NCBI GenBank assembly: GCA_012842395.1 | Contig: DUSX01000029.1 | Location: 109 to 64,108, forward strand | Length of the DNA stretch: 64,000 nt | Source: Bacillota bacterium | Lineage (GTDB): Bacteria; Bacillota; SHA-98; UBA4971 | Direction of reading: 5' to 3' | Position numbers and translations under genes: made by a program | Notes under the pieces: model-generated | The model's input: only the letters and a program-made list of their open reading frames with translations | The model's database searches: none | What the model was told of the DNA's origin: nothing | Shown here: positions 1 to 64,000 of the stretch, in pieces | How positions within the stretch are numbered: the stretch's first letter is position 1 | Layout of the letters: each line of letters begins with the position of its first letter

Positions 1-1
1 C

Positions 2-835
2 ACCCTCGGCGACGCGGAGCGGACTGCGATCACAGACCAGATCAAAGCCCTGTTAGAGGAGATCAACACCATAGTCGACGAGACTGAGTGGAACGGGCAA
101 AAACTGATTGCGGGAGGCAAGACGTTCAACTTCCAAACCGGCTTCCAGGCCACTGCAAACACGGGAGTCAACATGGAGGACGGCCACAAAGCAGAAGACC
201 TACAGGTTGCGCTCGGCCAAGTTTTCGACCGAGCAGTCGATCTGCTGGATGATCTTCCTACGAGTCTAGTAAGCAGCATTGCCCCGGCCAACACTGTGTC
301 GGCCACGGAGCTCGAGTCCGGCGAGTACAGCATCGAAGTTGCTTGGGATGGCAGCACAACGGGTACAATCGCGATCAAGGACAGTGTTGGCACTATCGCA
401 TATTCGACCACGTTCGCCTCAACCGCGACCGAGGTGGATACGGGTGTCGGCATAAAGATTACGCTTGCGAGTGCCTTGCCCACAGAGGCGGCCAAGGGCG
501 AGTTTGGGGTCTTCTACACGAAGCAAGACAGCGCAAACTCGGTCTCTTCGCACAATGACGCGACTGCATACATGCGGAGGGTCGATGCGGCTATACAGAC
601 GGTTAGCGCTAGTGTCAAAGATATCGGTGCGATCGTGTCCCGTCTCACGTTTAAAGAGGAAAACCTTACGGTTGCCAAGACCAACACGGAGGCCGCATAC
701 AACCGTATCATGAACGCCGACATTGCGGCCGAGCAGCTCGAAGCGATGAAGTACCAGATCCTGCAGCAAACGGCCACCGCAATGCTGGCGCAGGCGAACG
801 TGGCGCCGCAGGCGGTGCTGGGTCTGTTCAGGTAG
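2..835 (+). CDS. fliC: Flagellin, 5'-truncated at window edge
   Basis: Frame 2 is open from nt 2 and reads a D1-type flagellin segment (TLGDAERTAITDQIKALLEEINTIVDETEWNGQKLIAGG...). The C-terminus is the conserved flagellin D0 helix (...QILQQTATAMLAQANVAPQAVLGLFR). Confidence 0.85.
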   Translation, partial: TLGDAERTAITDQIKALLEEINTIVDETEWNGQKLIAGGKTFNFQTGFQATANTGVNMEDGHKAEDLQVALGQVFDRAVDLLDDLPTSLVSSIAPANTVSATELESGEYSIEVAWDGSTTGTIAIKDSVGTIAYSTTFASTATEVDTGVGIKITLASALPTEAAKGEFGVFYTKQDSANSVSSHNDATAYMRRVDAAIQTVSASVKDIGAIVSRLTFKEENLTVAKTNTEAAYNRIMNADIAAEQLEAMKYQILQQTATAMLAQANVAPQAVLGLFR

Positions 836-1147
836 TTCGCGTAATTCGGACGGGACATCCGGTTCTGGCCCGTCCGTAGCGCGTTGCTGGCCCGTGGGGG
901 GCTTCCCCCCACGGGCGTCCCCTGGGGTCAAGTGGAGCGGGGCGGAAGGCGCGTGGGCGAAGCGAGACGGCACGGTGCCCGCAGGATGCCGCCGCGCCGC
1001 CGAGCCGCGGTCTCGCCCTGGGCCCGGCAACACTGGGCACGGCGGTCTCGGCACCGGGTCGCTTATAGGAATCCACTCAGCCGGGACCGAGCGACGCGCA
1101 GGACACGCAAGACGGGAATGGCCCGGTGCCGACTGGAGGTTGCGCTG

Positions 1148-1579
1148 ATGAACGCCGAACTTGGTGTGCTGCAGGCGACGAGCGAGTATAGGGGCCACGG
1201 GGCGTACGACGCTTACCGGGCTCAGCGCGTGCTCTCGGCAAGCCCCGAGGAGCTTGTGCTGATGGTGTACGACCATGTCATCGCGAGTTGCAGAGCGAAA
1301 GACAAGAAAAAGGCGTCCGCCGGCATCGCGACCCTTATCGATGGCTTGGACCTCGATCAGGGCGAGATCGCTGCGGGACTGTTTCGACTTTATAGATACG
1401 CGATGGAGAGGGTTTGGGAGGGGAAGTTCGACGAGGCACTTTCTGTGATGCGCCCGCTCCGGGAGACCTGGGCCACGGCTGTGGCCGCCACTAAGGGTAA
1501 TAGGGGTGCGCCCAACCCCGTTGGCTTGAGCGCGGTCGCAACTGGGCCGGAGAGGGTGGGCGCCTCGGCCACGAGGTGA
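1148..1579 (+). CDS. fliS: Flagellar export chaperone FliS
   Basis: Motif LSASPEELVLMVYDHVIASCRAKDKKKASAGIATLIDGLDLDQGEIAAGLFRLYRYA is typical of FliS. The ATG lies in frame inside ORF 884..1579, and the gene sits in fliC-flaG-fliD context. Confidence 0.8.
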   Translation: MNAELGVLQATSEYRGHGAYDAYRAQRVLSASPEELVLMVYDHVIASCRAKDKKKASAGIATLIDGLDLDQGEIAAGLFRLYRYAMERVWEGKFDEALSVMRPLRETWATAVAATKGNRGAPNPVGLSAVATGPERVGASATR

Positions 1580-1585
1580 TCCCGC

Positions 1586-2029
1586 GTGGAAGTCACAGTT
1601 GCTGAGGTCAGGCTGAGGAACCTGGATATGCTCGCAAATGCTCAGGCGCGTCACGTGATGCCGCGCCTTGGGCGCGTACCGGATGATCCGGCCCAGCGGG
1701 CGGCAGCGCATGCCGCACGCCCGCACGACGCGTCAGGAAACCTGCGCGAAGTGCAAACCAGGGCCGCCGCGGAAGCCGAGGCCGAGGCCGAAGCAGAGCG
1801 CATCCGCGAGGAGCAGGAGCGCGCCGAGCGCATCGCCCGCCTCCTCGCCGAAGGCGTCGTGAACATCCGGATCACGTTTCACGTGGACAACGACACTGGG
1901 GACGTGACCATCAAGGTGATCGACAACGCCACGGGCGAGGTTGTGCGGTACATCCCTCCCGAGGAACTCGCCATGATGATGGACCACCTAAAAGAGTTCG
2001 CAGGCCTTGTTGTGGATAGGAAGCGGTGA
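1586..2029 (+). CDS. flaG: Flagellar protein FlaG
   Basis: C-terminal NIRITFHVDNDTGDVTIKVIDNATGEVVRYIPPEE matches the FlaG signature. It lies between fliS and fliD and contains a (GAGGCC)n Glu-Ala repeat. Confidence 0.7.
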   Translation: MEVTVAEVRLRNLDMLANAQARHVMPRLGRVPDDPAQRAAAHAARPHDASGNLREVQTRAAAEAEAEAEAERIREEQERAERIARLLAEGVVNIRITFHVDNDTGDVTIKVIDNATGEVVRYIPPEELAMMMDHLKEFAGLVVDRKR

Positions 2030-2094
2030 CGTATAGCGACGGCAGGAGAGCGGTGCATGGATCCCAGATGGGTCCCAAGCGGAGGTGATCACTG

Positions 2095-3555
2095 GTGAGC
2101 CTCGGGGTGCAACTTCTCACGACAAGCTCAAGCGCCAGCCAGCTTGAAGAGCTCATCAAGGCATACATGGCGGTCGAGTCGAAGCCCGTCGACGACCTCA
2201 AGGCCGCGAAGGAAGCGCTCGCCACGAAGGCCGCGATGTTTCGAGACCTCAACTCCTCACTCCTCGCGCTGAAAAACGTGGCACTCGACCTTCTTCCTGA
2301 GGACCTGACATCGCTGTACGATGCCCGGGCCGCGGTTTCGAGCAACGCTGACGTGGTCGCGGCCAAGGCCGCCACTTCGGCGGCCCAGGCGACCTACAGC
2401 ATCTTCGTGGAGAGGCTCGCAAGCTACGATGTGGTCGTGTCGGACAGGTTCGCTAGCACCGGCGCGGAGGTCTCGCAGGCGGCCGGTGAAGGCACCAAGA
2501 CCTTCACTGTGGCCGTTGGCGCCGCCTCCTGGGACATCACCGTCCAGGTGGAGGCCGGGCAGGACAACGCCACCGTGCTCGCGAACATGGCCGCGGCCAT
2601 CAATGCATCAGGTGCAAGCGCCGCGGTCAGTGCCGCGGTCGTGAGCGAACAGGCGGGCGCCTCGCGCCTCGTGATCACAGCCAGGTCCACGGGGAGCACA
2701 AGCGCGGTAACCCTTTCGGAGACGGGCGACGCCAACAACCTTCTTGCCGCGTCCGGCACGAGCTCATCGGTCCAGGCGACGAGCACAGAGGGCGGCTACC
2801 TCGCGGCCCGCGACACGCTCGACGCCAGGTTCACGCTGAACGGCCTCTCGCTCGTCCGGTCCTCCAACGAGGTCTCCGACGCGATCTCCGGGGTCACCCT
2901 CACGCTCAAGAAGGCGCAGGCAGCCGGAGATGCCCCGGTGAGCGTCGAGGTCAAACGCGACACGAGCGCGCTGAAGACCAAGATAAAGGCGTTCATTTCC
3001 AGTTACAACTCGACCGTCAAGTATCTCAACAACAAGACCCTCGTGGACCCGGACGCCGGTATCCGCGGGGACCTGGCGGGCGATGCGACCTATCTCGATT
3101 TGAAAGTGAGGATGAACCGCGCCGTCCAGGAGAGGGTCGACTGCCTTGCCTACCCGGATCCTACGAGGCTTTACGATGTCGGCATAACCCTTGACAGGTC
3201 TGGCAGTCTCACGTTGACCGACGAGGCCAAGCTCGACAAGGCGCTTCAAGATAGCCCGGGGGCTGTGCGCGACCTCTTTGCATCGGCGAGCGGAGTTGCC
3301 GTGAAGGTGCGCGACCTCATGGAGCCGTTCGTGGACGAACTAACCGGCATCATCGCGCGGCAACAGCAGTCCATCACCAACCAGATGAGCCGGATCGACT
3401 CGAGGGTGAAAGATCTGGAGGAGCGGCTGGCCATTCGCGAGAAAGCCCTCCGCGAGGAGTTTTCGTCGCTCATCCAGGCGATGCAGCTTATGAGCACGCA
3501 GAGCGCGCTCATCAACACGTTTATGACTCAGGCTAACGCGCTGCTTGCGTACTAG
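2095..3555 (+). CDS. fliD: Flagellar filament cap protein FliD
   Basis: 486 aa with N- and C-terminal coiled-coil regions, Ser/Thr/Ala-rich N-terminus and a long central domain. Position after fliS/flaG fits. GTG start. Confidence 0.75.
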   Translation: MSLGVQLLTTSSSASQLEELIKAYMAVESKPVDDLKAAKEALATKAAMFRDLNSSLLALKNVALDLLPEDLTSLYDARAAVSSNADVVAAKAATSAAQATYSIFVERLASYDVVVSDRFASTGAEVSQAAGEGTKTFTVAVGAASWDITVQVEAGQDNATVLANMAAAINASGASAAVSAAVVSEQAGASRLVITARSTGSTSAVTLSETGDANNLLAASGTSSSVQATSTEGGYLAARDTLDARFTLNGLSLVRSSNEVSDAISGVTLTLKKAQAAGDAPVSVEVKRDTSALKTKIKAFISSYNSTVKYLNNKTLVDPDAGIRGDLAGDATYLDLKVRMNRAVQERVDCLAYPDPTRLYDVGITLDRSGSLTLTDEAKLDKALQDSPGAVRDLFASASGVAVKVRDLMEPFVDELTGIIARQQQSITNQMSRIDSRVKDLEERLAIREKALREEFSSLIQAMQLMSTQSALINTFMTQANALLAY

Positions 3556-3943
3556 TGTAATGCGTAGTATTACAAGCTTGTTAGCTTGTTACACAGTTAT
3601 CTGTTTTGGCGGTTCTCCGGCGGATTCGGGGCCCCGCGCCTCGCCGCAGGCCCGCGGTTTGACTCCTGAGGCCTGGGCACTGGCGCCGGCCGCAGGCAGT
3701 AGGGTGGGTGATCGCTGGCGGGTGCGGGAGGGCGCGCGAGACACGCGAAGCGCAAGCGTGCGGCGAGCGCGGGGCCCCGCGCGGGGGAATACGGCACAGT
3801 GTGGCGGCGCAGGCCGCGCGGCGTTCAAGTGGGGGTCACCCAGAATGTGCTGGGCAGATGTCGTGTACCGAGCGGAGGCGCGGCGTAAACGGTTCGGTGG
3901 CGGTGCGCAGCAACCTTAAGAGGGCGAGGGGGGAGCGCGCGGG

Positions 3944-4483
3944 TTGGACAAGAGAGACGTGCGCGAGCGGACAGCGGCAGAGCTCGCCGAAAGCTACGAG
4001 CGGGAGGCCCTCCTCCTCGAGAAGGTCGTCCAGCACACGAAGCGCGAGATAGAGCTCATCGCCGCCGGGGATTATGCCGCCCTGTGCGATTCCCTGGCTG
4101 GACGGGGCGGCCACGTCGAAGAGATCGCGAGGCTCGAGGCCCGCCGCCGCGAGCTGGAGGGCGAGCTCTCCGGGCTCCCGGGTGGCTTGACGTCCGAGAG
4201 TGGTCGCCGGCCTGGTCGCGGGTCGGCACAGCTCTCGTCCGGAGCGGCAGCACTGCAGGAGGCTCTCGCGGATCCCCGTGTGGAGGAGGCCCGCCGCAAG
4301 GCGGCAGCCATGCACCGCCAGGCGCTTGAGCTCGATGCCCAGCTGCGGGAGATGGCTCGCGCCCGGAGGGCGGACATGGAGTCGAGGCTGGTCGGGCTGG
4401 TCCAGGGGCGGACGGCAAGCCACGCGTACAACGGGCATGGGCGGGGGAAACCCGTGCCGAGGTTCGTCGACAAGGAACGGTGA
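3944..4483 (+). CDS. Hypothetical protein, possible FlgN/FliT-like flagellar chaperone
   Basis: 179 aa, helical, Glu/Leu/Arg-rich (LAESYEREALLLEKVVQHTKREIELIAAGDY...). It sits immediately downstream of fliD, where fliT/flgN-type chaperones usually lie. No diagnostic motif. Confidence 0.35.
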   Translation: MDKRDVRERTAAELAESYEREALLLEKVVQHTKREIELIAAGDYAALCDSLAGRGGHVEEIARLEARRRELEGELSGLPGGLTSESGRRPGRGSAQLSSGAAALQEALADPRVEEARRKAAAMHRQALELDAQLREMARARRADMESRLVGLVQGRTASHAYNGHGRGKPVPRFVDKER

Positions 4484-4691
4484 GGAGCTCCAGCGCATCC
4501 ACGCATTCACCAACCCACTCGCCACCTACGCGTTGGGCAACCCATTGGTTAGCCCATCCATTTTCCCGCCGGTCGCGCCATGTGTTCCCTATCGTAAGAA
4601 GGATATTCCATCCTGATGTCGAAGAACGCACAAATGACGCGAACCTCCATGACGCGGGAGCACGCGTAGCTGTCACCCGGGGCGGGGTGAT

Positions 4692-6230
4692 TTGAGGGTG
4701 GTCTACAGGGTCCTCATCGTCGACGACGAACCTAACATGAGAGCCGTGCTATCCGACGTCCTGGCCGAGGAAGGGTACGAGGTGGCGGTCGCGCGTGACG
4801 GCGCCGAGTGCCTCGCCAAGGTCGGGCCCGGCGATTTCCACGTGGTCGTCCTCGATCTCAAGCTTCCAGACACCAGCGGCATCGACGTGCTCCGCGAGAT
4901 CAAGGCGCGTTCGCCGGAGAGCGTGGTGATCATGATCACCGCGTTCTCTTCGGTCGACACCGCCATCGAGGCCATGAAGTGTGGCGCCTATGACTACATA
5001 ACCAAACCGTTCAAGATCGAGAACTTCAAGATGGTCGTAAGGAGCGCCCTGGAGCTCGGGGCGTCTTTCTCCCGTGCCCCACGCCGGCAGCCGCTCCGCG
5101 CCAAGAGCGAGTTCGGGATGATCGGCTCCACCCCAGAGATGCAGCGGATCTTCAGCATGATCGACGAGATCGCTCCGACCAACGCGACGGTCCTCATTTT
5201 CGGCGAGAGCGGCACCGGAAAGGAACTCCTTGCAAGGGCCATCCACAATTGCAGCCACAGGGCGGACAAGCCCTTCGTGAAAGTCAACTGCGCGGCCGTC
5301 CCCGAGAGCCTGCTGGAATCGGAGCTCTTTGGTCACGAGCGAGGGGCCTTCACCTCGGCCGTCACGAGGCGGCTGGGCCGGTTCGAGGTGGCCGACACGG
5401 GCACGATCTTCCTCGATGAGATCGGCGAGATGAGCCCAGCGATGCAGGCCAAGCTCCTGAGGGTTACGCAGGAAAAGGAGTTCGAGCGCGTCGGGAGCTC
5501 GCAGACTATCCGGGTCGATGTGCGCATCATCGCCGCCACGAACCAAGACCTCAAAGAGAAGGTCGCCCGGGGCGAGTTCAGGGAAGACCTGTACTATCGT
5601 CTGAGCGTGATCCCGATTTACCTGCCGCCGCTGCGCGAGCGCAAGGCCGACATCCCACTCCTGGTTGAGAAATTCATCGCATATTACAGCGAAACAGTCG
5701 GGAAAACCGTGACGCGCGTCTCGGAAAAGGCCATGAAAATGCTCATGGATTACGACTGGCCCGGGAACGTGCGTGAGCTTGAGAATTGCATCGAGCGGGC
5801 GATCATCTTTGCCAAGGGTCCCGTTATCGATGAGGACAACCTTTTCATCGGGGCGCCTGCTGTGAACGTGCCGGCATCGGCGGCGACATCGCCCGCGTGG
5901 CACGAGGCGCGGGTCGCGCCCCAGGTCGTGGCGGCGACAGCGGCAGCGGCGACGGCAGCGGTGACAGGCGTGGCGGCGGGAGAGATGCCCGCTGGAGTAG
6001 CAGGGGCGGTGGGCAATTACTATGGACGAGGGTCGTCCGGCGTGGTGGCGACGGGGCGCGCTGAGCCGGGCGGCGCGGGCAGGCCCATGTCAATGAAGGA
6101 AGTCGAAAAGGCTCACATCATACGGGTGTTGCAGCAGACGAACAGCAACCGCACCGAGGCTGCGAGGATCCTTCAGATCAGCCGGAGGACGCTTCTGAAC
6201 AAGATCAAGGAATACGGGATAGCTGAATAG
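4692..6230 (+). CDS. Sigma-54-dependent response regulator (NtrC family)
   Basis: Receiver domain ([13 protein letters not shown]...[13 protein letters not shown]). AAA+ sigma54-activator domain ([21 protein letters not shown]). C-terminal Fis-type HTH ([24 protein letters not shown]). TTG start. Ala/Gly-rich low-complexity insert before the HTH. Confidence 0.85.
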
Positions 6231-6304
6231 CGGCGCCAGTGCGGCGCCAATAGTGCGGCCGCCCTGGGTGGTTCCGGTGGCGGCTTGCTTCGGGGTGTTG
6301 TCTC

Positions 6305-8332
6305 GTGGCTAGTGCTTGGGTGGATGCGGCGCTCGCCGCCATGAGCGCGGGGGCGCTGGCATTTGCTTATTGGGAAAGGCGCACGGCACGGCGCAAGGTC
6401 GCAGAGGCAAGGGAGCAACTCGCGTCCATGCGCGAATTCGTGTCAGGGCTTGCCGAGAACGACCTCACCCTTCAGAAAGAGCTCGTAGCCGCCAATGCCG
6501 AGCTCAACAGGCGGGTCCTGCAGCTTGCGAGCCTGTTCGAGGTCGGCAAGGAGCTCATGTCCATCCGCAGGCCCGATGAGGTCCTGAACCGTATCGCGGT
6601 GATCGCGTGCCGGCTCGTCCCGTCCCAGGGGTGCGCCATCCGCATCCTAAGCCGCGACAAGACGCGCCTCGTCCTGAAAAGCCATTACGGGCTGTCTCCC
6701 GAATTCGTGGAGAGAAGCGGGTCTGTTCCCGTCGAGGGGAGCTCGCTCGGGCAGGTGGTTCGGCTCGGGAAGCCGCTTGCAGGTGTGGATGGGGCGGGCG
6801 AGGCAAGCACGTATTTCGAAGACTTGGGCAAGGACGGGATGACCTTCGCGCTCTCGGTGCCGCTCGCCGTGCGTGGCGAGGTAACAGGCGTCCTCACTGT
6901 GTACACGCCCAGCATTCACGAGCGGACGCGCGACGAGATCAAGTTCCTCACGATCCTTGCGGCATACGCTTCCGCGGCGCTCGAGAACGCTGAACTATAC
7001 GCCGACCTCGATGAGGCCAACAGGGAGCTCTCGGCGTTGAAGGAGTACAACGAGAGCATCATCGAAAGCCTGACCATAGGGCTTGCCGTGGTGGACAGGG
7101 ACTTAGTCGTCACCACCTGGAACAGCGGCATGCAGGCCATCACCGGCATTCCCGCCGAGGCGGCGCTTGGGAGGAAGTACTTCGAGCTCCTGCCCGAACA
7201 AGCGCAAGAAGGCCTCTGGGACATCCTGAAGGAGGTCTTGGAGGACGGAGAGACCCTGGAAAGCGACGAGATGAGGCAGCACGCGCCGGACGGCAGGGAG
7301 TACGTGGTGTCGTGCAGGGTGTGCCCGCTCGTGAGCACGCCGGACGGTGAGGACGCTACGAACGCTGCGAACGCTATGGACGCTGCGCACGCTGCGGACG
7401 GCCCGGCGGGATCGCGCGAGTCGGCGAAGTCGGCGAACTCTGCAAAGTCGGCGGAGCCCGTGGGGTCGGTGGAGGCGGCGGGGTCGACGGAGGCTGACCG
7501 CGGCGGAGGAGGCGGGCGCGTAAAGGGCGCCATCATCGTGGCGGAGGATGTGACCGTGCGAGTCAGCCTTGGTGAGCGGCTGCGGAGGGCTGAGCGTCTC
7601 AAGGCCGTGGGCGAGTTTGCGGCCGGCATCGCGCACGAGATAAACAACCCGATCGGCATCATATCCGCCTGCGCCGAGCATCTCGCGGACAAGATCTCGA
7701 GGTCTGTGGATTCGCCCAATGAGTATCTGAAGCCGCTCCGGGCCATTGAAGAGGAAGCCGCCCGCTGCTCTGGAATAGTCAAGAATCTAACGGTGTTCTC
7801 GCGCCATCAGGAGATGCACCTACGGCCCACGGACGTGCGACGGGTCGTCGAGGACACGGTCTACCTCCTGGAGCATCAGGCAGCCGCGGCTGGCGTGAGG
7901 ATACAGGTCGAAGGAGAGACGGCGGAGCTTCCGCCGGTCATGGCGGACGAAGGCCAGCTCAAACAGGTGTTTATTAACCTCGCGGTGAACGCTATACAAG
8001 CGATGCCGTCTGGTGGAGTCCTCAAGGTGCGGCTCGGTGTCGACCACCGGCGCCTCGGCACAGGCAGGTCCCCCGCGCGTGGCGCGGGCGCAGCGGGTGG
8101 GGGGCGCGGCTACGTGTGGGTGGAGTTCGCGGACACCGGGGTTGGCATACCTCGTGAGAACCTCTCTAAAATCTTCACGCCGTTCTTCACTACTCGGACC
8201 AGCGGGGTCGGCCTTGGCCTTGCCGTGAGCCACGGCATCGTCGAGGCCCACGGGGGCACGATCTCCGTGGAAAGCAGGGAGGGCGAAGGCAGCACCTTTA
8301 CGGTGCGGCTCCCAGTCGCGAGGCAGCGGTAG
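6305..8332 (+). CDS. Sensor histidine kinase with TM, GAF and PAS domains
   Basis: N-terminal TM helix, coiled coil, GAF and PAS-like segments. H-box [10 protein letters not shown] and HATPase_c ([37 protein letters not shown]). Immediately downstream of the sigma54 regulator. Confidence 0.85.
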
Positions 8333-8816
8333 GCAAGCGGCCAGCAAAGCAAGCCACGACGGGTCTTCCCCGTCGCCATGGAGAGGCTCAAGGATCTCGG
8401 GGCCGCCGGCGCGCTTCGCCAACATCTTGCTCGTCAGGTCAATAGCAGGATTCTGACACCCATCGTGCAATCACCAGCAAGCCATCCTGAACAATCGGAC
8501 GGAAGACGTCAGGAACGGGCGAGGAAGGAACTTGTGTCGCGTGTCACGTCCGCGGCCTGAAGGTTGATATGCTGAATCAGTCCTGACGGGCGCGTGATGT
8601 GCGTCACCCGTGGCACGCAACTCGTGGGGCGTCACTCGTGGTGCGTGGTGCGCGATGCGCGGTACGCGCGGGGCGGCACACCTGTGCAGCGAGTGTGCCT
8701 GCGGACGTGCATGCCAAAGCGCACGGGTGCAGGAATTCTGCGGCCAGGGAAGAATAGACGCTGAAGATGCGGCTGCTTTTGGAAAGGCACACCTGTGGAG
8801 GAGGCACATCGGAGAA

Positions 8817-10289
8817 ATGGACGCACATACGCCGAAGGGTGAACCTAGCACACCTGCGCCCAAGGAGCTCGCCATACCTGCGCTTAACGGGCTCGCGGGG
8901 CGCTCGGCCGAGGAAGTAGAGCTCATTCTCGTCAAGGCCGCCCGAAGCGCGCAGGCGGCCGCGGTGCCCGGCCTGGAACAGCTTGCGACCGGTGATGACC
9001 TTCGCCTCGCCCAGGCGGCGGTGCGGGCCCTCGGTGAAGTGCGAGATGAATCGGCCGTGCGGGTGCTGACGGAGATTCGTGAGTCGGCTCAGGATAAAGC
9101 TGTGCGCAAAGAGGCCGGCCGGTCGTTGCATAGACTGAGGTCTGCGGGGGTGTATGTCGCCGAGGAACTTACCCCGGTCCGCGAGCGCGTGCCGGCAATT
9201 GCGGCGCCGCCCGGGAGGGTCGAGGGCGCGTTCGCTGGGTACTATGATTGGACCGGGACGCGCTTGCTCGCCACCCACGTGTGGGCGCCCGGCGAGGGCA
9301 GGGCATTCATCGCATGGCTCCTCAAAGAGGACGAGGGAATCGACGACTGCCGCGTATTTCGAGGCAGCAAGCGAAAGCTTTACGAAGTGGCGAGCGACCT
9401 CGTGGGCGAGACGAAGCTTACAGAGATCGACACTGAGCACGCGCGCTTCCTGATGAAAGAGGCTGGCGAGATCGGGCGACGAGTCGGGAGGGAGATGCCC
9501 CAAGGGTATTCATTGTACAGTGCTGCGGTCAAGAACCTGCCTCCGCCGCCCGCTCGGCCGATCATCTACGAGAAGATGGACGCTGACGATGTAAGGCGCG
9601 ACGTTGCAGCATTGCGCGATTCTGGGCGACTCCTCAGCCTTCGGTCTGCGTGCTCGTGGGCGTTCGCCGAGGACAAGGCGAAGCCATACTGGGCGAGAGC
9701 TCTAGCAATCGCTGATAGCGTCATTTACACGAGCGAGGCTGTGCAGAGTGAGCGCCTGCGCGCAGTGGTCGAGGATGCCATGCAAGCCTTGTTTACGCCC
9801 GAGGTTGCACGGAAGTACCAGCGGCGCCTGGAGGAGACGGCATATTTGCTGCTTCTGAAGGGCCGGGAGAAGCCCGCGCGTTCGGCATTCGCCGCTGCGA
9901 TTGCCATCGCCGACGGGAAACCACCCCGCGACATACCATTCGTGGAGGCGCTCGTGGCAACGAGCATCGGCGTCGTGCTTGACGACACGTCCGAGGCGAG
10001 GAGGCTGCGGGGGGCACAGGCCGAAGCTGAGCGCGATGAGGGTGGGCGGCGGCTCATCGTGACCCCTGCTTTCGGGGGCGCGACCACCGCGGGCGCGGCG
10101 GGCGAGACTCTCGATGTGGATAGGGAAGACGATTGGAGAGCGAGCTGGCGGGGCCGCGACCGTGACGAGGATTGGGAAGAAGCGGAGGAGATGGACGAGG
10201 CCTGGCCGGGTGAGGACGTTGGCACAGGCGGCGGCGAGGGTCGTGGGGTGGGCCGGTCGATCATCATAGATCCGCGTGACCTACGCTAG
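8817..10289 (+). CDS. Hypothetical protein with HEAT-like repeats and acidic C-terminus
   Basis: ORF 8610..10289. Start chosen at the ATG preceded by GGAGGAGG...GGAGAA. Helical repeats of the AVRALGEVRDESAVRVLTEI type. C-terminus DEDWEEAEEMDEAW. No recognisable catalytic motif. Confidence 0.5.
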   Translation: MDAHTPKGEPSTPAPKELAIPALNGLAGRSAEEVELILVKAARSAQAAAVPGLEQLATGDDLRLAQAAVRALGEVRDESAVRVLTEIRESAQDKAVRKEAGRSLHRLRSAGVYVAEELTPVRERVPAIAAPPGRVEGAFAGYYDWTGTRLLATHVWAPGEGRAFIAWLLKEDEGIDDCRVFRGSKRKLYEVASDLVGETKLTEIDTEHARFLMKEAGEIGRRVGREMPQGYSLYSAAVKNLPPPPARPIIYEKMDADDVRRDVAALRDSGRLLSLRSACSWAFAEDKAKPYWARALAIADSVIYTSEAVQSERLRAVVEDAMQALFTPEVARKYQRRLEETAYLLLLKGREKPARSAFAAAIAIADGKPPRDIPFVEALVATSIGVVLDDTSEARRLRGAQAEAERDEGGRRLIVTPAFGGATTAGAAGETLDVDREDDWRASWRGRDRDEDWEEAEEMDEAWPGEDVGTGGGEGRGVGRSIIIDPRDLR

Positions 10290-10368
10290 ATGCGTTGACA
10301 AGGCTGTTCGGCTTCTTGGTGCATGGGAATCTTACCCGTGCGCTCGCTGTGCAGAGGGGAATCATCAC

Positions 10369-11040
10369 GTGAAAATCGTAGTCGGCTCAACGAATCCAGT
10401 AAAGGTCCGGGCGGTTCGCAGGGTGTTTACCCGGGCCTTTCGGGATAAGAACGTCAAGATCGAGGTTGAAGGCGTCAATGTGGACCTGGGCCTACCGGAC
10501 CAGCCCCTGGGCGATGACGAGACCCGGAGGTGTGCCGTTGCCCGCGCCGCGCACGTCCTTGCGACCACCGACGCAGACGTCGGCGTGGGCCTCGAAGGCG
10601 GAGTTGCGTTTGAAGGCGCCGGAGGCTGGCAGTTAAGGGGAGGGCGCGATGCTGGGGCCGCGGCCGATGAGGCGGCGCTTGAAGCAAGTGAGACGTGTGA
10701 AGCCCATCTCATAGGGTGGTGCGCCATAGCTACGCGCGACGGGGTCCTCTCGGTGGCGCACGGCGCCTCGATGCCTCTGCCTCCGGCTGTGGGGAGCGAG
10801 GTGGCGGCCGGACGCGAGCTCGGCCCGGTGATGGACGAGCTCACGGGGGTACACAACTCCAAACAGAAGCTGGGCGCAATAGGCTACTTCACATGTGGGC
10901 TGCTTCCCCGCCAGAGGTCTTGGGAGTACACGATAACGTGTGCTCTGGTGAAGCTCCTTCGCCCCGAACACTACCGCCACCGCCCCGGGCACCACGGCGA
11001 GGCTAGTGGTCTGGCGGGGCAGGATAGGCGATCGAGCTAG
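10369..11040 (+). CDS. Inosine/xanthosine triphosphatase, YjjX-like (Maf/Ham1 superfamily)
   Basis: VKIVVGSTNPVKV...GLPDQPLGDDETRRCAVARAAHVL...LGPVMDELTGVHNSKQKLGAIGYFTCGLL matches YjjX motifs. GTG start with AGAGGGG RBS. About 60 aa Gly/Ala-rich internal insertion. Confidence 0.7.
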   Translation: MKIVVGSTNPVKVRAVRRVFTRAFRDKNVKIEVEGVNVDLGLPDQPLGDDETRRCAVARAAHVLATTDADVGVGLEGGVAFEGAGGWQLRGGRDAGAAADEAALEASETCEAHLIGWCAIATRDGVLSVAHGASMPLPPAVGSEVAAGRELGPVMDELTGVHNSKQKLGAIGYFTCGLLPRQRSWEYTITCALVKLLRPEHYRHRPGHHGEASGLAGQDRRSS

Positions 11041-11228
11041 GCGGCGTGCCGTCACGCGGCTGGCCGTGCTGTGTGTTCCGCGCCCCGGCGTATTCACCCC
11101 TCTAGCTGGTCATCCTCGCCCCGGCCGGTCGGAAGAGCATCTCCGCACTCACCTTGGCTTGACCGACGAGAAGGCACAAAGCATAAAATCTCGTTCTCGT
11201 GGCACCCTTTTGTGTGGAGGTGATGAGA

Positions 11229-11540
11229 ATGGGCAGGATAACTGGGGTGAAGTGCTCGGTGAGCGAGTGCGCTTACTGGGGCTCGGGAAACGTGTGCGAG
11301 GCTGACGCCATCGAGGTGGACAGGAATCCTGTGCTGCGAAGCGGCGCAAGGGACTTCGGCATGGAAGTCGGCCGAATCGGCGAGCGTGGGGAAGCCCGCG
11401 GCCGGGCCCGCGCGACCGATGTGGAGGTCGGGCGAATCGGTGAACGGGGCGCCGCGGCCGGCACCGACTTGACGGTTTCGGCGTCGGAACACACCATGTG
11501 CAAGACGTTCAAGCCCAAAGCCGCTGGGTACACGCGGTGA
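11229..11540 (+). CDS. DUF1540 domain protein
   Basis: VKCSVSECAYWGSGNVCEADAIEV is the Cys-rich DUF1540 signature. A second partial repeat lies at the C-terminus. GGAGGTG RBS is 6 nt upstream. Contains an internal EVGRIGERG x2 repeat. Confidence 0.65.
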   Translation: MGRITGVKCSVSECAYWGSGNVCEADAIEVDRNPVLRSGARDFGMEVGRIGERGEARGRARATDVEVGRIGERGAAAGTDLTVSASEHTMCKTFKPKAAGYTR

Positions 11541-11701
11541 TTTTCCCTCCCATTCTTGGCGGTCCTCTCGGGAACACGGCGAGCCAGCGGTAGAGCGATA
11601 CAGTGGGTGTCGACAGCCGGGCGCGGACCTTGCGCCCGGCTAGCTCATCTCGGACGCCTGCGGGCGCTCGAGCCCTCTCGGGCCCTCCGCTCCCCGTGTC
11701 G

Positions 11702-11730
11702 TTGACACGCTTTGGGTCCAGGAATATAAT
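11702..11730 (+). promoter_or_regulatory. Sigma-A-type promoter upstream of speE
   Basis: TTGACA, 17-nt spacer, TATAAT, about 50 nt upstream of the speE start. Confidence 0.55.
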
Positions 11731-11782
11731 AGCGGCGCAGGAAACCTAGGGTTCGGCCCAAGGCGAAGGAGGAGGCGGTGAA

Positions 11783-12673
11783 TTGGAGCTCTGGTTCACC
11801 GAACGGCAGACTCCGGGCCTGGCGTTGTCCATGAAGATCGCCCGGACCATCTACCACGAGACCAGCAAGTACCAGGACATTGCGGTTCTCGAGACCATTG
11901 ATAACAAAAGAGTGCTCGTGCTCGACGGATGCGTCATGACCACCGACCTGGACGAGTTTGTATACCACGAGATGATCACCCACGTGCCGCTCTGCACCCA
12001 TCCTTGTCCCCGGAAGGTCCTTGTCGTCGGAGGGGGTGACGGCGGCACGATGCGCGAGGTCCTAAAGCACGAGTCGGTGGAGAACGCTGTGCTCGCCGAG
12101 ATAGACGAGGGGGTCATCGAGGTCAGCCGGCGGTATCTTCCTCACCTCTCGAGTTCGCTTCAGGATCCCAGGTGTCGGATAATGGTAGGCGATGGGGCGG
12201 AGCACGTGAGGTCGCATCCCGGGGAGTACGACGTCATCATTTGCGACTCGACAGACCCCGTGGGCCCCGGGGCCGTGCTTTTCTCTGAGGAGTTCTATCG
12301 CGCTTCGTACGCCTCCCTCACCGGCGAAGGGGTATTCTGTGCCCAAATGGAGTCGCCCTTCTTCTACGGCGAACTCATAAGGCGCGCCGTTTGCGACCTT
12401 CGGCGGGTCTTCCCCGTCGTACGGCTTTACCTCGCCGTGGTTCCGTCCTACCCTGGGGCACTGTGGAGCTTTGTGCTCGCGTCGAAGAAGCAAGACCCGG
12501 TCCGCGACGCGCGTGTCACGAACCTGAAGACGCGTTACTACACGCCCGAGATCCACAAAGCCGCGTTCGTGTTGCCGAAGTTCGTCGAGGAGCTCATAGG
12601 GCCGCGGGAGCCGTCGAGCATGCCGGACGGGGCGGCCCTCGCGCAAGGCGGCCAAGGGTCCGCGGGTCCGTGA
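11783..12673 (+). CDS. speE: Spermidine synthase
   Basis: MELWFTE...YQDIAVLET...VLVLDG...VLVVGGGDGGTMREVLKH...VLAEIDEGVIEVSRRYLP is the canonical SpeE sequence. Confidence 0.9.
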   Translation: MELWFTERQTPGLALSMKIARTIYHETSKYQDIAVLETIDNKRVLVLDGCVMTTDLDEFVYHEMITHVPLCTHPCPRKVLVVGGGDGGTMREVLKHESVENAVLAEIDEGVIEVSRRYLPHLSSSLQDPRCRIMVGDGAEHVRSHPGEYDVIICDSTDPVGPGAVLFSEEFYRASYASLTGEGVFCAQMESPFFYGELIRRAVCDLRRVFPVVRLYLAVVPSYPGALWSFVLASKKQDPVRDARVTNLKTRYYTPEIHKAAFVLPKFVEELIGPREPSSMPDGAALAQGGQGSAGP

Positions 12674-12689
12674 GCGGCCGCAAACGGGG

Positions 12690-13298
12690 GTGGGGGGTGA
12701 CGGGGTGCCAAGGGAGCTTTCTGACATAAAGGAGCTTCTTGCCGAGAAAGACATGCGACTTACCCCGCAGCGGGAGGCGATTCTGCGGGTTCTAGTGAAA
12801 GGCGCAGACCTACACCTCTCTGCCGACGAGATATACCGCCGCACCAAAGAGGAGTGCCCGGACATCGGCCTCGCCACCGTGTACCGGGCTCTCGACATCT
12901 TCGAGAGCTTGGGCATCATCCACAAGCTGCAGTTCGGAGAGGAAGGAAGTCGTTACGAGTTCAACCCGGAGTTCGAGAAGCATTATCACCATCACCTCAT
13001 ATGCCTGAGCTGTGGCGGCATCTTCGAGTTCAACGAGGACCTTCTCGACGATATAGAGGAAGCCATCTCGGAGCGTACCGGCTTCCAGGTCGTGGACCAC
13101 AGTCTCAGGGTCTACGGGTACTGCCGCAACTGCCGCATGGCCACCACGGCCGGGGGCGCGCGTGATGGTGCCGAGGCCCGGGGCGCGGCCCAGGCGCAGG
13201 CGGGTTCCCACTCCCGATCCGGGCGCGGGGATGGGAGTTCCCCACGGGAAGGCGATGCAGGCAACGAAGGTGTAGCAAACACTCGTGGTAGGGAATAA
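12690..13298 (+). CDS. Fur-family metal-responsive transcriptional regulator
   Basis: LTPQREAILRVLVKGADLHLSADEIYRR...GLATVYRALDIFESLGIIHKL plus HHHLICLSCG...CRNC metal site. About 55-aa Gly/Ala/Arg-rich C-terminal extension. Located upstream of feoB. Confidence 0.8.
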   Translation: MGGDGVPRELSDIKELLAEKDMRLTPQREAILRVLVKGADLHLSADEIYRRTKEECPDIGLATVYRALDIFESLGIIHKLQFGEEGSRYEFNPEFEKHYHHHLICLSCGGIFEFNEDLLDDIEEAISERTGFQVVDHSLRVYGYCRNCRMATTAGGARDGAEARGAAQAQAGSHSRSGRGDGSSPREGDAGNEGVANTRGRE

Positions 13299-13516
13299 CA
13301 TATCGTTGTCGCACCTCATAGGTGGAGAGTCGAGAGATGCTCCCGCCTCTTTGGGACGGGCGGAGGGTGCAGAAATGCTCATGCCCCTTGCGGGCGGGTG
13401 GACGGTGCAGAAGTGCCGTCCTGCTCGCAGCGGCGTCCTCGCGTGCAACATTGGCAGTCTCTCATCTACTGAAGATGGGGCAAGGGCTGACGCATCCTCC
13501 CATAGGGGGAGGCTCC

Positions 13517-14158
13517 GTGCGCCGAAGGAAGCTCGCCATTATCGGGACCCCCAACGTCGGGAAGAGCGTGCTCTTTAACGTCCTAACGGGCGCATACGCC
13601 ACCGTGTCAAACTACCCCGGGACAACTGTTGAGGTTTCGCGTGGCCTTGCCAGGATTCGCGGCATCCCGTTCGAAGTCATAGATACGCCCGGCACGTACT
13701 CGCTAGTGCCCATGACCGAAGAGGAACGCGTCACGCTTTCGCTTCTGCTCTCTGAGGAAGTCGATATCGTGGTGCATGTGGTGGACGCGCGCAACCTCCG
13801 CAGGATGCTTCCGCTCACCTTGCAGCTAATCGAGGCCGATCTCAAGCTGATCCTCGACGTGAACATACTGGACGAGGCCGAGCGCATAGGGATATGGATA
13901 GACATCCCGGGCCTCGAACGTGAGCTTGGTGTGCCTGTGGTCGGGACTGTGCTCACGCGCGGTCTCGGGGTGGACGCTCTGAAGGATAGGGTGGCTGGAT
14001 GTGTCCAGGGCATCTCGAGCGTTTCCGGGGCGTTCGGCGTCGGGGGTGCCTCCGGCGTCCCGGGCGCACCGGGCACCTCTGGCGTCCACGGCGCTCCGCG
14101 CCGCGCCTGCGCTCGCCTCGGAGCGTGTCGCGGACCTGATAGCGCGCGCGGCGCGTGA
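13517..14158 (+). CDS. feoB: Ferrous iron transporter FeoB, N-terminal GTPase fragment (frame break near 14040-14100)
   Basis: VRRRKLAIIGTPNVGKSVLFNVLTG...VIDTPGTYSL are the G1-G3 motifs. GTG start with GGGGGAGG RBS. The frame ends in a Gly/Ala/Pro-rich linker. Confidence 0.7.
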   Translation: MRRRKLAIIGTPNVGKSVLFNVLTGAYATVSNYPGTTVEVSRGLARIRGIPFEVIDTPGTYSLVPMTEEERVTLSLLLSEEVDIVVHVVDARNLRRMLPLTLQLIEADLKLILDVNILDEAERIGIWIDIPGLERELGVPVVGTVLTRGLGVDALKDRVAGCVQGISSVSGAFGVGGASGVPGAPGTSGVHGAPRRACARLGACRGPDSARGA

Positions 14159-15566
14159 GATCGAGGCCGAGCTCCATGGGCGTTACTCAATGTCCCGGAA
14201 GGCCATCGCGCTGCTGCTTCTTTCCGGCGCCAAGGATGTCCACGCCCTCGTGCGCCGCAGCGAGGGCCGCGAGCGTTACGAGCGGATCCGCGCGATCGTG
14301 GAGTCCACCGCAAGCTGCTGCGACCTCCCTCTGTCATACCTCATTGGGATTGAGCGACAAGGGAGAGCGGACGTCATTGCCCGCCGCGTGACCAGGACGG
14401 CCGCGCGTCGTGGCCGGGGGCGGAGTTGCGCTGCGCGGGTTCTGGATTTCGTCACGCTTTTCCCCCCGACGGCCGTGCCGCTGCTTCTCTTGGTACTTTA
14501 CTTCGGGCTCTACCGGTTTGTCGGAACGTTCGGCGCGGGCACACTCGTGGACTTCCTTGAAAGACGGGTGTTCGGCGAGATCGTGAACCCCGCCGTGAAT
14601 GCGTTCGTGGCACGGCACATAGCTAGCGTCAGCCTAAGGGAGCTTATCGCCGGTGAGTACGGCCTCATCACGTTGGGGCTTCGCTATTCCGTGGCGATCG
14701 TGCTGCCCATCGTGGGCACGTTCTTCCTGATGTTCTCGGTCCTCGAGGATACGGGCTACCTGCCGCGGCTGGCCCTCATGGCCGATGCTGCTTTCAAGCT
14801 GGTGGGCCTGAGCGGACGCGCGGTGATCCCGATAACGTTGGGCTTCGGCTGCGGCACGATGGCCACGATGGTGACACGCACTCTCGAGACCAAGCGGGAG
14901 AGGACGATCGCCACCTTGCTCCTTGCGCTGGCGGTGCCATGTTCGGCGCAACTCGGCGTGATCCTGGGGATGCTGGCGACGAGGCCGCGGGCGCTTCTCC
15001 TGTGGGTTGGCGTAGTGGGAGGTACCTTCCTGGCCGCCGGGTACGCATCCTCGCGGTTCATTCCCGGGGAGAGGCCGGTCTTCTATATGGAGGTGCCCCC
15101 GCTCCGGGTGCCCGTCGCCTCGAACGTGCTCACCAAGACTTTCACCCGGATGAAGTGGTACTTCTTTGAGGTGATGCCGCTCTTCATGGGCGCGAGCATT
15201 GTGATCTGGCTCGGCAGGATGACAGGCTTGTTCCAGCTCGCGCTCAGGTTACTGGAAGTGCCGGTGAGGCTCATGGGCCTTCCGCCCGAAGTGGCGTCCG
15301 CGTTCCTATTTGGGTTTTTCCGCCGGGACTATGGCGCGGCGGGGCTTTACGATCTGGTGGTCGCAGGCAAGCTGACCGGCCCCGACCTCGTTGTGGCGTG
15401 CGTGGTCCTTACGTTGTTCGTCCCGTGCGTGGCCCAGTTTGCCATGATGTGGAAAGAACGGGGCTGGCGCGTGGCGCTTGCCATCGCAGGGCTAGCCGTT
15501 GGAGTCGCTTTTGCCTGGGGTTGCGTGCTCAATCTCGTCTTGACGTGGAGCGGCCTGGCGTTATGA
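14001..15566 (+). CDS. feoB: Ferrous iron transporter FeoB, C-terminal helical plus membrane domains (different frame from the N-terminal part)
   Basis: ...ALASERVADLIARAAREIEAEL (GDI/helical domain) followed by polytopic membrane domain with gate motifs. Overlaps the N-terminal ORF by about 150 nt in another frame, so feoB is split. Confidence 0.7.
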   Translation: MSRASRAFPGRSASGVPPASRAHRAPLASTALRAAPALASERVADLIARAAREIEAELHGRYSMSRKAIALLLLSGAKDVHALVRRSEGRERYERIRAIVESTASCCDLPLSYLIGIERQGRADVIARRVTRTAARRGRGRSCAARVLDFVTLFPPTAVPLLLLVLYFGLYRFVGTFGAGTLVDFLERRVFGEIVNPAVNAFVARHIASVSLRELIAGEYGLITLGLRYSVAIVLPIVGTFFLMFSVLEDTGYLPRLALMADAAFKLVGLSGRAVIPITLGFGCGTMATMVTRTLETKRERTIATLLLALAVPCSAQLGVILGMLATRPRALLLWVGVVGGTFLAAGYASSRFIPGERPVFYMEVPPLRVPVASNVLTKTFTRMKWYFFEVMPLFMGASIVIWLGRMTGLFQLALRLLEVPVRLMGLPPEVASAFLFGFFRRDYGAAGLYDLVVAGKLTGPDLVVACVVLTLFVPCVAQFAMMWKERGWRVALAIAGLAVGVAFAWGCVLNLVLTWSGLAL

Positions 15567-15928
15567 GCGCGGGAGGATGGAATGGCGCAGGCGGCGCTAC
15601 CGGCCCGACAAGCGGGGCGAGGATATTCCGCGTTCGAAGCGGCACAATAATCCGCGAGGGCCGCGGGCCCACGTGTGAGCTTGCAGCACTCATGGTAGGC
15701 GAGCGCGGGCGGGTGGTGCGCGTCAAGAGCGCAAACGCGCGGCTCCTCCAGAAACTCCTTGCCATGGCCGTCCTTCCTGGGAGCGAAGTCACGGTGAACC
15801 TGACGTTCCCAGCGTTCGTCCTCGAGGTTGGGAACACGCGGGTTGCCATCGACCGCTCCATCGCGCGACAAATCGAGGTCGAGCGGTTGACGCGCTTGGA
15901 TGGGCGGCCTCGCAACGCAGGTGGATGA
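15563..15928 (+). CDS. feoA: FeoA-family protein
   Basis: LAALMVGERGRVVRVKSANARLLQKLLAMAVLPGSEVTVNLTFPAFVLEVGNTRVAIDRSIARQIEV is the FeoA SH3-like fold pattern. ATG overlaps the feoB stop (ATGA). A shorter start at about 15692 is possible. Confidence 0.6.
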   Translation: MSAGGWNGAGGATGPTSGARIFRVRSGTIIREGRGPTCELAALMVGERGRVVRVKSANARLLQKLLAMAVLPGSEVTVNLTFPAFVLEVGNTRVAIDRSIARQIEVERLTRLDGRPRNAGG

Positions 15929-16410
15929 CGAAAGGCTTGTTCCTCACAGGGCTTCGATCCCTCCTGGCCTCTGTCCTTGCGTCGGGGGCGGCTTTTTTGT
16001 TCAACAGGGCGGCATCGCGAGGCGGGCGGCCGGGTCCGCTTCTGGCGTTCGTCCTCGGCCCGGGCGTGGAGGAGACCGCGAAGACGGGCTTCGCGCTGGC
16101 GATGGCGGCGCCCGTCCTAGCGGTGCACCTCGGTTTCGGCGCGGTTGAGGCGGTGTATGACGCTTCAGCATGGCTCTGGCACGGGCCCGACCCCGAGCCC
16201 GGGCCGGAGGGCGAGCCTGCCTCGTTATCGGCGCGCGGGCTTGCGGCGGGGGCCATGAGCCTCTTGAGCCACGCCGCCTTCGGCGCTGTGACCCAGGCGG
16301 TGCTCACCGTCACGCTCGAGCCGTTGTTCGCGGTGGCCGCGGCCGTGCTCGCGCATGCCGCCTGGAACCTAGCGATAGTGGCGCTGGTTGGTGCGGGCGG
16401 GCGCCTGTAA
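15925..16410 (+). CDS. Small polytopic membrane protein, possibly PrsW/CPBP-like
   Basis: Four or five TM helices with GVEETAK (EExxK-like) and HAAWN (HxxxN-like) motifs. Start overlaps the feoA stop (ATGA). Weak assignment. Confidence 0.4.
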   Translation: MTKGLFLTGLRSLLASVLASGAAFLFNRAASRGGRPGPLLAFVLGPGVEETAKTGFALAMAAPVLAVHLGFGAVEAVYDASAWLWHGPDPEPGPEGEPASLSARGLAAGAMSLLSHAAFGAVTQAVLTVTLEPLFAVAAAVLAHAAWNLAIVALVGAGGRL

Positions 16411-16555
16411 GCGCGGCGCGAACCCAGCGACGGCTCCATGGGCTTCAACTGGGCCGAGAGGCGACATCACATTTGGGCCGAGGCGGTGCCCTGGGACCCG
16501 GCGGAGGCGGAATTGACTTAGTTTCGTCTGGGATAATATAATGAAGCGCGGGCAA

Positions 16556-16618
16556 GAACAGAAAACACCGGCGTCGGCAGGGCTTTAGACGGGGTGTTGG
16601 GCTTCTAAAGCCCTTTTC
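16556..16618 (+). ncRNA. Candidate small RNA or leader: promoter (TTGACT 16513-16518, TATAAT 16537-16542) plus intrinsic terminator (GGGCTTTAGA...TCTAAAGCCC TTTT, 16580-16617)
   Basis: A near-consensus -35/-10 pair is followed about 15 nt later by a roughly 60-nt unit ending in a perfect 10-bp stem and a T-tract. It lies in the 510-bp feo/mfd intergenic region. Confidence 0.25.
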
Positions 16619-16922
16619 GGCATGGGCATTTACAGCCCTGTCTTTCTTCTCTCGCACTCGGGCGCGCCCAAGGCTGCGCCCTGGGGCGCGGGGGAGCGGG
16701 GAGCGGGGGGAGGCGGAGACGCGTGCGGGCCTTCCCCGGCCGCTTGGCGCCTGCGTGCCCTCGCTCTTGACCGACGCGCTCGCGGCCGGCGCGGCGCACG
16801 CCGACGCGCCTTGACCCGCGGGATACCCGTACGTGCGGCTGAGGCGCGGACGAGCCCGACGCGGACGAGCCTGATGTGAGTGGCGGTCCCACTGTGAATG
16901 ACGGTCCCAGGAGGAGTGCTTC

Positions 16923-19900
16923 TTGAACAGCTTTCTCTCAGTGCTCCGGGAGTCTCCCGAGTTCGCCAACATCGCCTCTGGTCTCGAGAGAAAGACCCCT
17001 TCCCAGGTGGTTTTGGGGCTTGGCGGGTCGATGAAGAGCTATGTCCTTGCTGCCCTGTACCGGGCCGTGCCCGGGCGTCCGTTCATCGTGGTGACGTACA
17101 GCCCGCAGCAGGCCGGGAGGCTTGGGGAAGACCTCGCCACGCTGCTTTCGCCGGCGGAAGTGATGAGCTTTCCAGCACTCGAGCTGTGGCCTCACGAGGA
17201 GGCCAGAGAGAGCGCCGACGTGCTGTCCCAAAGGCTTGCCGTCAAGGCGTGCCTTTCCAGGGGCAGGCGGGCTCTGGTGGTAGTACCCGCGAGGGCCTTC
17301 GCGAGAAGGCTCGTGCCGGCAGAGGTGTTCTCGGAGTTCTCACTGACCCTCAAAACCGGCGAAAGGCACGACAGGGATTCCCTCATTACCCGTTTCGCTG
17401 GAATGGGTTACGAGAGGGCGGAACTCGTGGAAAGGCGCGGGCAGTTTTCCGCGAGGGGCGACATCCTCGATGTCTTTCCCCCAGACTCCGCGTCGCCCCT
17501 ACGAATTGAGTTCTTCGACGACGAGATCGACTCCATTAGGGAGTTCGACCCGGCGAGCCAGCGGTCGAGCCGCGAGGTGGACCACGCGAGCCTCGCGCCG
17601 GCGCGCGAGTTTTTGGTCTCGCAAAACGCCCGCGAGGCAGGCCTGGCCCGCATCGAGGCTCAAGCCGCCGCCCAGTGTAAACGACTCGAGGGGCTCGGGC
17701 GCGTGACCGAGGCGAGGTCGCTTCGCGACCGGACCGATTCCGCCCTCGAAAAGCTCCGTGAAGGTCTCACGTTCGACGGCGAGGACCAGTACGCTCCGGC
17801 GTTCTACGGACGGCTCGGCACGATTCTCGACTACGCCGCTGACCCGGTGGTCGTCGTGGATGAACCCGCGCGCCTACGGGAGGCGTTCGTTGGCTTCGAG
17901 GCTGAGGTGCGCGAGGCGTACGCGACCCTCCTGGAGGCCGGAAGGGTGCTTCCGATGGAGGTCTCGCTCTTTGCCTCCGCCGAGGAGGCCATGGCGTGCC
18001 TTGGTCGCTACCAGCGCCTGGAATTCGTGCTCCTGGCCCGGGGCACGGATATCAGCAACACAGACCGCGTCAGGTTGTTTTCCGGGAAGCCTGCGAGTCC
18101 CTACCACGGCAAGTTCGACTTGCTCGTGAAGGACCTCAAGGCCTGGCGCAGGAAAAAGCACCGGGTGGTCGTGGTCGTCAGCACTGAAGACCGCGCTCGG
18201 CGGTTCCGTGAGGTCATGGTGGAGAACGGCATCGAGGCCACCTGCGTGCCGTCCATCACCGATGAGGTCAAGCCGGGGAACGTCATCGTGAGTGCGGGTT
18301 CCCTCGAGAGCGGCTTCGAACTTCCCTCACTGCGACTTGTGGTGCTCACCGATGCCGAGCTCTACGGGGCGGAGAGGCGCAAGCGCAGGCTCCCGCAGGC
18401 TCAAAGCGCGGGATCGCGGCTCGCTGCGTTCACGGACCTTAGGCCGGGCGACTACGTGGTGCACGTGGCGCACGGCATAGGGAGGTACATGGGCATCAAG
18501 ACGCTTGAAGCCGCTGGTGCGAAGCGTGATTACCTGCTGATCCAGTACGCCGGGGAGGATAGGCTGTACGTACCCACAGACCAGATCGGTCTTCTGCAAA
18601 AGTACATCGGTCCCGAGGACTCCCCGCCCAAGCTCTACAAGCTGGGCGGGACCGAATGGAGCAGGGTGAAGGCAAAGGTTAAAGAGTCCGTCCGCGATAT
18701 GGCCCGGGGGCTTCTCGAGCTCTATGCAGCGCGCGAGGCTATACGCGGGCATGCGTTCAGCCCTGACACGCCGTGGCAGAAAGAGTTCGAGGACGCGTTC
18801 CCTTACGAGGAGACCCCGGACCAACTTAACGCGATCGCCGAGGTGAAGGCGGACATGGAGAAGCCGAGACCTATGGATCGGCTTCTCTGTGGAGACGTCG
18901 GGTACGGCAAGACCGAGGTCGCGATCCGAGCGGCCTTCAAGGCCGTCATGGACTCGAAACAGGTAGCAGTCCTCGTGCCCACGACGATCCTGGCTCAGCA
19001 GCACTTCACCACCTTCAAGGACAGGTTCGCGGGCTACCCGGTTCGGATCGCCGCGCTATCGCGATTCCAATCAGAGGCGGAGCAGCGCGATATCCTGAAG
19101 GAGCTGCGCAGGGGCGGGATAGACATAGTCATCGGCACCCACCGGTTGCTTCAGCCGGACGTGAAGTTCCACGACCTCGGCCTCGTGGTGGTCGACGAGG
19201 AGCAAAGGTTCGGGGTCGCACACAAGGAGTTTTTGAAGGAACTAAGAAAGAGCGTGGACGTTCTTACATTAACGGCGACTCCAATCCCGAGGACGCTTCA
19301 CATGGCTCTTACTGGCGTCCGAGATATGAGTGTGATCGAAACGCCTCCCGAGGATAGGTTCCCCGTGCGCACCTACGTGATGGAGCACGACGATACGGTG
19401 ATCCGCGAGGCGATCGTGCGCGAGCTCGCCAGAGGCGGCCAGGTGTATTACGTGCACAACCGCGTACAGACCATCGATTCCGCGGCGATGTTCCTCGCCC
19501 GGCTCGTTCCGGAGGCCAGGATCGGGGTAGCTCACGGCCAAATGCCGGAGGACAGGCTGGAAGAGGTCATGCTCAAATTCATGGATCGCGAGTACGACGT
19601 GCTGGTTGCTACGACCATCATCGAGAACGGGCTCGATATACCTAATGTCAACACGCTCGTGGTGACAGACGCGGACATGCTCGGCCTGGCCCAGCTGTAC
19701 CAGCTGCGGGGGCGGGTGGGGCGAAGCAACCGTGTGGCATACGCATACTTCATGTACCGTAGGGACGGCGTTCTGTCCGAGGTTGCGGAGAAAAGGCTCT
19801 CGGCGATTCGCGAGTTCACGGACTTCGGGTCGGGCTTCAAGATCGCCATGCGTGACCTCGAGATCAGGGGTGCCGGCAACCTCCTCGGCGCCGAGCAGCA

Positions 19901-20531
19901 CGGCCACATCGCGGCTGTCGGGTTCGAGTTATACTCGCGTCTCGTGGAGGAGGCCGTGAAGGAGCTGCGCGGCACCACGGCGGCCGAGGAGGAAAAGACC
20001 GAGCCCGTCATCGACTTGGGCGTGAGCGCCTTCATCGGGGACGACTACATCGCCGACTTGAGGTTGAAGATCGAGATGTACAAGAAGATCAACGCTGCCT
20101 CTACGGTTGACGACGTCAACGACCTTGAGGAAGAGATGGAGGACAGGTTCGGGCCGGCACCGGAGCCGTGCCGGAACCTTCTTGCCATCGCGCGCATCCG
20201 TGCTGTTGCAAGAGACATCGGCGTGGCTCAGGTAGCGTCCGAACGCGACCAGGTCGTCGTGAAGCTGCTTCCTGCCTCGAGAGTCTCGCAAGACCAAGTC
20301 ATGGAGGCCGTCAGGGCGAACCGGGGCAGGGTGTATGCGAACTTCGGCAAGAGCCCTTCCGTGCGAATCAGGCGCGACGGCCTCTCTGATGAGGACCTCC
20401 TTCGTTTGGTCGAGGACACGCTCCAGCGTGTCCGGCAGCGGCCATCGAAGACGCGGCTCGGCCGCGACCAGGGGATACGGGGGCTTGCCACTGGTCGCCG
20501 GCAAGGCAGCGCGACCTCCATCGGAGGATAG
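16923..20531 (+). CDS. mfd: Transcription-repair coupling factor Mfd
   Basis: 1202 aa with UvrB-like N-terminus, RNAP-interaction domain, superfamily-2 helicase motifs (GDVGYGKTEVA, DEEQRFG) and TRCF C-terminal domain. AGGAGG RBS, TTG start. Confidence 0.95.
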   Translation: MNSFLSVLRESPEFANIASGLERKTPSQVVLGLGGSMKSYVLAALYRAVPGRPFIVVTYSPQQAGRLGEDLATLLSPAEVMSFPALELWPHEEARESADVLSQRLAVKACLSRGRRALVVVPARAFARRLVPAEVFSEFSLTLKTGERHDRDSLITRFAGMGYERAELVERRGQFSARGDILDVFPPDSASPLRIEFFDDEIDSIREFDPASQRSSREVDHASLAPAREFLVSQNAREAGLARIEAQAAAQCKRLEGLGRVTEARSLRDRTDSALEKLREGLTFDGEDQYAPAFYGRLGTILDYAADPVVVVDEPARLREAFVGFEAEVREAYATLLEAGRVLPMEVSLFASAEEAMACLGRYQRLEFVLLARGTDISNTDRVRLFSGKPASPYHGKFDLLVKDLKAWRRKKHRVVVVVSTEDRARRFREVMVENGIEATCVPSITDEVKPGNVIVSAGSLESGFELPSLRLVVLTDAELYGAERRKRRLPQAQSAGSRLAAFTDLRPGDYVVHVAHGIGRYMGIKTLEAAGAKRDYLLIQYAGEDRLYVPTDQIGLLQKYIGPEDSPPKLYKLGGTEWSRVKAKVKESVRDMARGLLELYAAREAIRGHAFSPDTPWQKEFEDAFPYEETPDQLNAIAEVKADMEKPRPMDRLLCGDVGYGKTEVAIRAAFKAVMDSKQVAVLVPTTILAQQHFTTFKDRFAGYPVRIAALSRFQSEAEQRDILKELRRGGIDIVIGTHRLLQPDVKFHDLGLVVVDEEQRFGVAHKEFLKELRKSVDVLTLTATPIPRTLHMALTGVRDMSVIETPPEDRFPVRTYVMEHDDTVIREAIVRELARGGQVYYVHNRVQTIDSAAMFLARLVPEARIGVAHGQMPEDRLEEVMLKFMDREYDVLVATTIIENGLDIPNVNTLVVTDADMLGLAQLYQLRGRVGRSNRVAYAYFMYRRDGVLSEVAEKRLSAIREFTDFGSGFKIAMRDLEIRGAGNLLGAEQHGHIAAVGFELYSRLVEEAVKELRGTTAAEEEKTEPVIDLGVSAFIGDDYIADLRLKIEMYKKINAASTVDDVNDLEEEMEDRFGPAPEPCRNLLAIARIRAVARDIGVAQVASERDQVVVKLLPASRVSQDQVMEAVRANRGRVYANFGKSPSVRIRRDGLSDEDLLRLVEDTLQRVRQRPSKTRLGRDQGIRGLATGRRQGSATSIGG

Positions 20532-20861
20532 CCGCCCGGCACGGCAACTCGCTGGTAATGGGTGGTAAGGGGTGGGAGCCTCAGCCGGGTAGCTCTGCAT
20601 GATTGTTGCGCACTTGGATACCATATACTCTGCGAGACGGGGTTGGAAAGCGGGCGAGCCCAATGGCACAGTGTTGGAATCACGGTCCAGGCCAAACGCC
20701 CCCACCCCAAGCTGGCTGCGGCGCAGTCGAAAGAGCGCCCGAGTGCCCGAGCGCCCGAGGTTTGACGGGTGGGTGGCAAAACTGAATAAAAATGTCATTA
20801 ATGCAATAGGCTATCAGTGAAGACAGAGCTAAACGAGACCAACTCGAGAGGAGGGACGACG

Positions 20862-21425
20862 GTGAAGGCTACGGGCATTGTGAGACGCATCGATGACCTT
20901 GGCAGGGTAGTCATCCCCAAGGAGATCAGAAGAACGCTGCGAATCCGCGAAGGCGACCCGCTCGAGATCTTCGTCGACCGCGAGGGAGAGGTGATCCTCA
21001 AGAAGTACTCGCCCATCGGAGAGCTCGGCGACTTCGCGAAAGAGTACGCGGATTCGTTGTATGAATCTACAGGACATATCGCATGTATCGCCGACCGTGA
21101 CGCCATCATCGCGGTGGCCGGAGGGCCAAAGAAGCAGTTCATGGACAAGCGGGTATCTCCGGCTGTCGAAAAAGCCATGGAAACCCGCAAGTCCGTCATC
21201 ATCAACGAGCCGGGAAAGCACGAGTACTGCGAGACCTGCCCGGTGGTTGAGGATGCCAGAGACTGCAAGTTCTCTAGCCAGGTGATCGCGCCGATCATCG
21301 CGGAAGGCGACCCGATCGGGGCTGTGATACTTTCTTCGATGGATCCCAACGTCAAGATGGGTGACCTCGAGCTGAAACTGGCTGAGACCGCCGCGGGATT
21401 CCTAGCCAAGCAGATGGAGCAGTAA
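20862..21425 (+). CDS. spoVT: Stage V sporulation protein T (AbrB-family regulator)
   Basis: VKATGIVRRIDDLGRVVIPKEIRRTLRIREGDPLEIFVDREGEVILKKYSPIGELGDFAKEYAD...ETAAGFLAKQMEQ is near-identical in pattern to Bacillus SpoVT. GTG start with GAGGAGGG RBS. Confidence 0.9.
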   Translation: MKATGIVRRIDDLGRVVIPKEIRRTLRIREGDPLEIFVDREGEVILKKYSPIGELGDFAKEYADSLYESTGHIACIADRDAIIAVAGGPKKQFMDKRVSPAVEKAMETRKSVIINEPGKHEYCETCPVVEDARDCKFSSQVIAPIIAEGDPIGAVILSSMDPNVKMGDLELKLAETAAGFLAKQMEQ

Positions 21426-21455
21426 CGGTGATTTGAGCCAGTATCCTGTGCGTCT

Positions 21456-21660
21456 AAGTATGTCGTCAAGAGTCCGCGCTACTTTTCGGCAGAGTGGTCC
21501 TGCTCAGGGTTGCCGGTGTTGCCCTCCGGGGACGGCGCGCTTGCGGCGCGCCTCGTTCGAATTCGGCGCTTAGGACGGCCGAATTCTCCACGCCCCGTCG
21601 TGCAAGCACCGGCAACCCCGCGCCGTCAAGAAGTGAGACGAGAACTTGTGGCGCTATGCT
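21456..21660 (+). repeat. Intergenic hairpin repeat element, copy A (forward orientation, complete)
   Basis: Left end TAAGTATGTCGTCAAGAGTCCGCGC. IR-L AGGGTTGCCGGTG, an about 85-nt GC-rich palindromic core (two GAATTC arms), then IR-R CACCGGCAACCC. Right end CAAGAAGTGAGACGAGAACTTGTGGCGC. Confidence 0.8.
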
Positions 21661-22433
21661 TAGCCGGTGTTCATTCGGGCTCTCCGTCCACCTTTCCCCT
21701 TTTGCTCGACGATTCCCAGGTGGGCTGGGGGATGGGGTCGGGGTGGCCGTCAGGATCTCGCGCAACCCGAGTCGGAACGTGGGTCACCAGGGTAAGGTAG
21801 TGGCTCCCCTGAGGGGGCAGCCTGTCGACGGAAGCAGGCAGCGAGCCGTATGGGCTGGCTGCCTGCTTCCGTCCCTAGCCCGTCTACGCCACCCGCCTCA
21901 GCAGCATAAGGTTATCCGGTCTTCTCTCGCTTTCCGAACTCTCGGGTTGCCGGTGATTGGGTGAGGGGGTGTCGGAACCTGCCGCCTAGCCGGACGGGCT
22001 CGGTTATGGCCTGGCTAAGCGGGCGCCGCTCGGGGCGGCATCGCCGAGCGTAACACCGGCAACTCCGCGCAGTGGGTGTGCTTCGATGTGCCTCCTTGAA
22101 CCGATGAACCGATGTGCCTCGTTGGACCGGTGCTCCCTCACGGGGACCTGCAAAGTTGGCCCCGGCAGGCTGTCCATCGGCACGGTGGTGTCGGTGGGAA
22201 CGCGGTAGTGTGAACCTGAAGTGACAGGCGGCGTTCGTGTTGCCTGCAAGCCTGCGCTGTAGTACAATTGGCCTGTGCGTCTCCCACCGCCGGCGCATCT
22301 CGCGATTGCCGAGGACGGCGGTCGCGAGTGAAGGACTTGACGCCGCGCGCACGCTCTGGTGCTAGCGCGCAGGCAGCCCGCGGGCATTGGGGCGTGCGTT
22401 AAGTACCCATTAGGGCATGCGAGGCATCGGTAG

Positions 22434-24158
22434 ATGACAAGAAAGTCTCTCATCAGAGGGGCGGCGATCCTCGCCGCAGCGGGCTTGGCCAACAGGTTTC
22501 TGGGCGCGGTCTCCCGGATCGTCCTGCCCTCGCTCATCGGGGACGAGGGCGTCGGCTTGTACCAGATGGCTTATCCCGTTTACGGGGTGTTCCTGGTAGT
22601 CTCGACGGCAGGGGTGCCGGTGGCGGTATCGAAGCTCGTAGCTGAGCAGACAGCGAGGAACAACCCTGCGGGCGCCCTTAAGGTCCTGAAGGTCGCCACG
22701 GCGATCCTCTTTTTAACGGGCACGTTCTTCTCGGCAGCCCTCGCCCTGGGAGCGGGGCCGATCGCCAGGTACGTGGCGCGGGACGCCCGGGCGGCTCTTG
22801 CTATCGTAGCTGTGTCGCCGGCTGTGCTCATCCTGTCGGTAACGTCGGCGTTCCGCGGATACTTCCAAGGCATGCAAGAAATGGGGCCGAGCGCGCTCTC
22901 GCAAGTGAGCGAGCAGGTAGTGCGGGTCTCCGCCATGATCGGCCTCGCATGGCTCCTCTTGCCGCGGGGGGTTGAATTCTCGGCGGCGGGAGCGAACCTT
23001 GGCGCGGTGCTCGGCGGGGCCGCGGGTTTCCTAGTATTACTCGTTGCGTATTTCAGGCTTCAGCACGTGCCAGGGTCATGGAAGGTGTCATGGGCCCAGG
23101 TGAGGGCGGTCTTTGCAAGGAGCGGCAGGGAGGGTGGCGGGGCGAGACGTCGTGGCGATGGGGAAAGCCGCGGCCGCTCCGCGGCTGAGGACGGCGCACC
23201 GGGGGGCGGGGCGCGTGCCATCGAGGATTACATGGGCTCTACGCTGGCGCTCGTTCGTCGCATCTTCGACCTGTCGTTGCCGGTGGTGCTCGCCGCGGCG
23301 ATAATGCCGCTCATGCAGTTCCTCGATATAGCTATTGTGCCCATGCGTCTCGCCAGTGCGGGATTCTCACCCGACGAGGTCACGAGGCTTTTCGGGCGGC
23401 TAACGGGCATGGCGCAACCCCTCATGTACTTTCCGACGCTTGTCACGTCGGCGGTGGCGGCGAGCGCCGTGCCAGCGATCTCCGAAGCCCTGGCGCGACG
23501 CGACAGGAGCACGCTTTCGGCGAGAGCCGAGGAGGCCATCAGGCTAGGTTTCCTGTTTGCGCTTCCGTCCGCGGTAGGGCTCTTCGTGTTCGCCAAGGAG
23601 TTCTCGATCATGCTCAGGTGGCCTGCGGAAGTCGCTGTTCCGCTGCGCGCCCTTGCGTTTGGCACCGTATTCCTGGCGCTCCAGCAAGTCAGCTCAGGCA
23701 TTCTGCAGGGGCTCGGCGAGGTTACGGTGCCTGTGCGGAACCTGGCGAAGGGCGCGTTGGCGAAGCTGGTCGTGAGCCTCGTGCTCACCGGCATGCCTGC
23801 ATACGGCATCCGGGGCGCGGCATATGGCACTGTAGCCGCCTTTGCTGTGGCGGGGCTCCTTAACGTGGCGGCGCTCGTGCGGATGCTCGGCCTGAGCATT
23901 GACGTCATGAACACAGCAGTGAAACCGGTCTTGGGCGTCGCGGTGATGGCTTTGGTGGCAAGGGCGGCGTACGCAGGAGTGTATCGGGCAGTTGCCAGCA
24001 ACACCCTGGGCGCGCTTGCCGCTATAGTGGTGGCGGTCGCCGTGTACGGGCTGGCGCTGCTCGTCACGGGAGTCGTCGGCCGGCACGAACTTGAGGTTTT
24101 CCCCGGCGGGGGGAAGATCGCGAGCGTCCTTGAACGGCTTGGCCTCCTGCGTCGTTGA
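22434..24158 (+). CDS. MOP-superfamily flippase, SpoVB/YabM-like polysaccharide biosynthesis protein
   Basis: 574 aa with about 14 TM helices. N-terminus LIRGAAILAAAGLANRFLGAVSRIVL is typical of MurJ/SpoVB-type proteins. Position after spoVT matches yabM. Confidence 0.8.
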   Translation: MTRKSLIRGAAILAAAGLANRFLGAVSRIVLPSLIGDEGVGLYQMAYPVYGVFLVVSTAGVPVAVSKLVAEQTARNNPAGALKVLKVATAILFLTGTFFSAALALGAGPIARYVARDARAALAIVAVSPAVLILSVTSAFRGYFQGMQEMGPSALSQVSEQVVRVSAMIGLAWLLLPRGVEFSAAGANLGAVLGGAAGFLVLLVAYFRLQHVPGSWKVSWAQVRAVFARSGREGGGARRRGDGESRGRSAAEDGAPGGGARAIEDYMGSTLALVRRIFDLSLPVVLAAAIMPLMQFLDIAIVPMRLASAGFSPDEVTRLFGRLTGMAQPLMYFPTLVTSAVAASAVPAISEALARRDRSTLSARAEEAIRLGFLFALPSAVGLFVFAKEFSIMLRWPAEVAVPLRALAFGTVFLALQQVSSGILQGLGEVTVPVRNLAKGALAKLVVSLVLTGMPAYGIRGAAYGTVAAFAVAGLLNVAALVRMLGLSIDVMNTAVKPVLGVAVMALVARAAYAGVYRAVASNTLGALAAIVVAVAVYGLALLVTGVVGRHELEVFPGGGKIASVLERLGLLRR

Positions 24159-24183
24159 GTGTTGAGTACTGGGCTAGGGGAAG

Positions 24184-25062
24184 GTGCAAGAGATGGCGAC
24201 GAGGTGCAGGGACAACCAGGCGAAAACCGCGAACGATGCGACGGGCCGCTATTCGCTGGCCCCGCTCGTTGAAGTGATGCGAAGGCTCCGGGGTGAAGGC
24301 GGATGTCCCTGGGACCGCAAGCAAACTCACGAATCTCTCAGAACTTACGTAGTCGAGGAAGCCTACGAAGTGGTCCAGGCCATAGACGACCACGACGATG
24401 CGGAGCTGTGCGAGGAGCTAGGCGACCTGCTTCTCCAGGTAGCGTTCCACTCCCAGATCGCGAGCGAGGCCGGCAAGTTTGATGTGGGCGACGTCATCGA
24501 GGGAATCGTCAGCAAGCTCATCCGGCGTCACCCCCACGTGTTCGGCGATGTCGAGGCGAAGGACAGCGAGACTGTGCTGCGCAATTGGGAGCGGATAAAG
24601 CAAAAAGAGAGATCGGACGAAGCCGGCGAACCGGCGTCGGTCCTAGACAACGTCGCGGGTGCAATGCCCGCTCTCATGAGGGCGTTGAAGGTCCAGGCGA
24701 AAGCGTCGAGGGTGGGCTTTGACTGGCCGGATGTCTCCGGGGCGCTCGCAAAGGTCCGAGAAGAAATGCACGAGCTGGAGGAGGCACGAGAGGCGGGAGA
24801 CCAAGCGCGGATCGCCGAGGAGGTCGGCGATGTGCTTTTCGCCTTCGTGAACGTGGCCAGGTTCCTCAAGGTGGACCCGGAGATCGCTCTCGGGCGCACG
24901 GTGGACAAATTCATCACGCGGTTCAAGCACATCGAGGCGCGCGCAGGTGAGAGCAACCGCCGCATGGAGGACATGACCCTCGACGAGATGGACTCCTTGT
25001 GGGAGGAGGCCAAGAGCGTGTCGAGGAGCGGGGAGGAACGGCACAGCGCACGGAAGCCGTAG
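24184..25062 (+). CDS. mazG: Nucleoside triphosphate pyrophosphohydrolase MazG (YabN-like, MazG domains only)
   Basis: Tandem MazG motifs (WDRKQTHESLRTYVVEEAYEV...ELGDLLLQVAFHSQIA; second EEVGDVLFAFVNVARFLKVDPE). Confidence 0.85.
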   Translation: MQEMATRCRDNQAKTANDATGRYSLAPLVEVMRRLRGEGGCPWDRKQTHESLRTYVVEEAYEVVQAIDDHDDAELCEELGDLLLQVAFHSQIASEAGKFDVGDVIEGIVSKLIRRHPHVFGDVEAKDSETVLRNWERIKQKERSDEAGEPASVLDNVAGAMPALMRALKVQAKASRVGFDWPDVSGALAKVREEMHELEEAREAGDQARIAEEVGDVLFAFVNVARFLKVDPEIALGRTVDKFITRFKHIEARAGESNRRMEDMTLDEMDSLWEEAKSVSRSGEERHSARKP

Positions 25063-25103
25063 GCCTTTTGAGTGCCCAACCACGCCGCATGACGGATAGG
25101 GTG

Positions 25104-25141
25104 AGACCTGCCTGGTTTGTCCCAAGGCAGGTCTTTTTTTG
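25104..25141 (+). terminator. Rho-independent terminator after mazG
   Basis: GACCTGCCT...AGGCAGGTC stem followed by TTTTTTT. Confidence 0.7.
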
Positions 25142-25241
25142 TGGGGACTGGCATAACCATTCATCAGGAAAGGCCCACGACCGGGCAACCGCCGGAAATG
25201 CGGCAACGAGTTGCGCACCTTCGCACGAGGAGGGAAGAGGG

Positions 25242-25532
25242 ATGATTGACGAGAAGAGGCGGACAGCCGTGTCGTCGCAGCACAGGGTGACGGTTACTGA
25301 ACGCGAGACGATAGCGGTTGACGGCGTCAACAACGTGGAGAGCTTCGATGACCAGGAAGTAGTCCTTGAGACGACAGCGGGGATGTTGATGTTGCACGGG
25401 AGGGATTTCCACATCAAGCAACTCAACCTCGATGAGGGAAACCTGACCATCGAAGGGTATCTTGCAGGCATGGAGTATGCCGAGGAAGTCGGCAAGAAGG
25501 CCAGGAGCTTCTTGGGGCGGCTGCTGAAGTGA
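25242..25532 (+). CDS. yabP: Sporulation protein YabP
   Basis: VTVTERETIAVDGVNNVESFDDQEVVLETTAGMLMLHGRDFHIKQLNLDEGNLTIEG matches the YabP family. Confidence 0.85.
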   Translation: MIDEKRRTAVSSQHRVTVTERETIAVDGVNNVESFDDQEVVLETTAGMLMLHGRDFHIKQLNLDEGNLTIEGYLAGMEYAEEVGKKARSFLGRLLK

Positions 25533-25948
25533 TTGAGCCGGTCGAATCGCAGGCGTTCACACTTCTAGTGACGATTCTTACGGGCGTCATCGTTGGCGTG
25601 TTCTTCGACCTTTACCGTGTCGCCAGGTCTGTGCTGGGGCTGGGCCCGGTTGCCACGGCTGCGGGCGATTTGTTGTTCTCGCTCTTCGCGACCACCGTCG
25701 CGTTCACGTTTCTCCTCGCCACCTGCTGGGGGGAGGTCAGGTTTTTCATGTTCCTCGGGTTCGCCGCGGGTTTCGCTGGATACAGGGCGGTCCTAGGTCG
25801 GCGAGTGATGGGAAGCGCGGTGTCGGTGGTCGAGGGCTGTCGCCGTGTGAGAAGGCGAGCAAGGCTGGGGTTTCGTGAAGCCTCCTTCAGGATGCGTCGG
25901 GCTGCTCACGGCGTTTTCAGGCTTCCGCGTCCGCGACGGAGACGGTAA
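25529..25948 (+). CDS. yabQ: Spore cortex biosynthesis membrane protein YabQ
   Basis: Membrane N-terminus (LLVTILTGVIVGVFFDLYRV...) and Arg-rich C-terminal tail. GTG start overlaps the yabP stop (GTGA). Conserved yabP-yabQ pair. Confidence 0.7.
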   Translation: MIEPVESQAFTLLVTILTGVIVGVFFDLYRVARSVLGLGPVATAAGDLLFSLFATTVAFTFLLATCWGEVRFFMFLGFAAGFAGYRAVLGRRVMGSAVSVVEGCRRVRRRARLGFREASFRMRRAAHGVFRLPRPRRRR

Positions 25949-26055
25949 GAAGGGATTGGCCGGGAAGACGTCGAATAGCAAACAACGGCCCAATAGGGGG
26001 CGCCGCTGCATTCGGAGACAGGAGCCCGGGGCCCGGAGGTTGCAGAAAGGCGAAG

Positions 26056-26427
26056 GTGGTTGCTCTGGCCGCGGGAGACAAGCCGAACCAATCGTCTTGG
26101 AAGCCGATCAGGCGGGTGCTAGTCGGTCTATTCATGTTCGGGATCGCGTTCCTGTACCTCAGAGGCTATCTCGAGCTCGTGCGGGTGAACTACCAGATCT
26201 CCGTGGTGCAGAAGGAGATCCAAGTCTGGGAAGCCAAGTGCGAGGAACTGCGAAAGCAGATCGAATACCTCTCCAGCGACGAATATGTTGAGAAGGTGGC
26301 CCGTGAGGAGCTGGGCCTCGTAAAGCCGGGCGAGGTGCCGTTCATTGTCGCTCAGCCGCGCAACCCTGATTCGCCCCCCGCCGTCATGAAAAGGCAGGGG
26401 GTCGACCCTGCGAGCATTCGTGACTAG
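26056..26427 (+). CDS. divIC: Septum formation initiator DivIC/FtsB family
   Basis: Single TM followed by coiled coil (LELVRVNYQISVVQKEIQVWEAKCEELRKQIEYLSSDEYVEKVAREELGLVKPGE). Confidence 0.7.
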   Translation: MVALAAGDKPNQSSWKPIRRVLVGLFMFGIAFLYLRGYLELVRVNYQISVVQKEIQVWEAKCEELRKQIEYLSSDEYVEKVAREELGLVKPGEVPFIVAQPRNPDSPPAVMKRQGVDPASIRD

Positions 26428-26522
26428 GCCGGCGGGCTCGCGTAGCCGGGCAGCGAAGGTCTCAGATGCCGTGTCCGCTGGTCTTCTGGCTGAGCCTAGG
26501 GCCTGGCGCGCTTGGGTTTGGA

Positions 26523-26552
26523 TTGACACAACCGCACCGTACGAAGTATAAT
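26523..26552 (+). promoter_or_regulatory. Sigma-A-type promoter upstream of yabR
   Basis: TTGACA, 18-nt spacer, TATAAT, about 60 nt upstream of the yabR start. GAGGGGGAG RBS follows. Confidence 0.55.
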
Positions 26553-26614
26553 GAACTGAAATTCGGGCTCTGTTTCTTGCTGACCACGACCACACGAGGG
26601 GGAGTTCACCAGGT

Positions 26615-27022
26615 ATGCCGTCGCTCGAGGTAGGCAGCATCGTCGAGGGCCGCGTGACGGGAATCACGCACTTCGGAGCCTTCGTCGAACTGGCCGGGGG
26701 TCAGACCGGACTGGTTCACATTTCTGAAGTTGCTGACACGTATGTACGAGACATAAAGGACTACTTGAAAGAAAACGACGTCGTGAAAGTGAAGATTCTG
26801 GCCGTGGAAAACGGCAGGATCGGGTTGTCGATCAAGCAGGCTGATCCGAATTACCAGCCCGGTCGCGGCAGAAGGATGAACGCGGCCGCAAGGCAGTCCT
26901 TTGAGGAGAAGCTATCAAAGTTCTTGAAAGACAGCGACGAGCGGCTGTCAGACCTCAAGAAAAGCCAGGAATCGAAGCGGGGTGGGCGCGGCACTCGCTA
27001 CTCCAGAGTAGGAGGGGCGTAG
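26615..27022 (+). CDS. yabR: S1 RNA-binding domain protein YabR
   Basis: LEVGSIVEGRVTGITHFGAFVELAGGQTGLVHISEVADTYVRDIKDYLKENDVVKVKILAVENGRIGLSIKQA is an S1 domain, followed by a basic tail. Confidence 0.8.
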   Translation: MPSLEVGSIVEGRVTGITHFGAFVELAGGQTGLVHISEVADTYVRDIKDYLKENDVVKVKILAVENGRIGLSIKQADPNYQPGRGRRMNAAARQSFEEKLSKFLKDSDERLSDLKKSQESKRGGRGTRYSRVGGA

Positions 27023-27206
27023 AGGCCGGATCGCATGGTCTCGTTAGCCCGGCTGTGTTGCCCCGCAGAAAAGACAACCATCTCACGGGCACGATTCGGA
27101 AGAGCAAGACGAAGACGAACGATTTTGACGCGAGAGACAAACAACGACAGGATCGAACATCGAGCAATGAAGAATCAGGAAAGAGTGGAGTGAGAGGAAA
27201 GCCGGT

Positions 27207-27869
27207 GTGCTTAGGCCACCGGCTGTTTCTTCAATGTGCCCTATGGAGCGCAGACCCCAATGGACGGGCCTGACAGACGAGGAGATCGTGGAAAGACAAA
27301 TAGGCAGGAAGCCACGGGGGTTCCTCCGGGTAGCGACACGGTGCCCGTTTGGCCTCCCGGAGACCATCGTGACGAGGCCGGTCCTCCGCGAGGACGGTGG
27401 CACGTCTCCAGAAAGGCGCGTGAAGCCGTTTCCCACCGTGTTCTGGCTCACCTGTCCTGGTGCAGTGCGAGCGGTATCCGAGCTCGAAGCCCTGGGATAC
27501 GTGAGGGAGCTGCAGCGAAGGCTTGCGGGCGACGCGTCCGCCTTCGAGGCCTACCGTGAGGCGACAAGGTCGTACGCGAACTACCGCCTGTCCCTCCTCC
27601 CGGCCGACGAGGCAGCGCGTCTCGCCGCGGAGCATCCGGGCCAGTATGAGGTAGTGGCGCGCTCCGGAATCGGCGGCGTGCTTGGGAAGCCTGATGCTGC
27701 GGGGATCAAGTGTCTCCACGCCCACTATGCCGATTACTTAGCACGCGGAACGAACCCTATCGGGAAGTGGGTTCGTGAGCTGCTCGTAGAGAAGGCGCGC
27801 GGTGAGCTTGGCCCTCCAGAGCGAAGGCAAGCGCCGCGGCCACGGCGAGCACCCCGGGGAGAAGAGTGA
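27207..27869 (+). CDS. DUF501 domain protein
   Basis: RVATRCPFGLPETIVTRP...TVFWLTCPGAVRAVSELEALGYVREL...KCLHAHYADYLARGTNPIGKWV are the DUF501 conserved blocks. Start uncertain. The 3' end overlaps the convergent MFS gene by about 110 nt. Confidence 0.55.
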   Translation: MLRPPAVSSMCPMERRPQWTGLTDEEIVERQIGRKPRGFLRVATRCPFGLPETIVTRPVLREDGGTSPERRVKPFPTVFWLTCPGAVRAVSELEALGYVRELQRRLAGDASAFEAYREATRSYANYRLSLLPADEAARLAAEHPGQYEVVARSGIGGVLGKPDAAGIKCLHAHYADYLARGTNPIGKWVRELLVEKARGELGPPERRQAPRPRRAPRGEE

Positions 27870-28998
27870 GCGCCGTCCGAATGCCGAGGGCATCCGCGAC
27901 GACCCCTATGCCTGCTGCACCGAGCGACCCCGCCCCCCACGCGACGCCCATCATGAACGCCGAAACCGTGCCCGCTCTTGCCGGCGCGAGATTCTGGGCG
28001 GTCATCGTGATGATGGGCATGGGGAGATATATGGTGAACCCGGCCGCAGCGAGCAGCGCGTACGAGGCGAGGCCGTTCGCGCGCATGAACCCGAGCAGGA
28101 GCGGGATGGGCGCCAGCAGGCCTGCGATCATCAACTTGAATGGCCCCATTCTGTCGGCCGCTGGCCCCGCCACCATGATGCCGACGATGCCGGCGGCCAC
28201 GAATACCGACGCCACGGACCCGTACACCATGAGCGGCAGGCCAATCTCTTTCAGATAGATGGGCAGGAACGTGGTGTAGCTCATGGAGACGGCCAGGCGC
28301 AGGGCCGCGATGATCCAGAGCATCACGAGCGCCCCAACGGGCACCTTCCCACTCTGCCCGCTGCTGGTCAGGGCTCCATCGGCGGCGGAGGCATCGTTTG
28401 CCGGCGCCGGGTGGGAGCGTCTTGCCTCGCCAAGACCGGGGCGGCTGGCCGTGCGACGACGTGGTGCGAAACGGTATATGAAGAGAGAGACAAGGATGCC
28501 TGGGATGACCGTGACGTAAGTGTACCGCAGGCCGAGCGTGCTCACGACTGAGAGCACCACGAGAGGTCCGAGGGCATACCCGACCTCTCCCGCTGTCGTA
28601 AACACCGACAGAACGAATCCTTTACGGGTCTGGTCTATTGAGCCAGCCATTGCGGCGCCCTGGGGGTGGAACATGCCCGAGCCGATCCCGCCGATAACGA
28701 GCAGGGCCACGAGCAGACCCTGGCTGCCAGCAAGACCGATCATGCACATGGCTGTGGCGGTCACCGTCGGGCCGAGGACGATGAAGGCCCTGCTTTTGGT
28801 AGTGTCGGCGAGGTGTCCCACGAGAGGCTGAACGACCGACGAGGTGATGGCGTATACTGCGGAGAGAAGCCCTGCCACCGCTAGAGACATGTCGAACTTC
28901 GCCACGAGCATCGGCAACAGCGGCGTGAGGAAGGCTGCGTACAGGTCATTCACCAGGTGTCCGGATGTTACTGCGGCAAGCTCGAGACGTTTACGCAT
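27757..28998 (-). CDS. MFS transporter
   Basis: 413 aa, 12 predicted TM helices. Motif GHLADTTKSRAFIVLGPTV (MFS motif A-like). Pro/Ala/Ser-rich central loop. Confidence 0.75.
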   Translation of the reverse strand: MRKRLELAAVTSGHLVNDLYAAFLTPLLPMLVAKFDMSLAVAGLLSAVYAITSSVVQPLVGHLADTTKSRAFIVLGPTVTATAMCMIGLAGSQGLLVALLVIGGIGSGMFHPQGAAMAGSIDQTRKGFVLSVFTTAGEVGYALGPLVVLSVVSTLGLRYTYVTVIPGILVSLFIYRFAPRRRTASRPGLGEARRSHPAPANDASAADGALTSSGQSGKVPVGALVMLWIIAALRLAVSMSYTTFLPIYLKEIGLPLMVYGSVASVFVAAGIVGIMVAGPAADRMGPFKLMIAGLLAPIPLLLGFMRANGLASYALLAAAGFTIYLPMPIITMTAQNLAPARAGTVSAFMMGVAWGAGSLGAAGIGVVADALGIRTALTLLPGVLAVAAALAFALEGQAHRAPSLRAAHEPTSR

Positions 28999-29261
28999 GA
29001 ATCATGATATTCGACCCAGCGGAAGGATATCCTTGCAAGCACGTAGAAAAATCGCAGGAAAAGCCGAAGGGCGCTCACCCGCCAGCTGAAATGGCGCCGG
29101 GCTGAAAGGCGTGTCTACTAATACGCTGCCATGAGGCCGTTGAACTTCCCAGGTAATTGCCAGTGCGCACGACCCCAGCGACGGCTCTGTGGGCTTCAAC
29201 TGGGCTGGGGCGACATCATATTTGGGACGAGACGACACATTGTGGGAGAGTTCAACGCTCT

Positions 29262-29486
29262 CTGCCGCAAGTTTTCGTCTCCTTTCTTGCCGACGCCAGC
29301 GTTGCTGGTGCTTGCGCGACGGGGCGTGGAGGATTTGGCTATCTCGCGCGCCCGATTCGAACGAGGCGCGCCGCAAGCACGCCGTCCCCGGAGGGCGGCG
29401 CCGGCAACCCTGCGGAAAACCCCCGGGCTGACTGGGGAAGATTCCCGCGCTGAAAAGTGGCGCGAACTTTCGGCGATCTACATATT
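29262..29486 (-). repeat. Intergenic hairpin repeat element, copy B (reverse orientation, complete)
   Basis: Reverse complement of the copy A architecture: CAAGTTTTCGTCTCC...GTTGCTGGTGCTTG core CCGGCAACCC...CGCGAACTTTCGGCGATCTACATATT. Confidence 0.8.
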
Positions 29487-29504
29487 AGGAGGATATTGCC
29501 AAGC

Positions 29505-29792
29505 ATGGACTGGAAACTCTTTGCTCTCACCTTCACTACTCTTTTCCTGGCTGAGATGGGCGACAAGACGCAGCTTGCCGTGTTCACGCTGGTTGCCCAA
29601 CACCGCATGGTCATCCCGGTCTTCCTGGGTGCGTCCCTTGCCTTGTCCAGCGTCAGCCTCATTGGTGCCCTGTTCGGCGGCGTGATCTCCAGATTCCTCC
29701 CAGCGGAGTACATTCAGATCGCAGCCGGCATCCTTTTCATCGGGATGGGCGTGTTCATCTTGGTGCAGGCCATGGCCAAGCTGGTAGGGTAG
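29505..29792 (+). CDS. UPF0016 (GDT1/TMEM165-like) single-repeat membrane protein
   Basis: FLAEMGDKTQLAVFTLVA matches the E-x-G-D-K-T signature of UPF0016 cation transporters. Start set at MDWKL so that it does not overlap repeat copy B. Confidence 0.7.
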   Translation: MDWKLFALTFTTLFLAEMGDKTQLAVFTLVAQHRMVIPVFLGASLALSSVSLIGALFGGVISRFLPAEYIQIAAGILFIGMGVFILVQAMAKLVG

Positions 29793-29940
29793 CGGGTCGG
29801 ACGGGCGCAGCGGTAGCGGGGGAGTTGAGATGAGCGAGGAGCGATGAATGGGGCTTTGTCTCGTTCTTGCGTCTTGCGCTCCGAGGCTGCTCGACCGAGC
29901 TCGAGCCTCCGGGAGAGGCTGAAGGAGGGGAATCACGGGG

Positions 29941-30714
29941 ATGATCCTTGTACTCGACATTGGCAACACCAACATCGTTCTGGGGGTTTACGAGAACACG
30001 CGCCTGGTGACAAGCTCCCGCATGGCCACCGACCGGCTGAAGACCGCGGACGAGTACGCCATGCTCATCCGAGACCTTTTTTCGTACCACGGGCTTGATT
30101 TCACCGCAATAGACGGCGCTGCCATCTCGTGCGTCGTGCCTCCCGTCATCGGTACATTCGAGGATCTTGTGAGGCGCTATTTTCACTGTGAGCCTGTGGT
30201 CGTGGAGCCCGGGATCAAGACTGGCATAGTCATACGTTACGAGAATCCCAAGGAAGTTGGGGCGGACCGCATCGTCAATGCCGTGGCGGCTTACGAGAAG
30301 TACGGCGGCCCAGTGATCGTGGTAGATTTCGGCACCGCCACGACGTTTTGTGCCATATCCGCGGCCGGCGAGTACTTGGGCGGGGCCATCGCGCCCGGCA
30401 TCGGCATATCGAGTGAGGCGCTGTTCGCGCGCGCCGCAAAGCTCCCCCGTGTCGAGCTCGTGAAACCGAGGTCGGTTATCGGGCGCAGCACAGTTGCAAG
30501 CATGCAGGCAGGCATAATCTACGGGACAGTGGGGCTCGTCGACGGGATAGTGAAGAGGATGAAGCTCGAGATGGGAGGCGATGCCCGCGTGGTGGCTACC
30601 GGGGGCTTCGCGCCGCTCATCGCGGAGGATTCATCCGAGATAGACGTGCTCGAGCCCAACCTTACCCTGGAAGGCCTGCGCATGATCTTCGAGAAGAATC
30701 GGCCGTGTCCTTGA
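29941..30714 (+). CDS. coaX: Type III pantothenate kinase
   Basis: [17 protein letters not shown]...[30 protein letters not shown]...AIAPG are CoaX motifs. AAGGAGGGG RBS. Confidence 0.9.
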
Positions 30715-30715
30715 T

Positions 30716-32908
30716 TTGGGGAGTGAACGGGGTCTGAGAAACTCAGCTCAGCAGCTCGAGAAAGCCATTACCGTAGGTCTTGAGGTAGCGGGCTCCCGGA
30801 GGTGGGAGGTCGAGGACTCCCTTGATGAACTCGACCGGCTCGCGGAGACGGCGGGTGCCGAGGTGGTCGGGAGGGTGGTCCAGAGGCGGGCGTCGCCTGA
30901 CCCCGCTACGTATATAGGCGAGGGGAAAGCCCGGGAGATCGCGGCCCTTGCGATCGTGGCCCACGCTGACCTGGTTATCTTCGATGACGAACTCAGCCCC
31001 GCCCAACAACGCAATCTCGAGGAGATCATAGGGATCAAGGTCATCGACCGCACCTGGCTCATCCTCGACATCTTCGCCTCAAGGGCCGCGAGCAAGGAAG
31101 GCAAGATCCAGGTCGAGCTCGCCCAGCTTTCTTACTTACTCCCGCGGCTCACAGGCAAGGGCGTCGAGCTTTCGAGGCTCGGCGGCGGCATCGGCACCCG
31201 TGGGCCTGGGGAGACGAAGCTCGAGACAGACAGGCGCCGGATTAGAAAGCGCATCGCGGTCCTCCGCGGCGAGCTCGCCGAGATAGCGGCGCGGCGAGGG
31301 CTGCAGCGTTCCCGCCGCAAGGAAGCGGGGATACCCGTGGTTTCGCTGGTCGGCTACACCAATGCCGGCAAGTCCACGCTCTTCAACGCCCTCACCGAGT
31401 CGCAGGTCCTCGCGGAGGACAAACTTTTCGCCACGTTGGACCCGACGATACGCAGGTGTCGCCTGCCGGGAGGCGGGGTGGTGCTCCTTGCAGACACCGT
31501 GGGCTTCATTCGTAAGCTGCCCCACGATCTCGTGGCGGCATTCCGCGCCACCCTGGAGGAAGTCGCCGAAGCCGATGTCATCTGTCACGTGGTGGACGCG
31601 AGTCACCCCGGCAAGGACGAGCAGTGTGCGGCGGTGAACGCGGTCCTCGCCGACCTCGGCCTTCAGGACAAGCCGATGGTCACCGTCCTCAACAAGATAG
31701 ACCTCGTCGAAGGGGACATCAAGAGAGAACGCTTGCGTGTGGAGCACCCCGGTGCGGTGCTGATCTCCGCCGCCGAGCGATGGGGCCTGTCTGACCTGCT
31801 TCGAGCGATCGAGGACACGCTTCCTCCGACGGGACGGCGAGGTGGCCCGCAAGCCGAGCCCGGTTCCCGCGCGGCAGTAAGCGGGGCGCATGCCTCAGGC
31901 GCAACTGAGCTACGCGGCGGTTCACGCGCCGTTTCCATCTCCATCGGCGATGTTGCTCTGGCGGCTCCCGTAGTGCTTGCGCCCATGGCGGGGGTGACCG
32001 ACCTCGCCTACCGGGTGCTCGCGAAGGAGATGGGGTGCGCTCTGGTATACACGGAAATGATCTCCGACAAGGCCCTCATCTTCCACAACGAGCGGACCTT
32101 CGAGCTCGTGCGGATCTCGGACCTCGAAAGACCCGTGGCGGTTCAGCTGTTCGGGAGCGATCCCGAGAGCATGGCGAGCGCAGCCGCCATCGTTCGGGAC
32201 CGGGTCCATCCCGACATCATCGACATCAACATGGGATGCCCGACGCCGAAGATTGTCAGGAACGGCGAAGGGGCCGCGCTCATGCGGGACGTGCCCCTCG
32301 CACAGGATATCGTCGCGGCTGTAGTCGGGGTGGCGGGGGTTCCAGTGACGGTGAAGATGAGAAAGGGCTGGGACAGGGAGCACGTCAACGCCGTCGAACT
32401 CGCGCAGGCGGTGGAGGCTGCCGGCGCGGCCGCCGTTGCGGTGCACGGTCGCACCCGTGACCAGTTCTATTCCGGCGAGGCTGACTGGAGCATCATCAAG
32501 GATGTGAAGGAGGCCGTCGGAATCCCCGTTATCGGCAACGGGGACGTCCGGTCGGGGGAGGACGCCGCGCGTATGCTCGAGGAGACGGGCTGCGACGCGG
32601 TTATGATAGGCAGGGCGGCGCTCGGGAATCCTTGGATATTCAGGGAAGTCGCTATCTATCTCGCGACAGGCCGGAAGGTGCCGCCGCCTTCGCTTGCTGA
32701 GCGAGCCGCCATGGCCATCCGCCACCTTGACATGATGATCGAGCTTTTCGGGGAGAAAAGCGCCGTTCTTCAGATGAGGAAACACGCAGCGTGGTACCTC
32801 CGCGGCATCCCCGGCGCGGCCCAGGCTCGAGTGCGGATAAACGCTGCGAAGACCAGGGCTGAGATGGTGGAAGCCGTGACCTCGGTCCTTGGTGACCCCT
32901 GGAGCTAA
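30716..32908 (+). CDS. Apparent in-frame fusion of GTPase HflX (N-terminal ~390 aa) and tRNA-dihydrouridine synthase Dus (C-terminal ~330 aa)
   Basis: Single 730-aa ORF. HflX part: N-domain plus G-domain ([28 protein letters not shown]). After a Gly/Arg/Ala/Ser linker, Dus part: [32 protein letters not shown]...[12 protein letters not shown]...[10 protein letters not shown]. Confidence 0.75.
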
Positions 32909-33131
32909 TTGAGGTTGCATCGGTCTCTGCCCCATTCCCGTCGGTTGCCGGGTTGCCGGCGTTGCACTCTGGGACGCCGCCACGATCAGGGCGCGCTTCG
33001 CCAAAACCCGAGTTTGCGTTTTCGGGAGCATCCTGCTAGAATGTGAGTGTGCACAATAATGTAAACATGGCTCCAGCGGGAATGCCGTCGGTGCGTGCTC
33101 GCGCTGGACGCGCACCGAAGGCAGACAGGGG

Positions 33132-33668
33132 GTGATGCGGCTGGAGCTCATCCGCATCGGCGATAAAGTCGTGGATAAGGCGCGGTTGTACAAGGCCATC
33201 GACAAGATCCTCGAGCTCCGCGTGAAGGGCCTCTCGCAACAGGAGACCGCGGAGCAGGTAGGCATCGACAGGGCTTTCGTGTCCCGCCTGGAGAGCCTCG
33301 GCGAGGTTCGTAAAGGCGCGCGCGTCGCGATCGTGGGGTTCCCGGTGGGGAACAAAGAGGAGATCCGCAAAGTAGCGGAGGAGGAAGGCGTGGATTTCGT
33401 CCTCCTTCTGAACGACGTTGAACGGTGGGCCTATCTCAGGGAGAGGTCGGGGCAAGAGGTCTTCAACGAGATCATGGCCATAATCACGAGGCTCAAGACA
33501 TACGACGCCGTCGTTTTCATAGGGTCCGACATGCGGGTGGGCCTTGTGGAATCCATTCTCGGCGACCGGGTGATCGGGATCGAGGTCGGAACGTCCCCGA
33601 TTAAGGGCGACCGTTATGTGGACCCGGAGTCCATCCGCAACATCCTTCGCAGCATAACAACGCCATAG
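33132..33668 (+). CDS. Hypothetical protein: N-terminal HTH (sigma-70 region-4-like) plus alpha/beta domain
   Basis: LSQQETAEQVGIDRAFVSRLESLG is a helix-turn-helix. The C-terminal half (ARVAIVGFPVGNKEEIRKVAEEEGVDFVLLLND...) is an uncharacterised alpha/beta domain. Confidence 0.5.
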   Translation: MMRLELIRIGDKVVDKARLYKAIDKILELRVKGLSQQETAEQVGIDRAFVSRLESLGEVRKGARVAIVGFPVGNKEEIRKVAEEEGVDFVLLLNDVERWAYLRERSGQEVFNEIMAIITRLKTYDAVVFIGSDMRVGLVESILGDRVIGIEVGTSPIKGDRYVDPESIRNILRSITTP

Positions 33669-33734
33669 CCGCGGCGGCAGCGTCGCGCAATTAGTCGCAC
33701 AAGCCTACAAGATGGGAGTGGGGGGCAGGTTCGC

Positions 33735-34637
33735 ATGAAGCACGTTGTCAGCGTAAGTCTGGGCTCGTCCAAGCGCGACCACAAAGCCACGGTCATTCTG
33801 CTCGGCGAGGAAGTCGTGATCGAGAGGCGCGGGACCGATGGGGACATCCGGAGAGCTATTGATCTCATTCGAAGCCTGGATGGCAAAGTGGACGCCTTTG
33901 GCATGGGCGGCACGGATCTCTGGTTTTACGTGGGACGGAGGCGGTACATGGTTCGTGATGCGGTCCCGATAGCACGTGCTGCCAGCAAGACTCCCATCGC
34001 CGACGGGAGCATGCTGAAAGGCGTGATCGAGCGCAGGGCGGTCGAGTATATTCGTGACGAGATGAAGATGCCCCTCGCGGGCAAGAACGCTCTTATCGTG
34101 TGCGCCCTGGACAGGTTCGGCATGGCGTCAGCTCTCCTCGAATCCGGGTGTCACATGATGTACGGAGATCTGGCGTTCGGTCTCGGCATACCCATATTCC
34201 TGAGATCTCTTTCCACGTTCGAGACGCTTGTAACCGTCCTCATGCCGGTGATACGGCTTCTCCCCATCAAGATGCTATACCCTACAGGCAAGAGCCAGGA
34301 ACGCGTGGTGCCGAAGTTCGGGAAGGCGTACGGGTGGGCGGACATCATCGGGGGGGACTGCCATTTCATCAAGAAACACATGCCCGACGACCTCACGGGG
34401 AAGGTTATCATAACGAACACCGTCACCCGCGATGACGTGGAAGCGTTTAGAAAGAGAGGGGTGAAGACGCTGGTGGCGTCGACCCCAGAGATCGAGGGCA
34501 GGTCGTTCGCAACGAACGTCATGGACGCGGTGTTCGTTGCTCTGACTGGCCGGCGACCGGAGGAGTTCACGCCTTCGGACTACCTGGACCTCATCAGGCG
34601 ATTGGAGATGAAGCCCAGAGTGGAGACGCTGAACTAG
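33735..34637 (+). CDS. Hypothetical protein (uncharacterised two-domain alpha/beta protein)
   Basis: 300 aa. MKHVVSVSLGSSKRDHKATVILLGEEVVIERRGTDGD...ALIVCALDRFG...GGDCHFIKKHMPDDLTGKVIITNTV. No confident family assignment. Co-oriented with the upstream HTH gene. Confidence 0.5.
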   Translation: MKHVVSVSLGSSKRDHKATVILLGEEVVIERRGTDGDIRRAIDLIRSLDGKVDAFGMGGTDLWFYVGRRRYMVRDAVPIARAASKTPIADGSMLKGVIERRAVEYIRDEMKMPLAGKNALIVCALDRFGMASALLESGCHMMYGDLAFGLGIPIFLRSLSTFETLVTVLMPVIRLLPIKMLYPTGKSQERVVPKFGKAYGWADIIGGDCHFIKKHMPDDLTGKVIITNTVTRDDVEAFRKRGVKTLVASTPEIEGRSFATNVMDAVFVALTGRRPEEFTPSDYLDLIRRLEMKPRVETLN

Positions 34638-34804
34638 CCGGTCTTGCGGTCCTGACCGAGGCTTGACAACGGCGGGAGCACACGACATAATAATGGCATG
34701 CGAAAAGGGGCATCGCGCAACGGGCCCGGGCGCGCGAGATGGCGCCGGGGCAGGTTGCGCGATGTCCGGATGTACATGGGCCGGTTAAGGGAGGAACCTG
34801 CTTG

Positions 34805-36884
<2,080 letters not shown>

Positions 36885-36941
36885 TCAAGGACTCGGAGCA
36901 CTCAAAGTGCCTGAGCTCTCGACGACGTTCCGGACGTAAGA

Positions 36942-36985
36942 CAGGGGTTACGCGATGAGCAGTCGCGGAACCCCTGCTTTTTATT
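36942..36985 (+). terminator. Rho-independent terminator after lysS
   Basis: CAGGGGTTACGCGA...TCGCGGAACCCCTG stem followed by CTTTTTATT. Confidence 0.7.
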
Positions 36986-37086
36986 CTCCGAAGCCTGCAC
37001 CAGTAGAAGGATTTCCGGGTCAGGCGGCGAATCATGTTGCTGTGGATGAACAAGTGTGCTGAACATATGTGCAAAGGAGGATCCCG

Positions 37087-38034
37087 GTGTCTTTCGATAA
37101 GAGGGTTCTCTACGAGATCGCTCACCAGTACTATGAGCTCGAGCGCACGCAACAGGAGATCGCGAAAAGCCTGGGCATATCCAGGAGCCAGGTGTCGCGT
37201 GCGCTACAACAGGCGCGCGAGGCCGGGATAGTGCTCCTGAAGGTCATAGATCCGGATGAAGACTACAGCGACCTTGCGCGGGCGCTGAGGGAGCGGTTCG
37301 GCCTCAAGGACGCTGTGGTAATAGGAGGAGTCGACTCCCCGCGCTTGCTTGCACAGAACCTGGGGCGTGCTGCTGCGAGCTACCTCGCCCATTGCGTCAA
37401 GGAGCGTTCGGTGATCGGCGTATCGTGGGGAGCTACGCTGCGTGAAGTCGCGGCGGCGCTCGGTGCCGCAATACCATCGGCCCTCAATGTGACGGTTGTG
37501 CCCTTGCTGGGAGGGCTTGGACAGGTAGCAGCTGACCTCCAGATCAACGAGCTTGCCGCGCGAGTGGCGACCGCACTCGGAGGGGTCAACTTCTACCTCC
37601 ATGCACCGTCGTTTGTTGACACTCCTGAGGCGAAGGCGGCCATCATGGCTGATAGCAATATAAAGAGAGTCGTAGAGCTGTGGGAACGCGTGGACGTAGC
37701 TTTGGTCGGAGTGGGAACCTTCAGGCCGCCTTCGACCCTCCTCGAGAGAGGCGGTTTTCCCGATGCAGAGCTCCGCGAGCTGCGAGGGATCGGCGCAGTA
37801 GGGGACATGTGCATGCGCTTCTTTGACATCCATGGGACGCCGTTGGAGACGTCGCTTAACGACAGGATCGTCGGGGTGACTCTCGAGGAGCTCAGCCGTA
37901 TGGGGTGCGTCATAGCTGTCGCTGGCGGGGCAAACAAGACCGAGGCAATCCTCGGAGCGCTCCGCAGCAGGGTCGTGGACGTGATCATCACAGACGACGC
38001 TGCGGCGAGAGGGGTGATGTCACTGGCCGAGTGA
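37087..38034 (+). CDS. SorC/DeoR-family sugar-phosphate-responsive transcriptional regulator
   Basis: N-terminal HTH (QQEIAKSLGISRSQVSRALQQAREAGIV) plus SorC sugar-binding domain (VIGVSWGATL...LLGG). GTG start with AAAGGAGGA RBS. Confidence 0.8.
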   Translation: MSFDKRVLYEIAHQYYELERTQQEIAKSLGISRSQVSRALQQAREAGIVLLKVIDPDEDYSDLARALRERFGLKDAVVIGGVDSPRLLAQNLGRAAASYLAHCVKERSVIGVSWGATLREVAAALGAAIPSALNVTVVPLLGGLGQVAADLQINELAARVATALGGVNFYLHAPSFVDTPEAKAAIMADSNIKRVVELWERVDVALVGVGTFRPPSTLLERGGFPDAELRELRGIGAVGDMCMRFFDIHGTPLETSLNDRIVGVTLEELSRMGCVIAVAGGANKTEAILGALRSRVVDVIITDDAAARGVMSLAE

Positions 38035-38085
38035 AGCGTGGCAGGCTGTACACTCCATATCTGAGCTTGACTGGAGGTGTCTTTC

Positions 38086-38703
38086 ATGGGGCTTGGTCAG
38101 GGGGCCCTCGGTCTTGGAGTGTCCTACCTTCTTGCCGTTGGCTATCTCGTTCTCATGTGGGTCATCGGGCGATACCTTTCAGCGCATTATCCTGAGGAAC
38201 ACAGGGTCCGCTGGGACACGAGGACGATCGCCAGGGTCACCATCCTGGCCGCGGTGTCTGGCGCCGGTGCGATGATAAAGGTGCCTGGGCCAGCCACCAC
38301 GATAGCTCTGGATGCGGCAGCGGGCTACTTTGCGGCAGTGTTCTTCGGCTGGCCGGTGGGTGCGACGGTGGCCGCAATTGGGTGCTTTATCAGCAACGCT
38401 CTCGGCGGCTTCGCTAGCTGGCTGCCCATGGTGCCGATATACCTCTCAGGGATGGCATTGACTGTGACACTCACCGCGTTCATGGCGAAGAAGGCGGGGG
38501 TGGTGTCGGCCGTCATAGTCGGCACGATCGCCAATACGGTAACATGTCTTGGACCCTGGGTCATCATGATTGGCCTGCCCCTTATGATCGCGATCCTTCC
38601 TTCGCAGATCATTGGATCTGCAGCGAACGCTGCGATCGGTCTGGCTGTGGCTGGGATGCTGAAAACGGCACAGCACAGAAAGCGGCCGGAGCAGGTGGTA
38701 TAG
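38086..38703 (+). CDS. ECF transporter substrate-specific (S) component, specificity unknown
   Basis: About 205 aa with six hydrophobic helices, small Gly/Ala-rich TMs typical of ECF S-components. Directly upstream of the fused EcfA1A2 and EcfT genes. Confidence 0.65.
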   Translation: MGLGQGALGLGVSYLLAVGYLVLMWVIGRYLSAHYPEEHRVRWDTRTIARVTILAAVSGAGAMIKVPGPATTIALDAAAGYFAAVFFGWPVGATVAAIGCFISNALGGFASWLPMVPIYLSGMALTVTLTAFMAKKAGVVSAVIVGTIANTVTCLGPWVIMIGLPLMIAILPSQIIGSAANAAIGLAVAGMLKTAQHRKRPEQVV

Positions 38704-38757
38704 GGGCGCCGCCAGCGAGTTCCAGCCAGTTCACGCATAGCCGCAGTTGGTGAAGAG

Positions 38758-40554
38758 GTGTTCCATTTGACAGACAAGGCCGTATGCTTGAAGAACGTGA
38801 GGTTCAGGTACAAGGGCTCCAATCGCTGGGTGCTGGATGGTGTCTCACTCGACGTCGCAAGGGGTGAGTGCGTGGCTGTGCTGGGCCCCACAGGCTCGGG
38901 AAAGAGCACCCTGTGCGGAGTGATGAATGGCACGGTGCCCCTCTTCCTCGAGGGTGACCTCCAGGGCGATGTGCTCGTGGACGGCATGGTGCCCGCGAAG
39001 GTGGGCACCGCGAAGATGGCGGCTCATGTGGGGCTTGTTTTCGGCGATCCTGACATGCAACTCTTCGGCATGACGGTGGAAGAGGACGTAGCCTTCGGGC
39101 CGGCAAACCTCGGGCTGGACTATCCCACGATCATGGAGCGTGTTCACAAGAGCCTCGTTGATATGCGCCTTACAGGCCTCGAAAGGCGCGCTCCGTACAG
39201 GCTGTCCGGCGGGGAAAGGCAGGCCACGGCCATCGCCGGGGTATACGCAATGCTGCCTGACATCATGGTCCTTGACGAGCCCACATCCATGCTCGACCCG
39301 CAGGGCAAGGCCAGTGTCTTCTCGATTATCAAACGATTGAAAGAAGAGCTGGGGATCACGGTCATCCTCGTCGAACAGGAGGTCGACGATGTTCTCGAGC
39401 TTGCGGACAGGGTATTCGTGATGAACGCGGGCAGATTCGTGCTGCAGGGCACGCCTCGCGAGGTCTTCGGGCGCGTCGCTGAGGTGGCGGCCGCTGGGGT
39501 CCGTGTTCCGCACGTGGTGAGATTCGGCACCCTGCTTGGTGCGGAAAGGGTCCCGTTCACGCTGGACGAGGCCGTCCAACTCGTGGAGAGCGGCGGTTGG
39601 CTGAGTGGCGCTTGGCGGGACACCAGCGACGACGCCGGCGCTGGCGGCGAGAAAGGCACGACCACGACCGCAGGCCACACGTCGAACGCTGTGAGCGGGG
39701 CAACCTCCCCAGGGCACCCGCTGGGTGATGTGATCATCGAAGTGAAGGGCCTCGAGCACAGGTACCCCCAGGGTGCGCTTGCGCTGCGGGGCGTCGACTT
39801 GACCGTACGAGAGGGGGAGTTCATCGCCATAATCGGCCAAAACGGCGCGGGCAAGACCACGTTGACGCGCCATCTCAACGGCCTGTTGAAGCCCACTGCA
39901 GGCGACGTAAGAATCGGCGGCAGGTCAATCAAGGACCTAACGGCAGCGCAGGTTTCGCGCACCGTGGGCTATGTGTTCCAGAACCCCGATGAGCAGCTGT
40001 TCTGCAACAGCGTAGAGGAAGAGCTGCGTTTCGGTCCCGGTAACGTGGGTCTCACCGGTGAGGAACTTGACCGACGGGTCGAGGAGATCCTGCAGGACAT
40101 CGGGCTAGCCGGGTATCGCGAGGTCTGGCCCAAATACCTCACGAAGGGCGAGCGGCAGAGGCTGGCTCTGGCTTCGGTAGTGGCCATGGACCCTGCCATA
40201 CTCATCGTGGACGAGCCGACCACCGGCCTTGACTGGCTCGAATCCCTGCAAATCATGGACTACCTGAAGAGACTCCACGATGACCGGGGCAAGACGGTTC
40301 TCATAATCACGCACGACATGAACATTGTCAGCCTATATGCCAGACGCGTGGTTGTCATGGCGGGCGGTCGTGTGGTCGGCGATGGTTCGCCGCAGGAAGT
40401 GTTCTCGAACCCTGGCCTTATGGCGAAGGCGAACCTGAAACCACCTGCCATTGCGGAGCTATCGGTGAGGTTGTGCGGCCAGGTGGCCCTTACGCCGGAA
40501 GAGGCGGTTGAGACGCTAATGCACTTGAAAGGCGCAAGGGAGGGCTTGCAGTGA
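38758..40554 (+). CDS. ECF transporter fused ATPase (EcfA1-EcfA2, two ABC domains)
   Basis: Two Walker A sites (GPTGSGKSTL; GQNGAGKTTL), two signature motifs (LSGGERQ; LTKGERQ) and two Walker B/D-loops. Confidence 0.85.
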   Translation: MFHLTDKAVCLKNVRFRYKGSNRWVLDGVSLDVARGECVAVLGPTGSGKSTLCGVMNGTVPLFLEGDLQGDVLVDGMVPAKVGTAKMAAHVGLVFGDPDMQLFGMTVEEDVAFGPANLGLDYPTIMERVHKSLVDMRLTGLERRAPYRLSGGERQATAIAGVYAMLPDIMVLDEPTSMLDPQGKASVFSIIKRLKEELGITVILVEQEVDDVLELADRVFVMNAGRFVLQGTPREVFGRVAEVAAAGVRVPHVVRFGTLLGAERVPFTLDEAVQLVESGGWLSGAWRDTSDDAGAGGEKGTTTTAGHTSNAVSGATSPGHPLGDVIIEVKGLEHRYPQGALALRGVDLTVREGEFIAIIGQNGAGKTTLTRHLNGLLKPTAGDVRIGGRSIKDLTAAQVSRTVGYVFQNPDEQLFCNSVEEELRFGPGNVGLTGEELDRRVEEILQDIGLAGYREVWPKYLTKGERQRLALASVVAMDPAILIVDEPTTGLDWLESLQIMDYLKRLHDDRGKTVLIITHDMNIVSLYARRVVVMAGGRVVGDGSPQEVFSNPGLMAKANLKPPAIAELSVRLCGQVALTPEEAVETLMHLKGAREGLQ

Positions 40555-41384
40555 TAGTCGAGTATGAAAGCAAGAACACCCCTATCCACTCGCTCGACCC
40601 GAGGGCCAAGATTCTCTGGTTGCTCGTGGTGGTGGTTATCAGCGTCATCTGGTCGGACCCGGTATACCTCTTCGGGCTTGCCGTGAGCGTCTTCATCTTC
40701 GGCGCCTTCGCCAGGTTCCCGTGGGAGAAGCTGAAAGGCCTCGCAGTATTCCTCACGGTGATGGCGGTGATCATCACCCTCGCGCAGGGTGTGACGTACA
40801 CGCCAGCGGTTGCCCACCTAAAGGAGCCCGGCCGTGTGCTATTCCACATTATACCGGCGTGGGTGCCGGGCGTGGGCCCAGCATGGCCTGTCAAGCTCGG
40901 TGGGTTTCTCTACGGCATCGGTATGACTCTCAAGGTTTTCACCGTTCTGGTGGCAGTGGCTGTGCTTGGGTATGTTACTTCGCCATCAGAGATAGTGCAG
41001 CTTATCGCGAGGATTCCCAAAATGCCCTATCAGGTCGGGTTCATAGTCTCCACAGCATGGAAATTCGTGCCGGTCGTCCAGGCCCAGATCAGGTCGCTCA
41101 TGGACGCTCACAAATCCAAGGGGGTCGAGCTCGACAGGGGCAGTTTCGTGGAGAGACTCAAGAAGACGTCACGGGTGGTGTCCCCTCTGTTTGCGAATGC
41201 GCTCTCCATGGCTGACACGCTTGCCCTCGCGATGGAATCGCGCGCTTTCGGCTCAAGCAAGCGGTTCACGTTCCTGCGGCCGTACAGGTTCAAGGCGCTC
41301 GACTACGTGGTGGTTCTGGCGTGCCTGGGTGCGGCAATCACAAGCATAGCGGGCCTTGCCCTCTATAAGGTGGGATCGCTCTAA
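40551..41384 (+). CDS. ecfT: ECF transporter transmembrane (T) component, CbiQ family
   Basis: LDPRAKILWLLVVVVISV... is the CbiQ/EcfT topology. GTG start overlaps the ATPase stop. Confidence 0.8.
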   Translation: MIVEYESKNTPIHSLDPRAKILWLLVVVVISVIWSDPVYLFGLAVSVFIFGAFARFPWEKLKGLAVFLTVMAVIITLAQGVTYTPAVAHLKEPGRVLFHIIPAWVPGVGPAWPVKLGGFLYGIGMTLKVFTVLVAVAVLGYVTSPSEIVQLIARIPKMPYQVGFIVSTAWKFVPVVQAQIRSLMDAHKSKGVELDRGSFVERLKKTSRVVSPLFANALSMADTLALAMESRAFGSSKRFTFLRPYRFKALDYVVVLACLGAAITSIAGLALYKVGSL

Positions 41385-41387
41385 CGT

Positions 41388-42353
41388 ATGAAAACCGTTG
41401 TAGCGCTGGGGGCTGCTGCCATCGATATGATGATCAAAGTGGATCGGCTTCCGGGGCCTGACGAGATGGTGTTCGCTGAGGATGGCCCGCATTTCCTACC
41501 AGGCGGTTCAACGGCGAACATCGCGGTGGGGCTGGCTCGTTTGGGAGTATCGTCGCGGTTCGTAGGGAAGGTCGGGCCTGATGATAACGGGCAGCGACTC
41601 CTCGAGGCATTCAGGCAGGACGACGTGGACACATCGTTCGTGCTTGTGGATGACCAGGGAAGAACCGCGGAAACCATCATTGCCGTTGATCGCCACGGTG
41701 CGCGGGTCATTTTCTCACTGGGCGGGACGGCTATCCTTGAGAAGCCGGATGAGTTTCGGGCGGAAGCGCTCGCGGGCGCACAGGTCCTCTACGTGGGTGA
41801 GGCGATACCATCCGTCGGGGTGAGGGCGATGAGAGCGGCAAGAGACGTCGGAGCCCTCGTGGTTTACGGCCCGGGCGGGGCCTTCTCCGGTCTCGGGATG
41901 GGCACGCTCGGCGAGATGATTGCCCTCGCCGACTATCTAGTGCTCAGCCGAGGGGAGGCGCGTTTGCTGACTGGAAAGGACGATCTCGATGCAGCGGTTG
42001 GAAGCCTCATGGCTGAAGGCGCGAGACGTGTCGTGGTGACTCAAGGAGACCGCGGGGCGAGTCTGTTTGAGCGAGAGACGGGGGCACCTTCGGCAACGAT
42101 GGCCATTGCGAGACGACACCGGGATGCTTTGAAGGTTCCCGTTGTGGATACCACCGGCGCCGGGGACGCATTCACGGCGGGGTTCATACGCGGTCTTGTG
42201 AGCGGGCTCGACAAAGACCGCTGCCTCGCCCTGGGCAACGCATGCGGAGCGCTGGCGGTGTCAAAGGTGGGAGCAAGGGAGGCCATGCCGACCTGGGACG
42301 AGGTCAGTCCCTACATCGAGTCGCTGGAAAGAGGGGGGTGCTCCCGCGCATGA
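41388..42353 (+). CDS. PfkB-family carbohydrate/nucleoside kinase
   Basis: Ribokinase-like fold with GG motif (FLPGGSTANIAVGLARLG) and C-terminal DTTGAGDAFTAGF anion-hole motif. Confidence 0.8.
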   Translation: MKTVVALGAAAIDMMIKVDRLPGPDEMVFAEDGPHFLPGGSTANIAVGLARLGVSSRFVGKVGPDDNGQRLLEAFRQDDVDTSFVLVDDQGRTAETIIAVDRHGARVIFSLGGTAILEKPDEFRAEALAGAQVLYVGEAIPSVGVRAMRAARDVGALVVYGPGGAFSGLGMGTLGEMIALADYLVLSRGEARLLTGKDDLDAAVGSLMAEGARRVVVTQGDRGASLFERETGAPSATMAIARRHRDALKVPVVDTTGAGDAFTAGFIRGLVSGLDKDRCLALGNACGALAVSKVGAREAMPTWDEVSPYIESLERGGCSRA

Positions 42354-43381
42354 GTGACGAGCTCTTGGCGAGGGCTGCAGGCTGCCTTGCAGGAGTGGCA
42401 GTTGGAGATGCAATGGGAATGCCGGTGGAATTCCTGACCAGGGAAGAGATCAAAGCGCGGTTCGGCAGGGTCGACCGGTTTCTCGAGCCCCCGCCAGGCC
42501 ACATCCACATGGGAACACCCCCGGGTCGAGTGACGGACGACACGGAACAGACCTGGGCGCTTGCGAGAGCGCTCGTGGCTTCGGGACGGATCACGCCACG
42601 TGTGGCGGCCGACGCATATCTGGAATGGGCGGACCGCGTGAACGCGTTCGAGACGTCCTTCCTCGGCCCCAGCTCAAGAGGCGCGCTTGAACGCCTGCGT
42701 GCGGGGGAAGACCCGGCGCGCACCGGCGACAAGGGAGCCACCGTGGGGGCGGCTATGCGCGTCGCGCCGATCGGCATCGTCAATGCGGGGGATGCGGAGG
42801 CGGCCGCGTGTGAGGCACACTTCTCATCCCTGCCCACGCACGGTGTGAACATCGCAATAGCAGGTGCCTGCGCTGTGGCGGCGGGCGTGGCGTGTGCAGT
42901 GGCCGGGAGACCGCTCGGGGCTGTCGTGGAGGCTGCCGTGGCTGGTGCGGCGTACGGGCAAGGCTTGGGCGTTCAGTGGGCGGGCGCGACGGTTCCCGCA
43001 CGCATGAGGCTTGCTCTCGACCTTGTCTCGCACAACAAGAGCGAGCCGGAGAGAGCTGAGGAGGCCCTCTACGAGACCGTCGGGGTTGGCATGTACCCCA
43101 CCGAGCTCGTGGCGACCGCCCTAGGCCTCGTGGTGCTTTACGACGGGCGGCCCCACCTTGCGATCCCGGCCGCCGCAAGCATGGGCGGTGACACAGACAC
43201 GCTTGCGGCGATAGTAGGTGCGCTTTCAGGGGCGCTTGGCGGCATTGGTGCCTTGCCAGCCGAGTGGGTGGGGGCGGTGGAGCGAGTAAACGACCTCGAC
43301 TGCGAAGCTCTCGCGTCACAGCTCATTGCGACTCGTGCTCACAGGCTGGAGGCCGGAAGTGTTCGGAGGGACGAATGGTGA
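42350..43381 (+). CDS. ADP-ribosylglycohydrolase-family protein (YegU-like)
   Basis: GCLAGVAVGDAMGMPVEF...TDDTEQTWALARAL and C-terminal GGDTDTLAAIVGALSGALGG are ARH-family metal-site motifs. ATG overlaps the pfkB stop (ATGA). Confidence 0.8.
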   Translation: MSDELLARAAGCLAGVAVGDAMGMPVEFLTREEIKARFGRVDRFLEPPPGHIHMGTPPGRVTDDTEQTWALARALVASGRITPRVAADAYLEWADRVNAFETSFLGPSSRGALERLRAGEDPARTGDKGATVGAAMRVAPIGIVNAGDAEAAACEAHFSSLPTHGVNIAIAGACAVAAGVACAVAGRPLGAVVEAAVAGAAYGQGLGVQWAGATVPARMRLALDLVSHNKSEPERAEEALYETVGVGMYPTELVATALGLVVLYDGRPHLAIPAAASMGGDTDTLAAIVGALSGALGGIGALPAEWVGAVERVNDLDCEALASQLIATRAHRLEAGSVRRDEW

Positions 43382-44136
43382 CAGGCAAGGAAGTCAGGTT
43401 GCGGAGGATTTTCAGGAGGGGCAGAAGCTTCATAAGCGCCCTTGACTATGGAGGTTTCATGGGGCCTGCCCCGGGGATAGAGGACCCCGGGGCGATCGTG
43501 CGGCAGGTGGTGGACGGCGGGGCCGATGCCATCCTCGTGAACCCCGGCGTCGCCAGGAGCGAGTGGGCGACCTACGCTGGGCGGTGCGGCCTCATAATCC
43601 GGCTCACCGGCGGCGCAACGCGGTACAATCCGAATATGTCCTACCACGCGCTCGTGTGCGGAGTGGAAGAAGCTGTGTCCTTGGGCGCCGACGCGGTGTG
43701 CATCATGGTCCTGGTGGGCGCCCCGGAGGAGCAGCGCATGTTCGAGACCATGGCGGAGGTGATATCGCAGGCGACGAGATATGGGTTGCCTGTGCTCGCC
43801 GAGATCATTCCAGCCGACATGAACATGAGCCATGATCCGGAGTGCATAGCCGTGTGTGCCAGAGTAGGCTACGAGCTTGGCGCGGACTTCGTCAAGACGT
43901 ACTTTACTGGCCAGGGATTCGACAGGATCGTCAGGGCATGTAAGATTCCCATAGTGATCGCCGGCGGGCCTCGGACTTCGGACCCTATCTGCATGGCGAG
44001 GGAAGCGCTCAATGCGGGGGCCGCGGGGATCGCATTTGGCCGCAACGTTTTCGAGGCCGCCGACCCTGAGGCTATGGCGCGCGAGCTTGCGCGCGTGGTC
44101 CATGAAGGCGGGCGAGAGGAAGTGGCTGTGCGGTGA
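43375..44136 (+). CDS. Class I aldolase, DeoC/LacD/FbaB family
   Basis: SALDYG...DAILVNPG...KTYFTG...IAGGPR is the pattern of the PF01791-type TIM-barrel Schiff-base aldolases. Start overlaps the upstream stop (ATGGTGA). Confidence 0.75.
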   Translation: MVTGKEVRLRRIFRRGRSFISALDYGGFMGPAPGIEDPGAIVRQVVDGGADAILVNPGVARSEWATYAGRCGLIIRLTGGATRYNPNMSYHALVCGVEEAVSLGADAVCIMVLVGAPEEQRMFETMAEVISQATRYGLPVLAEIIPADMNMSHDPECIAVCARVGYELGADFVKTYFTGQGFDRIVRACKIPIVIAGGPRTSDPICMAREALNAGAAGIAFGRNVFEAADPEAMARELARVVHEGGREEVAVR

Positions 44137-45176
44137 AGGCGGCGGTTTACTACGGCCCGAGGGACGTCCGGGTGGAGAACGTCTCAGAACCTGCTCTCGA
44201 GCCCGGCGAGGCCCTGTTGAAGGTCATGTTCTGTGGAGTCTGCGGAACCGACATAAAGACGTACCTGAGGGGGCACCCAATGTTCGAGCCGCCCTGCATC
44301 CTCGGTCACGAGCCAGTCGGCGAGATCGTCGAGATGCGGCCGGGGAACGACGCGCGCGGGACGGGACGCGTGTCCGTGGGCGACGTCGTGGCCGTCGCGC
44401 CCTACGTTCCGTGCGACAAGTGCCGGCTGTGCCTCAAGGGAAGGCAGGAGATGTGCGCATCGAAGGAGGGGATAGCTGGCGCGTTTTGCGAGTACATCAG
44501 GCTGCCCGGCGAAGTCTTGGCGAAAGGCGCGTGCAAAGTCCCTGGGGGCCTGTCGCCAAGGGCGGCCTGTCTTGCCGAGCCGGTGGCGTGCTGCCTGAAC
44601 GCGGTCGATGCGACATCCTTCGACCCGGGTGACTCCGTGCTCATCAACGGTGCCGGCCCGATGGGCCTCCTCATGCTAGAGCTGTGCAAAATCAGGGGCG
44701 CAGGGGCGATCTTCGTAAGCGAGCCCAGCGAGACGAGACGCCGAGAAGCTGCCCGGCGCGGGGCGCTTGTGATCGATCCCAGGGTCGAGGACGTGCGCAA
44801 CCGGGTGAACGCGGAAACCGGGGGTGACGGGGCGGATGCCGCTTTTGTGTGCGTAGGTGCGGCTGGCGCACTCGAGGACGCCGTGGCATCGGTCCGTCCC
44901 GGTGGCAGAGTCAACCTATTCGGTGGATTCCCTGGCGGGTCCGAGGTACCTCTGGACCCCAACGCGATCCACTACCGCGAGGTAATGCTCCTCGGTAGCT
45001 TCGGCTTTGCCCCGCGTCACTTCCACATGGCGATTCGGCTTCTCGCGTCGGGAAGACTGGACGTTTCAGGCCTCTTGAGCCAGGAGTTCAGCCTCGACGA
45101 CGTCGGGCTTGCCCTGGATACCGGTGCCTCCGGAGAGACGCTGAAGGTGCTCTTGAGGATGGGCGGGGATGAATAG
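44133..45176 (+). CDS. Zn-dependent medium-chain dehydrogenase (sorbitol/threonine-DH-like)
   Basis: CGVCGTDIKTY...GHEPVGEIVE is the catalytic Zn site. GAGPMGLLMLELCKIRGA is the Rossmann motif. Confidence 0.85.
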   Translation: MKAAVYYGPRDVRVENVSEPALEPGEALLKVMFCGVCGTDIKTYLRGHPMFEPPCILGHEPVGEIVEMRPGNDARGTGRVSVGDVVAVAPYVPCDKCRLCLKGRQEMCASKEGIAGAFCEYIRLPGEVLAKGACKVPGGLSPRAACLAEPVACCLNAVDATSFDPGDSVLINGAGPMGLLMLELCKIRGAGAIFVSEPSETRRREAARRGALVIDPRVEDVRNRVNAETGGDGADAAFVCVGAAGALEDAVASVRPGGRVNLFGGFPGGSEVPLDPNAIHYREVMLLGSFGFAPRHFHMAIRLLASGRLDVSGLLSQEFSLDDVGLALDTGASGETLKVLLRMGGDE

Positions 45177-46755
45177 AAACAGAAACGAGGCATATGTCGG
45201 GATCGATGTCGGGACCTCGTCTGTGAAGGTCGGGCTTCTTGCGGGAGACTCGTACCACGTGGTGACCCGTCCCGCGGGACTCGTAGTGTCACGAGCCGGC
45301 GGTGCCGAGCAGGACGCTCGCGGGCTGTGGGCTACGGTCGCGGGAGCGATCCGGGAGGTAGTGCACGCCGCAGGCGATGACGTGCACGTACGGGCTGTCG
45401 GTCTCTCGGGACACAGCCCCTCCCTGGTCGCGGCCGGGCCTTCTGGAGACCCGCTCACGCCCGTGATCACGTGGATGGATAGAAGGCCGCTTCTCGATGG
45501 GCGCGGAAACCCTGCACCCCTGGACGGCAGCGCCGACTATCGTGCGCAAGGGCCGTCGTTCGAGGCGACCGCGCAGTGGCTCGCAAGCCTTCGTGCGCTC
45601 CAGGCGGAGAGCGGGTGGGTCCTCCTTCAGCCGAAGGACTTCATTGCCCTTCGCCTCACCGGCCGGGCGTGCATCGATTCGTCGTCAGCCTCGTGCTTCT
45701 CCTGGTACGATCCTGCAAGAGGCTGGGATGTCCGTGGCGGACACGACGTCGCCGCCTTCCTGCCCTCGGTCGTTCACCCCTGGGAGGCGTGCGGGACGGT
45801 CACTCATGAGGCCGCCCGCGAAACCGGGCTCCCCGCCGGCATCCCGGTGGCTCCGGGCGGCATAGATGCCGTTATGGAAGCTCTGGGCGCCGGGATCCTC
45901 GGGCCAGGTGCAGCTTGCGACGCCACGGGCACGTCGACGTGCGTGTCGCTGGTCTGTCCGGCTGAAGAAGGTCAGGGCAGCTGCATGTGCCACGTTGCGC
46001 CCGGCAGATTCCTTCGCGTAGCCCCGGTATCATACACCGGGGGCTCGCTTAAGTGGGCCCTATCGGTCCTTTTCCCCGCTGAGGCAAGCGCGACCCACGA
46101 CTGGAGGGAGTTAGTAACCGAGGCCGTTGCGGCGTCACGGCCAGGAGCTTCGGGCCTTCTGTTCATCCCGCACTTGGTGGGCCAACGGAGCCCGAAGGCG
46201 AACCCACATGCTCGAGGCGCATTCGTCGGGCTCGAGCCCAAACACACCAGGGCTGACATGTTGAGGGCGGTACTTGAGGGCTGCTCGTACGCTGTAAGGG
46301 AGAGCCTTGAAGCAATGAGCTGCCACCAGATGACCGCGGAGATGAGGGCGGTGGGTTCCGGGGCGAGGCATGATCCATGGCTCCAGATTAAGGCGGATGT
46401 GCTCGGTATCCCCTATAAGGGGATGTCGATCACAGAGGGGGCCGTGCTCGGGGCCATCGTCCTCGCCGGGCACTGTTGCGGGGATTTCGCGTCGCTCGAG
46501 GAGGCAACCAGGCGTCTTGTCAGCTGGAGGCGGGTTTTCGACCCTTGCGACGACGTGCGCCGCGTCTATGACGTCATGTATGAGGCGTATCGAGAAGCAA
46601 GCATTGGTCTTGAGCGCGCCCAAGAGGTTTTGACGGGCACTCGGACGGACGCTTGCTGGGAGGAAGCGCCCGCTCCCGAGACTGGCCCTGGCCTCCAGGC
46701 GCACGCTCTGATGCGGGACACGGAGGACGAGACATGCCAAGAGACATCAAGCTGA
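45169..46755 (+). CDS. FGGY-family carbohydrate kinase
   Basis: AYVGIDVGTSSVKVGLL is the N-terminal FGGY signature. Full two-domain actin-like kinase length (528 aa). Confidence 0.85.
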   Translation: MNRNRNEAYVGIDVGTSSVKVGLLAGDSYHVVTRPAGLVVSRAGGAEQDARGLWATVAGAIREVVHAAGDDVHVRAVGLSGHSPSLVAAGPSGDPLTPVITWMDRRPLLDGRGNPAPLDGSADYRAQGPSFEATAQWLASLRALQAESGWVLLQPKDFIALRLTGRACIDSSSASCFSWYDPARGWDVRGGHDVAAFLPSVVHPWEACGTVTHEAARETGLPAGIPVAPGGIDAVMEALGAGILGPGAACDATGTSTCVSLVCPAEEGQGSCMCHVAPGRFLRVAPVSYTGGSLKWALSVLFPAEASATHDWRELVTEAVAASRPGASGLLFIPHLVGQRSPKANPHARGAFVGLEPKHTRADMLRAVLEGCSYAVRESLEAMSCHQMTAEMRAVGSGARHDPWLQIKADVLGIPYKGMSITEGAVLGAIVLAGHCCGDFASLEEATRRLVSWRRVFDPCDDVRRVYDVMYEAYREASIGLERAQEVLTGTRTDACWEEAPAPETGPGLQAHALMRDTEDETCQETSS

Positions 46756-47978
46756 TGACGTTGAGCTTGTTCCTGTGGGGGTGGGGGTACGGCCTTTACG
46801 CCTACGTCTTTCCCCTGTACATACGGTCACTGGGCGCTTCGCCGGGGCAGGTTGGGGTCGTCTACTCCGTCATGATGGTCGCCTTGGCTTTGTCGTACAT
46901 CCCTGGTGGCGTCATCGCGGACAAGTACGAGAGAAAGCGGACGATGATTCTTTCCTGGCTCGTTGGGGTTCCGGCGCCTCTTCTGTACTATTTCGCCCGG
47001 GACTACAAGGTTGTCGCGGCCGCATCGGCGCTTTACTCGTTGTCCATGATAGGCTACCCCGCGATGAACGCGTACGCGGCGGCGAGAGCGCCGGCGGGCA
47101 TGTCTGGCCTCGTGTTCGGCGTCATCAACTCCGGTTATGCAGCGGGAATGATAGCCAGCCCCATATTGGGTGGATGGCTTGCACAGGTAATCGGCACGCG
47201 CAACGTCTTCCTCATCACCTTCGTGTTTTTCCTAGCTTCCGTCGCTGTGCTGTGTTTTGTTGACCAACAAGCGCCAAGTGCTTCCAGCTCTCGTGGTTCA
47301 GCCCATACAGAAGACGCAGCAGCAGGCTACGCAGGTCTTCTGCGGCAAAAGCGATTCGCGAGGTTTGTAGTCACGTACTCGTGCATGGCGGTTGCCTACT
47401 ACATGGTTCAACCTCTCATACCCCAGTACCTTGGAGACGAAATGGGAACGAGCTTCGCGTTCATAGGGCTGACCGGATCCATAATGTCGCTGGGCCAGTC
47501 TGTCATCACGGTCATGCTCGGTCGATGCGCGGATAGGTGGGGTACCGTTGTTGCTCTCGGCGGCAACGCGCTCGTGTTTTCCGCTGCGATGCTGGGTCTC
47601 GTGACGGCACGAAGCCTCGCTTTGCTAGCTGGGGTCCTGTTCCTTGCAGGTGCATTCATGGCCGGACAAGGGGTTGCACTTGCCGGCGTTGGCGAGGTTC
47701 TCGGCGGATCGCCCACGGGGCGTGCCTTCGGGCTTTTCAATCTGGCGGTCGCCGCAAGTTCGATCGTTGGGCCATACGCCGGTGGGGTCTTGTACGAGCG
47801 GTCTCCGGCGGTGCCCTTCCTTGCATGTGCAGCGGCATTCGCGGCGATGTCCCTGGTCTTGCTCTTCTGTGAACCCAGACCGAACCGCGCCGGGGAGGTG
47901 GTTCATGCACGAAGATGTGCGCGTTCGGGCGATTCTCCGTCAATCAACTCTTATCTAGGAGGGACAAGAGATGCGTAA
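46734..47978 (+). CDS. MFS transporter
   Basis: 415 aa, 12 TMs, motif IADKYERKRTMIL (MFS motif A-like). Confidence 0.8.
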   Translation: MPRDIKLMTLSLFLWGWGYGLYAYVFPLYIRSLGASPGQVGVVYSVMMVALALSYIPGGVIADKYERKRTMILSWLVGVPAPLLYYFARDYKVVAAASALYSLSMIGYPAMNAYAAARAPAGMSGLVFGVINSGYAAGMIASPILGGWLAQVIGTRNVFLITFVFFLASVAVLCFVDQQAPSASSSRGSAHTEDAAAGYAGLLRQKRFARFVVTYSCMAVAYYMVQPLIPQYLGDEMGTSFAFIGLTGSIMSLGQSVITVMLGRCADRWGTVVALGGNALVFSAAMLGLVTARSLALLAGVLFLAGAFMAGQGVALAGVGEVLGGSPTGRAFGLFNLAVAASSIVGPYAGGVLYERSPAVPFLACAAAFAAMSLVLLFCEPRPNRAGEVVHARRCARSGDSPSINSYLGGTRDA

Positions 47979-48489
47979 GGGTTTCGTCTGGTTCGTGGTC
48001 ATGTGTCTCGTTGCCGGTATTGCGCCTATTGGTTTCGCTGAGACGCCGAAGCCTGCGGGGAAAGTGGTGCTCACTGTAACGGGGGACATCACGGTCAAGA
48101 ACGCCGACGCCGGGCTTGAGTTCGACATGGCGATGCTTGAGGGCCTCGGCCTCACCAAATGCGAAGTCAAAGACCCGTGGCTTGGCAAGAAGGTTTATGA
48201 GGGCGTCCTCATCAGCACCATACTCCAGTATGCTGGGGCGGTGGACACAGCGGATGAGGTGATCGTCGTGGCGAAGGACGGGAAGAAGGTTTCCGTCAAG
48301 GTTGCCGACGCGATCAAGTATCCGATTATGCTTGCGACGAAAGACGGTGGCAAGGCAATAGGAAGCGGCCTTGGCGGGCCGGTGAAGCTGGTGTTCCCGT
48401 ACGACACGCATCCAGAAGTAGAGAAAATCCACGACAAGAATGACTGGAACTGGTATGTCGTGACCCTAGAGGTGAAAGCGAAGTCATGA
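47971..48489 (+). CDS. Secreted hypothetical protein (signal peptide)
   Basis: N-terminal signal peptide MRKGFVWFVVMCLVAGIAPIGFAE. Beta-rich body (DWNWYVVTLEV). GGAGGG RBS. Overlaps flanking genes by ATGA-type junctions. Confidence 0.55.
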   Translation: MRKGFVWFVVMCLVAGIAPIGFAETPKPAGKVVLTVTGDITVKNADAGLEFDMAMLEGLGLTKCEVKDPWLGKKVYEGVLISTILQYAGAVDTADEVIVVAKDGKKVSVKVADAIKYPIMLATKDGGKAIGSGLGGPVKLVFPYDTHPEVEKIHDKNDWNWYVVTLEVKAKS

Positions 48490-49745
48490 CTACCGAATGG
48501 ATTAGGAGAACATACAGGGTCCTCCTCGTCCTTCTGGTCTGCTCGCTGGCGGCCGCCGTGCCCGCGGCCGCCGGCTCCTCCCCGAGCGAGGGGGCCCGCC
48601 CGACGGTGGTCCTGGTCATCCTTGACGGCTGCGCTGCTTACTCATTGGACTTGCTGCCATCCGAGGCATATCTCAGGCAGGCGGCGGCGGAAGGGTTCTA
48701 CCAGCACGTGCGGACCGTGTTCCCGTCTTCCACGGCAGCCGGACATGCGGCCATACTGACCGGCAAGTGGCCCGATGAGAACGGGGTCACAGGCAAACAG
48801 TTCATGGGGAGCGACGGGACGCTGAATGGGTTCAGCTCGCCTCAATTGCTGGAAGCTCCCACAGTGATCGAACGGGCGGCGAAGGCTGGCCTGCGCACAG
48901 CATTCATTTCCGGGAAGGAAGGAGTCAGGTCGCTGTTCGGCGAAGATGCAGACCTCGCGGTGAGCCCGGCGTCAGTGCCATCATGGGTGCTCGAAGAGGT
49001 CGGGCCTCCTCCGGACGAGTCCACGCAATATGAGGACTACTGCGGCTGGTATGAAAAGCTCGACAGATGGGTGATCGATGTAGCGGGTGCTTTCGTGAAA
49101 GAGGCAGGGCCTGGCGCATTCATCGTGCTTAACCTCGCCGGACCGGATAAGGTGGGACACAGGTTTGGGCCCGTTCCTGCGCCTGAGACCACTCAATGCC
49201 TCATCTCAGTAGGAGAGGCTCTCCGCGGTCTGACAGGAGTCCTCGAGGAGGTCGCGAGGGAGGACTGGGCTGTAGTGGTCACCGCAGACCACGGGATGAC
49301 CAGCGTGAGCAAGGCCATTGTGCCGTCAGAGCTGTTCGGAGGCATTGCCGACGATGGCTTGGCATACAGCCTTGACGGAGGTGTCTTGTACGCGTGGCCG
49401 ACGCCGACAACAGAGGAAGCTGTGGTAAGCGCGCTCAAGGGCGCTGAAGGCGTAGCGGAGGTCATCACGACGTCAGACGAAAGACGGGCGCTTCTTCACG
49501 CGTCGCATCCGAGGAGTGCCCCGATCATCGCGATAGCACGCCAAGGTTACATGTTCACTGAGTCCAGCGCGTTCATGGAGTATACGAAGGGCAGCCACGG
49601 AACGCTTCTTGATACAGACGTAATGGTCCCATTAATGGTCTACGGACCCCAGGCGGTCAAGACCGGCATTGGTATCAGCGAGATCGGAGACACAGTGGAG
49701 ATAGCGGGGGTACTCGCCGAGCTCTTGGGCGGCCTGGGGGACTGA
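48486..49745 (+). CDS. Secreted alkaline-phosphatase-superfamily enzyme, nucleotide pyrophosphatase/phosphodiesterase-like
   Basis: Signal peptide. VVLVILDGCAAYSL...TVFPSSTAAGHAAILTGKWPDENGV is a metal/nucleophile-site pattern of type I phosphodiesterase/NPP-like AlkP-fold enzymes. GPDKVGHRFG further supports this. Confidence 0.75.
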   Translation: MTTEWIRRTYRVLLVLLVCSLAAAVPAAAGSSPSEGARPTVVLVILDGCAAYSLDLLPSEAYLRQAAAEGFYQHVRTVFPSSTAAGHAAILTGKWPDENGVTGKQFMGSDGTLNGFSSPQLLEAPTVIERAAKAGLRTAFISGKEGVRSLFGEDADLAVSPASVPSWVLEEVGPPPDESTQYEDYCGWYEKLDRWVIDVAGAFVKEAGPGAFIVLNLAGPDKVGHRFGPVPAPETTQCLISVGEALRGLTGVLEEVAREDWAVVVTADHGMTSVSKAIVPSELFGGIADDGLAYSLDGGVLYAWPTPTTEEAVVSALKGAEGVAEVITTSDERRALLHASHPRSAPIIAIARQGYMFTESSAFMEYTKGSHGTLLDTDVMVPLMVYGPQAVKTGIGISEIGDTVEIAGVLAELLGGLGD

Positions 49746-49748
49746 GCA

Positions 49749-49876
49749 CATCGCCAGGAGTGCGCGCTACTCTTGGGCGCGAGGGTCCTGCCTGGGGCTA
49801 TCGGGCTTGCCCTCCGGGGACGGCGTGCTTGTTGCGCGCCTCGTTCGAATCTGACGCGCAAGATAGCCAGATACCC
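49749..49876 (+). repeat. Intergenic hairpin repeat element, copy C (forward, right half truncated)
   Basis: ATCGCCAGGAGTGCGCGCTACTCTTGGGCG...GCCCTCCGGGGACGGCGTGCTTGTTGCGCGCCTCGTTCGAATCTGACGCGCAAGATAGCCAGAT. Starts at the stop codon of the AlkP-like gene. Confidence 0.7.
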
Positions 49877-49976
49877 CGCATATCTTCCGGCTTTGCCCGG
49901 CCTTGACTTCGGTCCCGGCGTGTGTTACTATTCTACGTGCGAGAGATGTGGCACCACATAGCCCATAGGTTTGAGT

Positions 49977-50052
49977 GGGGACGTAGCTCAGTTGGGAGAG
50001 CGCGTGAATCGCACTCACGAGGTCGGGAGTTCGAATCTCCTCGTCTCCACCA
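49977..50052 (+). tRNA. tRNA-Ala: tRNA-Ala (anticodon CGC)
   Basis: Cloverleaf: 7-bp acceptor stem with G3:U70 wobble (alanine identity element). Anticodon stem CGTGA/TCACG with loop aTCGCAc. T-loop GGTTCGAATCC. Encoded CCA. Confidence 0.9.
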
Positions 50053-50061
50053 GAGGATGTT

Positions 50062-50091
50062 GCGCCAGGCGGATGCCTGGCGTTCTTTTTT
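50062..50091 (+). terminator. Rho-independent terminator after tRNA-Ala
   Basis: GCGCCAGGC-GGAT-GCCTGGCG stem followed by TTCTTTTTT. Confidence 0.8.
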
Positions 50092-50267
50092 GCTTGTGCC
50101 TCCTCGGGGCGCAATCATCGCGTAGCCCTGACCTATCCATGCCTCATGAAAGCCGACCCCGTCGCCGCAAAGCCTGGCGATCTACCGGGCCTGCCCGGTG
50201 TCGCGGAGACGCCTCTTGGTTGGAACTTAGTTCGGCGCACGCAGCGACTGGCGCCCCCGCGCCTTGC

Positions 50268-51119
50268 TTAGTCGCGCCGTCCCCGCTCCACCGGCTCCCG
50301 TCGCTCGAACGGCACCGGCACATACTGAACAGAGGGGCGCCGCTGCACGGGTTGCGGGTAGAGCTCCATCAAACGGTAGACCTCGTAGGGCATCTCGTTG
50401 CTGACTTGGAGCCCCATGCGCCGCAGCGCATCGCAAGTGATCGGGTAATCGTGTGTCCAGCGCCCTTCCGTGAGCGTCTTCGCGATCTCGCGGGCTTTGT
50501 CCTCGGGCAGCTTCGCGGCCAGGATCTCGTATACGCTTTCATAGACCTGCACCATGGCTTTGGCGGCCATGTCCCCCAGGATTAGCGTCGTGTCGCTTAC
50601 GGAGTTCTTGTCCTTCTGCTCTATGGCCCGCAGAATGGATACCGCCGGGTAGTTCCCGAGTTGCGGGTCGACCGGGCCGAGCACGGCGTTCTCGTCCATG
50701 ACGATCTCGTCTGCGGCTAGAGCCAGGAGCGTCCCGCCAGACATCGCGTAGTGCGGCACGAACACAGTTACTTTCGCCTTGTGGCCCGCGATCGCGTGGG
50801 CGATCTGCTCCGCGGCGAGCACGAGACCGCCCGGTGTGTGGAGGATGATATCTATCGGGACATCGTCTGGCGTGAGGCGGATCGCTCTTAGCACCTGTTC
50901 CGAATCCTCGATGTCGATGTGGCGCGAGATCGGGATGCCGAGGAAGCTGATTGCCTCCATGCGGTGGATCATGGCTATGACCCGCGATCTCCTCTTGCGT
51001 GAGAGGGAGTTGAGGATGTGCAGCCTTGCGAGCTCGATCCTTCGCCTTCCGAAGAGGGGCGAGAGGAGGCTCCACACCAGGAGAAGGATCCAGAAGAGGT
51101 TGAAGAACGTGTCGGACAT
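50268..51119 (-). CDS. Membrane-anchored ClpP/S49-class serine protease (SDH/'serine dehydrogenase proteinase' family)
   Basis: N-terminal TM (FFNLFWILLLVWSLL) then ILHTPGGLVLAAEQIAHAI...VPHYAMSGGTLLALAADEIVMDENAVLGPVDPQLG (ClpP-like fold). Start at ATG with GGAGAGAG RBS; the upstream part of ORF 50268..51344 is discarded. Confidence 0.7.
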   Translation of the reverse strand: MSDTFFNLFWILLLVWSLLSPLFGRRRIELARLHILNSLSRKRRSRVIAMIHRMEAISFLGIPISRHIDIEDSEQVLRAIRLTPDDVPIDIILHTPGGLVLAAEQIAHAIAGHKAKVTVFVPHYAMSGGTLLALAADEIVMDENAVLGPVDPQLGNYPAVSILRAIEQKDKNSVSDTTLILGDMAAKAMVQVYESVYEILAAKLPEDKAREIAKTLTEGRWTHDYPITCDALRRMGLQVSNEMPYEVYRLMELYPQPVQRRPSVQYVPVPFERREPVERGRRD

Positions 51120-51440
51120 ATCCACGCTCTCTCCTGTCTGCGGTTGCGGCCTTGTTGGGCGCGAGGTCAGGAACGCTTGCGACTCTTGGGAGCGGTTGAC
51201 GGTCGCTGCGCGGTGGGTGTCAAAACCCGGCCACCCGTCCGGCCCGGCGGGCCGCGCATCCCGCATCCTGTGAGGGTGGCCTGCCGGGGCGCCGTTCCCG
51301 AGGGCAACACCGGCAAACCTAGGCTCGCCCTGACGTTGACGCACTTGCCTTGCTTGCCCCTTGAGTTAAGTTTCCGTCCGGGTGGCATGAATATGCGGCC
51401 CCCTTAGGCTGCCGACTCTGGGACTGAGTGCATCGTCGGC

Positions 51441-51634
51441 AGTTCGCGCTGCTCTGCGGCGCGAGCGTCCCCTGCCTAAGGCTACCTATCGGCCTTGCGC
51501 TCCGCGGCGATGGCGTGCTCTCGGCTCGCATCGTTCGGATCCGGCACACGAGATAGCCGAATTCCGGGCGCCCCGTCGTGCAGGGGCCGGCGGCAACCCG
51601 AACGCCGCCCAAAGGAGGAGACGAGGACTCACGG
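51441..51634 (+). repeat. Intergenic hairpin repeat element, copy D (forward, diverged); an IR-only fragment lies at about 51296-51335
   Basis: AGTTCGCGCTGCTCTGCGGCG...core...CAGGGGCCGGCGGCAACCC GAACGCCGCCCAAAGGAGGAGACGAGGACTCACGG. Upstream fragment GAGGGCAACACCGGCAAACCTAGG resembles the right end of copy G. Confidence 0.65.
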
Positions 51635-51818
51635 AGCGATACTTGATACTTAACTTAGGATGTAAGGCGGCGCGCTGTGCCCGACTCCACTCTTCAAGCC
51701 ATCCCTCGCCTCGTCTCATGCTCTGGGAGATCGTGGTTTCCAGGCGCTTGTGTCTCGGAAACTCGTGTAGTAGAATTGCATGGGGGAATGAGCCACAAGC
51801 TGATGGAGGGACGAACGG

Positions 51819-52703
51819 ATGGTTGAAAAGGCAACGTTTACCGTCAAGAAAGGCCTTGCGGAGATGCTCAAGGGTGGCGTGATCATGGACGTCACCACCC
51901 CCGAGCAGGCGAAGATCGCCGAGGATGCCGGCGCAGTTGCTGTCATGGCACTGGAGCGCGTGCCCGCCGATATCAGGGCGCAGGGCGGCGTGGCAAGGAT
52001 GTCCGACCCCGCCATAATCGAGGCGATCATGGAAGCTGTCACAATCCCGGTCATGGCCAAATGCAGGATCGGGCATTTCGTTGAGGCGCAGATCCTTGAG
52101 GCTCTGGGCGTAGATTACATCGACGAGAGCGAGGTCCTGACACCAGCCGACGAGGAGCATCACATAGACAAGCACCAGTTCAAGGTGCCGTTCGTCTGCG
52201 GTTGCCGTAACCTGGGGGAGGCCCTGCGAAGGATCGGAGAAGGCGCGGCGATGATTCGCACGAAGGGCGAGGCCGGCACGGGCGACGTCGTCGAAGCCGT
52301 GCGACATATGAGGCGGGTAATGAGCGAGATACGCAGGCTTACTTCGATGCGCGAAGATGAGCTAATGGCGGCAGCCAAGGAGATGCAGGCCCCATACGAG
52401 CTTGTGGTGCAGGTTGCGAAGGAAGGCAAGCTCCCCGTGGTGAACTTCGCTGCCGGTGGCATCGCGACTCCCGCGGATGCCGCTCTTATGATGCAGCTGG
52501 GGGCGGACGGGATCTTCGTGGGTTCGGGCATATTCAAGTCCGACAACCCGGCGGCCAGGGCGCGCGCCATCGTGGATGCGACGGCTCATTACAACGACCC
52601 GGACATCCTCGCGAAGGTGTCCCGCGGCATCGGTGAACCGATGAAGGGTCTCGCCGCTGCGTCCTTGAAGGAAGAGGAGAGGTTGCAGGTGAGAGGCTGG
52701 TGA
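51819..52703 (+). CDS. pdxS: Pyridoxal 5'-phosphate synthase lyase subunit PdxS
   Basis: [46 protein letters not shown]...[11 protein letters not shown] is canonical PdxS. Confidence 0.95.
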
Positions 52704-52907
52704 CTTGCGGCGCGGGCTCGCTCGCGGAGCGAGAACCTCACCCGTCGTGGCCGGTGGGGTGGCCTGTGGCCTGCGGCCACCGGGGCGCGATTGGGCAAGA
52801 GGGTCATAGCACCGGCTCTGTCTGAAGGTTCGATTGCACCGAGCTTTGCGTGCATTGACGGTAGCGGCTAGTGCGACGGCAGCGGCTAGTGGCAGGAGGT
52901 CGCAGGG

Positions 52908-53483
52908 GTGAAGGTAGGAGTTTTGGCGCTTCAGGGTGACGTGGCGGAGCATTTGAGCATGATCACGGCAGCGGGCGCGGACGCGGTGGAGGTCAGGTAC
53001 AAGGAGCAGGTGGATGGGCTGGACGGCCTTATCATACCAGGCGGCGAGAGCACGACCGTGGGAAAGCTGATGGAGCGGTTCGGGTTCGTGGAGGAGATCC
53101 GAAACCAAGCAGCCCGGGGCCTCGGTGTATTCGGCACGTGCACCGGGCTCATTCTTCTCTCTCGTGAGGTCTCGGGTTCCGACCAGATCTGCCTGGGCCT
53201 CATGGACTTCGTGGTGAAGCGGAACGCCTTCGGGCGACAGGTGGACAGTTTCGAGGCCGACATCGAGATACCTGCGGTCGGGGGCCCTCCCATGCGTGCT
53301 GTATTCATCCGGGCGCCCTACATCCTTTCGGTCGGTCGAGGCGTTGATGTGCTGGCGAGGTTCGATGACAAGATCGTGCTCGCCCGGCAGGGGCGGCACC
53401 TCGCGTGTGCGTTCCATCCGGAGGTAACGTCCGACACGAGGCTCCACCGATATTTCCTTGACATGTTGGCGGGCAGAGCGTAA
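52908..53483 (+). CDS. pdxT: Pyridoxal 5'-phosphate synthase glutaminase subunit PdxT
   Basis: MKVGVLALQGDVAEH...LIIPGGESTTVGKL...GTCTGLILL (catalytic Cys) ...HPE. Confidence 0.9.
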   Translation: MKVGVLALQGDVAEHLSMITAAGADAVEVRYKEQVDGLDGLIIPGGESTTVGKLMERFGFVEEIRNQAARGLGVFGTCTGLILLSREVSGSDQICLGLMDFVVKRNAFGRQVDSFEADIEIPAVGGPPMRAVFIRAPYILSVGRGVDVLARFDDKIVLARQGRHLACAFHPEVTSDTRLHRYFLDMLAGRA

Positions 53484-53670
53484 CGAGTGCGCAGCGCGAT
53501 GGCTGGCGGCTTCCCGGTGCGCCGCCCTGAGCGGCGGGCACGCCGCGCTGCGATGCCCTTCGCGAACGCGGCACCGGTGACGACAGGGGCGCACCCGGGC
53601 ATTGGGGCTGCACGCGCGCTGACGGCGCCAGGAGCCAGCACAGGGGTAGTTCGGTGCGGGCGGCGCAGGT

Positions 53671-53886
53671 CCTAAAGTATGGCGCCATGAGTTTTCGTCT
53701 CCTTTTCTTGACGGCGTGGGCTTGCCGGTGCTTGCACGACGCGGCGGGGAGGATTCGGCGGTGCCGCGCCGCGCCGAATTCGAACGGGGCGCACCGCAAG
53801 CGCGCCGTCGCCGGAGGGCAAGGCCGATAGCCTTAGGCAGGACCGCCTGGCCGAAAAGCGGCGCGAACTTTTGGCGACATACTTAG
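53671..53886 (-). repeat. Intergenic hairpin repeat element, copy E (reverse orientation, complete)
   Basis: CCTAAAGTATGGCGCCATGAGTTTTCGTCTCC...CTTGCCGGTGCTTG core ...GGCGCGAACTTTTGGCGACATACTTAG. Lies between pdxT and glyA. Confidence 0.8.
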
Positions 53887-53932
53887 CCGGGCCTTAGCGG
53901 GTAGTGTACTTCTACGTGGGAGGGGCACAGAC

Positions 53933-55177
53933 ATGTATGATATCGTGAGGTCCGTCGACCCGGAAGTCGCGGAGGCCCTCGAACGGGAGACTTGGCGCCA
54001 GAGACGAAAGATCGAACTGATAGCATCGGAGAATTTCACCAGCAGGGCGGTGATGGAGGCACAGGGGTCAACGTTGACCAACAAGTACGCCGAGGGATAC
54101 CCCGGGAGGCGTTACTACGGTGGATGCGAGTTCGTGGATGTGGTCGAGAAACTCGCTATCGAGCGGGCGAAAGCGCTTTTCGGTGCTGAGCACGCCAACG
54201 TCCAGCCGCACTCTGGTGCCCAAGCCAACACGGCGGTCTATTTCGCGGTGCTGTCCCACGGCGATACGGTGCTCGGCATGGACCTCTCCCACGGCGGACA
54301 CTTGACCCACGGTCACCCTCTCAACTTTTCGGGCAAGTACTTCAACTTCGTGCCCTACGGGGTTTCCAGGGAGACGGAGACCATAGATTACGACGCGCTT
54401 CACGCGCTTGCGAGGGAGCACAAGCCGCGAATGATAGTCGCGGGGGCAAGCGCGTATCCGAGGTTCATCGATTTCGCGCGGATCCGCCAGATCGCTGACG
54501 AGGTCGGCGCGTATGTTATGGTGGACATGGCTCATATCGCGGGGCTCGTAGCGGCGGGCGTGCACCCGAACCCAGTCCCGTATGCGGAGTTCGTCACCAC
54601 CACCACGCACAAGACCCTCCGCGGACCGCGCGGGGGCCTCATACTCTGCCAGGCTCGGTTTGCGAAAGACATCGATCAAGCTGTCTTCCCGGGTACCCAG
54701 GGCGGGCCTCTCATGCACGTGATCGCAGCGAAGGCCGTTGCGCTCAAGGAGGCCATGACCCCGGAGTTCCGCGCCTACCAGGTGCAGGTGGTCAGGAACG
54801 CTTCGGCCCTGGCCGCTGCTCTCTCGCGTCGCGGGTTTCGGATCGTCTCGGGCGGCACAGATAACCATCTCATGCTGGTGAGCGTGGCGGAGAAAGGGCT
54901 TACCGGCAAAAGGGCGGAGAAGCTCCTCGACGATGTCGGCATCACCGTAAACAAGAACACCATACCGTTTGATCCCGAGAAGCCGTTTGTAACGAGCGGA
55001 ATACGCCTCGGCACCCCCGCCGTCACCACGAGAGGGATGCGGGAGGCTGAGATGGAGGAGATCGCTGACATCATCGCGGAGGTGCTCGACAAGCCGGGGG
55101 ACGACGCGATCATGGAGTCTGCTCGCGCAAAGGTTGCGCGCCTTACGGACCGCTTCCCCCTTTATCCGGACATATGA
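53933..55177 (+). CDS. glyA: Serine hydroxymethyltransferase
   Basis: [25 protein letters not shown]...[10 protein letters not shown]...[14 protein letters not shown] (PLP-Lys region) is canonical GlyA. Confidence 0.95.
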
Positions 55178-55416
55178 CCCTTGTGGCCTGAAGCCCGGGG
55201 CGTGTGCGGGAGGCGCGTGAGGGAAGCGAATGCGGTGTGACCGTGCATTCGATTCCGTTCATGTCGGCTTTAGCCTGGCTCGGGCCGTGTCCATGTGCAG
55301 AGGAGCCCGAGGACTTTTAACGCGAGCGCGCCGGCCCTCCCCGCGTGGGGGAGCCGGCGCGTGCGATTTCAGTCGACATTCGACATTTCAGCCCAGCCGG
55401 CATTCCGGTCGACATT

Positions 55417-56817
55417 TCAGTCGACGTTGATCACCGTGCTCTCGCCCGTGAAAAGGTCGACCACCCTAGACTTGTTGAAATCCGGGTGGCCGTTGCGCTC
55501 ATGCACGGTCACTCTCGTGCCTTCGACGTCCAGTTTTATCGTGGCGTTGCGGCGGGTGAGAGCTGCGGAAAGACCGTCCACGAGCTGCAGCAGCCTCAGC
55601 ATTGGCATCAAGTGCCGTGGGAAATCCAGCGGCAATTCTTCCTCTCTGTGATGGTGGTAACGAACCAGCCAGATCACGTCCTGATCCTTATGATAGAAGT
55701 GGGCTGCGATGTCGGCGCTCCGGGCCGCATGCGCGGGACTGTACTCGAAGACCTTCTTCGGATCCACAGTCTGCCCTATTTCTAGCTGGGGTTGAGACTT
55801 GCCGAGGTCGTGAAAGATTATGCTCTGGACGAGGACATCCTTGCTGATGCCGAGGAGCGACATAATGCCCTTGGAGTTGAGGTCCGCGAGGACCTTGAGC
55901 GCGTTGACCACGTGCTTGTAGTTGCCATCTTCGATGACCTCGGTCACGGTGATGAGACCGGTCTCGGGGTCGTACTTGTCTCTGTACTCGGGCGTATGCT
56001 TGAGCTTGTGTTCCACCCTTGAGTTCGGGAGGGTAAGCGCGAACGCCCTGTCGAGCTCGTCCCTGGAGTTGACGAGCTGGGAGCGAAGCTCTTCCTGCTC
56101 TGTGATGTCGTGGAAGGTCTCGATGATCCCCTGCACCGTGCCGTCTTCCACGAGAGGCACGTAGTTTACGGAAAAGACGCGTCCGTCAGCAAGCGGTGTC
56201 ATTACGTTGTACCTGGCCTTGCCAGTCTTCATGACCTCGAAGATTGGTGATTCGTCCCGGCTTACCATCACGGCCTTCTGGCCGATCCTGTCCGCGGCCC
56301 TCGCATTCATGAGTCTCTCCGCTGCCGGGTTGAACTCCTGGATGATGAGGTCCTTGTCTATCACGATAAGCCCCTCGTGCAGGGAACGAAGGATGGCAAG
56401 GGCCCGCTGCTCGTGGTAACGAGCACTCTTTGATAAGGCCGCTTCGCTGGAGAAAGTCATGAGCACGGACCGCTGAGGCAGGGAGGCTACCAGCATCCCA
56501 TTCTCGACTACCGGCAGTTCGGGGACACACGAGCTTTCAAAAAGGCCTGCGGCTGCTTGGAGGTCGGTTTCAGGATCAACGCTTGGAAAGCTGCTCGCGG
56601 GAATCATCACGTCTTGAGCGGTGGCGCCCTTCGCATATCCCGAGGTCAGTGCGGATATTAGCTTGCTCCCTGTGACCACGCCCAATAGCTCGTTAGTCTG
56701 CGAAACGACATACACAATGCCCCGGTCGGTCACCAAGGGCGCGAGCCCCTCAAGACCTGCCCCGGGCGCTGCCGTGACAGGTTCGAGAGTCTCAACGTCT
56801 TTGACCTTCATCTTCAT
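55417..56817 (-). CDS. Signal-transduction protein with tandem CBS, PAS and HD-family phosphohydrolase-like domains
   Basis: Two CBS motifs at the N-terminus, a central PAS-like fold (GLIVIDKDLIIQEFNPAAERLM), and C-terminal IIFHDLGKS...RYHHH (HD-like motifs). Confidence 0.7.
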   Translation of the reverse strand: MKMKVKDVETLEPVTAAPGAGLEGLAPLVTDRGIVYVVSQTNELLGVVTGSKLISALTSGYAKGATAQDVMIPASSFPSVDPETDLQAAAGLFESSCVPELPVVENGMLVASLPQRSVLMTFSSEAALSKSARYHEQRALAILRSLHEGLIVIDKDLIIQEFNPAAERLMNARAADRIGQKAVMVSRDESPIFEVMKTGKARYNVMTPLADGRVFSVNYVPLVEDGTVQGIIETFHDITEQEELRSQLVNSRDELDRAFALTLPNSRVEHKLKHTPEYRDKYDPETGLITVTEVIEDGNYKHVVNALKVLADLNSKGIMSLLGISKDVLVQSIIFHDLGKSQPQLEIGQTVDPKKVFEYSPAHAARSADIAAHFYHKDQDVIWLVRYHHHREEELPLDFPRHLMPMLRLLQLVDGLSAALTRRNATIKLDVEGTRVTVHERNGHPDFNKSRVVDLFTGESTVINVD

Positions 56818-56899
56818 GTCCTTGCCAGCCCCTCGGCGTAGTAAGAATTCTGCAACTCGAAAACTCGAAAACTCGAATCAGAACGCCTTGCCGGTGCCC

Positions 56900-57112
56900 T
56901 AAGTATGTCGCCAAGAGTTCGCGCCACTTCTCGGCGGAGGGTTCCTCCCCAGGGTTGCCGGCCTTGCCCTCCGGGGACGGCGCGTTTCCGGCGCGCCTCG
57001 TTCGAATTCGGCGCGGCGCGAGACCGCCGAATCCTCCCCGCCGCGTCGTGCAAGCACCGGCAAGCCCACGCTGTCAAGAAGGGAAACGAACACTTATGGC
57101 GCCATATTCAGG
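56900..57112 (+). repeat. Intergenic hairpin repeat element, copy F (forward orientation, complete)
   Basis: CTAAGTATGTCGCCAAGAGTTCGCGCC...CAGGGTTGCCGGCCTTG core CAAGCACCGGCAAGCCC...CAAGAAGGGAAACGAACACTTATGGCGCCAT. Lies upstream of the por operon. Confidence 0.8.
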
Positions 57113-57419
57113 CGTTAACAGGCGTCCAAAAGGAATTCTAGCATAGCCTGGCTACGAAGTAAATAGCTGGTGCGCTACGGATCGTCATGGATCGACCTCG
57201 CACGACACAAAGGCCCAAGTATCGCGCGGTCGGAGCCTTGGTCACTTCCGCGCGGTCTCATACTATCGCAAAGTTGTAGATGGTGCTGCGCGTTCTGGAC
57301 TTCTATGCTAAAATAGGTAGGGCGCAAAACATGTTCGGGCGCTTCGGGCTCCGGGTTCTCGTGGGTATGGGTCCGTGGCTCGGGGCGCGTGACAAATTCA
57401 TATGTGAGGGGGACGAGCT

Positions 57420-57998
57420 ATGGCACAGGTTCTCGAGATTCGCTGGCATGGGAGGGGTGGCCAAGGGGCGAAGACCGCCGCCATCCTCCTGGGCGAGGCG
57501 GCCGCGTCGGTGGGCAAGTACATTCAAGCCTTTCCCGAGTACGGCCCCGAGCGGATGGGCGCGCCCGTGCTGGCATTCAACCGGATCAGCGACGAGCCCG
57601 TGAGGATGCACTGCCACGTGTCGAACCCTAGGATAGTAGTGGTCCTTGACCCGACGCTGATCGGGAAGAACGACGTGACGTCGGGGGTGCCGGAAGACGG
57701 GATCTATCTTGTGAACACGAATCTTTCTCCGGCAGAGATGCGGACGAGGCTCAAGGTGAAAAGCGGCAAGGTCTTCACCGTTGACGCCACGCAGATATCC
57801 ATCGACACCATCGGCCGGGCCATTCCAAACACCCCGATGATGGGTGCCCTAATAAGGGCGACAGGCCTTATGACGCTGGAGGAGTTCATAGCTGATACCC
57901 GGCACAAGCTTGAGATGAAGTTCAGGTCGAAGCCTGAGGTCATCGAGGGCAACATCAAGGCCATCGAGCGGGCCTACCAGGAGGTGCAGTCGGAGTAA
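57420..57998 (+). CDS. porG: Pyruvate:ferredoxin (2-oxoacid) oxidoreductase gamma subunit
   Basis: EIRWHGRGGQGAKTAAILLGEAAA is the PorG signature, in a four-gene por-type operon. Confidence 0.85.
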   Translation: MAQVLEIRWHGRGGQGAKTAAILLGEAAASVGKYIQAFPEYGPERMGAPVLAFNRISDEPVRMHCHVSNPRIVVVLDPTLIGKNDVTSGVPEDGIYLVNTNLSPAEMRTRLKVKSGKVFTVDATQISIDTIGRAIPNTPMMGALIRATGLMTLEEFIADTRHKLEMKFRSKPEVIEGNIKAIERAYQEVQSE

Positions 57999-58396
57999 TG
58001 AGCGCTAATGGAAAAGTAAAGGGCTGGAAGGACGTGCCGATAGGCGGGCTTATCCTGGAGGCCGGCAGCGCGGACAAGTACGAGACCGGCGACTGGCGAA
58101 CCTACCGTCCTGTCTGGGACGAGGCGAAGTGCAGGCACTGCATGACATGCTGGATTTACTGCCCTGACTCATCCATTCTGGTGCGCGAGGGCAAGATGAT
58201 CGGCATCGACTATAAGCATTGCAAGGGCTGTGGGATATGCGCCCATGAGTGCCCTGCGAAGTGCATAGATATGCGCCTCGAGACGGAGCTCGAGGCTGAG
58301 AGGCCTGAGGGCTCTGGAAGCGCTGAGACGGGTGCTCCCGTGGGCGCGGGGTGCGGGTGCCGTTCAAAGAGCAGCGGGAAGGCTGGTGGAAAGTGA
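57998..58396 (+). CDS. porD: Pyruvate:ferredoxin oxidoreductase delta subunit (2x[4Fe-4S] ferredoxin)
   Basis: CRHCMTCWIYCPD and CKGCGICAHECP are two ferredoxin Cys clusters. About 40-aa C-terminal Gly/Cys/Lys-rich tail. Confidence 0.85.
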   Translation: MSANGKVKGWKDVPIGGLILEAGSADKYETGDWRTYRPVWDEAKCRHCMTCWIYCPDSSILVREGKMIGIDYKHCKGCGICAHECPAKCIDMRLETELEAERPEGSGSAETGAPVGAGCGCRSKSSGKAGGK

Positions 58397-59571
58397 TGAA
58401 GAAAGTGGCGATTACCGGAAACGAAGCTGTATCGCAGGCGATGCGTCAGATCAACCCTGACGTGGTGGCTGCCTACCCGATAACTCCGCAAACCGAGATC
58501 GTCCAGATCTTCTCCACTTTCGTGGCAGACGGGGATGTTGATACGGAGTTCGTCACCGTGGAGAGCGAGCACTCGGCCATGAGCGCGACGATCGGCGCGT
58601 CGGCGGCGGGTGCAAGGGCGATGACCGCTACCTCGTCGCAAGGGTTCGCTCTCATGTGGGAGATGCTGTATATCGCAGCCGGTTTGAGGCTTCCCATCGT
58701 GATGCCGGTCGTGAACAGGGCGTTGTCAGCGCCCATCAACATCCACTGCGACCATAGCGACACAATGGGAGCGCGCGATTCCGGGTGGATCCAGCTCTAT
58801 TCCGAGAACGCGCAGGAAGCTTACGACAACCTGATTCAGGCGGTACGGATCGCGGAGCATCCGGATGTTCAGCTTCCCACGATGGTCTGTATGGACGGCT
58901 TCATCGTAAGCCACGGCATGGAGAACGCTGAGCTTCTCGACGACGGCGTGGTGCGCAGCTTCATCGGCCAGCGAACCCCCAAGTACTCGCTTCTCGACGT
59001 GGACAACCCTGCCACATTCGGCGGGCTGGACTTCGCTGACTGGTACTTCGAGCACCGGCGTCAGCTCGCTGAGGCCCAGACGCACGTAAAAGACGTGGTG
59101 CTGGACGTGGCGAGGGAGTTCGCCAAGATATCCGGCAGGAGCTACGGTCTCTTCGAGGCATACAGGCTGGACGACGCCGAGCTGGCTGTGGTCGTGCTGA
59201 ACTCTGCGGCAGGAACCGCGAAGGTGGTCGTTGACGACCTGAGAGATAAGGGTTTGAAGGCAGGCTTACTGAAGATAAGGCTCTTCAGGCCGTTCCCGCA
59301 CGAGGAGATAGTGGCGGCGCTTGCAGGCAAGAAGGCCATCGCTGTTCTCGACAGGGCAGACGGCCTCTCCACGATGGGTGGGCCCGTGTTCGTGGACGTG
59401 CGATCCGCCATGTATGACGCGCCCGGGCCGAAGATGGTGAACTACATCTACGGCCTCGGCGGCAGGGACATCGACACCGAGCAGATAGCCGGGGTATTCT
59501 GGGATCTTGCCAAGATCGCCGAGACGGGCAAGATCGCGTCGCCCGTGACTTACCTCGGGGTCAGGGAATAG
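58396..59571 (+). CDS. porA: Pyruvate:ferredoxin oxidoreductase alpha subunit
   Basis: KVAITGNEAVSQAMRQINPDVVAAYPITPQTEIV is the PorA N-terminus. ATG overlaps the porD stop. Confidence 0.9.
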   Translation: MKKVAITGNEAVSQAMRQINPDVVAAYPITPQTEIVQIFSTFVADGDVDTEFVTVESEHSAMSATIGASAAGARAMTATSSQGFALMWEMLYIAAGLRLPIVMPVVNRALSAPINIHCDHSDTMGARDSGWIQLYSENAQEAYDNLIQAVRIAEHPDVQLPTMVCMDGFIVSHGMENAELLDDGVVRSFIGQRTPKYSLLDVDNPATFGGLDFADWYFEHRRQLAEAQTHVKDVVLDVAREFAKISGRSYGLFEAYRLDDAELAVVVLNSAAGTAKVVVDDLRDKGLKAGLLKIRLFRPFPHEEIVAALAGKKAIAVLDRADGLSTMGGPVFVDVRSAMYDAPGPKMVNYIYGLGGRDIDTEQIAGVFWDLAKIAETGKIASPVTYLGVRE

Positions 59572-59583
59572 GAGGCGGCAGGA

Positions 59584-60507
59584 ATGGCAAACTTGAGGGA
59601 GCTTACGAAGAAGGAAGAACTCCTGTGCGGCGGGCATCGTGCTTGCGCGGGTTGCGCCGCTCCGATAGCCGTGAGGCAGGCGTTGAAAGCCGTTGACACC
59701 CCTGTTGTTGTCGGGTGCGCCACCGGGTGCCTCGAAGTGACGACGACGATATATCCCTTCACGTCGTGGAGGGTTCCGTTCATCCACAACGCGTTCGAAA
59801 ACGCCGCCGCCACCATCAGCGGGGTGGAAGCAGCGTATAGGGCGCTCAAGAAGAAGGGCAAGATAACGCAGGATATCCAGTTCATCGCCTTCGGCGGCGA
59901 CGGCGGCACTTACGACATTGGGTTCCAGTCGCTGTCCGGGGCGATGGAGCGCGGGCATGACATGGTCTACATTTGCTACGACAACGAGGCCTACATGAAC
60001 ACGGGCATACAGAGGTCGAGCGCGACTCCCAAGGGTGCATCCACGACCACAAGCCCCGCGGGGAAGGTCATTCCCGGGAAGACGCAGTTCCGCAAGGACC
60101 TGACCGCGGTCATGGCGGCCCACAACATCCCGTACGTTGCGCAGGCGGTGCCGAGTCACTGGAACGACTTCGTCACCAAGGTCCAAAAGGCGCTTGCGGT
60201 GAAGGGCCCGGCGTTCATCAACGTCCTTGCGCCGTGCAGGCTCGGGTGGCAGTTCGATCCGTCCGAGACCATCGAGATCATGCGGGGCGCCGTGGAGACA
60301 TGCTTCTGGCCGTTGTACGAGGTCGAAAACGGCACGTGGCGCATCACCCACAAGCCCAGGGAGAAGAAGCCCGTGCGCGGATGGCTTGAGAAGCAGGGAC
60401 GATTCCGCCATCTCTTCCGGCCGGAGAACGAGCACATCATCGAGGAGATCCAGGCCGACATCGACCGCAACTGGGAGGCCCTTCTGGCGCGGGCGGGCAT
60501 GGCCTAA
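59584..60507 (+). CDS. porB: Pyruvate:ferredoxin oxidoreductase beta subunit (TPP-binding)
   Basis: CAGCAAPIAVRQ (Cys cluster) and GGDGGTYDIGFQSL (TPP motif GDG-X-N region). Confidence 0.9.
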   Translation: MANLRELTKKEELLCGGHRACAGCAAPIAVRQALKAVDTPVVVGCATGCLEVTTTIYPFTSWRVPFIHNAFENAAATISGVEAAYRALKKKGKITQDIQFIAFGGDGGTYDIGFQSLSGAMERGHDMVYICYDNEAYMNTGIQRSSATPKGASTTTSPAGKVIPGKTQFRKDLTAVMAAHNIPYVAQAVPSHWNDFVTKVQKALAVKGPAFINVLAPCRLGWQFDPSETIEIMRGAVETCFWPLYEVENGTWRITHKPREKKPVRGWLEKQGRFRHLFRPENEHIIEEIQADIDRNWEALLARAGMA

Positions 60508-60628
60508 GTTCCTGTGCCAGCCAGCGCAACAGCCGAGTGGCGGCGAGGCACGGGCGTGCGTTCTGGCAACGGACCCTCGCGCTCGCGCCCCGGTCGCGCC
60601 GAGCGGGCGCGGTCAAGATGGTCAAGGG

Positions 60629-61005
60629 TTGTCTCGCGGGCGTCCGGGTGTTATAATCGGATATACAAACGCGCAACGCGAATTCGGAACAGGCAAGAGA
60701 TGATCCTAAAGACGGTCCGAGCCAAGGCGATGACGAGGACAAGTAGGCGTCAGGCCTCCCGCTGAAGAGAGCCGGGTCTGGTGTGAACCGGCGCGCAGGC
60801 CCGCCGAATCCACCTCAGAGCCGCGGGTTGAAAGGCGCGCCGCATGGGCGCCGAGTATGCCCTGCCGGGTTTGCCCGTTAACGCTTCTTGAGAGGGTCGA
60901 GCGGGCGTGGCGTGGTCGCCTACGCCTCCGGCCAATCGGGGTGGCAACGCGGGAGCACAAGCCTCTCGTCCCCATGGGTTTGTCCCAGGGGGCGAGGGGC
61001 TTTTT
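60629..61005 (+). promoter_or_regulatory. Promoter (TTGTCT-17-TATAAT) plus T-box-like leader with terminator, upstream of serS
   Basis: -35/-10 pair at 60629-60657. AATCGGGGTGGCAACGCGGG at about 60934-60953 matches the T-box consensus AAUUAGGGUGGNACCGCGG at 16 of 20 positions. It is followed by a GC stem and TTTTT at about 60961-61005. Confidence 0.5.
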
Positions 61006-61297
61006 ACATCCGCCGTGCGCGGTGTCATCGCGTTCCCGGGCCTTCGAAGGCCGTGACCAGCGCTAGGGCGACCAACGCGAGGTTGACGCGGCCCGCAGCA
61101 GCACGCAGCGTCGCCGCACGGCACGCCGCGTCGGGCAACGCACGGGGTCGGGCCTGGCGGAGGGGAAGCGTGTAAGCGGGAGCACGCGGCGCGGCCTCGC
61201 GCCTGACGGCGTGCGCGGCTGTGAGCAGTGGGAAAGCAGCGGGAACAGGAACAGCAGACTAGTGGATTGGTAGCGGATAGACAACGGAGGGATGAAC

Positions 61298-62578
61298 ATG
61301 CTGGACATCAAGCTCATACGACAAAACCCTGAGATCGTGCGGGACGCCCTCGCTCGGCGCGGGGAAGACGACGCCGTTCTCGACGAGGTGCTTGCCGTAG
61401 ACGAGGAAAGGCGCAAGCTCATTTACGAGGTCGAGCAGCTGAAGAAGCGTCGGAACGAGGTTTCCGACGAAATCGCCCGGGTCAAGAAGAGCGGGGGGGA
61501 CGCTACCGACGCCATCCTGGAGATGCGCGACGTGTCCGCCAAGATCAAGGAGATGGATGACTCGGTGAGGGCGCTGGATGAAAAGCTCACGTCGCTCCTT
61601 CTCGCGATCCCTAACATCCCGCACTCGTCGGTCCCGACCGGCAAGGACGAGTCAGAGAACGTCGAGATCCGCCGGTGGGGCACACCTAGGAAGTTCGACT
61701 TCGAGCCCAAGCCCCACTGGGAGCTCGGCGTTGACCTCGGCATTCTTGATTTCGAGCGCGCCGCCAAGATAACCGGCGCGAGGTTCACCGTGTTCCGTGG
61801 AGCGGGCGCGCGCATGGTCCGGGCGCTCATTGCGTTCATGATCGACCTCCACACCAAAGAGCACGGCTACACCGAGGTTTACCCGCCGTTTCTTGTGAAC
61901 CGCGAGAGCATGATAGGGACGGGCCAACTCCCGAAGTTCGCCGAGGACATGTTCCGCTGCGAGGGCACTGATTACTACTTGATCCCCACGGCCGAGGTGC
62001 CTGTGACGAACCTCTACCGGGGCGAGATCCTCGAGGCGAGCGAGCTTCCCATATACCACGTGGCCTACACGGCGTGCTTCCGCGCGGAGGCGGGGTCCGC
62101 CGGACGAGACACTCGGGGCCTTGTGAGGCAGCATGAGTTCGACAAGGTTGAGCTCGTGAAGTTCGTAAGGCCTGAAACGTCCTACGACGAGCTCGAGAAG
62201 CTCGTACACGACGCTGAGGATGTCCTGAAGCGGCTTGAGCTGCCATACCGGGTCGTCATGATGTGTACGGGCGACGTCGGCTTCGCAGCCGCGAAGAAAT
62301 ATGATCCGGAGGTCTGGATGCCGAGTTACGGACGGTACGTGGAGATCTCGTCGTGCAGCAACTTCGAGGCCTTCCAGGCGAGACGTGCGGACATCAAGTT
62401 CCGTCCCGCCCCGGGCGCCAAGCCCGAGTATGTGCACACGCTGAACGGGTCTGGGCTCGCGGTGGGCCGCACCTTTGCCGCCATCCTGGAAAACTACCAG
62501 GAGGCGGACGGATCGGTGATCGTCCCGAAGGCCCTTCGACCGTACATGGACGGCCTCGAACGCATCGCGAAGGGATAG
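61298..62578 (+). CDS. serS: Seryl-tRNA synthetase
   Basis: [22 protein letters not shown] (N-terminal coiled-coil arm) plus class II motifs ([43 protein letters not shown]). Confidence 0.95.
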
Positions 62579-62663
62579 AAAGAGGGTTCGCGTCGGGCAC
62601 GTGCCCGTCTGCGCCGCGCGCTGCGCTGGCTGGCGGGCTCGGTGCCGCGCGCCGGCGTGCTCC

Positions 62664-62693
62664 TTGCCCTGGGAAGGCCGTGCGTGGTATAAT
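62664..62693 (+). promoter_or_regulatory. Promoter for tRNA-Ser (TTGCCC-18-TGgTATAAT, extended -10)
   Basis: Consensus-like extended -10, about 45 nt upstream of the tRNA 5' end. Confidence 0.5.
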
Positions 62694-62739
62694 CGTCGTG
62701 TCGGGAGAGGCCTTTCGTCCATCTCCCAGCAGGGCCTGC

Positions 62740-62831
62740 GGAGGAGTGCCCGAGCTGGCTTAAGGGAGCGGTCTTGAAAATCGCCAGGGTCCTCTGGGCC
62801 CTCGTGGGTTCGAATCCCACCTCCTCCGCCA
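62740..62831 (+). tRNA. tRNA-Ser: tRNA-Ser (anticodon UGA), long variable arm
   Basis: Acceptor stem GGAGGAG/CTCCTCC. Anticodon stem-loop GCGGT-cTTGAAAa-ATCGC (anticodon TGA). Extended variable arm, T-loop GGTTCGAATCC, encoded CCA. Confidence 0.9.
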
Positions 62832-63005
62832 CTATTTATGTACGTGATGCTATTCGCGTTCGCGATAACACCATGTGTCGCGCGCCCCACGCATTGGCGT
62901 CACATCGCGTCACATCTGGTGTACCCCGCCGGTCCACGGTCGCCCCTTGACGCACGTGCCTCACCGTCAGCATAGCCTCCAGGGGGCCGCAACGCTGTTT
63001 GCGCC

Positions 63006-63172
63006 CAAGTATGTCGCCAAAAGTCCGCACTGTTTTCCGGCGGAGGGGGGCCTGCCCAGGGTTGCCGGTGCTTGCACGACGGGGCGTGGAGAATTTGGCT
63101 ATCTCGCGCGCCAAATTCGAACGAGGCGCGCCGCAAGCGCGCCGTCCCCGCAGCGCAACACCGGCAACCTAG
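63006..63172 (+). repeat. Intergenic hairpin repeat element, copy G: forward left end, core in opposite orientation, alternative right end
   Basis: AAGTATGTCGCCAAAAGTCCGCAC...CAGGGTTGCCGGTGCTTG is followed by a core that aligns with the copy B/E orientation (CACGACGGGGCGTGGAGAATTTGGCTATCTCGCGCGCCAAATTCGAACGAGGCGCGCCGCAAGCGCGCCGTCCCCG). It ends with CAACACCGGCAACCTAGGG. Confidence 0.7.
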
Positions 63173-63390
63173 GGCCCCTGCGTCCGTCGCCGCCGCCGTG
63201 CTCCTGCCCTTGCAGGAGCGGAACGGCTGCACCCACGGCGAGGCCACGGCGAGGCTCGTTCTGCCACGCGCCGGCGACGCTGGACGCGGCGCTGAAGCTG
63301 AACATGATGCTTGGCCGACGTGCGGTGACGATGCGGCACGTCAGCAACGCCCCCGGAGAGCAAGCCGGTAGACGAGGGAGTCGGTGTCGT

Positions 63391-64000
63391 ATGGTGCCGA
63401 CGACGAGAGAAATCGAATGCAAGTCGATCCTGACCAAGTCCGGGATCCCTGGCGTGGACTTTTCCCTTAACCCATACGTGGGATGCGCCCACGCTTGCGT
63501 GTATTGCTATGCGCCATGCATCGTGAGCCGGTTCAGGGGCCGTCAGGAACCGTGGGGGAGCTTCGTCGACATCAAGGCGAACGCTCCGGCAGCACTGCGG
63601 CGCGCACTGCGACGGGTGAACCGCGGAGTCATTCTCTTATCTAGCGTAACGGATCCCTATCAACCCGTTGAGCACAAGACCAGGCTTACGCGGGCGTGCT
63701 TGGCTGAGATGTCGATAAGCCCCGCCCAGGTTTCCATCCTGACCAAGTCCGACCTCGTTACCCGCGACATGGACATTCTCGGTGCCATTTCCTGGGTCGA
63801 GGTGGGCTTCAGCATCAGCACAGCGGACGACGAGATCGCTCGGGCGCTGGAGCCTGGAGCGTCTCCTCCTTCAAGGCGATTCGCGGCATTAGAGAAGTTG
63901 TCGGCAGCAGGGCTGAGAACGTGGGTGTTCATTGCTCCTGCCATCCCAGGGATCAGTGAACTTTGGGAACAGCTCGAGCCGATCTACGCACGGGCCAGAG
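63391..64000 (+). CDS. Radical SAM protein, SplB/'DNA repair photolyase' (COG1533)-like, 3'-truncated at window edge
   Basis: ECKSILTKSGIPGVDFSLNPYVGCAHACVYCYA contains the CxxxCxxC radical-SAM cluster motif in SplB-like context. GAGGGAG RBS. The frame stays open to the window end. Confidence 0.7.
   Translation, partial: MVPTTREIECKSILTKSGIPGVDFSLNPYVGCAHACVYCYAPCIVSRFRGRQEPWGSFVDIKANAPAALRRALRRVNRGVILLSSVTDPYQPVEHKTRLTRACLAEMSISPAQVSILTKSDLVTRDMDILGAISWVEVGFSISTADDEIARALEPGASPPSRRFAALEKLSAAGLRTWVFIAPAIPGISELWEQLEPIYARAR

What the first reader, a model, noticed from the sequence alone, without database searches (positions are those of the whole stretch)
21456..63172. Family of ~200-bp hairpin-forming intergenic repeats (seven or more copies, both orientations) bounded by a 12-bp inverted repeat
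Seven related copies lie strictly in intergenic DNA: 21456-21660(+), 29262-29486(-), 49749-49876(+, truncated), 51441-51634(+, diverged), 53671-53886(-), 56900-57112(+) and 63006-63172(+). Complete copies share a left end TAAGTATGTCGCCAAGAGTYCGCGC, then IR-L (A)GGGTTGCCGGTG, then a GC-rich roughly 85-nt imperfectly palindromic core (CCCTCCGGGGACGGCGCGCTTGCGGCGCGCCTCGTTCGAATTCGG...CCGAATTCTCCACGCCCCGTCGTG). IR-R CACCGGCAACCC follows, then a right end CAAGAAGKGARACGARAACTTRTGGCGCCAT. The whole unit can fold into a long, roughly 120-nt hairpin. The organisation resembles REPIN or MITE-like elements but I cannot match it to a family I know. Copy density of about one per 9 kb in a housekeeping region suggests an abundant genome-wide family, possibly mobilised in trans (RAYT-like) or transcribed as structured RNA.
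Basis: seen in the sequence. Interest (0 to 1): 0.75.

Follow-up and report, generated by a model that had tools for sequence, protein, structure and literature searches.

The report
Hairpin-shaped miniature transposon (MITE) family
The repeats are real: they are about 205-bp non-coding "miniature transposons" that have jumped into CTAG sites between genes of an uncultured, GC-rich spore-forming bacterium from biogas reactors, which makes them a new family of an already well-known kind of selfish DNA.

Summary
All seven copies exist at nearly the stated coordinates. A profile built from them finds 143 hits (68 full length; the window's own seven included) across the window, bioreactor metagenomes and at least four other uncultured Bacillota species.

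The interpretation needs refining. The 12-bp inverted repeat is an internal stem, not the boundary. The true element runs AGTAkrTCGCC…GGCGCCATACT, about 205 bp, and is flanked by C-TA…TA-G.

Syntenic loci from a sister species show empty sites that hold a single C-TR-G: CTAG, C-TG-G and TG. A nested insertion and an off-target copy (T-GT…GT-A) also show a 2-bp direct duplication. Copies are never inside genes, lie in either orientation and in every type of spacer, and differ in presence between species. About 15% of element ends sit exactly on a gene's stop codon.

There is no Rfam match, no G·U versus A·C strand bias, and almost no compensatory change. Old orthologous copies decay.

The best explanation is a MITE family with IS630/Tc1-mariner-type target behaviour (CTAG target, TA duplication), mobilised in trans. 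No transposase was found in about 0.75 Mb sampled, so the partner is inferred only. The RAYT/REPIN and structured-RNA readings are not supported. It is a new member of a known kind, of modest interest.

The parts
21457..21660 (+). Full type-1 copy (204 bp). It is flanked by C-TA (21454-21456) and TA-G (21661-21663). The internal 12-bp stem is at 21507-21518 / 21607-21618.
   Evidence: It lies downstream of spoVT. The copy is present in all same-species assemblies L001-L006 and L154. It is absent at the orthologous site in MAG107 (L075).
29249..29488 (-). Full-length variant copy. It carries a 22-nt insertion in the left arm and a variant or degenerate right end (…GGCAGAGAGCGTTGAAC).
   Evidence: It lies between the divergent MFS and GDT1-family genes.
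49745..49878 (+). Truncated copy: left arm plus the 5' half of the core. Its first base completes the TGA stop codon (49743-49745) of the phosphodiesterase gene.
   Evidence: The sister species L231 has CTAG (stop codon TAG) at this exact position, which is an empty site.
51427..51643 (+). Diverged full copy flanked by TG (51425-51426) and TG (51644-51645).
   Evidence: L231 has a single TG and no element here.
53675..53883 (-). Full copy between pdxT and glyA. It is flanked by C-TA(A) and TA-G.
   Evidence: It is absent in L231 and L233; no type-1 copy was detected in the L232 spacer, which holds a type-2-like fragment.
56902..57108 (+). Full copy between the PAS/HD gene and the POR gene. The flanks are C-TA … CA-G.
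   Evidence: L231 reads C-TG-G at this position with nothing inserted, and the bases on both sides align. This is the cleanest empty site.
63008..63172 (.). Partial copy: one arm plus the core, with the core inverted relative to that arm and the other arm missing.
   Evidence: (D5, I2)
21915..22071 (+). Type-2 relative. It has the same 12-bp stem (21944-21955 / 22054-22065) but a different interior. Its 3' part is the reverse complement of the type-1 5' core.
51156..51335 (+). Type-2 relative. It is shared with L231 and absent in L232 and L233.
8397..8499 (-). Degenerate type-2 fragment in the spacer between the histidine kinase gene and the next gene.
32944..33010 (-). Short type-2-like fragment in an intergenic spacer.
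50246..50271 (+). Decayed remnant of an element end (…CTTGCTTAG). The junction is shared with L231 and L232, so it marks an old orthologous insertion. It overlaps the TAA stop codon of the SDH-protease gene on the minus strand.

Best explanation
The repeats are a family of non-autonomous DNA transposons (MITEs) of about 205 bp.

Anatomy. Each unit has imperfect terminal inverted repeats (5'-AGTAkrTCGCCAnAAgTTCGCGC … AACTTATGGCGCCATACT-3'). The arms pair with each other, and a GC-rich branched core is closed by the 12-bp stem GGGTTGCCGGTG/CACCGGCAACCC. The units encode nothing.

Insertion (shown). They insert at the palindromic target C-TA-G and duplicate the central dinucleotide. A filled site therefore reads C-TA-[AGTA…TACT]-TA-G. 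Because CTAG often contains a TAG stop codon, many copies sit exactly on a gene's stop codon, which becomes TAA or TGA with no change to the protein.

Mobilisation (inferred). This target choice and the 2-bp duplication are the signature of IS630/Tc1-mariner DDE transposases. The element is therefore most likely cut and pasted in trans by such a transposase, which would bind the roughly 24-bp ends.

Core (inferred). The hairpin-forming interior is probably passenger sequence inherited from the founder copy. It has been shuffled between subfamilies (1a, 1b, type 2).

History. The family is older than the species splits in this lineage and still looks recently active in at least one species.
For: Family size:
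- 143 non-overlapping profile hits, 68 of them full length, in bioreactor metagenome contigs and four other MAG species. Many contigs end inside a copy.

Sharp boundaries:
- In 53 full copies the flanks read C (50/53) T A | AGTA…TACT | T A G (48/53). Nothing is conserved beyond that.

Empty sites in the syntenic sister species L231 (PdxT 94% identical):
- c56900: window CC-TA-[element]-CA-GG versus L231 CC-TG-GG, with both flanks aligned.
- c49749: L231 has CTAG.
- c51441: TG…TG in the window versus a single TG in L231.
- c53671: absent in L231 and L233.

Other evidence for a 2-bp direct duplication:
- A nested insertion of a full copy into the C-TC-G of another copy's core, giving CC|…|TC.
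- A copy with T-GT…GT-A flanks, and two copies with TG/TG.

Independent insertions:
- They lie at different positions of the same spacer in different species.

Distribution:
- No copy is inside a gene. Copies occur in either orientation and in tandem, convergent and divergent spacers.
- Of 142 element ends, 35 make an in-frame stop codon after at least 80 open codons, and 22 after at least 200.

Age:
- Copies at different loci of one MAG are 98% identical. Window copies are 66-86% identical to each other.

Literature:
- Bacterial MITEs typically have TIRs, TA at the termini, a TSD and long stem-loops. RUP is linked to IS630-Spn1 (PMC2229807).
- The IS630 family duplicates TA. IS630 prefers TA within CTAG (PMC2170065 and its reference to Tenzen & Ohtsubo 1991).
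Against: - No autonomous element or transposase of any kind was found in the ORFs and gaps examined in about 0.75 Mb of fetched loci; in the window only genes flanking copies were scanned. Assignment to IS630 therefore rests on target and TSD behaviour only.
- IS5-family subgroups with 2-4-bp duplications at TA-containing palindromes are not excluded. This point rests on my own knowledge of ISfinder, not on a test here.
- Only 31 of 53 copies keep TA/TA. The cleanest empty sites come from one sister species at roughly 85-90% nucleotide identity, and two junctions carry small extra indels.
- The interior is as well conserved as the ends (0.88 vs 0.84-0.87 mean column identity). That is unusual if only the ends matter for transposition.
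Confidence: 0.6

Rival explanations
1. REPIN/REP-type or IS200/IS605-derived palindromic element. It would be mobilised as single-stranded DNA by a Y1 (HUH) transposase such as a RAYT.
For: - The whole unit is a long imperfect palindrome that folds stably on both strands.
- Copy density is high and copies are confined to intergenic DNA.
- One stem pair covaries: C-G in 41 sequences, T-A in 36.
Against: - A 2-bp direct target duplication and palindromic CTAG target are seen at empty/filled and nested sites. Y1 transposases insert next to a specific tetra- or pentanucleotide without duplication (established knowledge).
- The ends are true TIRs, not asymmetric LE/RE hairpins.
- No Y1 transposase turned up among the ORFs scanned near copies (multi-copy clusters and gap ORFs).
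- There is no G·T versus A·C strand bias, which single-strand use would predict.
Confidence: 0.05
2. A multi-copy structured non-coding RNA or cis-regulatory RNA element. Examples would be a leader, a terminator/stabiliser or a ribozyme-like three-way junction, with the repeats kept because the RNA fold is functional.
For: - The predicted fold is a branched three-way junction, not a plain hairpin, with z-scores of -3.3 to -4.5.
- The core is well conserved across species.
- In the raw count, G·T exceeds A·C within the inner core.
Against: - No Rfam family matches, even at E<=10.
- Both orientations occur in tandem spacers (11 sense, 22 antisense). Copies also sit between divergent genes (10) and convergent genes (12).
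- Once positions fixed by subfamily are set aside, G·T vs A·C is 301 vs 274, and only 3 of 82 pairs show compensatory change.
- A large subfamily has lost one hairpin of the junction.
- Orthologous old copies are decayed, and presence differs between sister species.
- No promoter- or terminator-like signal lies inside the units.
Confidence: 0.05
3. It is a MITE, but mobilised by a non-IS630 DDE transposase. One candidate is an IS5-family IS427/ISL2-type element, which also targets short TA-containing palindromes with 2-4-bp duplications. Alternatively the family is now extinct and immobile.
For: - No partner IS was found.
- A Pseudomonas MITE attributed to the IS5 family inserts at CTAG/YTAA (PMC3189936).
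- Window copies are only 66-86% identical to each other.
Against: - The duplication is 2 bp, not 4. The consensus flanks CTA…TAG cannot be read as a direct 3- or 4-bp repeat.
- Copies 98% identical at different loci of one MAG argue for recent activity.
Confidence: 0.2

Closest known systems
RUP (repeat unit of pneumococcus) and other IS630-associated bacterial MITEs
   Same: - Non-coding, intergenic and present in many copies.
- Terminal inverted repeats and insertion at TA with TA duplication.
- Forms a long stem-loop.
- Thought to be moved in trans by an IS630-family transposase (PMC2229807).
   Different: - Twice the size (about 205 vs 107 bp), GC-rich, with a branched core.
- No sequence similarity.
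- Strong CTAG preference rather than any TA.
- No cognate IS identified here.
- The host is an uncultured high-GC Bacillota lineage.
IS630 (Shigella sonnei) / ISY100, of the IS630-Tc1-mariner superfamily
   Same: The target is TA, preferentially within 5'-CTAG-3', and TA is duplicated. Ends of about 24 bp are sufficient for transposition (PMC2170065).
   Different: Those are autonomous elements of about 0.95-1.2 kb that encode a transposase. Here there is no ORF. Similarity of the ends to any IS630-family member could not be tested.
Correia elements / NEMIS of Neisseria
   Same: MITEs of 100-155 bp with TIRs, TA duplication, hairpin-forming transcripts, subfamilies that differ by internal blocks, and an unknown transposase (PMC2229807).
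   Different: The sequence, host and size are unrelated. No IHF site or promoter-like motifs were detected here.
REP/REPIN-RAYT systems and BIMEs
   Same: Abundant intergenic palindromic repeats with a mosaic, modular make-up.
   Different: REPINs have no TIR/TSD and depend on a Y1 transposase. Here a 2-bp TSD and a CTAG target are seen, and no RAYT was found.

Membership tests
Bacterial MITE (non-autonomous cut-and-paste DNA transposon) | Small (<~300 bp) and non-coding | tested here: met
   Units are 204-217 bp. Four of six frames contain stop codons; two are open over the 204 nt, and no ORF call or protein match supports coding.
Bacterial MITE (non-autonomous cut-and-paste DNA transposon) | Terminal inverted repeats | tested here: met
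   The ends are AGTAkrTCGCC… and …GGCGCCATACT, conserved in 53 or more full copies.
Bacterial MITE (non-autonomous cut-and-paste DNA transposon) | Target-site duplication, seen by comparing filled and empty sites | tested here: met
   The duplication is 2 bp. Empty sites in L231 read C-TG-G, CTAG and TG. A nested insertion shows CC|…|TC in a C-TC-G target. One copy has GT…GT.
Bacterial MITE (non-autonomous cut-and-paste DNA transposon) | Many dispersed copies whose presence or absence differs between relatives | tested here: met
   143 hits. Copy content differs among the window, L075, L231, L232 and L233.
Bacterial MITE (non-autonomous cut-and-paste DNA transposon) | An autonomous partner IS with the same ends | tested here: inconclusive
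   No solo-end pairs and no transposase ORFs were found in about 0.75 Mb of loci. Whole genomes could not be scanned.
IS630/Tc1-mariner-derived element | Insertion into TA, with TA duplicated | tested here: met
   TA/TA flanks occur in 31 of 53 copies. The variants are mostly single transitions. See also the empty sites listed above.
IS630/Tc1-mariner-derived element | CTAG context preference (as for IS630 itself) | tested here: met
   C at -3 in 50/53 copies and G at +3 in 48/53. Both bases are present in the empty sites and are therefore target-derived. 22 ends lie on real stop codons.
IS630/Tc1-mariner-derived element | Ends matching those of an IS630-family IS, and a DDE transposase with paired HTH domains in the same genome | not testable with these tools
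No such gene lies in the sampled loci.
REPIN / RAYT system | No target duplication, with REP hairpins associated with and flanking a Y1 transposase gene | tested here: not met
   A 2-bp TSD is present. No Y1 transposase lies adjacent to any copy.
IS200/IS605-derived palindromic element (PATE) | Asymmetric LE/RE hairpins, insertion 3' of a fixed tetra/pentanucleotide, no TSD | tested here: not met
   The ends are symmetric TIRs, the target is the palindrome CTAG, and there is a TSD.
Curated structured RNA family (Rfam 15) | Match to a covariance model; fixed orientation relative to genes; covariation with G·U tolerance on one strand | tested here: not met
   No match at E<=10. Orientation is mixed. 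G·T vs A·C is 301 vs 274, and 3 of 82 pairs are compensatory.

The most novel reading that the evidence does not exclude
The GC-rich three-way-junction core is shared, partly in inverted form, by at least three subfamilies with different arms, and it is as conserved as the transposase-binding ends. On the most novel reading it is not passenger DNA but a functional module. It might be a folded DNA or RNA structure the element needs for its own propagation, for example by recruiting a host factor or guiding excision or repair. Alternatively it might have been co-opted by the host at stop-codon-proximal sites. That would make this a new variant of MITE with an obligatory structured cargo.
Probability: 0.08. 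Interest if true: 0.55.

Novelty: new member of a known kind. Interest (0 to 1): 0.3.

Why it matters
- **Annotation.** The family gives a clean annotation for a repeat that breaks metagenome assemblies of a poorly known, uncultured high-GC Bacillota lineage from anaerobic digesters. Many contigs end inside a copy.
- **Target behaviour.** It is a neat natural example of CTAG-specific insertion. In a GC-rich genome such sites are mostly TAG stop codons, so the element lands on stop codons and rewrites TAG to TAA or TGA without harming the protein.
- **Practical use.** The copies are useful strain and species markers.
- **Limits.** It does not open a new mechanism. MITEs with TA duplication are textbook.

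Tried and rejected
1. **Loose genome scan.** The genome-contig scan used a 15-nt pattern that was too loose. It still revealed copies in three other MAG species.
2. **Search for the parent IS.** All of these found only housekeeping genes:
   - solo-end fuzzy search
   - ORFs next to solo ends
   - clustering of 298 ORFs to find multi-copy genes, followed by Pfam
   - ORFs in gene-caller gaps
3. **Viral contigs.** Scans with the core and with both ends gave 0 hits.
4. **Rfam.** Nothing at gathering or E<=10 thresholds on the repeats and on the type-2 units, which superficially resemble a cobalamin riboswitch (GCCACTGG).
5. **RNAalifold.** On 88 sequences including partial copies it gave an uninformative structure. 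I used the consensus-sequence fold and counted pairs instead.
6. **Apparent strand bias.** The raw G·T excess in the inner core (289 vs 46) disappeared once consensus non-Watson-Crick positions and subfamily-fixed positions were set aside.
7. **Longer duplications.** 4-bp (CTAA/TTAG) and 3-bp TSD models were rejected, because the left and right flanks are reverse complements, not direct repeats.
8. **'Core-only' copies.** These turned out to be full elements with diverged arms (subfamily 1b), not a separately mobile core.
9. **Literature.** A full-text search for the sequence motifs found only unrelated primers.

Full report
**Setting.** The window has 62.8% G+C. It carries housekeeping and sporulation genes of a Bacillota organism: mfd, spoVT, a spoVB-like gene, coaX, pdxST, glyA, serS and POR. 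The same species, at 99-100% identity and including the repeat after spoVT, occurs in several ENA biogas and bioreactor assemblies. No cultured relative was identified.

**Checking the observation.**
- The repeat finder, MAFFT and an nhmmer profile all recover the seven listed segments as one family.
- The 12-mer GGGTTGCCGGTG is strongly over-represented: 14 hits against 0.58 expected.
- Single copies fold into about -105 kcal/mol branched hairpins on either strand, with z-scores of -3.3 to -4.5.
- The fold has an outer stem made by the two arms. The 12-bp stem closes the core. Inside the core is a three-way junction of two adjacent hairpins.
- All copies lie between genes.
The coordinates are accurate to a few bases.

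**Extent of the family.**
- A first genome scan was too loose but still found copies in three other MAG species.
- The profile finds 143 non-overlapping hits there, 68 of them full length, and many contigs end inside a copy.
- No copy occurs in viral contigs.
- The family has subfamilies with diverged arms. There is also a related 'type 2' family that keeps the 12-bp stem while part of its core is the reverse complement of the type-1 core.
- Four type-2 copies or fragments lie in the window. Two of these (8397-8499, 32944-33010) were not listed; 8397-8499 lies outside the stated range.

**Boundaries and insertion chemistry.**

*Flank consensus.* Aligning 53 full copies on their ends gives a sharp logo: C (50/53) T A | AGTA…TACT | T A G (48/53). 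Nothing is conserved further out.

*Empty sites.* Whether C-TA/TA-G belongs to the element or to the target was settled with empty sites. Using PdxT homologues, I fetched syntenic loci from three related species: L231 (94% identical PdxT), L232 and L233.
- At c56900 the window reads …GTGCC-C-TA-[element]-CA-G-GCG…, while L231 reads …GCGCC-C-TG-G-GTG… with both flanks aligned. The insertion is therefore the element plus two bases, and the outer C and G are target-derived.
- At c49749, L231 has CTAG, whose TAG is the stop codon of the phosphodiesterase gene. In the window the stop is TGA, built from the duplicated dinucleotide plus the first base of the element.
- At c51441 the window has TG…TG around the element and L231 has a single TG.
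- c53671 is absent from L231 and L233.

*Further support for a 2-bp duplication.*
- In L178 a full copy sits inside the C-TC-G of another copy's core, flanked by CC|…|TC.
- One copy with intact ends has T-GT…GT-A flanks, and two have TG/TG.

*Conclusion.* The 2-bp duplication inside a CTAG-like palindrome is directly supported. 3- or 4-bp models fail because the flanks are mutual reverse complements, not direct repeats.

**Mobility.**
- Presence differs at orthologous spacers. MAG107 (L075) has a copy between mfd and spoVT where the window has none, and it lacks the full copy after spoVT.
- L232 carries independent copies at other positions of the same spacers.
- One insertion next to the SDH-protease stop codon is shared by three species and is decayed in two of them. 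The family therefore predates these splits, and copies are not maintained by the host.
- In one MAG, copies at different loci are 98% identical. Window copies are 66-86% identical to each other.

**Distribution relative to genes.**
- No copy is inside a gene.
- In tandem spacers 11 copies are sense and 22 antisense. Twelve lie between convergent genes and ten between divergent genes.
- Of 142 element ends, 35 make an in-frame stop after at least 80 open codons, and 22 after at least 200.
- This is what CTAG targeting predicts in a GC-rich genome, where TAG stop codons are a major source of tolerated CTAG sites.

**Testing the RNA reading.**
- There is no Rfam match even at E<=10.
- Orientation relative to genes is not fixed.
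- No promoter- or terminator-like signal lies inside the units.
- In pairs with a Watson-Crick consensus, G·T and A·C mismatches are balanced: 301 vs 274 cells, 31 vs 29 pairs. Only 3 of 82 pairs show compensatory change in three or more sequences. The clearest covarying pair is C-G 41 / T-A 36.
- A large subfamily has lost one hairpin of the junction.
- Together with the decay of old copies, this argues against a conserved RNA function.

**Mechanism.**
- Shown: the elements are non-coding, have TIRs, insert at C-TA-G with a 2-bp duplication, and have moved independently in related species.
- Inferred: they are mobilised in trans by an IS630/Tc1-mariner-type DDE transposase. IS630-family elements duplicate TA, and IS630 itself prefers TA within CTAG (PMC2170065 and its citation of Tenzen & Ohtsubo 1991). 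Bacterial MITEs such as RUP are attributed to IS630-Spn1 on the same grounds (PMC2229807).
- Not shown: the partner. No transposase was found in about 0.75 Mb sampled.
- An IS5-family subgroup with short duplications remains a minority alternative (compare).
- The RAYT/REPIN and IS200/IS605 ideas conflict with the TSD, the TIRs and the palindromic target.

**Verdict.** This is a genuine, abundant, previously undescribed MITE family, with a sister family, in an uncultured Bacillota lineage. It is a new member of a known kind. The mildly unusual points are its size, the conserved branched core shared between subfamilies, and the frequent landing on stop codons. Confidence is about 0.85 that it is a MITE and about 0.6 that the partner is of IS630 type.

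Noticed in passing
window 21915-22071, 51156-51335, 8397-8499, 32944-33010; L184 3898-4066, L167 290-449, L186 2278-2440, L134 351-517, L231 4583-4749: A second repeat family ('type 2'). It starts CTAAGTGGGGGTGCAGAAATGC…, keeps the 12-bp stem GGGTTGCCGGTG and has a different interior (…GGTGTCAAAATCCGGCCACTGG…). Its 3' part is the reverse complement of the type-1 5' core. There is no Rfam match.
   Followed up: partly
L187 425-1879 (between type-1 fragments at 1950-2022 and 1-64): A group II intron-type reverse transcriptase/maturase ORF (484 aa, judged by reading the translated sequence; no Pfam scan was run on it). It sits within about 1.9 kb of DNA that splits a type-1 copy between model positions 77 and 78. 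The hairpin element has served as an intron target.
   Followed up: no
window 49743-49745 and 50268-50270; 35 of 142 element ends in the fetched loci: Stop codons of flanking genes are formed by the duplicated TA/TG plus the first A of the element. The sister species has TAG within CTAG at the empty site. Insertion rewrites the stop codon without changing the protein.
   Followed up: yes
window 21827-21873: A separate near-perfect 13-bp-arm palindrome (GGAAGCAGGCAGC…GCTGCCTGCTTCC) lies in the long spoVT-spoVB spacer. It is conserved in same-species assemblies, unrelated to the MITE, and matched only microRNA models by chance.
   Followed up: partly
window ~22329 versus L154 8063-8157 and L001 4514-4605: Strain-level indel. 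Some assemblies of the same species carry an extra 90-93-bp GC-rich segment in the spoVT-spoVB spacer that the window lacks. It is not a member of either repeat family.
   Followed up: partly
window 30716-32908 (+): A single 730-aa ORF combines HflX-type GTPase domains (GTP-bdg_N/M, MMR_HSR1) with a complete dihydrouridine synthase (Dus) domain. This is either an unusual fusion or two genes joined by a lost stop codon.
   Followed up: no
L231 (JBLNCC010000058.1, GCA_050260395.1): This MAG is named 'Betaproteobacteria bacterium' by its source. Yet it is syntenic with the Bacillota window over 12 kb (PdxT 94% identical) and shares the repeat families. It is probably mislabelled.
   Followed up: no
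window 22240-22275 and L075 ~6400: A conserved promoter-like block (TGTTGCCTGC…CTGTAGTACAATTGGC) lies upstream of the spoVB-like gene. It is the only part of this spacer conserved between the window and MAG107.
   Followed up: no

Follow-up and report, generated by a model that had tools for sequence, protein, structure and literature searches.

A clade-conserved in-frame fusion of HflX and DusB in uncultured high-GC Bacillota

An open reading frame near the middle of the 64-kb stretch of DNA analyzed here (the window) joins an HflX GTPase to a DusB-type dihydrouridine synthase within a single polypeptide, and this HflX-DusB fusion is a genuine, clade-conserved gene of a small group of uncultured high-GC Bacillota from biogas reactors. 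We consider it probable (roughly 0.74) that the gene is bifunctional and derives from two adjacent, translationally coupled housekeeping genes, with a product whose modules fold independently and are connected by a fast-evolving tether. In a set of 1.84 billion representative proteins, the HflX-Dus architecture is confined to this clade. No paper describing such a fusion was found in the literature searched, in keeping with the initial annotation of this DNA, which knew of none; additionally, no solved structure was found with a chain covering both halves.

The fusion gene, its locus, and its conservation

The single frame first reported for this locus was recovered exactly as described, and the TTG with which it begins is the only start codon within its first 45 codons (Table 1). 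In the junction sequence, the TGA stop codon of coaX lies 1 nt upstream of this TTG. The surrounding genes follow the coaX-dusB-greA-lysS type of arrangement that had been recognized, with the fusion and then two more genes standing between coaX and greA. The accompanying suggestion that dusB normally lies alone at this site does not hold, as the nearest relatives carry separate hflX and dusB genes here. The true start of greA is probably an internal Met codon at about position 34805, since orthologues are 157-159 aa long. Pfam and NCBIfam searches returned no match for the 300-aa downstream protein. No second copy of hflX or dus occurs within the 64-kb window, no promoter or terminator signal rises above chance inside the fusion gene, and Rfam identified no RNA element at the fusion locus. 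Rfam places one tRNA in the window, at 49977-50049. Public annotations of the fusion gene are inconsistent, variously giving HflX only, DusB only, or DusB from an internal Met.

Table 1. Features of the fusion locus in window coordinates, with the protein domains of the fusion product
Feature	Nucleotides	Residues	Strand	Basis or description
coaX (type III pantothenate kinase)	29941..30714		+	Pfam Pan_kinase, 1.2e-79
hflX::dusB fusion ORF	30716..32908		+	730 aa, TTG start
HflX N-terminal domain	from 30812	33-121	+	Pfam GTP-bdg_N PF13167, 2.4e-36
HflX helical middle domain	to 31318	123-201	+	Pfam GTP-bdg_M PF16360, 3.8e-31
HflX GTPase domain	31334..31822	207-369	+	G1, G3 (DTVGF), and G4 (NKID) motifs
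Gly/Ala/Ser/Arg-rich disordered linker	31832..31942	373-409	+	AF2, motif alignment
DusB module	31943..32884	410-723	+	TIGR00737, Pfam Dus, Foldseek
HTH_3-like putative regulator, conserved downstream neighbour	33132..33668		+	178 aa; synteny
Conserved downstream neighbour	33735..34637		+	300 aa; 'quinate 5-dehydrogenase' per NCBI sources
greA	34739..35278		+	Pfam GreA_GreB_N and GreA_GreB
lysS (lysine--tRNA ligase)	35283..36884		+	Pfam tRNA_anti-codon and tRNA-synt_2 on orthologous genes

The identical 730-aa product is encoded on 13 contigs from ERZ773286, DRR066659, SRR6179433, and SRR6179408; these contigs span at least four independent datasets and different assemblers, bearing out the reading of a true in-frame fusion with no missed stop or frameshift. 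The same 90% cluster contains ten members drawn from Logan, ENA, JGI, and GEM, all of them 730 aa long. It had been proposed that related genomes be checked for the fusion, and their orthologues do share it: the fused architecture is present in sixteen diverged clusters (64-99% identity), which keep the frame despite many indels. Among the fused forms, the HflX domains average 0.83 and 0.77 in pairwise identity, and the Dus domains 0.78 and 0.70.

Six 'split-sized' members of 90% clusters (P0131, P0134, P0137, P0143, P0147, and P0157) were considered as cases of polymorphic stops and rejected; all of their linkers are in frame, and the short lengths reflect contig-end truncations, downstream frameshifts, or internal-Met calls. 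A candidate for a second, distant fusion (P0160) was likewise rejected, being a DusB with an internal duplication.

Domain structure of the two enzyme halves

Residues 17-368 match the HflX equivalog model TIGR03156 (NCBIfam) at 489.1 bits (model positions 2-350 of 351; curated equivalog cutoff 216.75 bits), and residues 410-723 match the DusB equivalog model TIGR00737 (NCBIfam) at 412.7 bits (model positions 1-313 of 319; curated equivalog cutoff 293.3 bits). The corresponding E-values, 1e-147 for HflX and about 1e-124 for DusB, exclude chance matches. The DusA and DusC models score far under their own cutoffs for the window protein. The HflX and Dus motifs quoted in the initial annotation are all present and are invariant among the fused orthologues; the invariant set takes in the intact G1, G3, and G4 motifs of the GTPase (the last as NK[IM]D) and PMAGVTD, NMGCP, VKMR, and HGRTR of the synthase.

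Within the HflX half, the Pfam MMR_HSR1 match covers residues 209-327, and Foldseek aligns the half with ribosome-bound HflX/HflXr at TMt 0.72-0.76. A flexible loop of the helical domain (residues 152-161) has pLDDT below 50 in the AF2 model. The description of this half as a complete HflX with a C-terminal helical domain proved incorrect, because the C-terminal domain (CTD) is missing: Pfam gives no match to HflX_C (PF19275) in the fusion protein, the BLASTP alignment to the standalone HflX P0019 stops at residue 369 while P0019 runs 67 aa further through its CTD, and the last modeled HflX helix (358-368, AF2) is followed by no C-terminal domain. No CTD remnants were found in any frame of seven junction DNAs, where the only match was the last G-domain helix. 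With respect to an origin of the linker by frameshift inside the CTD, this remnant search speaks neither for nor against.

The CTD is present in most bacterial HflX proteins and lies outside the TIGR03156 equivalog model. Its absence leaves membership in the HflX family intact, because HflX without a CTD exists in Sulfolobus; the S. solfataricus protein (SsGBP, 2QTF/3KXI, 364 aa) shares with the window protein the lack of a bacterial CTD, and it indicates that the three-domain core can stand alone, though it is archaeal, unfused, and only 24-28% identical. Bacterial HflX proteins (E. coli 5ADY; Listeria HflX/HflXr 8A57; Mycobacterium 8VK0/8KAB) have the same N-terminal, helical, and GTPase domains and are 42-50% identical; however, the window protein carries a disordered tether and a whole DusB in the position of their CTD. 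In solved complexes the CTD touches the base of the L7/L12 stalk (PMC12493154), and with the domain missing, ribosome binding or splitting could therefore be altered.

The Pfam Dus match spans residues 421-721 (1.4e-97). The FMN-binding TIM-barrel motifs in this half, with the catalytic Cys508 in NMGCP, Lys547 in VKMR, and an equally invariant NGD, are accompanied by the C-terminal helical tRNA-binding domain of DusB at about residues 646-725. Foldseek aligns the half with E. coli DusB (6EI9) at TMt 0.91-0.92 over 306 residues; the two share a full-length TIM barrel and helical domain at 38-39% identity, but the window DusB lacks a separate start codon and is produced exclusively as the second half of a polypeptide that begins with HflX. 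Pfam shows no match in the window protein to PF03486 (HI0933/YhiN family, RdsA-type), and the reductase half, as a Dus TIM barrel, falls outside the RdsA-type rRNA dihydrouridine synthases. RdsA/YhiN, the E. coli 23S rRNA D2449 synthase (PMC11317573), has an unrelated Rossmann fold and uses FAD/NADH, whereas the window protein belongs to the classical Dus enzymes with an FMN TIM barrel.

The linker and the origin of the fusion

The AF2 model (pTM 0.54) consists of two confident modules plus a low-pLDDT linker, which in the window protein is about 30-37 residues long and is modeled as disordered. A linker had originally been placed at about 31810-31960; its existence stands, and its extent is slightly narrower, as residues 373-401 (nt 31832-31918) have pLDDT values under 50 and the DusB model begins at 31943. 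GC3 is 0.60 in the linker versus 0.79-0.80 in the enzyme halves. Across fused orthologues, linkers range from 27 to 139 aa with a mean pairwise identity of about 0.20, and the segment is a fast-evolving tether unconstrained in length and sequence. In the window linker alone, 34 open codons are not improbable in themselves, as only 0.5 stops are expected. Over seven fused loci, however, the linker frame contains 0 stops in 335 codons, versus 13.4 expected from shuffles; the other two frames of the same linkers contain 11 and 22 stops. Selection thus keeps the linker open. Additionally, no in-frame ATG, GTG, or TTG with a Shine-Dalgarno sequence occurs in the linker, and the first in-frame candidate starts (GTG420 and ATG424) fall within the first barrel strand, both lacking a Shine-Dalgarno sequence. 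On the evidence of the nucleotide sequence, DusB relies on the fusion for its translation.

Split relatives of the fusion share its genes and synteny (coaX, hflX, dusB, HTH, 'quinate 5-dehydrogenase', greA, lysS), and differ from it in having two genes in place of one. In the sister group (loci L090 and L100; MAGs GCA_034926675.1 and GCA_020047475.1), coaX, hflX, and dusB are separate; hflX encodes 441 aa including HflX_C, and hflX and dusB lie in different frames and overlap by 23 and 4 bp. In one lineage inside the clade (the P0017 lineage; loci L001-L003), the CTD is absent, and an hflX of 415 aa is separated by a 51-bp spacer from a dusB of 331 aa in the same frame. The TGA stop codon of L002 aligns to a TCA codon in the fused linker of P0011; L002 also has a GAGGTG 11 nt 5' of the dusB ATG, and both of these elements are missing in the fused form. 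Trees of HflX and of Dus have congruent topologies, in which the subclade containing the split lineage receives bootstrap values of 93 and 100. Adjacency of hflX and dus occurs at 9/9 in-clade loci as compared with 0/80 diverse HflX loci, the latter being standalone HflX loci from a species-representative genome collection retrieved through generic HflX motifs; it is also absent in the cultured relatives Pelotomaculum thermopropionicum and Carboxydochorda subterranea.

At L090, L100, and L001-L003 the two components are encoded by separate genes that lie side by side in the order of the fusion, and the fusion arose by the merging of neighbouring genes, a Rosetta-stone type of event. In the proposed sequence of steps, hflX would have come between coaX and dusB in an ancestor of this uncultured high-GC Bacillota group; on the branch that gave rise to the window, the HflX CTD would then have been lost and the reading frames joined, with DusB losing its own start codon and ribosome-binding site. 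The split state inside the clade may represent secondary fission, or the fused state may reflect two parallel fusions, and parsimony admits either. Because the spacer of the split lineage is homologous in frame to the fused linker, the fused and split states interconvert by point changes, which implies that the covalent link is advantageous or near-neutral, and not essential.

Functional interpretation of the two-enzyme protein

Under the preferred reading of a bifunctional gene, the product would comprise a three-domain HflX, a disordered tether of ~30 residues, and a complete DusB with its FMN TIM barrel and helical tRNA-binding domain. Judging from conservation, each module would retain its canonical activity: HflX would bind 50S and split 70S ribosomes that are stalled or vacant, in a GTP-dependent manner, and DusB would carry out NADPH/FMN-dependent reduction of D-loop uridines in tRNA. 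The main effect of the fusion would be obligatory 1:1 co-expression of the two enzymes, and DusB would also be enriched in the vicinity of ribosomes. In eukaryotes, Dus enzymes that carry an added RNA-binding module, such as the dsRBD of human Dus2 and the zinc fingers of Dus3, provide a precedent for fused substrate targeting; these modules differ from the present fusion in being small RNA-binding domains, with no ribosome-binding GTPase involved.

It is possible, if unlikely, that the fusion was selected for substrate channeling, with HflX docking on the 50S subunit and the tether carrying DusB to ribosome-bound RNA. The tether would start from the site near the stalk base that the CTD usually occupies, with the HflX loop in the peptidyl transferase centre (PTC); DusB could then act on the deacylated tRNA that remains once the ribosome has been split, or on PTC-proximal uridines of 23S rRNA, for example U2449 or U2500. 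Such coupling is the only reading in which the protein would resemble RdsA as a flavin-dependent uridine reductase at the PTC. The helical-domain loop of HflX reaches the PTC in solved HflX-50S complexes, and HflX binds ribosomes with deacylated tRNA (PMC12493154); a disordered tether of the observed lengths should be able to span a ribosomal subunit. C. sporogenes has m5D2449 and D2500 with no RdsA homologue, so that an unidentified rRNA dihydrouridine synthase has been postulated in Clostridia (PMC11317573). The adjacency of hflX and dusB, with overlapping stop and start codons, is also older than the fusion and has been retained by the sister group, and the fusion itself has been kept by selection over a diverged clade. 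However, the Dus half shows no divergence from an ordinary DusB equivalog and keeps its tRNA-binding helical domain intact, and classical E. coli Dus enzymes do not modify rRNA (PMC11317573). The unconstrained linker and the lack of adjacency at all 80 diverse HflX loci and in related cultured genera likewise speak against functional coupling, and the occurrence of separate genes in one in-clade lineage argues that covalent coupling is not obligatory.

An improbable alternative holds that one gene yields two proteins, either as a polyprotein cleaved in the linker or with DusB additionally produced by non-canonical internal initiation, so that relatives and fused forms alike would end up with two separate mature enzymes. 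In its favour, the linker is disordered, open to proteases, and free to vary in sequence, and a sister lineage lives with the split state; against this, no in-frame start with a Shine-Dalgarno sequence lies in or near the linker, and with linker identity at only about 20% there is no conserved cleavage motif. Given that in-frame stops are excluded by selection, translation of DusB needs read-through from hflX, and any separation would have to occur after translation. This dependence on read-through fits the single-polypeptide and two-protein readings alike.

More doubtful still is the proposal that HflX serves as a ribosome-targeting device delivering Dus to the 50S subunit. The fusion could in that case act as the missing 23S rRNA dihydrouridine synthase of Bacillota without RdsA, modifying positions near the PTC, a role that would extend to the split hflX-dusB operon; alternatively, it could serve in quality control, modifying the tRNA of stalled ribosomes while these are being split.

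The idea of a non-functional gene whose hflX stop codon disappeared through a sequencing or assembly error, or through a mutation that recently inactivated it, is scarcely credible: chance could plausibly keep the short, GC-rich window linker open, but the independent datasets, the diverged clusters, the uninterrupted linkers at seven loci, and the invariant catalytic motifs with 70-83% identity in both halves rule out a sequencing or assembly artefact, and the divergence of the linker sequences excludes a systematic error common to all assemblies.

HflX and Dus are universal, and the physiological roles of both are poorly defined. The covalent HflX-DusB link, preceded by a translationally coupled hflX-dusB operon in related Bacillota, gives the first hint from genomes of a possible connection between dihydrouridine synthesis and the rescue of ribosomes or the maintenance of 50S. 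The fusion is additionally a concrete candidate enzyme for rRNA dihydrouridine in Clostridia-like bacteria without RdsA, a question open since 2024. Even if functionally neutral, it illustrates cleanly, in nature, how overlapping neighbours can fuse into one gene with loss of the HflX CTD and a fast-evolving linker, in which fused and split states are separated only by point changes and a linker indel, and it indicates that HflX tolerates a 36-kDa cargo in place of its stalk-binding CTD.

Conservation and rarity of the fused architecture

The hflX::dusB fusion is a real, conserved domain architecture that originated from neighboring genes and is confined to a single narrow clade. The single HflX-Dus frame proposed in the initial annotation was borne out by the ORF listing and by profile matches. 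Pfam places GTP-bdg_N (residues 33–121), GTP-bdg_M (123–201), MMR_HSR1 (209–327), and Dus (421–721) on the 730-aa protein; the NCBIfam equivalogs for HflX (TIGR03156; residues 17–368, 489 bits vs. a cutoff of 217) and DusB (TIGR00737; residues 410–723, 413 bits vs. 293) both match end-to-end. Every HflX and Dus motif quoted in that annotation was found, and the window sequence contains no stop or frameshift at the junction (31780–31980). The C-terminal domain (CTD) that it ascribed to HflX is absent: HflX_C (PF19275) has no match on the fusion protein in the Pfam scan, BLASTP homology to a standalone relative's HflX ends at fusion residue 369, beyond which the relative has 67 further residues, and the HflX part of the AF2 model closes with helix 358–368.

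The identical 730-aa protein occurs on 13 contigs (ERZ773286, 254 kb; DRR066659, biogas fermenter, two assemblers; SRR6179433; SRR6179408), and the ten members of its 90% cluster, from four source collections, are each 730 aa. Orthologues share the fusion: a search of 5.8 billion proteins identified 16 clusters of the same architecture at 64–99% identity, drawn from Logan, JGI, ENA, and NCBI. In their alignment, both halves are well conserved and the catalytic motifs are all invariant; pairwise identity averages 0.83 and 0.77 across the HflX domains, and 0.78 in the barrel and 0.70 in the helical domain of Dus. Linkers of seven fused loci, which are partly non-independent, contain no in-frame stops in 335 codons, as compared with 11 and 22 in the other two frames and 13.4 predicted by shuffles (Poisson P ~2e-6). 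Shorter members of the 90% clusters were considered as split forms and rejected; in each, the reading frame continues through the linker, and they reflect truncations, frameshifted contigs, or internal-Met calls. That the ORF is an artefact or pseudogene is effectively excluded. Nothing suggests that two antisense ORFs (Table) are genes; high-GC coding DNA typically has stop-free antisense frames.

The HflX-DusB architecture, built from two well-known families, is previously undescribed. The initial annotation knew of no such fusion; none is the subject of the four papers found to name both HflX and dihydrouridine synthase, and no PDB chain spans both halves. Exhaustive HMMER searching of 1.84 billion representatives yielded only one full-length fused representative (P0015, 1014 bits); remaining matches were at single-domain level (≤422 bits), excepting P0160 (504 bits). 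P0160 was rejected as a second two-stretch fusion, being a DusB with an internal, exact tandem duplication of ~125 aa, probably an assembly artefact. In P0018, an in-clade HflX, the first ~85 residues look foreign, possibly reflecting a chimeric contig, and the tail resembles the fused linkers. Public names are inconsistent: JGI entries read "GTP-binding protein HflX" or "tRNA-dihydrouridine synthase B", and NCBI records P0134 (HHX26812.1), P0147, and P0157 start DusB alone at an internal Met, which in one of them falls within the last HflX helix. The architecture has probably gone unnoticed because of this inconsistent annotation.

Host, synteny, and origin

Within the Bacillota, the host is uncultured, high in GC, and deep-branching, as indicated by window GC (62.8%), the closest cultured homologs of the fusion's neighbor protein (Thermaerobacter and Carboxydochorda, 57–58%), and the biogas or fermentation reactors from which the fused loci derive. 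The sporulation and division genes YabP, YabQ, and DivIC lie at a relative's locus. Every fused locus has the order coaX, fusion, ~175-aa HTH protein, ~300-aa protein, greA, lysS; the block from HTH to lysS is kept as far as Carboxydochorda subterranea. The 300-aa "quinate 5-dehydrogenase" (QDH) matches no PDB sequence and no model in Pfam or NCBIfam. Because a promoter-like site lies directly 5′ of greA, greA-lysS may be transcribed separately from coaX, hflX::dusB, HTH, and QDH.

Features of the window and of related loci
Feature	Position	Strand	Details
FliD, GAF-PAS histidine kinase, Mfd, SpoVB-like protein			upstream in window
Antisense ORF	31136–31891		251 aa, opposite HflX half
hflX::dusB fusion ORF	30716–32908	+	730 aa, TTG start
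Antisense ORF	31922–33370	−	482 aa, opposite Dus half
HTH_3-like gene	33132–33668	+	178 aa
"Quinate 5-dehydrogenase" (name in NCBI sources)	33735–34637	+	300 aa, widespread in Bacillota
Promoter-like site	34663–34691	+	TTGACA, 17 nt, CATAAT; 11/12 positions match
Sugar-utilization genes			downstream in window
Two-gene insertion, subclade B	L001–L003 3848–5597; L087 232–1215; L098 477–2226	opposite	between coaX and hflX
Long tblastn span, Anaerolineaceae MAG	L041 5370–6800		query residues 3–451
Long tblastn span, Betaproteobacteria MAG	L081 6001–8824		2.8-kb match

In sister Bacillota MAGs (63% HflX identity), separate genes occupy the fusion position: a 441-aa hflX that includes the CTD, and a 332–337-aa dusB in another frame, with a 23- or 4-bp overlap. 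A dus gene within 6 kb is lacking at all of 80 diverse HflX loci, which come from many phyla, and the adjacency is likewise missing from Pelotomaculum thermopropionicum and C. subterranea. Two of the HflX loci, L041 and L081, give unusually long tblastn spans; neither has a Dus match.

Neighbor-joining trees of the HflX and Dus halves are congruent. All members of subclade A, which includes the window, are fused; in subclade B, a split lineage (P0017; 11 contigs, at least three JGI samples among those listed) is sister to fused members (bootstrap 93 and 100). Subclade B also carries an insertion, lacking from subclade A and the window, that encodes an ABC-transporter ATPase and a 259-aa protein. 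In the split lineage, a 415-aa hflX (TAG stop) and a 331-aa dusB share one frame and are separated by a 51-bp spacer; in-frame homology links this spacer to the closest fused relative's linker (GAT TGA GGT GCA GAT vs. GAT TCA GGC GCA GAT, respectively). GAGGTG stands 11 nt before the split dusB ATG, and both are absent from the fused form. Parsimony favors neither one ancestral fusion with later fission nor two parallel fusions; we lean towards fission, given that the HflX of the split lineage is likewise CTD-less and has a disordered tail homologous to the linkers.

Expression, structure, and possible function

The TTG start of the fusion lies one base beyond the coaX TGA stop (30712–30718), its first 45 codons contain no other start, and no obvious Shine-Dalgarno (SD) sequence is present; this suggests termination-reinitiation coupling across CoaX, HflX, and DusB. 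No in-frame start codon in the linker is accompanied by an SD; GTG420 and ATG424, the earliest candidates, fall within the first barrel strand, so DusB can be made only via translation through hflX.

The AF2 model (53-sequence alignment; mean pLDDT 83.6, pTM 0.54) shows two confident modules, with pLDDT below 50 at residues 1–10, 152–161 (helical-domain loop), and 373–401 (linker). In structural superpositions, the HflX half matches ribosome-bound HflX/HflXr (TMt 0.72–0.76) and the Dus half matches E. coli DusB (TMt 0.91–0.92). Among fused clusters, the linker spans 27–139 aa at ~20% identity, with few hydrophobic residues. Linker GC3 (31832–31942) is 0.60 vs. 0.79–0.80 in both enzyme halves, consistent with weak constraint apart from the open frame; total linker GC is higher, at 0.72, and the genome's codon-position bias is missing there. 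The modules, disordered linker, superpositions, lack of a separate DusB start, and weak linker constraint point to a pair of enzymes that would fold independently, joined by a flexible tether. Judged by conservation, both halves probably keep their activities: the HflX module would act in 50S binding and in the splitting of stalled or vacant ribosomes, and the DusB module in the reduction of D-loop uridines in tRNA. As its immediate effect, fusion would oblige the two to be expressed in equimolar amounts and would keep DusB close to ribosomes. Post-translational separation of the halves is improbable.

True functional coupling, with DusB tethered to the ribosome via HflX, also appears unlikely. 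Solved structures show the HflX helical-domain loop entering the peptidyl transferase center and the CTD contacting the L7/L12 stalk base; HflX acts on ribosomes bearing deacylated tRNA (PMC12493154). The DusB tether emerges at the position of the missing CTD. Toubdji et al. showed that RdsA, not DusA, DusB, or DusC, makes E. coli D2449, and noted that C. sporogenes has m5D2449 and D2500 with no RdsA homolog (PMC11317573), implying a further enzyme, for which a ribosome-tethered classical Dus would be a candidate. However, nothing sets the Dus half apart from other DusB equivalogs, the linker shows no constraint, the genes are separate in one lineage, and hflX-dus adjacency is narrow. Moderately interesting as it stands, the fusion would become highly so only if DusB proved to be targeted to the ribosome.

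What the first reader, a model, noticed from the sequence alone, without database searches (positions are those of the whole stretch)
37087..49745. SorC-regulated 12-gene catabolic cluster: ECF importer + PfkB kinase + ARH-family hydrolase + class I aldolase + Zn-dehydrogenase + FGGY kinase + MFS + secreted NPP-like phosphodiesterase
The genes are tightly packed, co-oriented and translationally coupled (ATGA/GTGA overlaps), which indicates one operon. A PfkB kinase adjacent to an ADP-ribosylglycohydrolase-family protein, plus an MFS transporter, mirrors the uncharacterised E. coli yegTUV module. Here it is expanded with a dedicated group-I ECF importer (S component of unknown specificity, fused A1A2, T), a DeoC/LacD-type Schiff-base aldolase, an MDR dehydrogenase and a second sugar kinase (FGGY). 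Two signal-peptide proteins complete it, one an AlkP-fold nucleotide pyrophosphatase/phosphodiesterase-like enzyme. The composition suggests extracellular cleavage of a phosphodiester- or pyrophosphate-linked ribosylated compound, followed by ECF uptake, phosphorylation, N- or O-glycosidic cleavage by the ARH enzyme and aldol cleavage. The substrate is not evident and I do not recognise the combination as a described pathway.
Basis: inference. Interest (0 to 1): 0.7.

Follow-up and report, generated by a model that had tools for sequence, protein, structure and literature searches.

The report
Candidate methanopterin-scavenging operon in digester bacterium
A tightly packed 12-gene operon in an uncultured biogas-reactor Bacillota bacterium most likely imports and dismantles the ribose–ribitol side chain of methanopterin, the pterin C1 carrier of methanogens; no pathway for this was found in the literature searched here.

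Summary
Twelve co-oriented genes (37087-49745) lie between the lysS terminator and a tRNA-Ala, and 8 of 11 junctions overlap.

The same 12 genes, in the same order, recur in other Bacillota MAGs (ARH identity 59-82%) with different flanks.

The enzymatic core (PfkB, ARH, DhnA-type aldolase, Zn-dehydrogenase, FGGY) forms one ARH clade, distinct from E. coli YegU. In three separate lineages of that clade it sits in one co-directional array with tetrahydromethanopterin-dependent genes:
- two Chloroflexi lineages carry fhcBADC and mch;
- one Bacillota lineage carries mch and fhcB above NCBIfam equivalog cut-offs, plus a truncated fhcA-like gene.

Methanopterin has a pterin, a 1-aryl-1-deoxyribitol, an alpha-ribofuranosyl 5-phosphate and a phosphodiester to hydroxyglutarate. 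Each enzyme can be given a chemically sensible step on it.

Best reading (about 0.45): extracellular capture and trimming, ECF uptake, and side-chain breakdown to ribose-5-P and DHAP.

The window itself has no H4MPT gene, and nothing is shown biochemically. The kind is familiar; the substrate and gene combination appear new.

The parts
36942..36985 (+). Intrinsic terminator of the upstream lysS gene (14-nt inverted repeat plus T-run). It marks the 5' boundary of the transcription unit.
   Evidence: Inverted repeat I1 at 36942-36955 / 36963-36976, 93% complementary, followed by CTTTTTATT.
37060..37073 (.). Palindrome TGAACATATGTGCA just upstream of the ribosome-binding site. It is a candidate operator or promoter-proximal site (inferred).
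   Evidence: Inverted repeat I3. AGGAGG at 37075-37080 precedes GTG 37087.
37087..38034 (+). SorC/DeoR-type transcriptional regulator (HTH plus sugar-phosphate-binding domain).
   Evidence: PF04198 8.8e-72. It falls below the equivalog cut-offs for B. subtilis DeoR (240 bits against 420) and LsrR (126 against 486). The gene call starts at 37087.
38077..38703 (+). ECF transporter S component, here called family S-I, of unknown specificity.
   Evidence: PF07155 32.7 bits (cut-off 26.7). No NCBIfam family and no PDB sequence match. It is 33-40% identical to the 175-aa S components of GntR-S-AIRS-A-T-ARH modules, and not similar to the Mch-associated S-II family.
38758..40554 (+). Fused ECF ATPase (A1-A2).
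   Evidence: TIGR04520 484 bits and TIGR04521 468 bits, with two ABC_tran domains.
40551..41384 (+). ECF T (transmembrane coupling) component.
   Evidence: PF02361 CbiQ 2.9e-25. Its start overlaps the ATPase stop by 4 nt.
41388..42353 (+). PfkB (ribokinase-like) kinase. Proposed to phosphorylate the ribose 5-OH of the imported riboside, or free ribose.
   Evidence: PF00294 1.4e-56. Best NCBIfam hits are ribokinase (158 bits) and ribose-1-P kinase (149 bits), both below cut-off. GG and DTTGAGDAF motifs are present (sequence).
42350..43381 (+). ARH-family (ADP-ribosylglycohydrolase-fold) dimetal glycohydrolase. Proposed alpha-O-(5-phospho)ribofuranosidase.
   Evidence: PF03747 1.1e-64. The motifs GDAMGMPVE, TDDT, PTHG and GGDTDT are invariant across relatives. 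AF2 pLDDT 95.7; the best PDB match is MJ1187 (1t5j, TMt 0.91), then DraG and ARH3.
43375..44136 (+). DhnA-type class I (Schiff-base) aldolase-family enzyme. Proposed to release DHAP from a ketose-1-phosphate-like intermediate.
   Evidence: PF01791 4.2e-40; NF005556 248 bits (cut-off 241); PDB MJ0400 2.7e-50, archaeal FBPA, LsrF. The Schiff-base Lys and the LDxG Asp are invariant. The FBPA Tyr146 position is Ile/Leu/Met in all orthologues.
44133..45176 (+). MDR Zn-dependent dehydrogenase (polyol/secondary-alcohol type).
   Evidence: PF08240 plus PF00107. Best NCBIfam hits (IolM, Tdh) are far below cut-off. Catalytic and structural Zn Cys/His and GAGPMG are present (sequence).
45169..46755 (+). 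FGGY carbohydrate kinase (xylulokinase-like, below cut-off).
   Evidence: PF00370 plus PF02782. XylB 233 bits (cut-off 380); LsrK 90 bits (cut-off 528).
46734..47978 (+). MFS_1 transporter. Proposed exporter of the pterin/aryl remnant (inferred).
   Evidence: PF07690 9.5e-44. An MFS_1 transporter occupies the same position after FGGY in L009/L011 and after ARH in L015; the tblastn criteria did not link it to the window MFS.
47971..48489 (+). Secreted PruR-like SUOX-fold protein. Candidate extracytoplasmic pterin-binding protein.
   Evidence: Against A. tumefaciens PruR 7kos E 6e-19; against K. pneumoniae PruR 7rkb E 2e-17. AF2 pLDDT 86.9; the top seven PDB matches are all PruR structures (7kos E 1e-13, TMt 0.88). 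The stacking Trp is conserved; PruR N102/Y104 are replaced by Asp/Lys. It has an N-terminal signal peptide (sequence).
48486..49745 (+). Secreted NPP-type (alkaline-phosphatase-fold) phosphodiesterase/pyrophosphatase.
   Evidence: PF01663 4.5e-34. Weak PDB matches to ENPP7, ENPP4, PhnA and Xac NPP. The Thr nucleophile motif FPSSTAAGH and the metal-ligand motifs LDG, PDKVGH, ADHG and GSHG align with NPPs. It has an N-terminal hydrophobic signal/anchor (sequence).
49977..50083 (+). tRNA-Ala(CGC) and a terminator-like hairpin. These mark the 3' boundary of the cluster.
   Evidence: ARAGORN and Rfam; terminator-like site at 50062-50083.

Best explanation
The operon is a scavenging and catabolic system for methanopterin-type archaeal pterin cofactors (methanopterin, sarcinapterin, tatiopterin and similar), released by dead methanogens in the digester.

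Methanopterin consists of a 7-methylpterin, an NH-phenyl group, a CH2-(CHOH)3-CH2 chain, an O-linked alpha-1 ribofuranose 5-phosphate, and a phosphodiester to 2-hydroxyglutarate. This structure is established chemistry (van Beelen 1984), recalled from memory.

All steps below are inferred.
1. Outside the cell, the PruR-like protein binds the pterin head.
2. The NPP-type phosphodiesterase cuts the phosphodiester and removes the hydroxyglutarate tail.
3. The dedicated ECF importer (S, A1A2, T) takes up the trimmed molecule.
4. The PfkB kinase restores the ribose 5-phosphate, or phosphorylates ribose after its release.
5. The ARH-fold dimetal hydrolase cleaves the alpha-O-ribofuranosyl bond. This is the bond type that ARH3 cleaves in ADP-ribosyl-serine and poly(ADP-ribose). 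The product is ribose-5-P.
6. The exposed 1-aryl-1-deoxyribitol chain is phosphorylated at its terminal OH by the FGGY kinase.
7. The Zn-dehydrogenase oxidises the adjacent carbon, giving a ketose-1-phosphate analogue.
8. The DhnA-type Schiff-base enzyme splits this analogue into DHAP and an arylacetaldehyde-pterin remnant.
9. The MFS transporter exports the remnant.
10. SorC represses the operon until a sugar-phosphate intermediate appears.

Shown here: gene families, intact catalytic motifs, operon structure, conservation, PruR homology, and genomic linkage of orthologous cores to H4MPT genes.

Not shown: any substrate, any reaction, or the direction of flux.
For: 1. **Pterin-binding fold.** The 172-aa secreted protein is a PruR homologue by sequence (7kos E 6e-19) and by fold (its top seven PDB matches are all PruR). 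PruR binds pterins (PMC11194511). Every close homologue found (51-90% identity) whose context was examined lies in this same cluster. More distant copies (26-29% identity) sit in the Chloroflexi versions.

2. **One clade.** The ARHs that have aldolase and Zn-dehydrogenase neighbours group together (the two long-branch Thermotogae loci L012/L051 branch outside), separate from YegU and from the S175/AIRS type.

3. **Linkage to H4MPT genes.** In three lineages of that clade the core is co-directional and contiguous with H4MPT-dependent genes.
   - L010 and L089/L090 (Chloroflexi): FhcB-like, FhcA (TIGR03121, 469 bits against 393), FTR (PF01913 8e-52) and FhcC-like; Mch follows (Pfam-called in L089/L090, seen only by tblastn in L010).
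   - L093 (Bacillota): the core is sandwiched between Mch (TIGR03120, 273 bits against 229) and FhcB (TIGR03129, 401 bits against 328) plus an FhcA-like gene.

4. **Chemical fit.**
   - The ARH keeps all the ARH3/DraG-type metal and catalytic motifs.
   - ARH3 acts on alpha-1''-O-linked ribose (for example PDB 7aqm).
   - The aldolase's nearest solved relative, MJ0400, acts on a deoxy-ketose-1-phosphate (recalled from memory; one search shows only the sequence match, not the substrate).
   - The NPP has a full catalytic motif set and a signal peptide.

5. **Accessory genes in related loci.** All four of these assignments are inferences.
   - Ldh_2 in L009, L011, L012 and L051. This is the family of MJ1425, which makes (S)-2-hydroxyglutarate for methanopterin (from memory).
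   - M20 peptidase, possibly removing the Glu of sarcinapterin.
   - Fe-ADH, possibly handling the aldehyde product.
   - TRZ/ATZ deaminase-like amidohydrolase in L091, L093 and L094, a pterin deaminase candidate.

6. **Habitat.** The window and many relatives come from biogas or anaerobic-digester assemblies.
Against: - The window (64 kb) contains no Mch, Ftr, Fhc, S-II or Pterin_bind gene (tblastn). The H4MPT link rests on orthologous cores in other phyla.
- Two of the three pterin-contact residues of PruR (N102, Y104) are Asp and Lys here.
- The window's S component belongs to the S-I family, not to the Mch-associated S-II family. Its closest relatives outside this cluster type sit in minimal ECF-ARH modules of Bacillus, Melioribacter and Actinobacteria.
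- The Chloroflexi carriers come from a Microflora Danica sample and a metagenome labelled WOOD18 (habitats inferred from the record names only) and hold a full Fhc/Mch set. That looks like cofactor use rather than catabolism.
- The aldolase lacks the FBPA catalytic Tyr and could be a thiolase or transaldolase-like enzyme.
- The window cluster has no enzyme for the pterin ring or the C-N bond.
- Methanopterin is a low-abundance substrate for a 12-gene operon.
- There are no biochemical or expression data.
Confidence: 0.45

Rival explanations
1. The substrate class is the same but the purpose differs. The cluster supplies, remodels or recycles a tetrahydromethanopterin-type cofactor for bacteria that use H4MPT-dependent enzymes themselves. 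It might do this by salvage of exogenous methanopterin or by recycling its breakdown product, methaniline, rather than using it as a carbon or phosphorus source.
For: - In L093 and in L010/L089 the core is embedded among mch and fhc genes (ftr too in L010/L089). These organisms therefore appear to run H4MPT-linked C1 reactions.
- In L094 and L095 an ECF importer (S-II) sits beside Mch. L095 also carries a MeTr-type pterin methyltransferase (NF005719, 267.5 bits against 259). L094 (like L093) carries a Sox-like oxidase.
- ECF importers typically carry cofactors.
- In methylotrophs, H4MPT biosynthesis genes cluster with mch and fhc (from memory).
Against: - Two kinases, a glycohydrolase, a dehydrogenase and an aldolase would destroy the side chain rather than preserve a cofactor.
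- No pterin reductase (DmrA/DmrX type) is in the cluster.
- The 12-gene Bacillota version has no H4MPT enzyme nearby and adds a secreted phosphodiesterase.
- The regulators are of catabolic type (SorC, GntR, sigma-54 activator).
Confidence: 0.15
2. The substrate is some other riboside carrying a polyol- or sugar-like aglycone. Examples are a modified or methylated nucleoside, a ribosyl-polyol from cell-wall polymers, or an unknown natural product. On this view the H4MPT genes are neighbours because the pathway releases formaldehyde or another C1 unit, and the PruR-like protein binds a purine-like or other bicyclic ring.
For: - ARH-kinase pairs occur widely with nucleoside-type transporters: YegT, NCS1 and PnuC.
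- The S-I family is shared with minimal ECF-ARH modules in non-methanogenic habitats.
- The PruR pocket residues are altered.
- Sox-like oxidases and deaminases beside Mch (L093/L094) and a Bmp nucleoside ABC system (L095) would suit methylated purine catabolism.
- DHAP-type aldolases can release formaldehyde from erythrulose-1-P (from memory).
Against: - No specific candidate explains all of: a pterin-binding fold, a phosphodiesterase, an alpha-type ribosidase, and a dehydrogenase/kinase/aldolase triad acting on a polyol.
- Ribose-5-P from a plain nucleoside would not need that triad.
- The triad co-occurs in nearly every locus of the ARH clade containing the window; L092 lacks a recognisable FGGY.
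Confidence: 0.25
3. The substrate is a ribityl-bearing flavin or deazaflavin, namely FAD/FMN/riboflavin or coenzyme F420/FO. The NPP would cleave FAD or the F420 phospholactyl diester. The RibU-like S component would import the flavin. The kinase, dehydrogenase and aldolase would degrade the ribityl chain.
For: - The S component's only family match is the ECF riboflavin S-component family PF07155.
- The ribityl chain chemistry is the same as that proposed for methanopterin.
- Ldh_2 and M20 in related loci could handle the lactate and glutamates of F420.
- F420 is abundant in digesters.
Against: - Flavins and F420 contain no ribofuranosyl glycosidic bond, so the ARH, the anchor gene of the clade, has no role.
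- The PF07155 match is weak (32.7 bits), and NCBIfam finds no RibU-type model.
- The neighbours Mch and Fhc act on H4MPT and methanofuran, not on flavins.
Confidence: 0.07
4. The cluster is an lsr-like system for autoinducer-2 or a related pentose-derived dione: a SorC/LsrR-like repressor, an FGGY/LsrK-like kinase and a DhnA/LsrF-like thiolase.
For: Three of the lsr protein families are present. The aldolase lacks the FBPA Tyr; LsrF, as I recall its sequence from memory, also has no Tyr there (this was not aligned here).
Against: - All three fall far below the equivalog cut-offs: LsrR 126 bits against 486, LsrK 90 against 528, LsrF 175 against 297.
- There is no LsrG and no LsrB-type ABC system.
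- It explains neither the ARH, PfkB, NPP, the PruR-like protein nor the H4MPT neighbours.
Confidence: 0.03

Closest known systems
E. coli yegTUV (YegT nucleoside:H+ symporter, YegU ARH-family protein, YegV PfkB kinase; repressor GgaR/YegW)
   Same: An ARH-family hydrolase sits next to a PfkB kinase and a transporter. A DhnA-type class I aldolase (fbaB) lies beside yegT in enterobacteria. The biochemical function is likewise unknown (PMC10819704).
   Different: - ARH identity is only about 36% and PfkB about 25%.
- The window ARH is in a different clade.
- The transporter here is ECF plus a generic MFS_1, not a YegT-type NHS.
- The regulator is SorC, not GntR.
- yegTUV has no Zn-dehydrogenase, FGGY, PruR-like or NPP gene, and no H4MPT neighbours.
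ARH3 / DraG / Tri1 ADP-ribosylhydrolases (PF03747)
   Same: The fold is the same (Foldseek TM 0.7-0.9). The dimetal and catalytic motifs are conserved. The proposed bond, an alpha-O-glycosidic bond at C1 of a 5-phosphorylated ribofuranose, is of the type ARH3 cleaves.
   Different: - Identity is 20-28%. The nearest solved relative is the uncharacterised MJ1187.
- The gene context is metabolic (kinases, aldolase, importers), not protein-ADP-ribosylation or toxin-immunity.
- The proposed substrate is a small-molecule cofactor, not ADP-ribosyl-protein.
PruR, the periplasmic pterin-binding protein of Agrobacterium and other Proteobacteria (PDB 7kos, 7rkb; PMC11194511)
   Same: A small secreted protein made only of the SUOX fold. 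It lacks the Mo-binding Cys and has Trp instead. Identity is 30-32%, TM 0.88.
   Different: - There is no DcpA-type diguanylate cyclase partner. It is encoded inside a transport and catabolic operon of Bacillota or Chloroflexi.
- The pterin contacts N102 and Y104 are replaced by a conserved Asp-Gly-Lys.
- The presumed role is substrate capture rather than signalling.
Group I (dedicated) ECF importers for vitamins and cofactors (for example the RibU/FolT/QrtT/CbrT classes)
   Same: S, T and A components are encoded together with the genes that use the substrate.
   Different: - The S component matches no named family.
- It is paired with a secreted binding-fold protein and a secreted phosphodiesterase, which to my knowledge is unusual for ECF systems.
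- It is coupled to a multi-step catabolic route.
Pseudouridine catabolism (YeiC PfkB kinase plus YeiN glycosidase), and polyol-to-ketose-1-P-to-DHAP routes (for example the fuculose/rhamnulose and 5-deoxyribose shunts)
   Same: The logic is the same: phosphorylate a riboside, then cleave it to ribose-5-P. The second logic is also shared: oxidise and phosphorylate a polyol, then split off DHAP with an aldolase.
   Different: - The glycosidase family differs (ARH, not YeiN).
- The aldolase is class I DhnA-type rather than class II.
- Both logics are combined in one operon, together with extracellular components.

Membership tests
ADP-ribosylglycohydrolase (ARH) family, PF03747 | Full-length match to the family profile and the all-helical ARH fold | tested here: met
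   PF03747 1.1e-64 over residues 11-305. AF2 pLDDT 95.7; PDB matches are MJ1187, DraG, TTHA ARH-related and ARH3.
ADP-ribosylglycohydrolase (ARH) family, PF03747 | Binuclear metal site and catalytic acidic residues (ARH3 E41, T76-D77-D78, D314/D316/T317; residue mapping from memory) | tested here: met
   GDAMGMPVE, T62-D63-D64, H164 and G279-G280-D281-x-D283-T284 are invariant in two alignments of relatives.
ADP-ribosylglycohydrolase (ARH) family, PF03747 | Substrate is an ADP-ribosylated protein or ADP-ribose derivative | not testable with these tools
   The context argues against it (metabolic operon, no ADP-ribosyltransferase nearby), but only an enzyme assay can decide.
yegTUV-type module | ARH gene adjacent to a PfkB kinase gene | tested here: met
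   PfkB 41388-42353 overlaps ARH 42350-43381 by 4 nt.
yegTUV-type module | YegT-type nucleoside:H+ symporter and GntR-type YegW repressor; ARH orthologous to YegU | tested here: not met
   The MFS here does not cluster with YegT (cluster c3), and the regulator is SorC. The window ARH lies outside the enterobacterial YegU clade in the NJ tree.
Group I ECF importer | S, T and two A domains encoded together | tested here: met
   PF07155 (S), TIGR04520/04521 (fused A1A2) and PF02361 (T) are consecutive.
Known vitamin S-component families (RibU, FolT, ThiT, BioY and others) | Match to a curated S-component family, or similarity to a solved S component | tested here: inconclusive
   Only a weak PF07155 match (32.7 bits against 26.7). 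No NCBIfam family. No PDB sequence match at E<=10.
PruR pterin-binding proteins | Small secreted SUOX-fold protein with Trp in place of the Mo-ligand Cys | tested here: met
   7kos E 6e-19. Foldseek's top seven hits are all PruR structures, TMt 0.88. Trp (W159/W161) aligns with PruR W160. Signal peptide seen in the sequence.
PruR pterin-binding proteins | Pterin contacts N102 and Y104, and a downstream DcpA-type partner gene (PMC11194511) | tested here: not met
   N102 is Asp and Y104 is Lys, as a conserved DGK motif in this subfamily. The neighbours are an MFS and an NPP, with no DcpA-like gene. It is therefore PruR-like, not a PruR orthologue.
NPP / type I phosphodiesterase (PF01663) | Profile match, Thr nucleophile and six metal ligands, extracytoplasmic location | tested here: met
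   PF01663 4.5e-34. The FPSST...H, LDG, PDKVGH, ADHG and GSHG motifs align with ENPP4, ENPP7 and Xac NPP. The N-terminal signal/anchor was judged by inspection. The Asn next to the nucleophile motif is Gly.
DhnA-type class I aldolases (archaeal FBPA / ADH synthase / LsrF group) | DeoC/DhnA TIM-barrel profile and Schiff-base lysine | tested here: met
   PF01791 4.2e-40; NF005556 248 bits against 241. The Lys in GADFVK aligns with T. tenax K177 and MJ0400 K184 and is invariant.
DhnA-type class I aldolases (archaeal FBPA / ADH synthase / LsrF group) | Catalytic Tyr of FBPA (T. tenax Y146); equivalog-level match to ADH synthase, FBPA or LsrF | tested here: not met
   The Tyr position is Ile/Leu/Met in all 13 orthologues aligned. 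TIGR01949 214 bits against 299; NF040816 175 against 430; NF006081 175 against 297.
lsr (autoinducer-2) processing system | LsrR, LsrK and LsrF orthologues plus LsrG and an LsrACDB transporter | tested here: not met
   All three related proteins are far below their equivalog cut-offs. No LsrG or LsrB-type gene is in the cluster.
Tetrahydromethanopterin-linked gene systems | Presence of H4MPT-dependent enzymes (Mch, Ftr, Fhc) in or beside the cluster | tested here: not met
   None in the 64-kb window by tblastn. The feature is met only in orthologous clusters: L010, L089/L090 and L093.
Tetrahydromethanopterin-linked gene systems | Methanopterin is bound, imported or converted by the encoded proteins | not testable with these tools
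   This requires binding and enzyme assays with purified methanopterin.

The most novel reading that the evidence does not exclude
This operon and its relatives encode the first described bacterial pathway for capturing and dismantling methanopterin, the C1 carrier of methanogens. It would use an ARH-fold enzyme as a small-molecule alpha-ribofuranosidase. It would also use a PruR-like secreted pterin-binding protein as an extracytoplasmic partner of an ECF importer. Related islands that hold Mch, Fhc, a second ECF S family, Sox-like oxidases and deaminases would then mark a wider, unrecognised bacterial traffic in archaeal pterin cofactors in methanogenic habitats.
Probability: 0.4. Interest if true: 0.85.

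Novelty: new variant of a known kind. Interest (0 to 1): 0.72.

Why it matters
If the reading is right, it would identify:
- How methanogen cofactors are recycled in anaerobic digesters and sediments. This would be a cross-domain necromass or cross-feeding link for which no genes turned up in the literature searches run here.
- A first metabolic, small-molecule function for the large and mostly unassigned bacterial ARH family. That includes a lead for E. coli YegU and for M. jannaschii MJ1187.
- A non-signalling role for PruR-type pterin-binding proteins.
- An ECF importer working with extracellular helper proteins.

It would also explain the scattered Mch and Fhc genes in non-methylotrophic anaerobic Bacillota, Atribacteria and Chloroflexi.

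The hypothesis is directly testable. Methanopterin can be purified, all proteins are small and soluble apart from the transporter components, and a cultured carrier (Moorella naiadis) exists.

Tried and rejected
- **Literature.** Searches for yegU/yegV, for ARH with ECF or riboside, for ARH catabolic clusters, for methanopterin degradation or scavenging, and for bacterial Mch in Atribacteria, Firmicutes or Chloroflexi found nothing that describes this cluster or methanopterin catabolism. Three papers on methanopterin structure or biosynthesis are not held (two failed look-ups; a third, PMC135262, was not requested), so the structure is cited from memory.
- **Riboswitch or other RNA element.** Rfam gathering-threshold search of the window and four related loci found only the tRNA. 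The first attempt exceeded the size limit.
- **S-component identity.** There is no NCBIfam family and no PDB sequence hit.
- **Rejected readings.**
  - lsr/AI-2: cut-offs are missed by a wide margin.
  - ADH synthase, archaeal FBPA or LsrF orthology of the aldolase.
  - A tagatose, pentitol or inositol route: no equivalog-level hit.
  - Protein de-ADP-ribosylation or toxin immunity: the context is metabolic.
  - Molybdoenzyme function of the 172-aa protein: it has no Mo-ligand Cys, only the SUOX core, and its nearest relatives are PruR.
- **A pattern that does not hold strictly.** I considered that NPP plus PfkB and Ldh_2 plus M20 might be mutually exclusive trimming strategies. L089 and L093 have PfkB without NPP. 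What does hold in the loci examined is that PfkB lies beside ARH in the ECF-bearing loci, while Ldh_2 occurs only in the ABC-only loci.

Full report
**1. Observation**

The region 37087-49745 holds twelve + strand ORFs. They coincide with the gene calls on the public contig that carries this sequence, a 128.8-kb contig of a biogas-fermenter metagenome assigned by NCBI to an uncultured Firmicutes/Bacillota bacterium.

Eight of eleven junctions overlap by 1-22 nt, and the other three gaps are 3, 42 and 54 nt. A hairpin plus T-run terminates lysS at 36942-36985. AGGAGG precedes the GTG at 37087. A tRNA-Ala and a terminator-like site follow the last gene.

**2. Conservation**

The ARH protein has hundreds of relatives (875 at E<=1e-10 among the candidates scored).

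Relatives at 82%, 59% and 61% identity lie in the same 12-gene array, in the same order, inside unrelated flanks (L083, L084, L085). So do L086/L087 and L088, which were reached from the PruR-like protein. One version was seen in 302 blocks of the collection.

A scan of one genome per GTDB species gave 80 more distant ARH loci. Clustering their ORFs shows recurrent modules:
- (a) GntR, a 175-aa ECF S component, an AIR-synthase-like protein, ECF A, ECF T and ARH. This occurs in Bacillota, Bacillus, Melioribacter/Bacteroidota and Actinobacteria.
- (b) ARH, aldolase, Zn-dehydrogenase and FGGY (plus MFS), with a CUT1-type ABC importer and with Ldh_2, Fe-ADH, M20 and an AP_endonuc_2 barrel. This occurs in Firmicutes (L009, L011), and a variant occurs in Thermotogae (L012, L051).
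- (c) ARH and PfkB with YegT, NCS1 or PnuC transporters. This is the yegTUV type.

In a neighbour-joining tree of the ARHs, nearly all loci that also carry the aldolase and the Zn-dehydrogenase form one clade. It contains the window, L083-L088, L092 (Moorella naiadis, an isolate), L093, L009/L011, L089, L091 and L010 (only the long-branch Thermotogae L012/L051 fall outside). It is separate from both the enterobacterial YegU clade and the S175/AIRS clade. The five-enzyme core is therefore one conserved pathway, and its resemblance to yegTUV is only at family level.

**3. The overlooked protein**

The 172-aa secreted protein has only a weak Oxidored_molyb Pfam match. It nevertheless matches the solved pterin-binding protein PruR of Agrobacterium (7kos/7kou, E 6e-19) and of Klebsiella (7rkb, E 2e-17).

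An AF2 model (pLDDT 86.9) finds the PruR structures as its seven best PDB matches (E 1e-13, TM 0.88 on the target). Sulfite-oxidase-family enzymes come only after them.

PruR binds pterins between a Tyr and a Trp, with an Asn hydrogen bond (N102, Y104, W160), and lacks the molybdenum-ligand Cys (PMC11194511). Here the Trp is conserved, but N102 and Y104 are replaced by a conserved Asp-Gly-Lys. The protein is therefore PruR-like and not an orthologue.

All its close homologues whose context was checked lie in this operon. More distant copies (26-29% identity) sit between SorC and the ECF genes in the Chloroflexi versions.

**4. Link to tetrahydromethanopterin**

Before any H4MPT gene had been seen, I noted that methanopterin contains a pterin, a 1-aryl-1-deoxyribitol, an alpha-linked ribofuranose 5-phosphate and a phosphodiester to 2-hydroxyglutarate (note). 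The aminophenyl-deoxyribitol part is confirmed by titles cited in PMC3261824. The rest is from memory of van Beelen 1984.

The neighbourhoods then showed the following.
- **Chloroflexia MAG locus L010.** The array PfkB, Zn-dehydrogenase, aldolase, FGGY, SorC, PruR-like, ECF A, A, T, S-like, ARH, AP_endonuc_2 and ABC importer runs straight into an FhcB-like gene, FhcA, formylmethanofuran:H4MPT formyltransferase (PF01913 8e-52, PF02741 1e-56) and an FhcC-like gene.
- **L089/L090.** This second lineage (ARH 66% identical to L010) has the same array and continues into methenyl-H4MPT cyclohydrolase, Mch. FhcA reaches 469 bits against a cut-off of 393.
- **L093.** In this Bacillota MAG (ARH 45% identical to the window) the core plus an ECF importer is sandwiched between Mch (TIGR03120, 273 bits against 229) and FhcB (TIGR03129, 401 bits against 328) plus an FhcA-like gene. 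A SoxB-like oxidase, a 2-oxoacid dehydrogenase E1/E2 and a deaminase-like amidohydrolase are also present.
- **The same bacterial Mch clade elsewhere.** It occurs in Atribacteria, Spirochaetota and Zhaonellaceae. It sits beside an ECF importer with a second S family (S-II) in L094 and L095. L095 also has a MeTr-type pterin methyltransferase.
- **A recurring deaminase-like gene.** A TRZ/ATZ-type deaminase-like amidohydrolase recurs in L091, L093 and L094.

Mch-type genes are, as far as I know, uncommon in bacteria outside methylotrophs. Adjacency in three lineages of a single ARH clade is therefore unlikely to be chance. I could not compute a background rate, because the metagenome scan failed.

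**5. Enzyme state**

- **ARH.** It keeps the ARH3/DraG-type metal and catalytic motifs. Its model (pLDDT 95.7) is closest to MJ1187 of Methanocaldococcus, whose function is unknown, and then to DraG and ARH3.
- **NPP.** It has the Thr nucleophile and all the metal-ligand motifs, plus a signal sequence.
- **Aldolase.** It keeps the Schiff-base Lys and the Asp. It has Ile/Leu/Met where archaeal FBPA and MJ0400 have the catalytic Tyr, with a conserved Glu two residues earlier. Its exact chemistry (aldolase, transaldolase or LsrF-like thiolase) remains open.
- **PfkB, FGGY and the Zn-dehydrogenase.** They have their usual motifs but reach no equivalog cut-off.

**6. Explanation**

The most economical model is uptake and side-chain catabolism of methanopterin-type cofactors. 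All steps are inferred.
1. The PruR-like protein binds the pterin outside the cell.
2. The NPP removes the hydroxyglutarate by cutting the phosphodiester.
3. The ECF system imports the trimmed molecule.
4. PfkB provides the ribose 5-phosphate.
5. The ARH cuts the alpha-O-ribosyl bond, giving ribose-5-P.
6. FGGY and the Zn-dehydrogenase convert the freed deoxyribityl chain into a ketose-1-phosphate analogue.
7. The DhnA-type enzyme releases DHAP and an aryl-acetaldehyde remnant.
8. The MFS transporter may export the remnant.

In the ABC-type loci, Ldh_2 could oxidise the hydroxyglutarate. Ldh_2 is the family of MJ1425, which makes (S)-2-hydroxyglutarate for methanopterin (from memory). M20 could remove the extra Glu of sarcinapterin, and Fe-ADH could handle the aldehyde. 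I give this model about 0.45.

**7. Rivals**

- **(a) Same molecule, but salvage, remodelling or recycling for bacteria that use H4MPT themselves (0.15).** The embedding among mch and fhc genes and the S-II/MeTr/Mch islands favour it. The destructive enzyme set and the secreted phosphodiesterase argue against it.
- **(b) Another riboside with a polyol-like aglycone, with the C1 genes present because formaldehyde is released (0.25).** The wide spread of ARH-kinase modules, the S-I family's relatives in non-methanogenic habitats and the altered PruR pocket favour it. It offers no concrete substrate that uses all the parts.
- **(c) Flavin or F420 ribityl-chain catabolism (0.07).** It fails to give the ARH a role.
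- **(d) An lsr-like AI-2 system (0.03).** It fails all equivalog cut-offs.

**8. Weaknesses**

- The window has no H4MPT gene.
- Its S component is not of the Mch-associated type.
- The pterin pocket is modified.
- The aldolase is atypical.
- Methanopterin is scarce.
- There are no experimental data.

**9. Novelty and verdict**

No paper found here describes this cluster, a function for yegTUV (still unknown in 2024; PMC10819704) or any methanopterin catabolism.

The system is of a familiar kind, a regulated uptake-plus-catabolism operon built from known enzyme families. The proposed substrate, the small-molecule role of an ARH enzyme and the pairing of an ECF importer with a PruR-like binding protein would all be new. 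I rate it a new variant of a known kind, interest 0.72.

Noticed in passing
L084:2516-4636 (+): One orthologous cluster carries an extra 706-aa protein directly upstream of the SorC gene. Its N-terminal ARH domain scores PF03747 8.4e-55, and about 400 further residues have no family match.
   Followed up: partly
window 42350-43381; PDB 1t5j: The nearest solved structure of the ARH enzyme is MJ1187 of the methanogen Methanocaldococcus jannaschii (phmmer 7e-29; Foldseek TMt 0.91), whose function is unknown. If the window enzyme acts on methanopterin, MJ1187 might act in methanopterin turnover.
   Followed up: no
L003, L006, L007, L008, L014, L015, L017, L024; also L004/L005: A widespread minimal module consists of GntR, a 175-aa ECF S component, an AIR-synthase-like protein (PF00586, weak), ECF A, ECF T and ARH. 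It occurs in several phyla. In Melioribacter and Bacteroidota it also has a BtuF-like Peripla_BP_2 protein and a PHP-domain protein. The AIRS-like/ARH pair also occurs in Nitrososphaeria. It points to an unknown riboside; the AIRS-like protein may replace the PfkB kinase.
   Followed up: partly
L093:1-8167, L094, L095: A clade of bacterial methenyl-H4MPT cyclohydrolases in anaerobes (Bacillota, Zhaonellaceae, Atribacteria, Spirochaetota) sits beside an ECF importer with a distinct S family (246-252 aa). Its other neighbours vary by locus: SoxA/SoxB/SO_alpha_A3-like oxidase genes and a TRZ/ATZ deaminase (L093, L094); 2-oxoacid dehydrogenase E1/E2 (all three); and, in L095 only, a MeTr-type pterin methyltransferase, a Bmp nucleoside ABC system and an isochorismatase-like hydrolase. 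This may be an unrecognised pterin/C1 island.
   Followed up: partly
L083:18022-18409; L086:11952-14185: Two orthologous 12-gene clusters are followed directly by transposase genes (rve; IS21 IstB plus Mu-type). The flanks of all versions differ. In the window a tRNA-Ala follows the operon. The cluster may move horizontally.
   Followed up: no
window 33735-34637 (+) and about 30700-32908 (+): Upstream of greA and lysS lies a conserved 300-aa ORF with no Pfam family. Before it is a 730-aa gene product whose Pfam hits combine HflX-type GTPase domains with a Dus (dihydrouridine synthase) domain, an unusual fusion. It was seen only in the contig's gene table.
   Followed up: no
L022 and other enterobacterial loci; PMC10819704: In enterobacteria the DhnA-type class I aldolase gene fbaB lies divergently next to yegT-yegU-yegV. 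An ARH/PfkB/DhnA-aldolase neighbourhood therefore also exists there, although GgaR does not regulate fbaB.
   Followed up: partly
window 47971-48489; NCBI HPZ92981.1 and relatives: Public annotation calls the PruR-like protein 'molybdopterin-dependent oxidoreductase' or 'hypothetical protein'. It has no Mo-ligand Cys and consists only of the SUOX core, so the oxidoreductase name is probably wrong.
   Followed up: yes

Follow-up and report, generated by a model that had tools for sequence, protein, structure and literature searches.

A one-armed repeat copy with an inverted core within a MITE family of Limnochordia-like Bacillota

Copy G and its neighbourhood

The window (the whole stretch of DNA analysed, positions 1-64000) is a housekeeping chromosomal region with a positive GC skew throughout. 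It encodes flagellar genes, mfd, spoVT, mazG, divIC, coaX, hflX-dus, greA and lysS, together with an ECF transporter, pdxS, glyA, PFOR and serS, and none of the window ORFs scanned proved to be a mobile-element gene. The genes are ~80-88% identical to those of MAG107. Exact matches to the SerRS come from biogas and bioreactor-type metagenomes, and SerRS relatives at ~74% identity are labelled Limnochordales. Dispersed through these 64 kb are about nine copies or remnants of a single repeat family (Table 1).

Copy G (63007-63169) is flanked by serS and tRNA-Ser on one side and a radical-SAM gene on the other. Its left arm reads on the + strand, whereas the - strand carries the core, which is bounded by 12-bp inverted repeats (IRs). 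The outer TIR, CCAAGTATGTCGCC, is slightly degenerate (CCAAGT in place of CTAAGT...), and the right inner IR is the complement of GGGTTGCCGGTG with one mismatch. With at most one mismatch allowed, 14 occurrences of this 12-mer were counted, where chance would give 0.58. The repeat finder matched 63004-63047 in direct orientation to the left arms of copies A (from 21453) and F (from 56898), while 63054-63169 is 90% reverse-complementary to copy A (21508-21623) and shows 89% direct identity to copy B (29296-29409), which is itself reverse-oriented. Three module HMMs (L arm, IR-bounded core, R arm), built from an alignment of the six other subfamily-A copies of the window (A-F), place the L arm and core on the same strand in all six and on opposite strands in copy G. 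Both approaches therefore bear out the initial claim of the sequence-only reading that the core of copy G is inverted relative to its left arm. The change from L-type arm to R-side core falls exactly at GGGTTGCCGGTG|CTTGC, and the core itself is 97% identical to a canonical core (L111).

Table 1. Positions of the repeat copies, modules and context features in the window
Feature	Position	Strand	Basis
Copy G, L-type arm (AAGTATGTCGCCAAAAGTCCGCAC...CCTGCCCA)	63007..63058	+	nhmmer L module E=1.4e-7; profile class L1, score +113
Copy G, left inner inverted repeat (GGGTTGCCGGTG)	63059..63070	+	
Copy G, 88-bp core, reverse relative to L arm	63071..63158	-	core HMM 63169-63061, E=1.2e-29
Copy G, right inner inverted repeat (CACCGGCAACCT)	63159..63170	-	
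Copy A, canonical L-core-R	21454..21663	+	
Copy B, canonical, insertion in L arm	29264..29485	-	
Copy C, L + core; 3' part and R arm decayed	49741..49901	+	
Copy D, canonical, diverged	51423..51646	+	
Copy E, canonical	53673..53886	-	
Copy F, canonical	56899..57111	+	
Diverged copy, subfamily-B core, type-4-like arms	21935..22075	-	~75% identity to L101, L114, L032
Internally deleted subfamily-B remnant	32950..33050	+	weak core HMM match and the sequence itself
33-nt remnant, inner IR and first ~20 nt of core	51289..51325	-	91% identity to 21506-21538 and many loci
tRNA-Ser (context)	62740..62831	+	

Copy G had also been described as ending in a different right terminus, GCAACACCGGCAACC. Read on the other strand, this string is the canonical left junction (GGTTGCCGGTGTTGC), which is what an inverted IR-bounded core predicts at this end. 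The isolated fragment said to share this terminus is real, at the slightly different coordinates 51289-51321 (Table 1), and belongs to a remnant of another minus-oriented copy. Beyond the right inner IR no R arm was found; the flank (63170-63390) is unique DNA, and local alignment with shuffles gave no significant similarity between it and R1 or L1'.

The left arm on the + strand with the core on the - strand was recovered at the copy G locus in 12 of 12 independent consensus assemblies of its species, in which the 211-bp region is 98.6-99.1% identical to the window. JGI and ENA are the sources of these assemblies, which represent several studies and both SPAdes- and MEGAHIT-style assemblers. 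An assembly artefact at a multi-copy repeat would be conceivable in that the source is a metagenome assembly and contigs L134 and L133 break inside the repeat; the identical arrangement across the 12 assemblies and several assembler styles, and the same architecture at other loci, leave this explanation with a negligible probability. Two further contigs end within the repeat at the copy G locus, and the practical warning is that these repeats break short-read assemblies. Both core orientations at one locus were not found among the consensus assemblies compared. In species with 90-93% SerRS identity synteny is kept and no element lies at the copy G site, although the intergenic DNA is too diverged for the exact empty site to be mapped, either for copy G or for the L005 element. 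Copy G is a lineage-specific, fixed and decayed copy, and it is immobile because it is one-armed.

A MITE family with modular arms and a shared core

Each complete element consists of an outer arm L, a 12-bp inner IR, a hairpin-rich core of ~88 bp, a second inner IR and an outer arm R. The TIRs are 190-220 bp apart in 73 of 89 nearest-neighbour TIR pairs among the matches listed, and no ORF is conserved across the copies. Folding of the full unit, as in copy F (56899-57111), gives a single long, imperfect hairpin whichever strand is taken, and the outer ends of the unit are mutually inverted (CTAAGTATGTCGCC...GGCGCCATACTTAG). At the loci listed the element has sharp boundaries, C-TA-|AGT...ACT|-TA-G, beyond which the sequence is random; 79 pairs share the conserved outer ends AGT(A/G)...ACT.

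The copies are dispersed and mostly intergenic, and related genomes differ in which of them they carry. In the metK-GFO intergenic region, an empty site (GGACATAC-TA-GGAAGAGG, reading ACATAC-TA-GGAAG; L162/L156/L165) is filled in L163/L164 as GGACATAC-TA-[type-3 element]-CA-GGAAGAGG. Two nested insertions were also resolved, ...CAAATC-TA-[element]-TA-GAGCAC... in L081 and ...GGGC-TA-[element]-TA-GCCTTGAGCGCC... in L061, and in each the host copy is restored through a single CTAG. Together, the TIRs, the TA duplication at CTAG, the dispersal and the presence/absence polymorphism identify the family as a non-autonomous DNA transposon (MITE) of ~190-220 bp, hosted by a Limnochordia-like high-GC Bacillota lineage; the sequence-only reading had not recognised the unit, with its outer TIRs, as such an element.

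Nested MITEs were observed in L061 (6520-7040), L081 (6560-6960), L032 (5380-5720) and L088 (100-460). The insertions hit CTAG motifs in other copies, either in the core loop GGCTAGCC or at CTTGCTAGGG beside the inner IR, and this nesting suggests self-targeting and self-disruption by the MITEs.

PMC2170065 gives TA duplication with a CTAG preference as the signature of IS630/Tc1-mariner elements, with Tenzen and Ohtsubo cited there, and from this we infer that a transposase of the IS630 family mobilises the repeat. The ~39 window ORFs yielded neither a transposase nor a site-specific recombinase or RAYT of the kind that the sequence-only reading had suggested looking for as able to recognise the IR. 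A search of 1.2 Mb of related DNA for TIR pairs 0.7-2.5 kb apart, as would be expected of an autonomous IS, returned only the ends of neighbouring MITEs.

A scan of 185,579 species genomes with a core 18-mer identified at least 120 loci, and the 120 loci listed, plus the window, contain 144 cores. Most of the listed loci belong to a few high-GC MAGs named 'Bacillota bacterium', including MAG107, Yes71-24, MAG-64 and UBA4981. Literature searches gave no description of the family. Rfam 15 gave only tRNA at the gathering threshold for the window and no match at E<=10 for copy F, and the family appears to be undescribed. Copies closely resembling those of the window also occur on contigs of 'Betaproteobacteria bacterium MAG135' (L049, L104, L111, L118); the L118 copy matches copy A along its full length at 93% identity. 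These contigs are probably mis-binned and from the same Bacillota lineage as the window.

The same core is found between at least four kinds of arm, types 1, 2, 3 and 4. Type 1 arms read AGTAGATCGCC... / ...GGCGCCATACT, type 2 begins AGTGTGGGTTCAGAAATC... and type 3 begins AGTGAGGGTGCAGAAATG.... Arm hybrids occur as L1/R2 (L077), L1/R4 (L103), L2/R1 (L070 and L030) and L2/R3 (L041). With several arm types around one core, and with hybrids, the idea of modularity is supported in this respect. The related proposal that the IRs bracket different cargos does not hold, as the supposedly unrelated core at 21945-22075 is a diverged core homologue with the same fold, in the minus orientation. It belongs to the second of two core subfamilies, B, which keeps the architecture of subfamily A with different stems, and because this architecture matches, it is not unrelated cargo.

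In a hand-derived consensus structure the core forms three hairpins, with the inner IR as the closing stem; the RNAalifold consensus was uninformative. Across 108 distinct core copies 94.6% of cells pair and compensatory changes occur in 20 of 39 pairs, a covariation that is suggestive only because the copies are kin. On the core-forward strand of alignment A2, G-U exceeds A-C by 41 to 10 (columns 33-54) and by 44 to 4 (columns 56-58/101-103). The excess could reflect selection on a forward-strand transcript; it stems from two common polymorphisms rather than from many independent events.

In distant Bacillota MAGs (UBA4981, UBA5449, AS08, AS23) the core was seen without CTAAGT-type arms (loci L008, L025, L045, L078, L093, L100). 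In these arm-less cores the inner IR covaries on both sides, for example GGTGTCAGGTG...CACCTGACACC and GGGTAGCCGGTG...CACCGGCTACCC. The genes downstream differ by eye, one being MoaC-like and one sugar nucleotidyltransferase-like. In tandem contexts the core is co-directional with the neighbouring genes in 21 cases and opposite in 31 (p=0.21). The unbiased orientation and the dissimilar downstream genes argue against a strand-specific regulatory role, and on these two grounds a reading of the core as a riboswitch or leader was rejected. We consider it improbable that the core is a selected three-hairpin DNA or RNA module common to MITE subfamilies with different transposase-binding arms. Were this so, mobilisation might depend on the module in cis, or the module might be a portable regulatory structure, and the inner IRs would be cassette boundaries for exchange and inversion.

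Frequency and origin of the inverted core

The polarity of the core relative to the arms is fixed in ~97% of the copies listed, and ~2-3% are flipped. Among the matches listed, the 5' side of the core holds 83 L1 arms and the 3' side 91 R1 arms; just two type-1 elements listed are discordant, L085, a complete L1-core'-R1 with both arms swapped, and copy G. The type-1 arm classes rest on leave-one-out profile classification and are unambiguous (|score| >88 bits); profiles were used because simple reference-based typing was wrong for copies E and F of the window. Counts of exact junctions in the unbiased set are 50 for the canonical CCAGGGTTGCCGGTG-TTGC and three for the flipped-type string, copy G being the only true flip among the latter.

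A metagenome scan for the flipped junction contributed further loci, giving eight flipped loci in all, of which three are complete (L-core'-R), plus one R-R chimera. Complete L1-core'-R1 flips are found in L085, with its ortholog L148, and in L149/L159. Another complete flip, L151/L155/L156/L160, has the flanks GTC-TA...TA-GAA and comes from the same sample series as the window. An apparently complete type-3 flip is found in L114, with its L3-side arm typed by eye, and incomplete flipped copies in L147, L150 and L152. The chimera, R1'-core'-R2 in L076 (575-760), has both outer TIRs intact. As to IR-mediated flipping of the core, the recurrence of the same rearrangement at other loci supports the idea, while the single polarity of ~97% of copies speaks against flipping that is active or programmed.

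The flipped copies G, L149, L151 and L150 carry four different central-loop variants. Since each variant is also present in canonical copies, the flips are rare but recurrent and probably arose as independent events rather than as progeny of one flipped master copy. Matching copies are L146 for L149 (94% identity) and L118 for L150 (92% identity). Flipped copies whose TIRs are intact could instead stem from transposition that followed a single flip or a few, their cores having been gene-converted later. A search through metK neighbours for a canonical ortholog of a flipped copy returned relatives without that insertion.

The reading we favour, and regard as probable, is that a rare, recombinase-independent event at the inner IRs inverted the core of copy G, a fixed copy that has also lost its R arm. 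The core would have been turned round between the identical inner IRs, with the breakpoints inside the IR, the likeliest event being a template switch from one IR arm to the other during replication ('IR spacer inversion'). Short-IR intramolecular recombination would be an alternative event with the same product. All flipped copies make the switch at the 12-bp inner IR. In copy G, L085, L149 and L151 the switch point is at GGGTTGCCGGTG, and the L arm, as well as the R arm where present, is unchanged. We infer this molecular mechanism by comparison with described cases, as template switching between short IRs is given as a cause of spacer inversion in PMC8604942; the elements described here are strongly prone to hairpin formation. 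IR spacer inversion leaves the stretch between two short inverted repeats as its own reverse complement, with breakpoints in the IR arms, an outcome also seen here; it is rare and recurrent, as are the flips here, and needs no recombinase, as proposed here (PMC8604942; PMC7202029). The ~88-bp spacer of the family is at the long end of the range, spacers of <=70 bp having been used in PMC5941160.

Copy G might otherwise be an inter-copy chimera formed by an illegitimate or short-homology join within the 12-16 bp inner IR of a (+) copy and a nearby (-) copy. The left IR of one copy equals the right IR of the other, and such a join would delete the interval to give L-IR-core'-IR-L', later truncated. 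The R1'-core'-R2 element of L076, with its intact outer TIRs, is a product of the reciprocal type, and the arm-type hybrids show that parts are exchanged between copies. In sister strains the 6-8 nt after the right IR of copy G (CCTAGG) resemble the inner end of L1, and a stretch of this type recurs at the 51289-51325 fragment. However, further than ~8 nt from the IR the right flank cannot be matched significantly to L1' (p ~0.4-0.9), and the copy G locus holds no pair of elements in the sister species. The same population also contains complete flips that retain a normal R arm (L149, L151), so that a flip plus truncation suffices for copy G, and the chimera is the less likely origin, with perhaps a modest chance.

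The fixed polarity bears on two further explanations. If the core were an autonomous mobile hairpin, with the 12-bp IRs as its termini, that inserts in either direction into an L-R element, the arm-less cores with covarying IR stems in distant MAGs and the occurrence of one core between at least four arm types would be accounted for. The observed polarity is ~97:3 and not ~50:50, though, and no L-R element without a core is present among the ~140 copies listed, which together make this explanation decidedly unlikely. The IR/arm junctions also have no duplication, and the arms extend the base-pairing of the long hairpin.

The IR-flanked core would be a programmed invertible switch if a site-specific recombinase recognised the 12-bp IR, and the perfect 12-bp IRs around an asymmetric segment, together with the existence of both polarities in the family, have the appearance of such a system. 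Against this stand the single orientation in 12 of 12 consensus assemblies, the flipped share of only ~3% of copies, and the window itself, where neither recombinase nor RAYT was found. The orientation of the core is unbiased with respect to neighbouring genes (p=0.21), so that any output would be independent of orientation, and a ~88-bp spacer would be very short for synapsis. Taken together, the ~97:3 polarity, fixation, lack of a recombinase in the window, gene context and short spacer make a programmed switch very unlikely, even more so than the autonomous hairpin. The flagged feature of copy G is an ordinary product of decay and rearrangement and no new regulatory switch.

Relation to known elements and further observations in the window

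By description the family is most like the bacterial MITEs mobilised by IS630/Tc1-mariner elements, for example RUP of Streptococcus pneumoniae (PMC2229807), which is also short (~100-200 bp), lacks an ORF, and has TIRs and a TA duplication. RUP likewise has a long stem-loop fold and is dispersed and mostly intergenic. RUP-type MITEs also insert into other mobile elements, as the family described here does into its own other copies. Unlike RUP, it has a second, inner IR bounding a conserved three-hairpin core, at least four arm types and two subfamilies, and its host is an uncultured high-GC Bacillota lineage; no partner IS was found in the DNA searched. This two-tier IR design with a conserved core common to the arm types is unusual.

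In the Correia/NEMIS elements of Neisseria, alternative end variants give mixed forms. These elements resemble the present family in having TA termini and four related forms in one family (PMC2229807), and the two have no sequence relation. Their described variation consists of end variants and the presence or absence of an internal 50-bp segment; an inverted core is not part of that description. BIME/REP sequences are intergenic mosaics of palindromic modules in alternating orientation, as is the case here. A TIR/TSD architecture is absent from REPs, which are tied to RAYT transposases; the present family has outer TIRs and a TA duplication at CTAG, and no RAYT was found in the window.

The result documents an abundant and apparently undescribed MITE family in Limnochordia-like Bacillota from biogas- and compost-type metagenomes. 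It also provides a natural series of probably independent IR-spacer inversions at no fewer than eight loci, which is usable for the study of template switching at hairpin-forming repeats.

The R arms of the window copies contain an RBS-like AAGGAGA followed ~8-10 nt later by ATG, GTG or TTG, at 53690-53715 (-), 57078-57100 (+), 21628-21655 (+) and 29270-29297 (-). No conserved ORF was found after these sites, and with an RBS-like motif and start codon in the R arm an insertion could donate a Shine-Dalgarno sequence and a start downstream. Between copy A and the subfamily-B copy, a 47-nt inverted repeat unrelated to the family (21827-21873; GGAAGCAGGCAGC...GCTGCCTGCTTCC) has no Rfam match and sits in a 770-bp gene-free stretch downstream of spoVT. 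Between mfd and spoVT, MAG107 has a complete type-2 element (L005, 5000-5230), compared with 27 nt in the window (20620-20650; AGGATAGCCGCCCGGCACGGCAACTCG) that include the IR-like CGGCAAC and may be the deletion remnant of an old copy.
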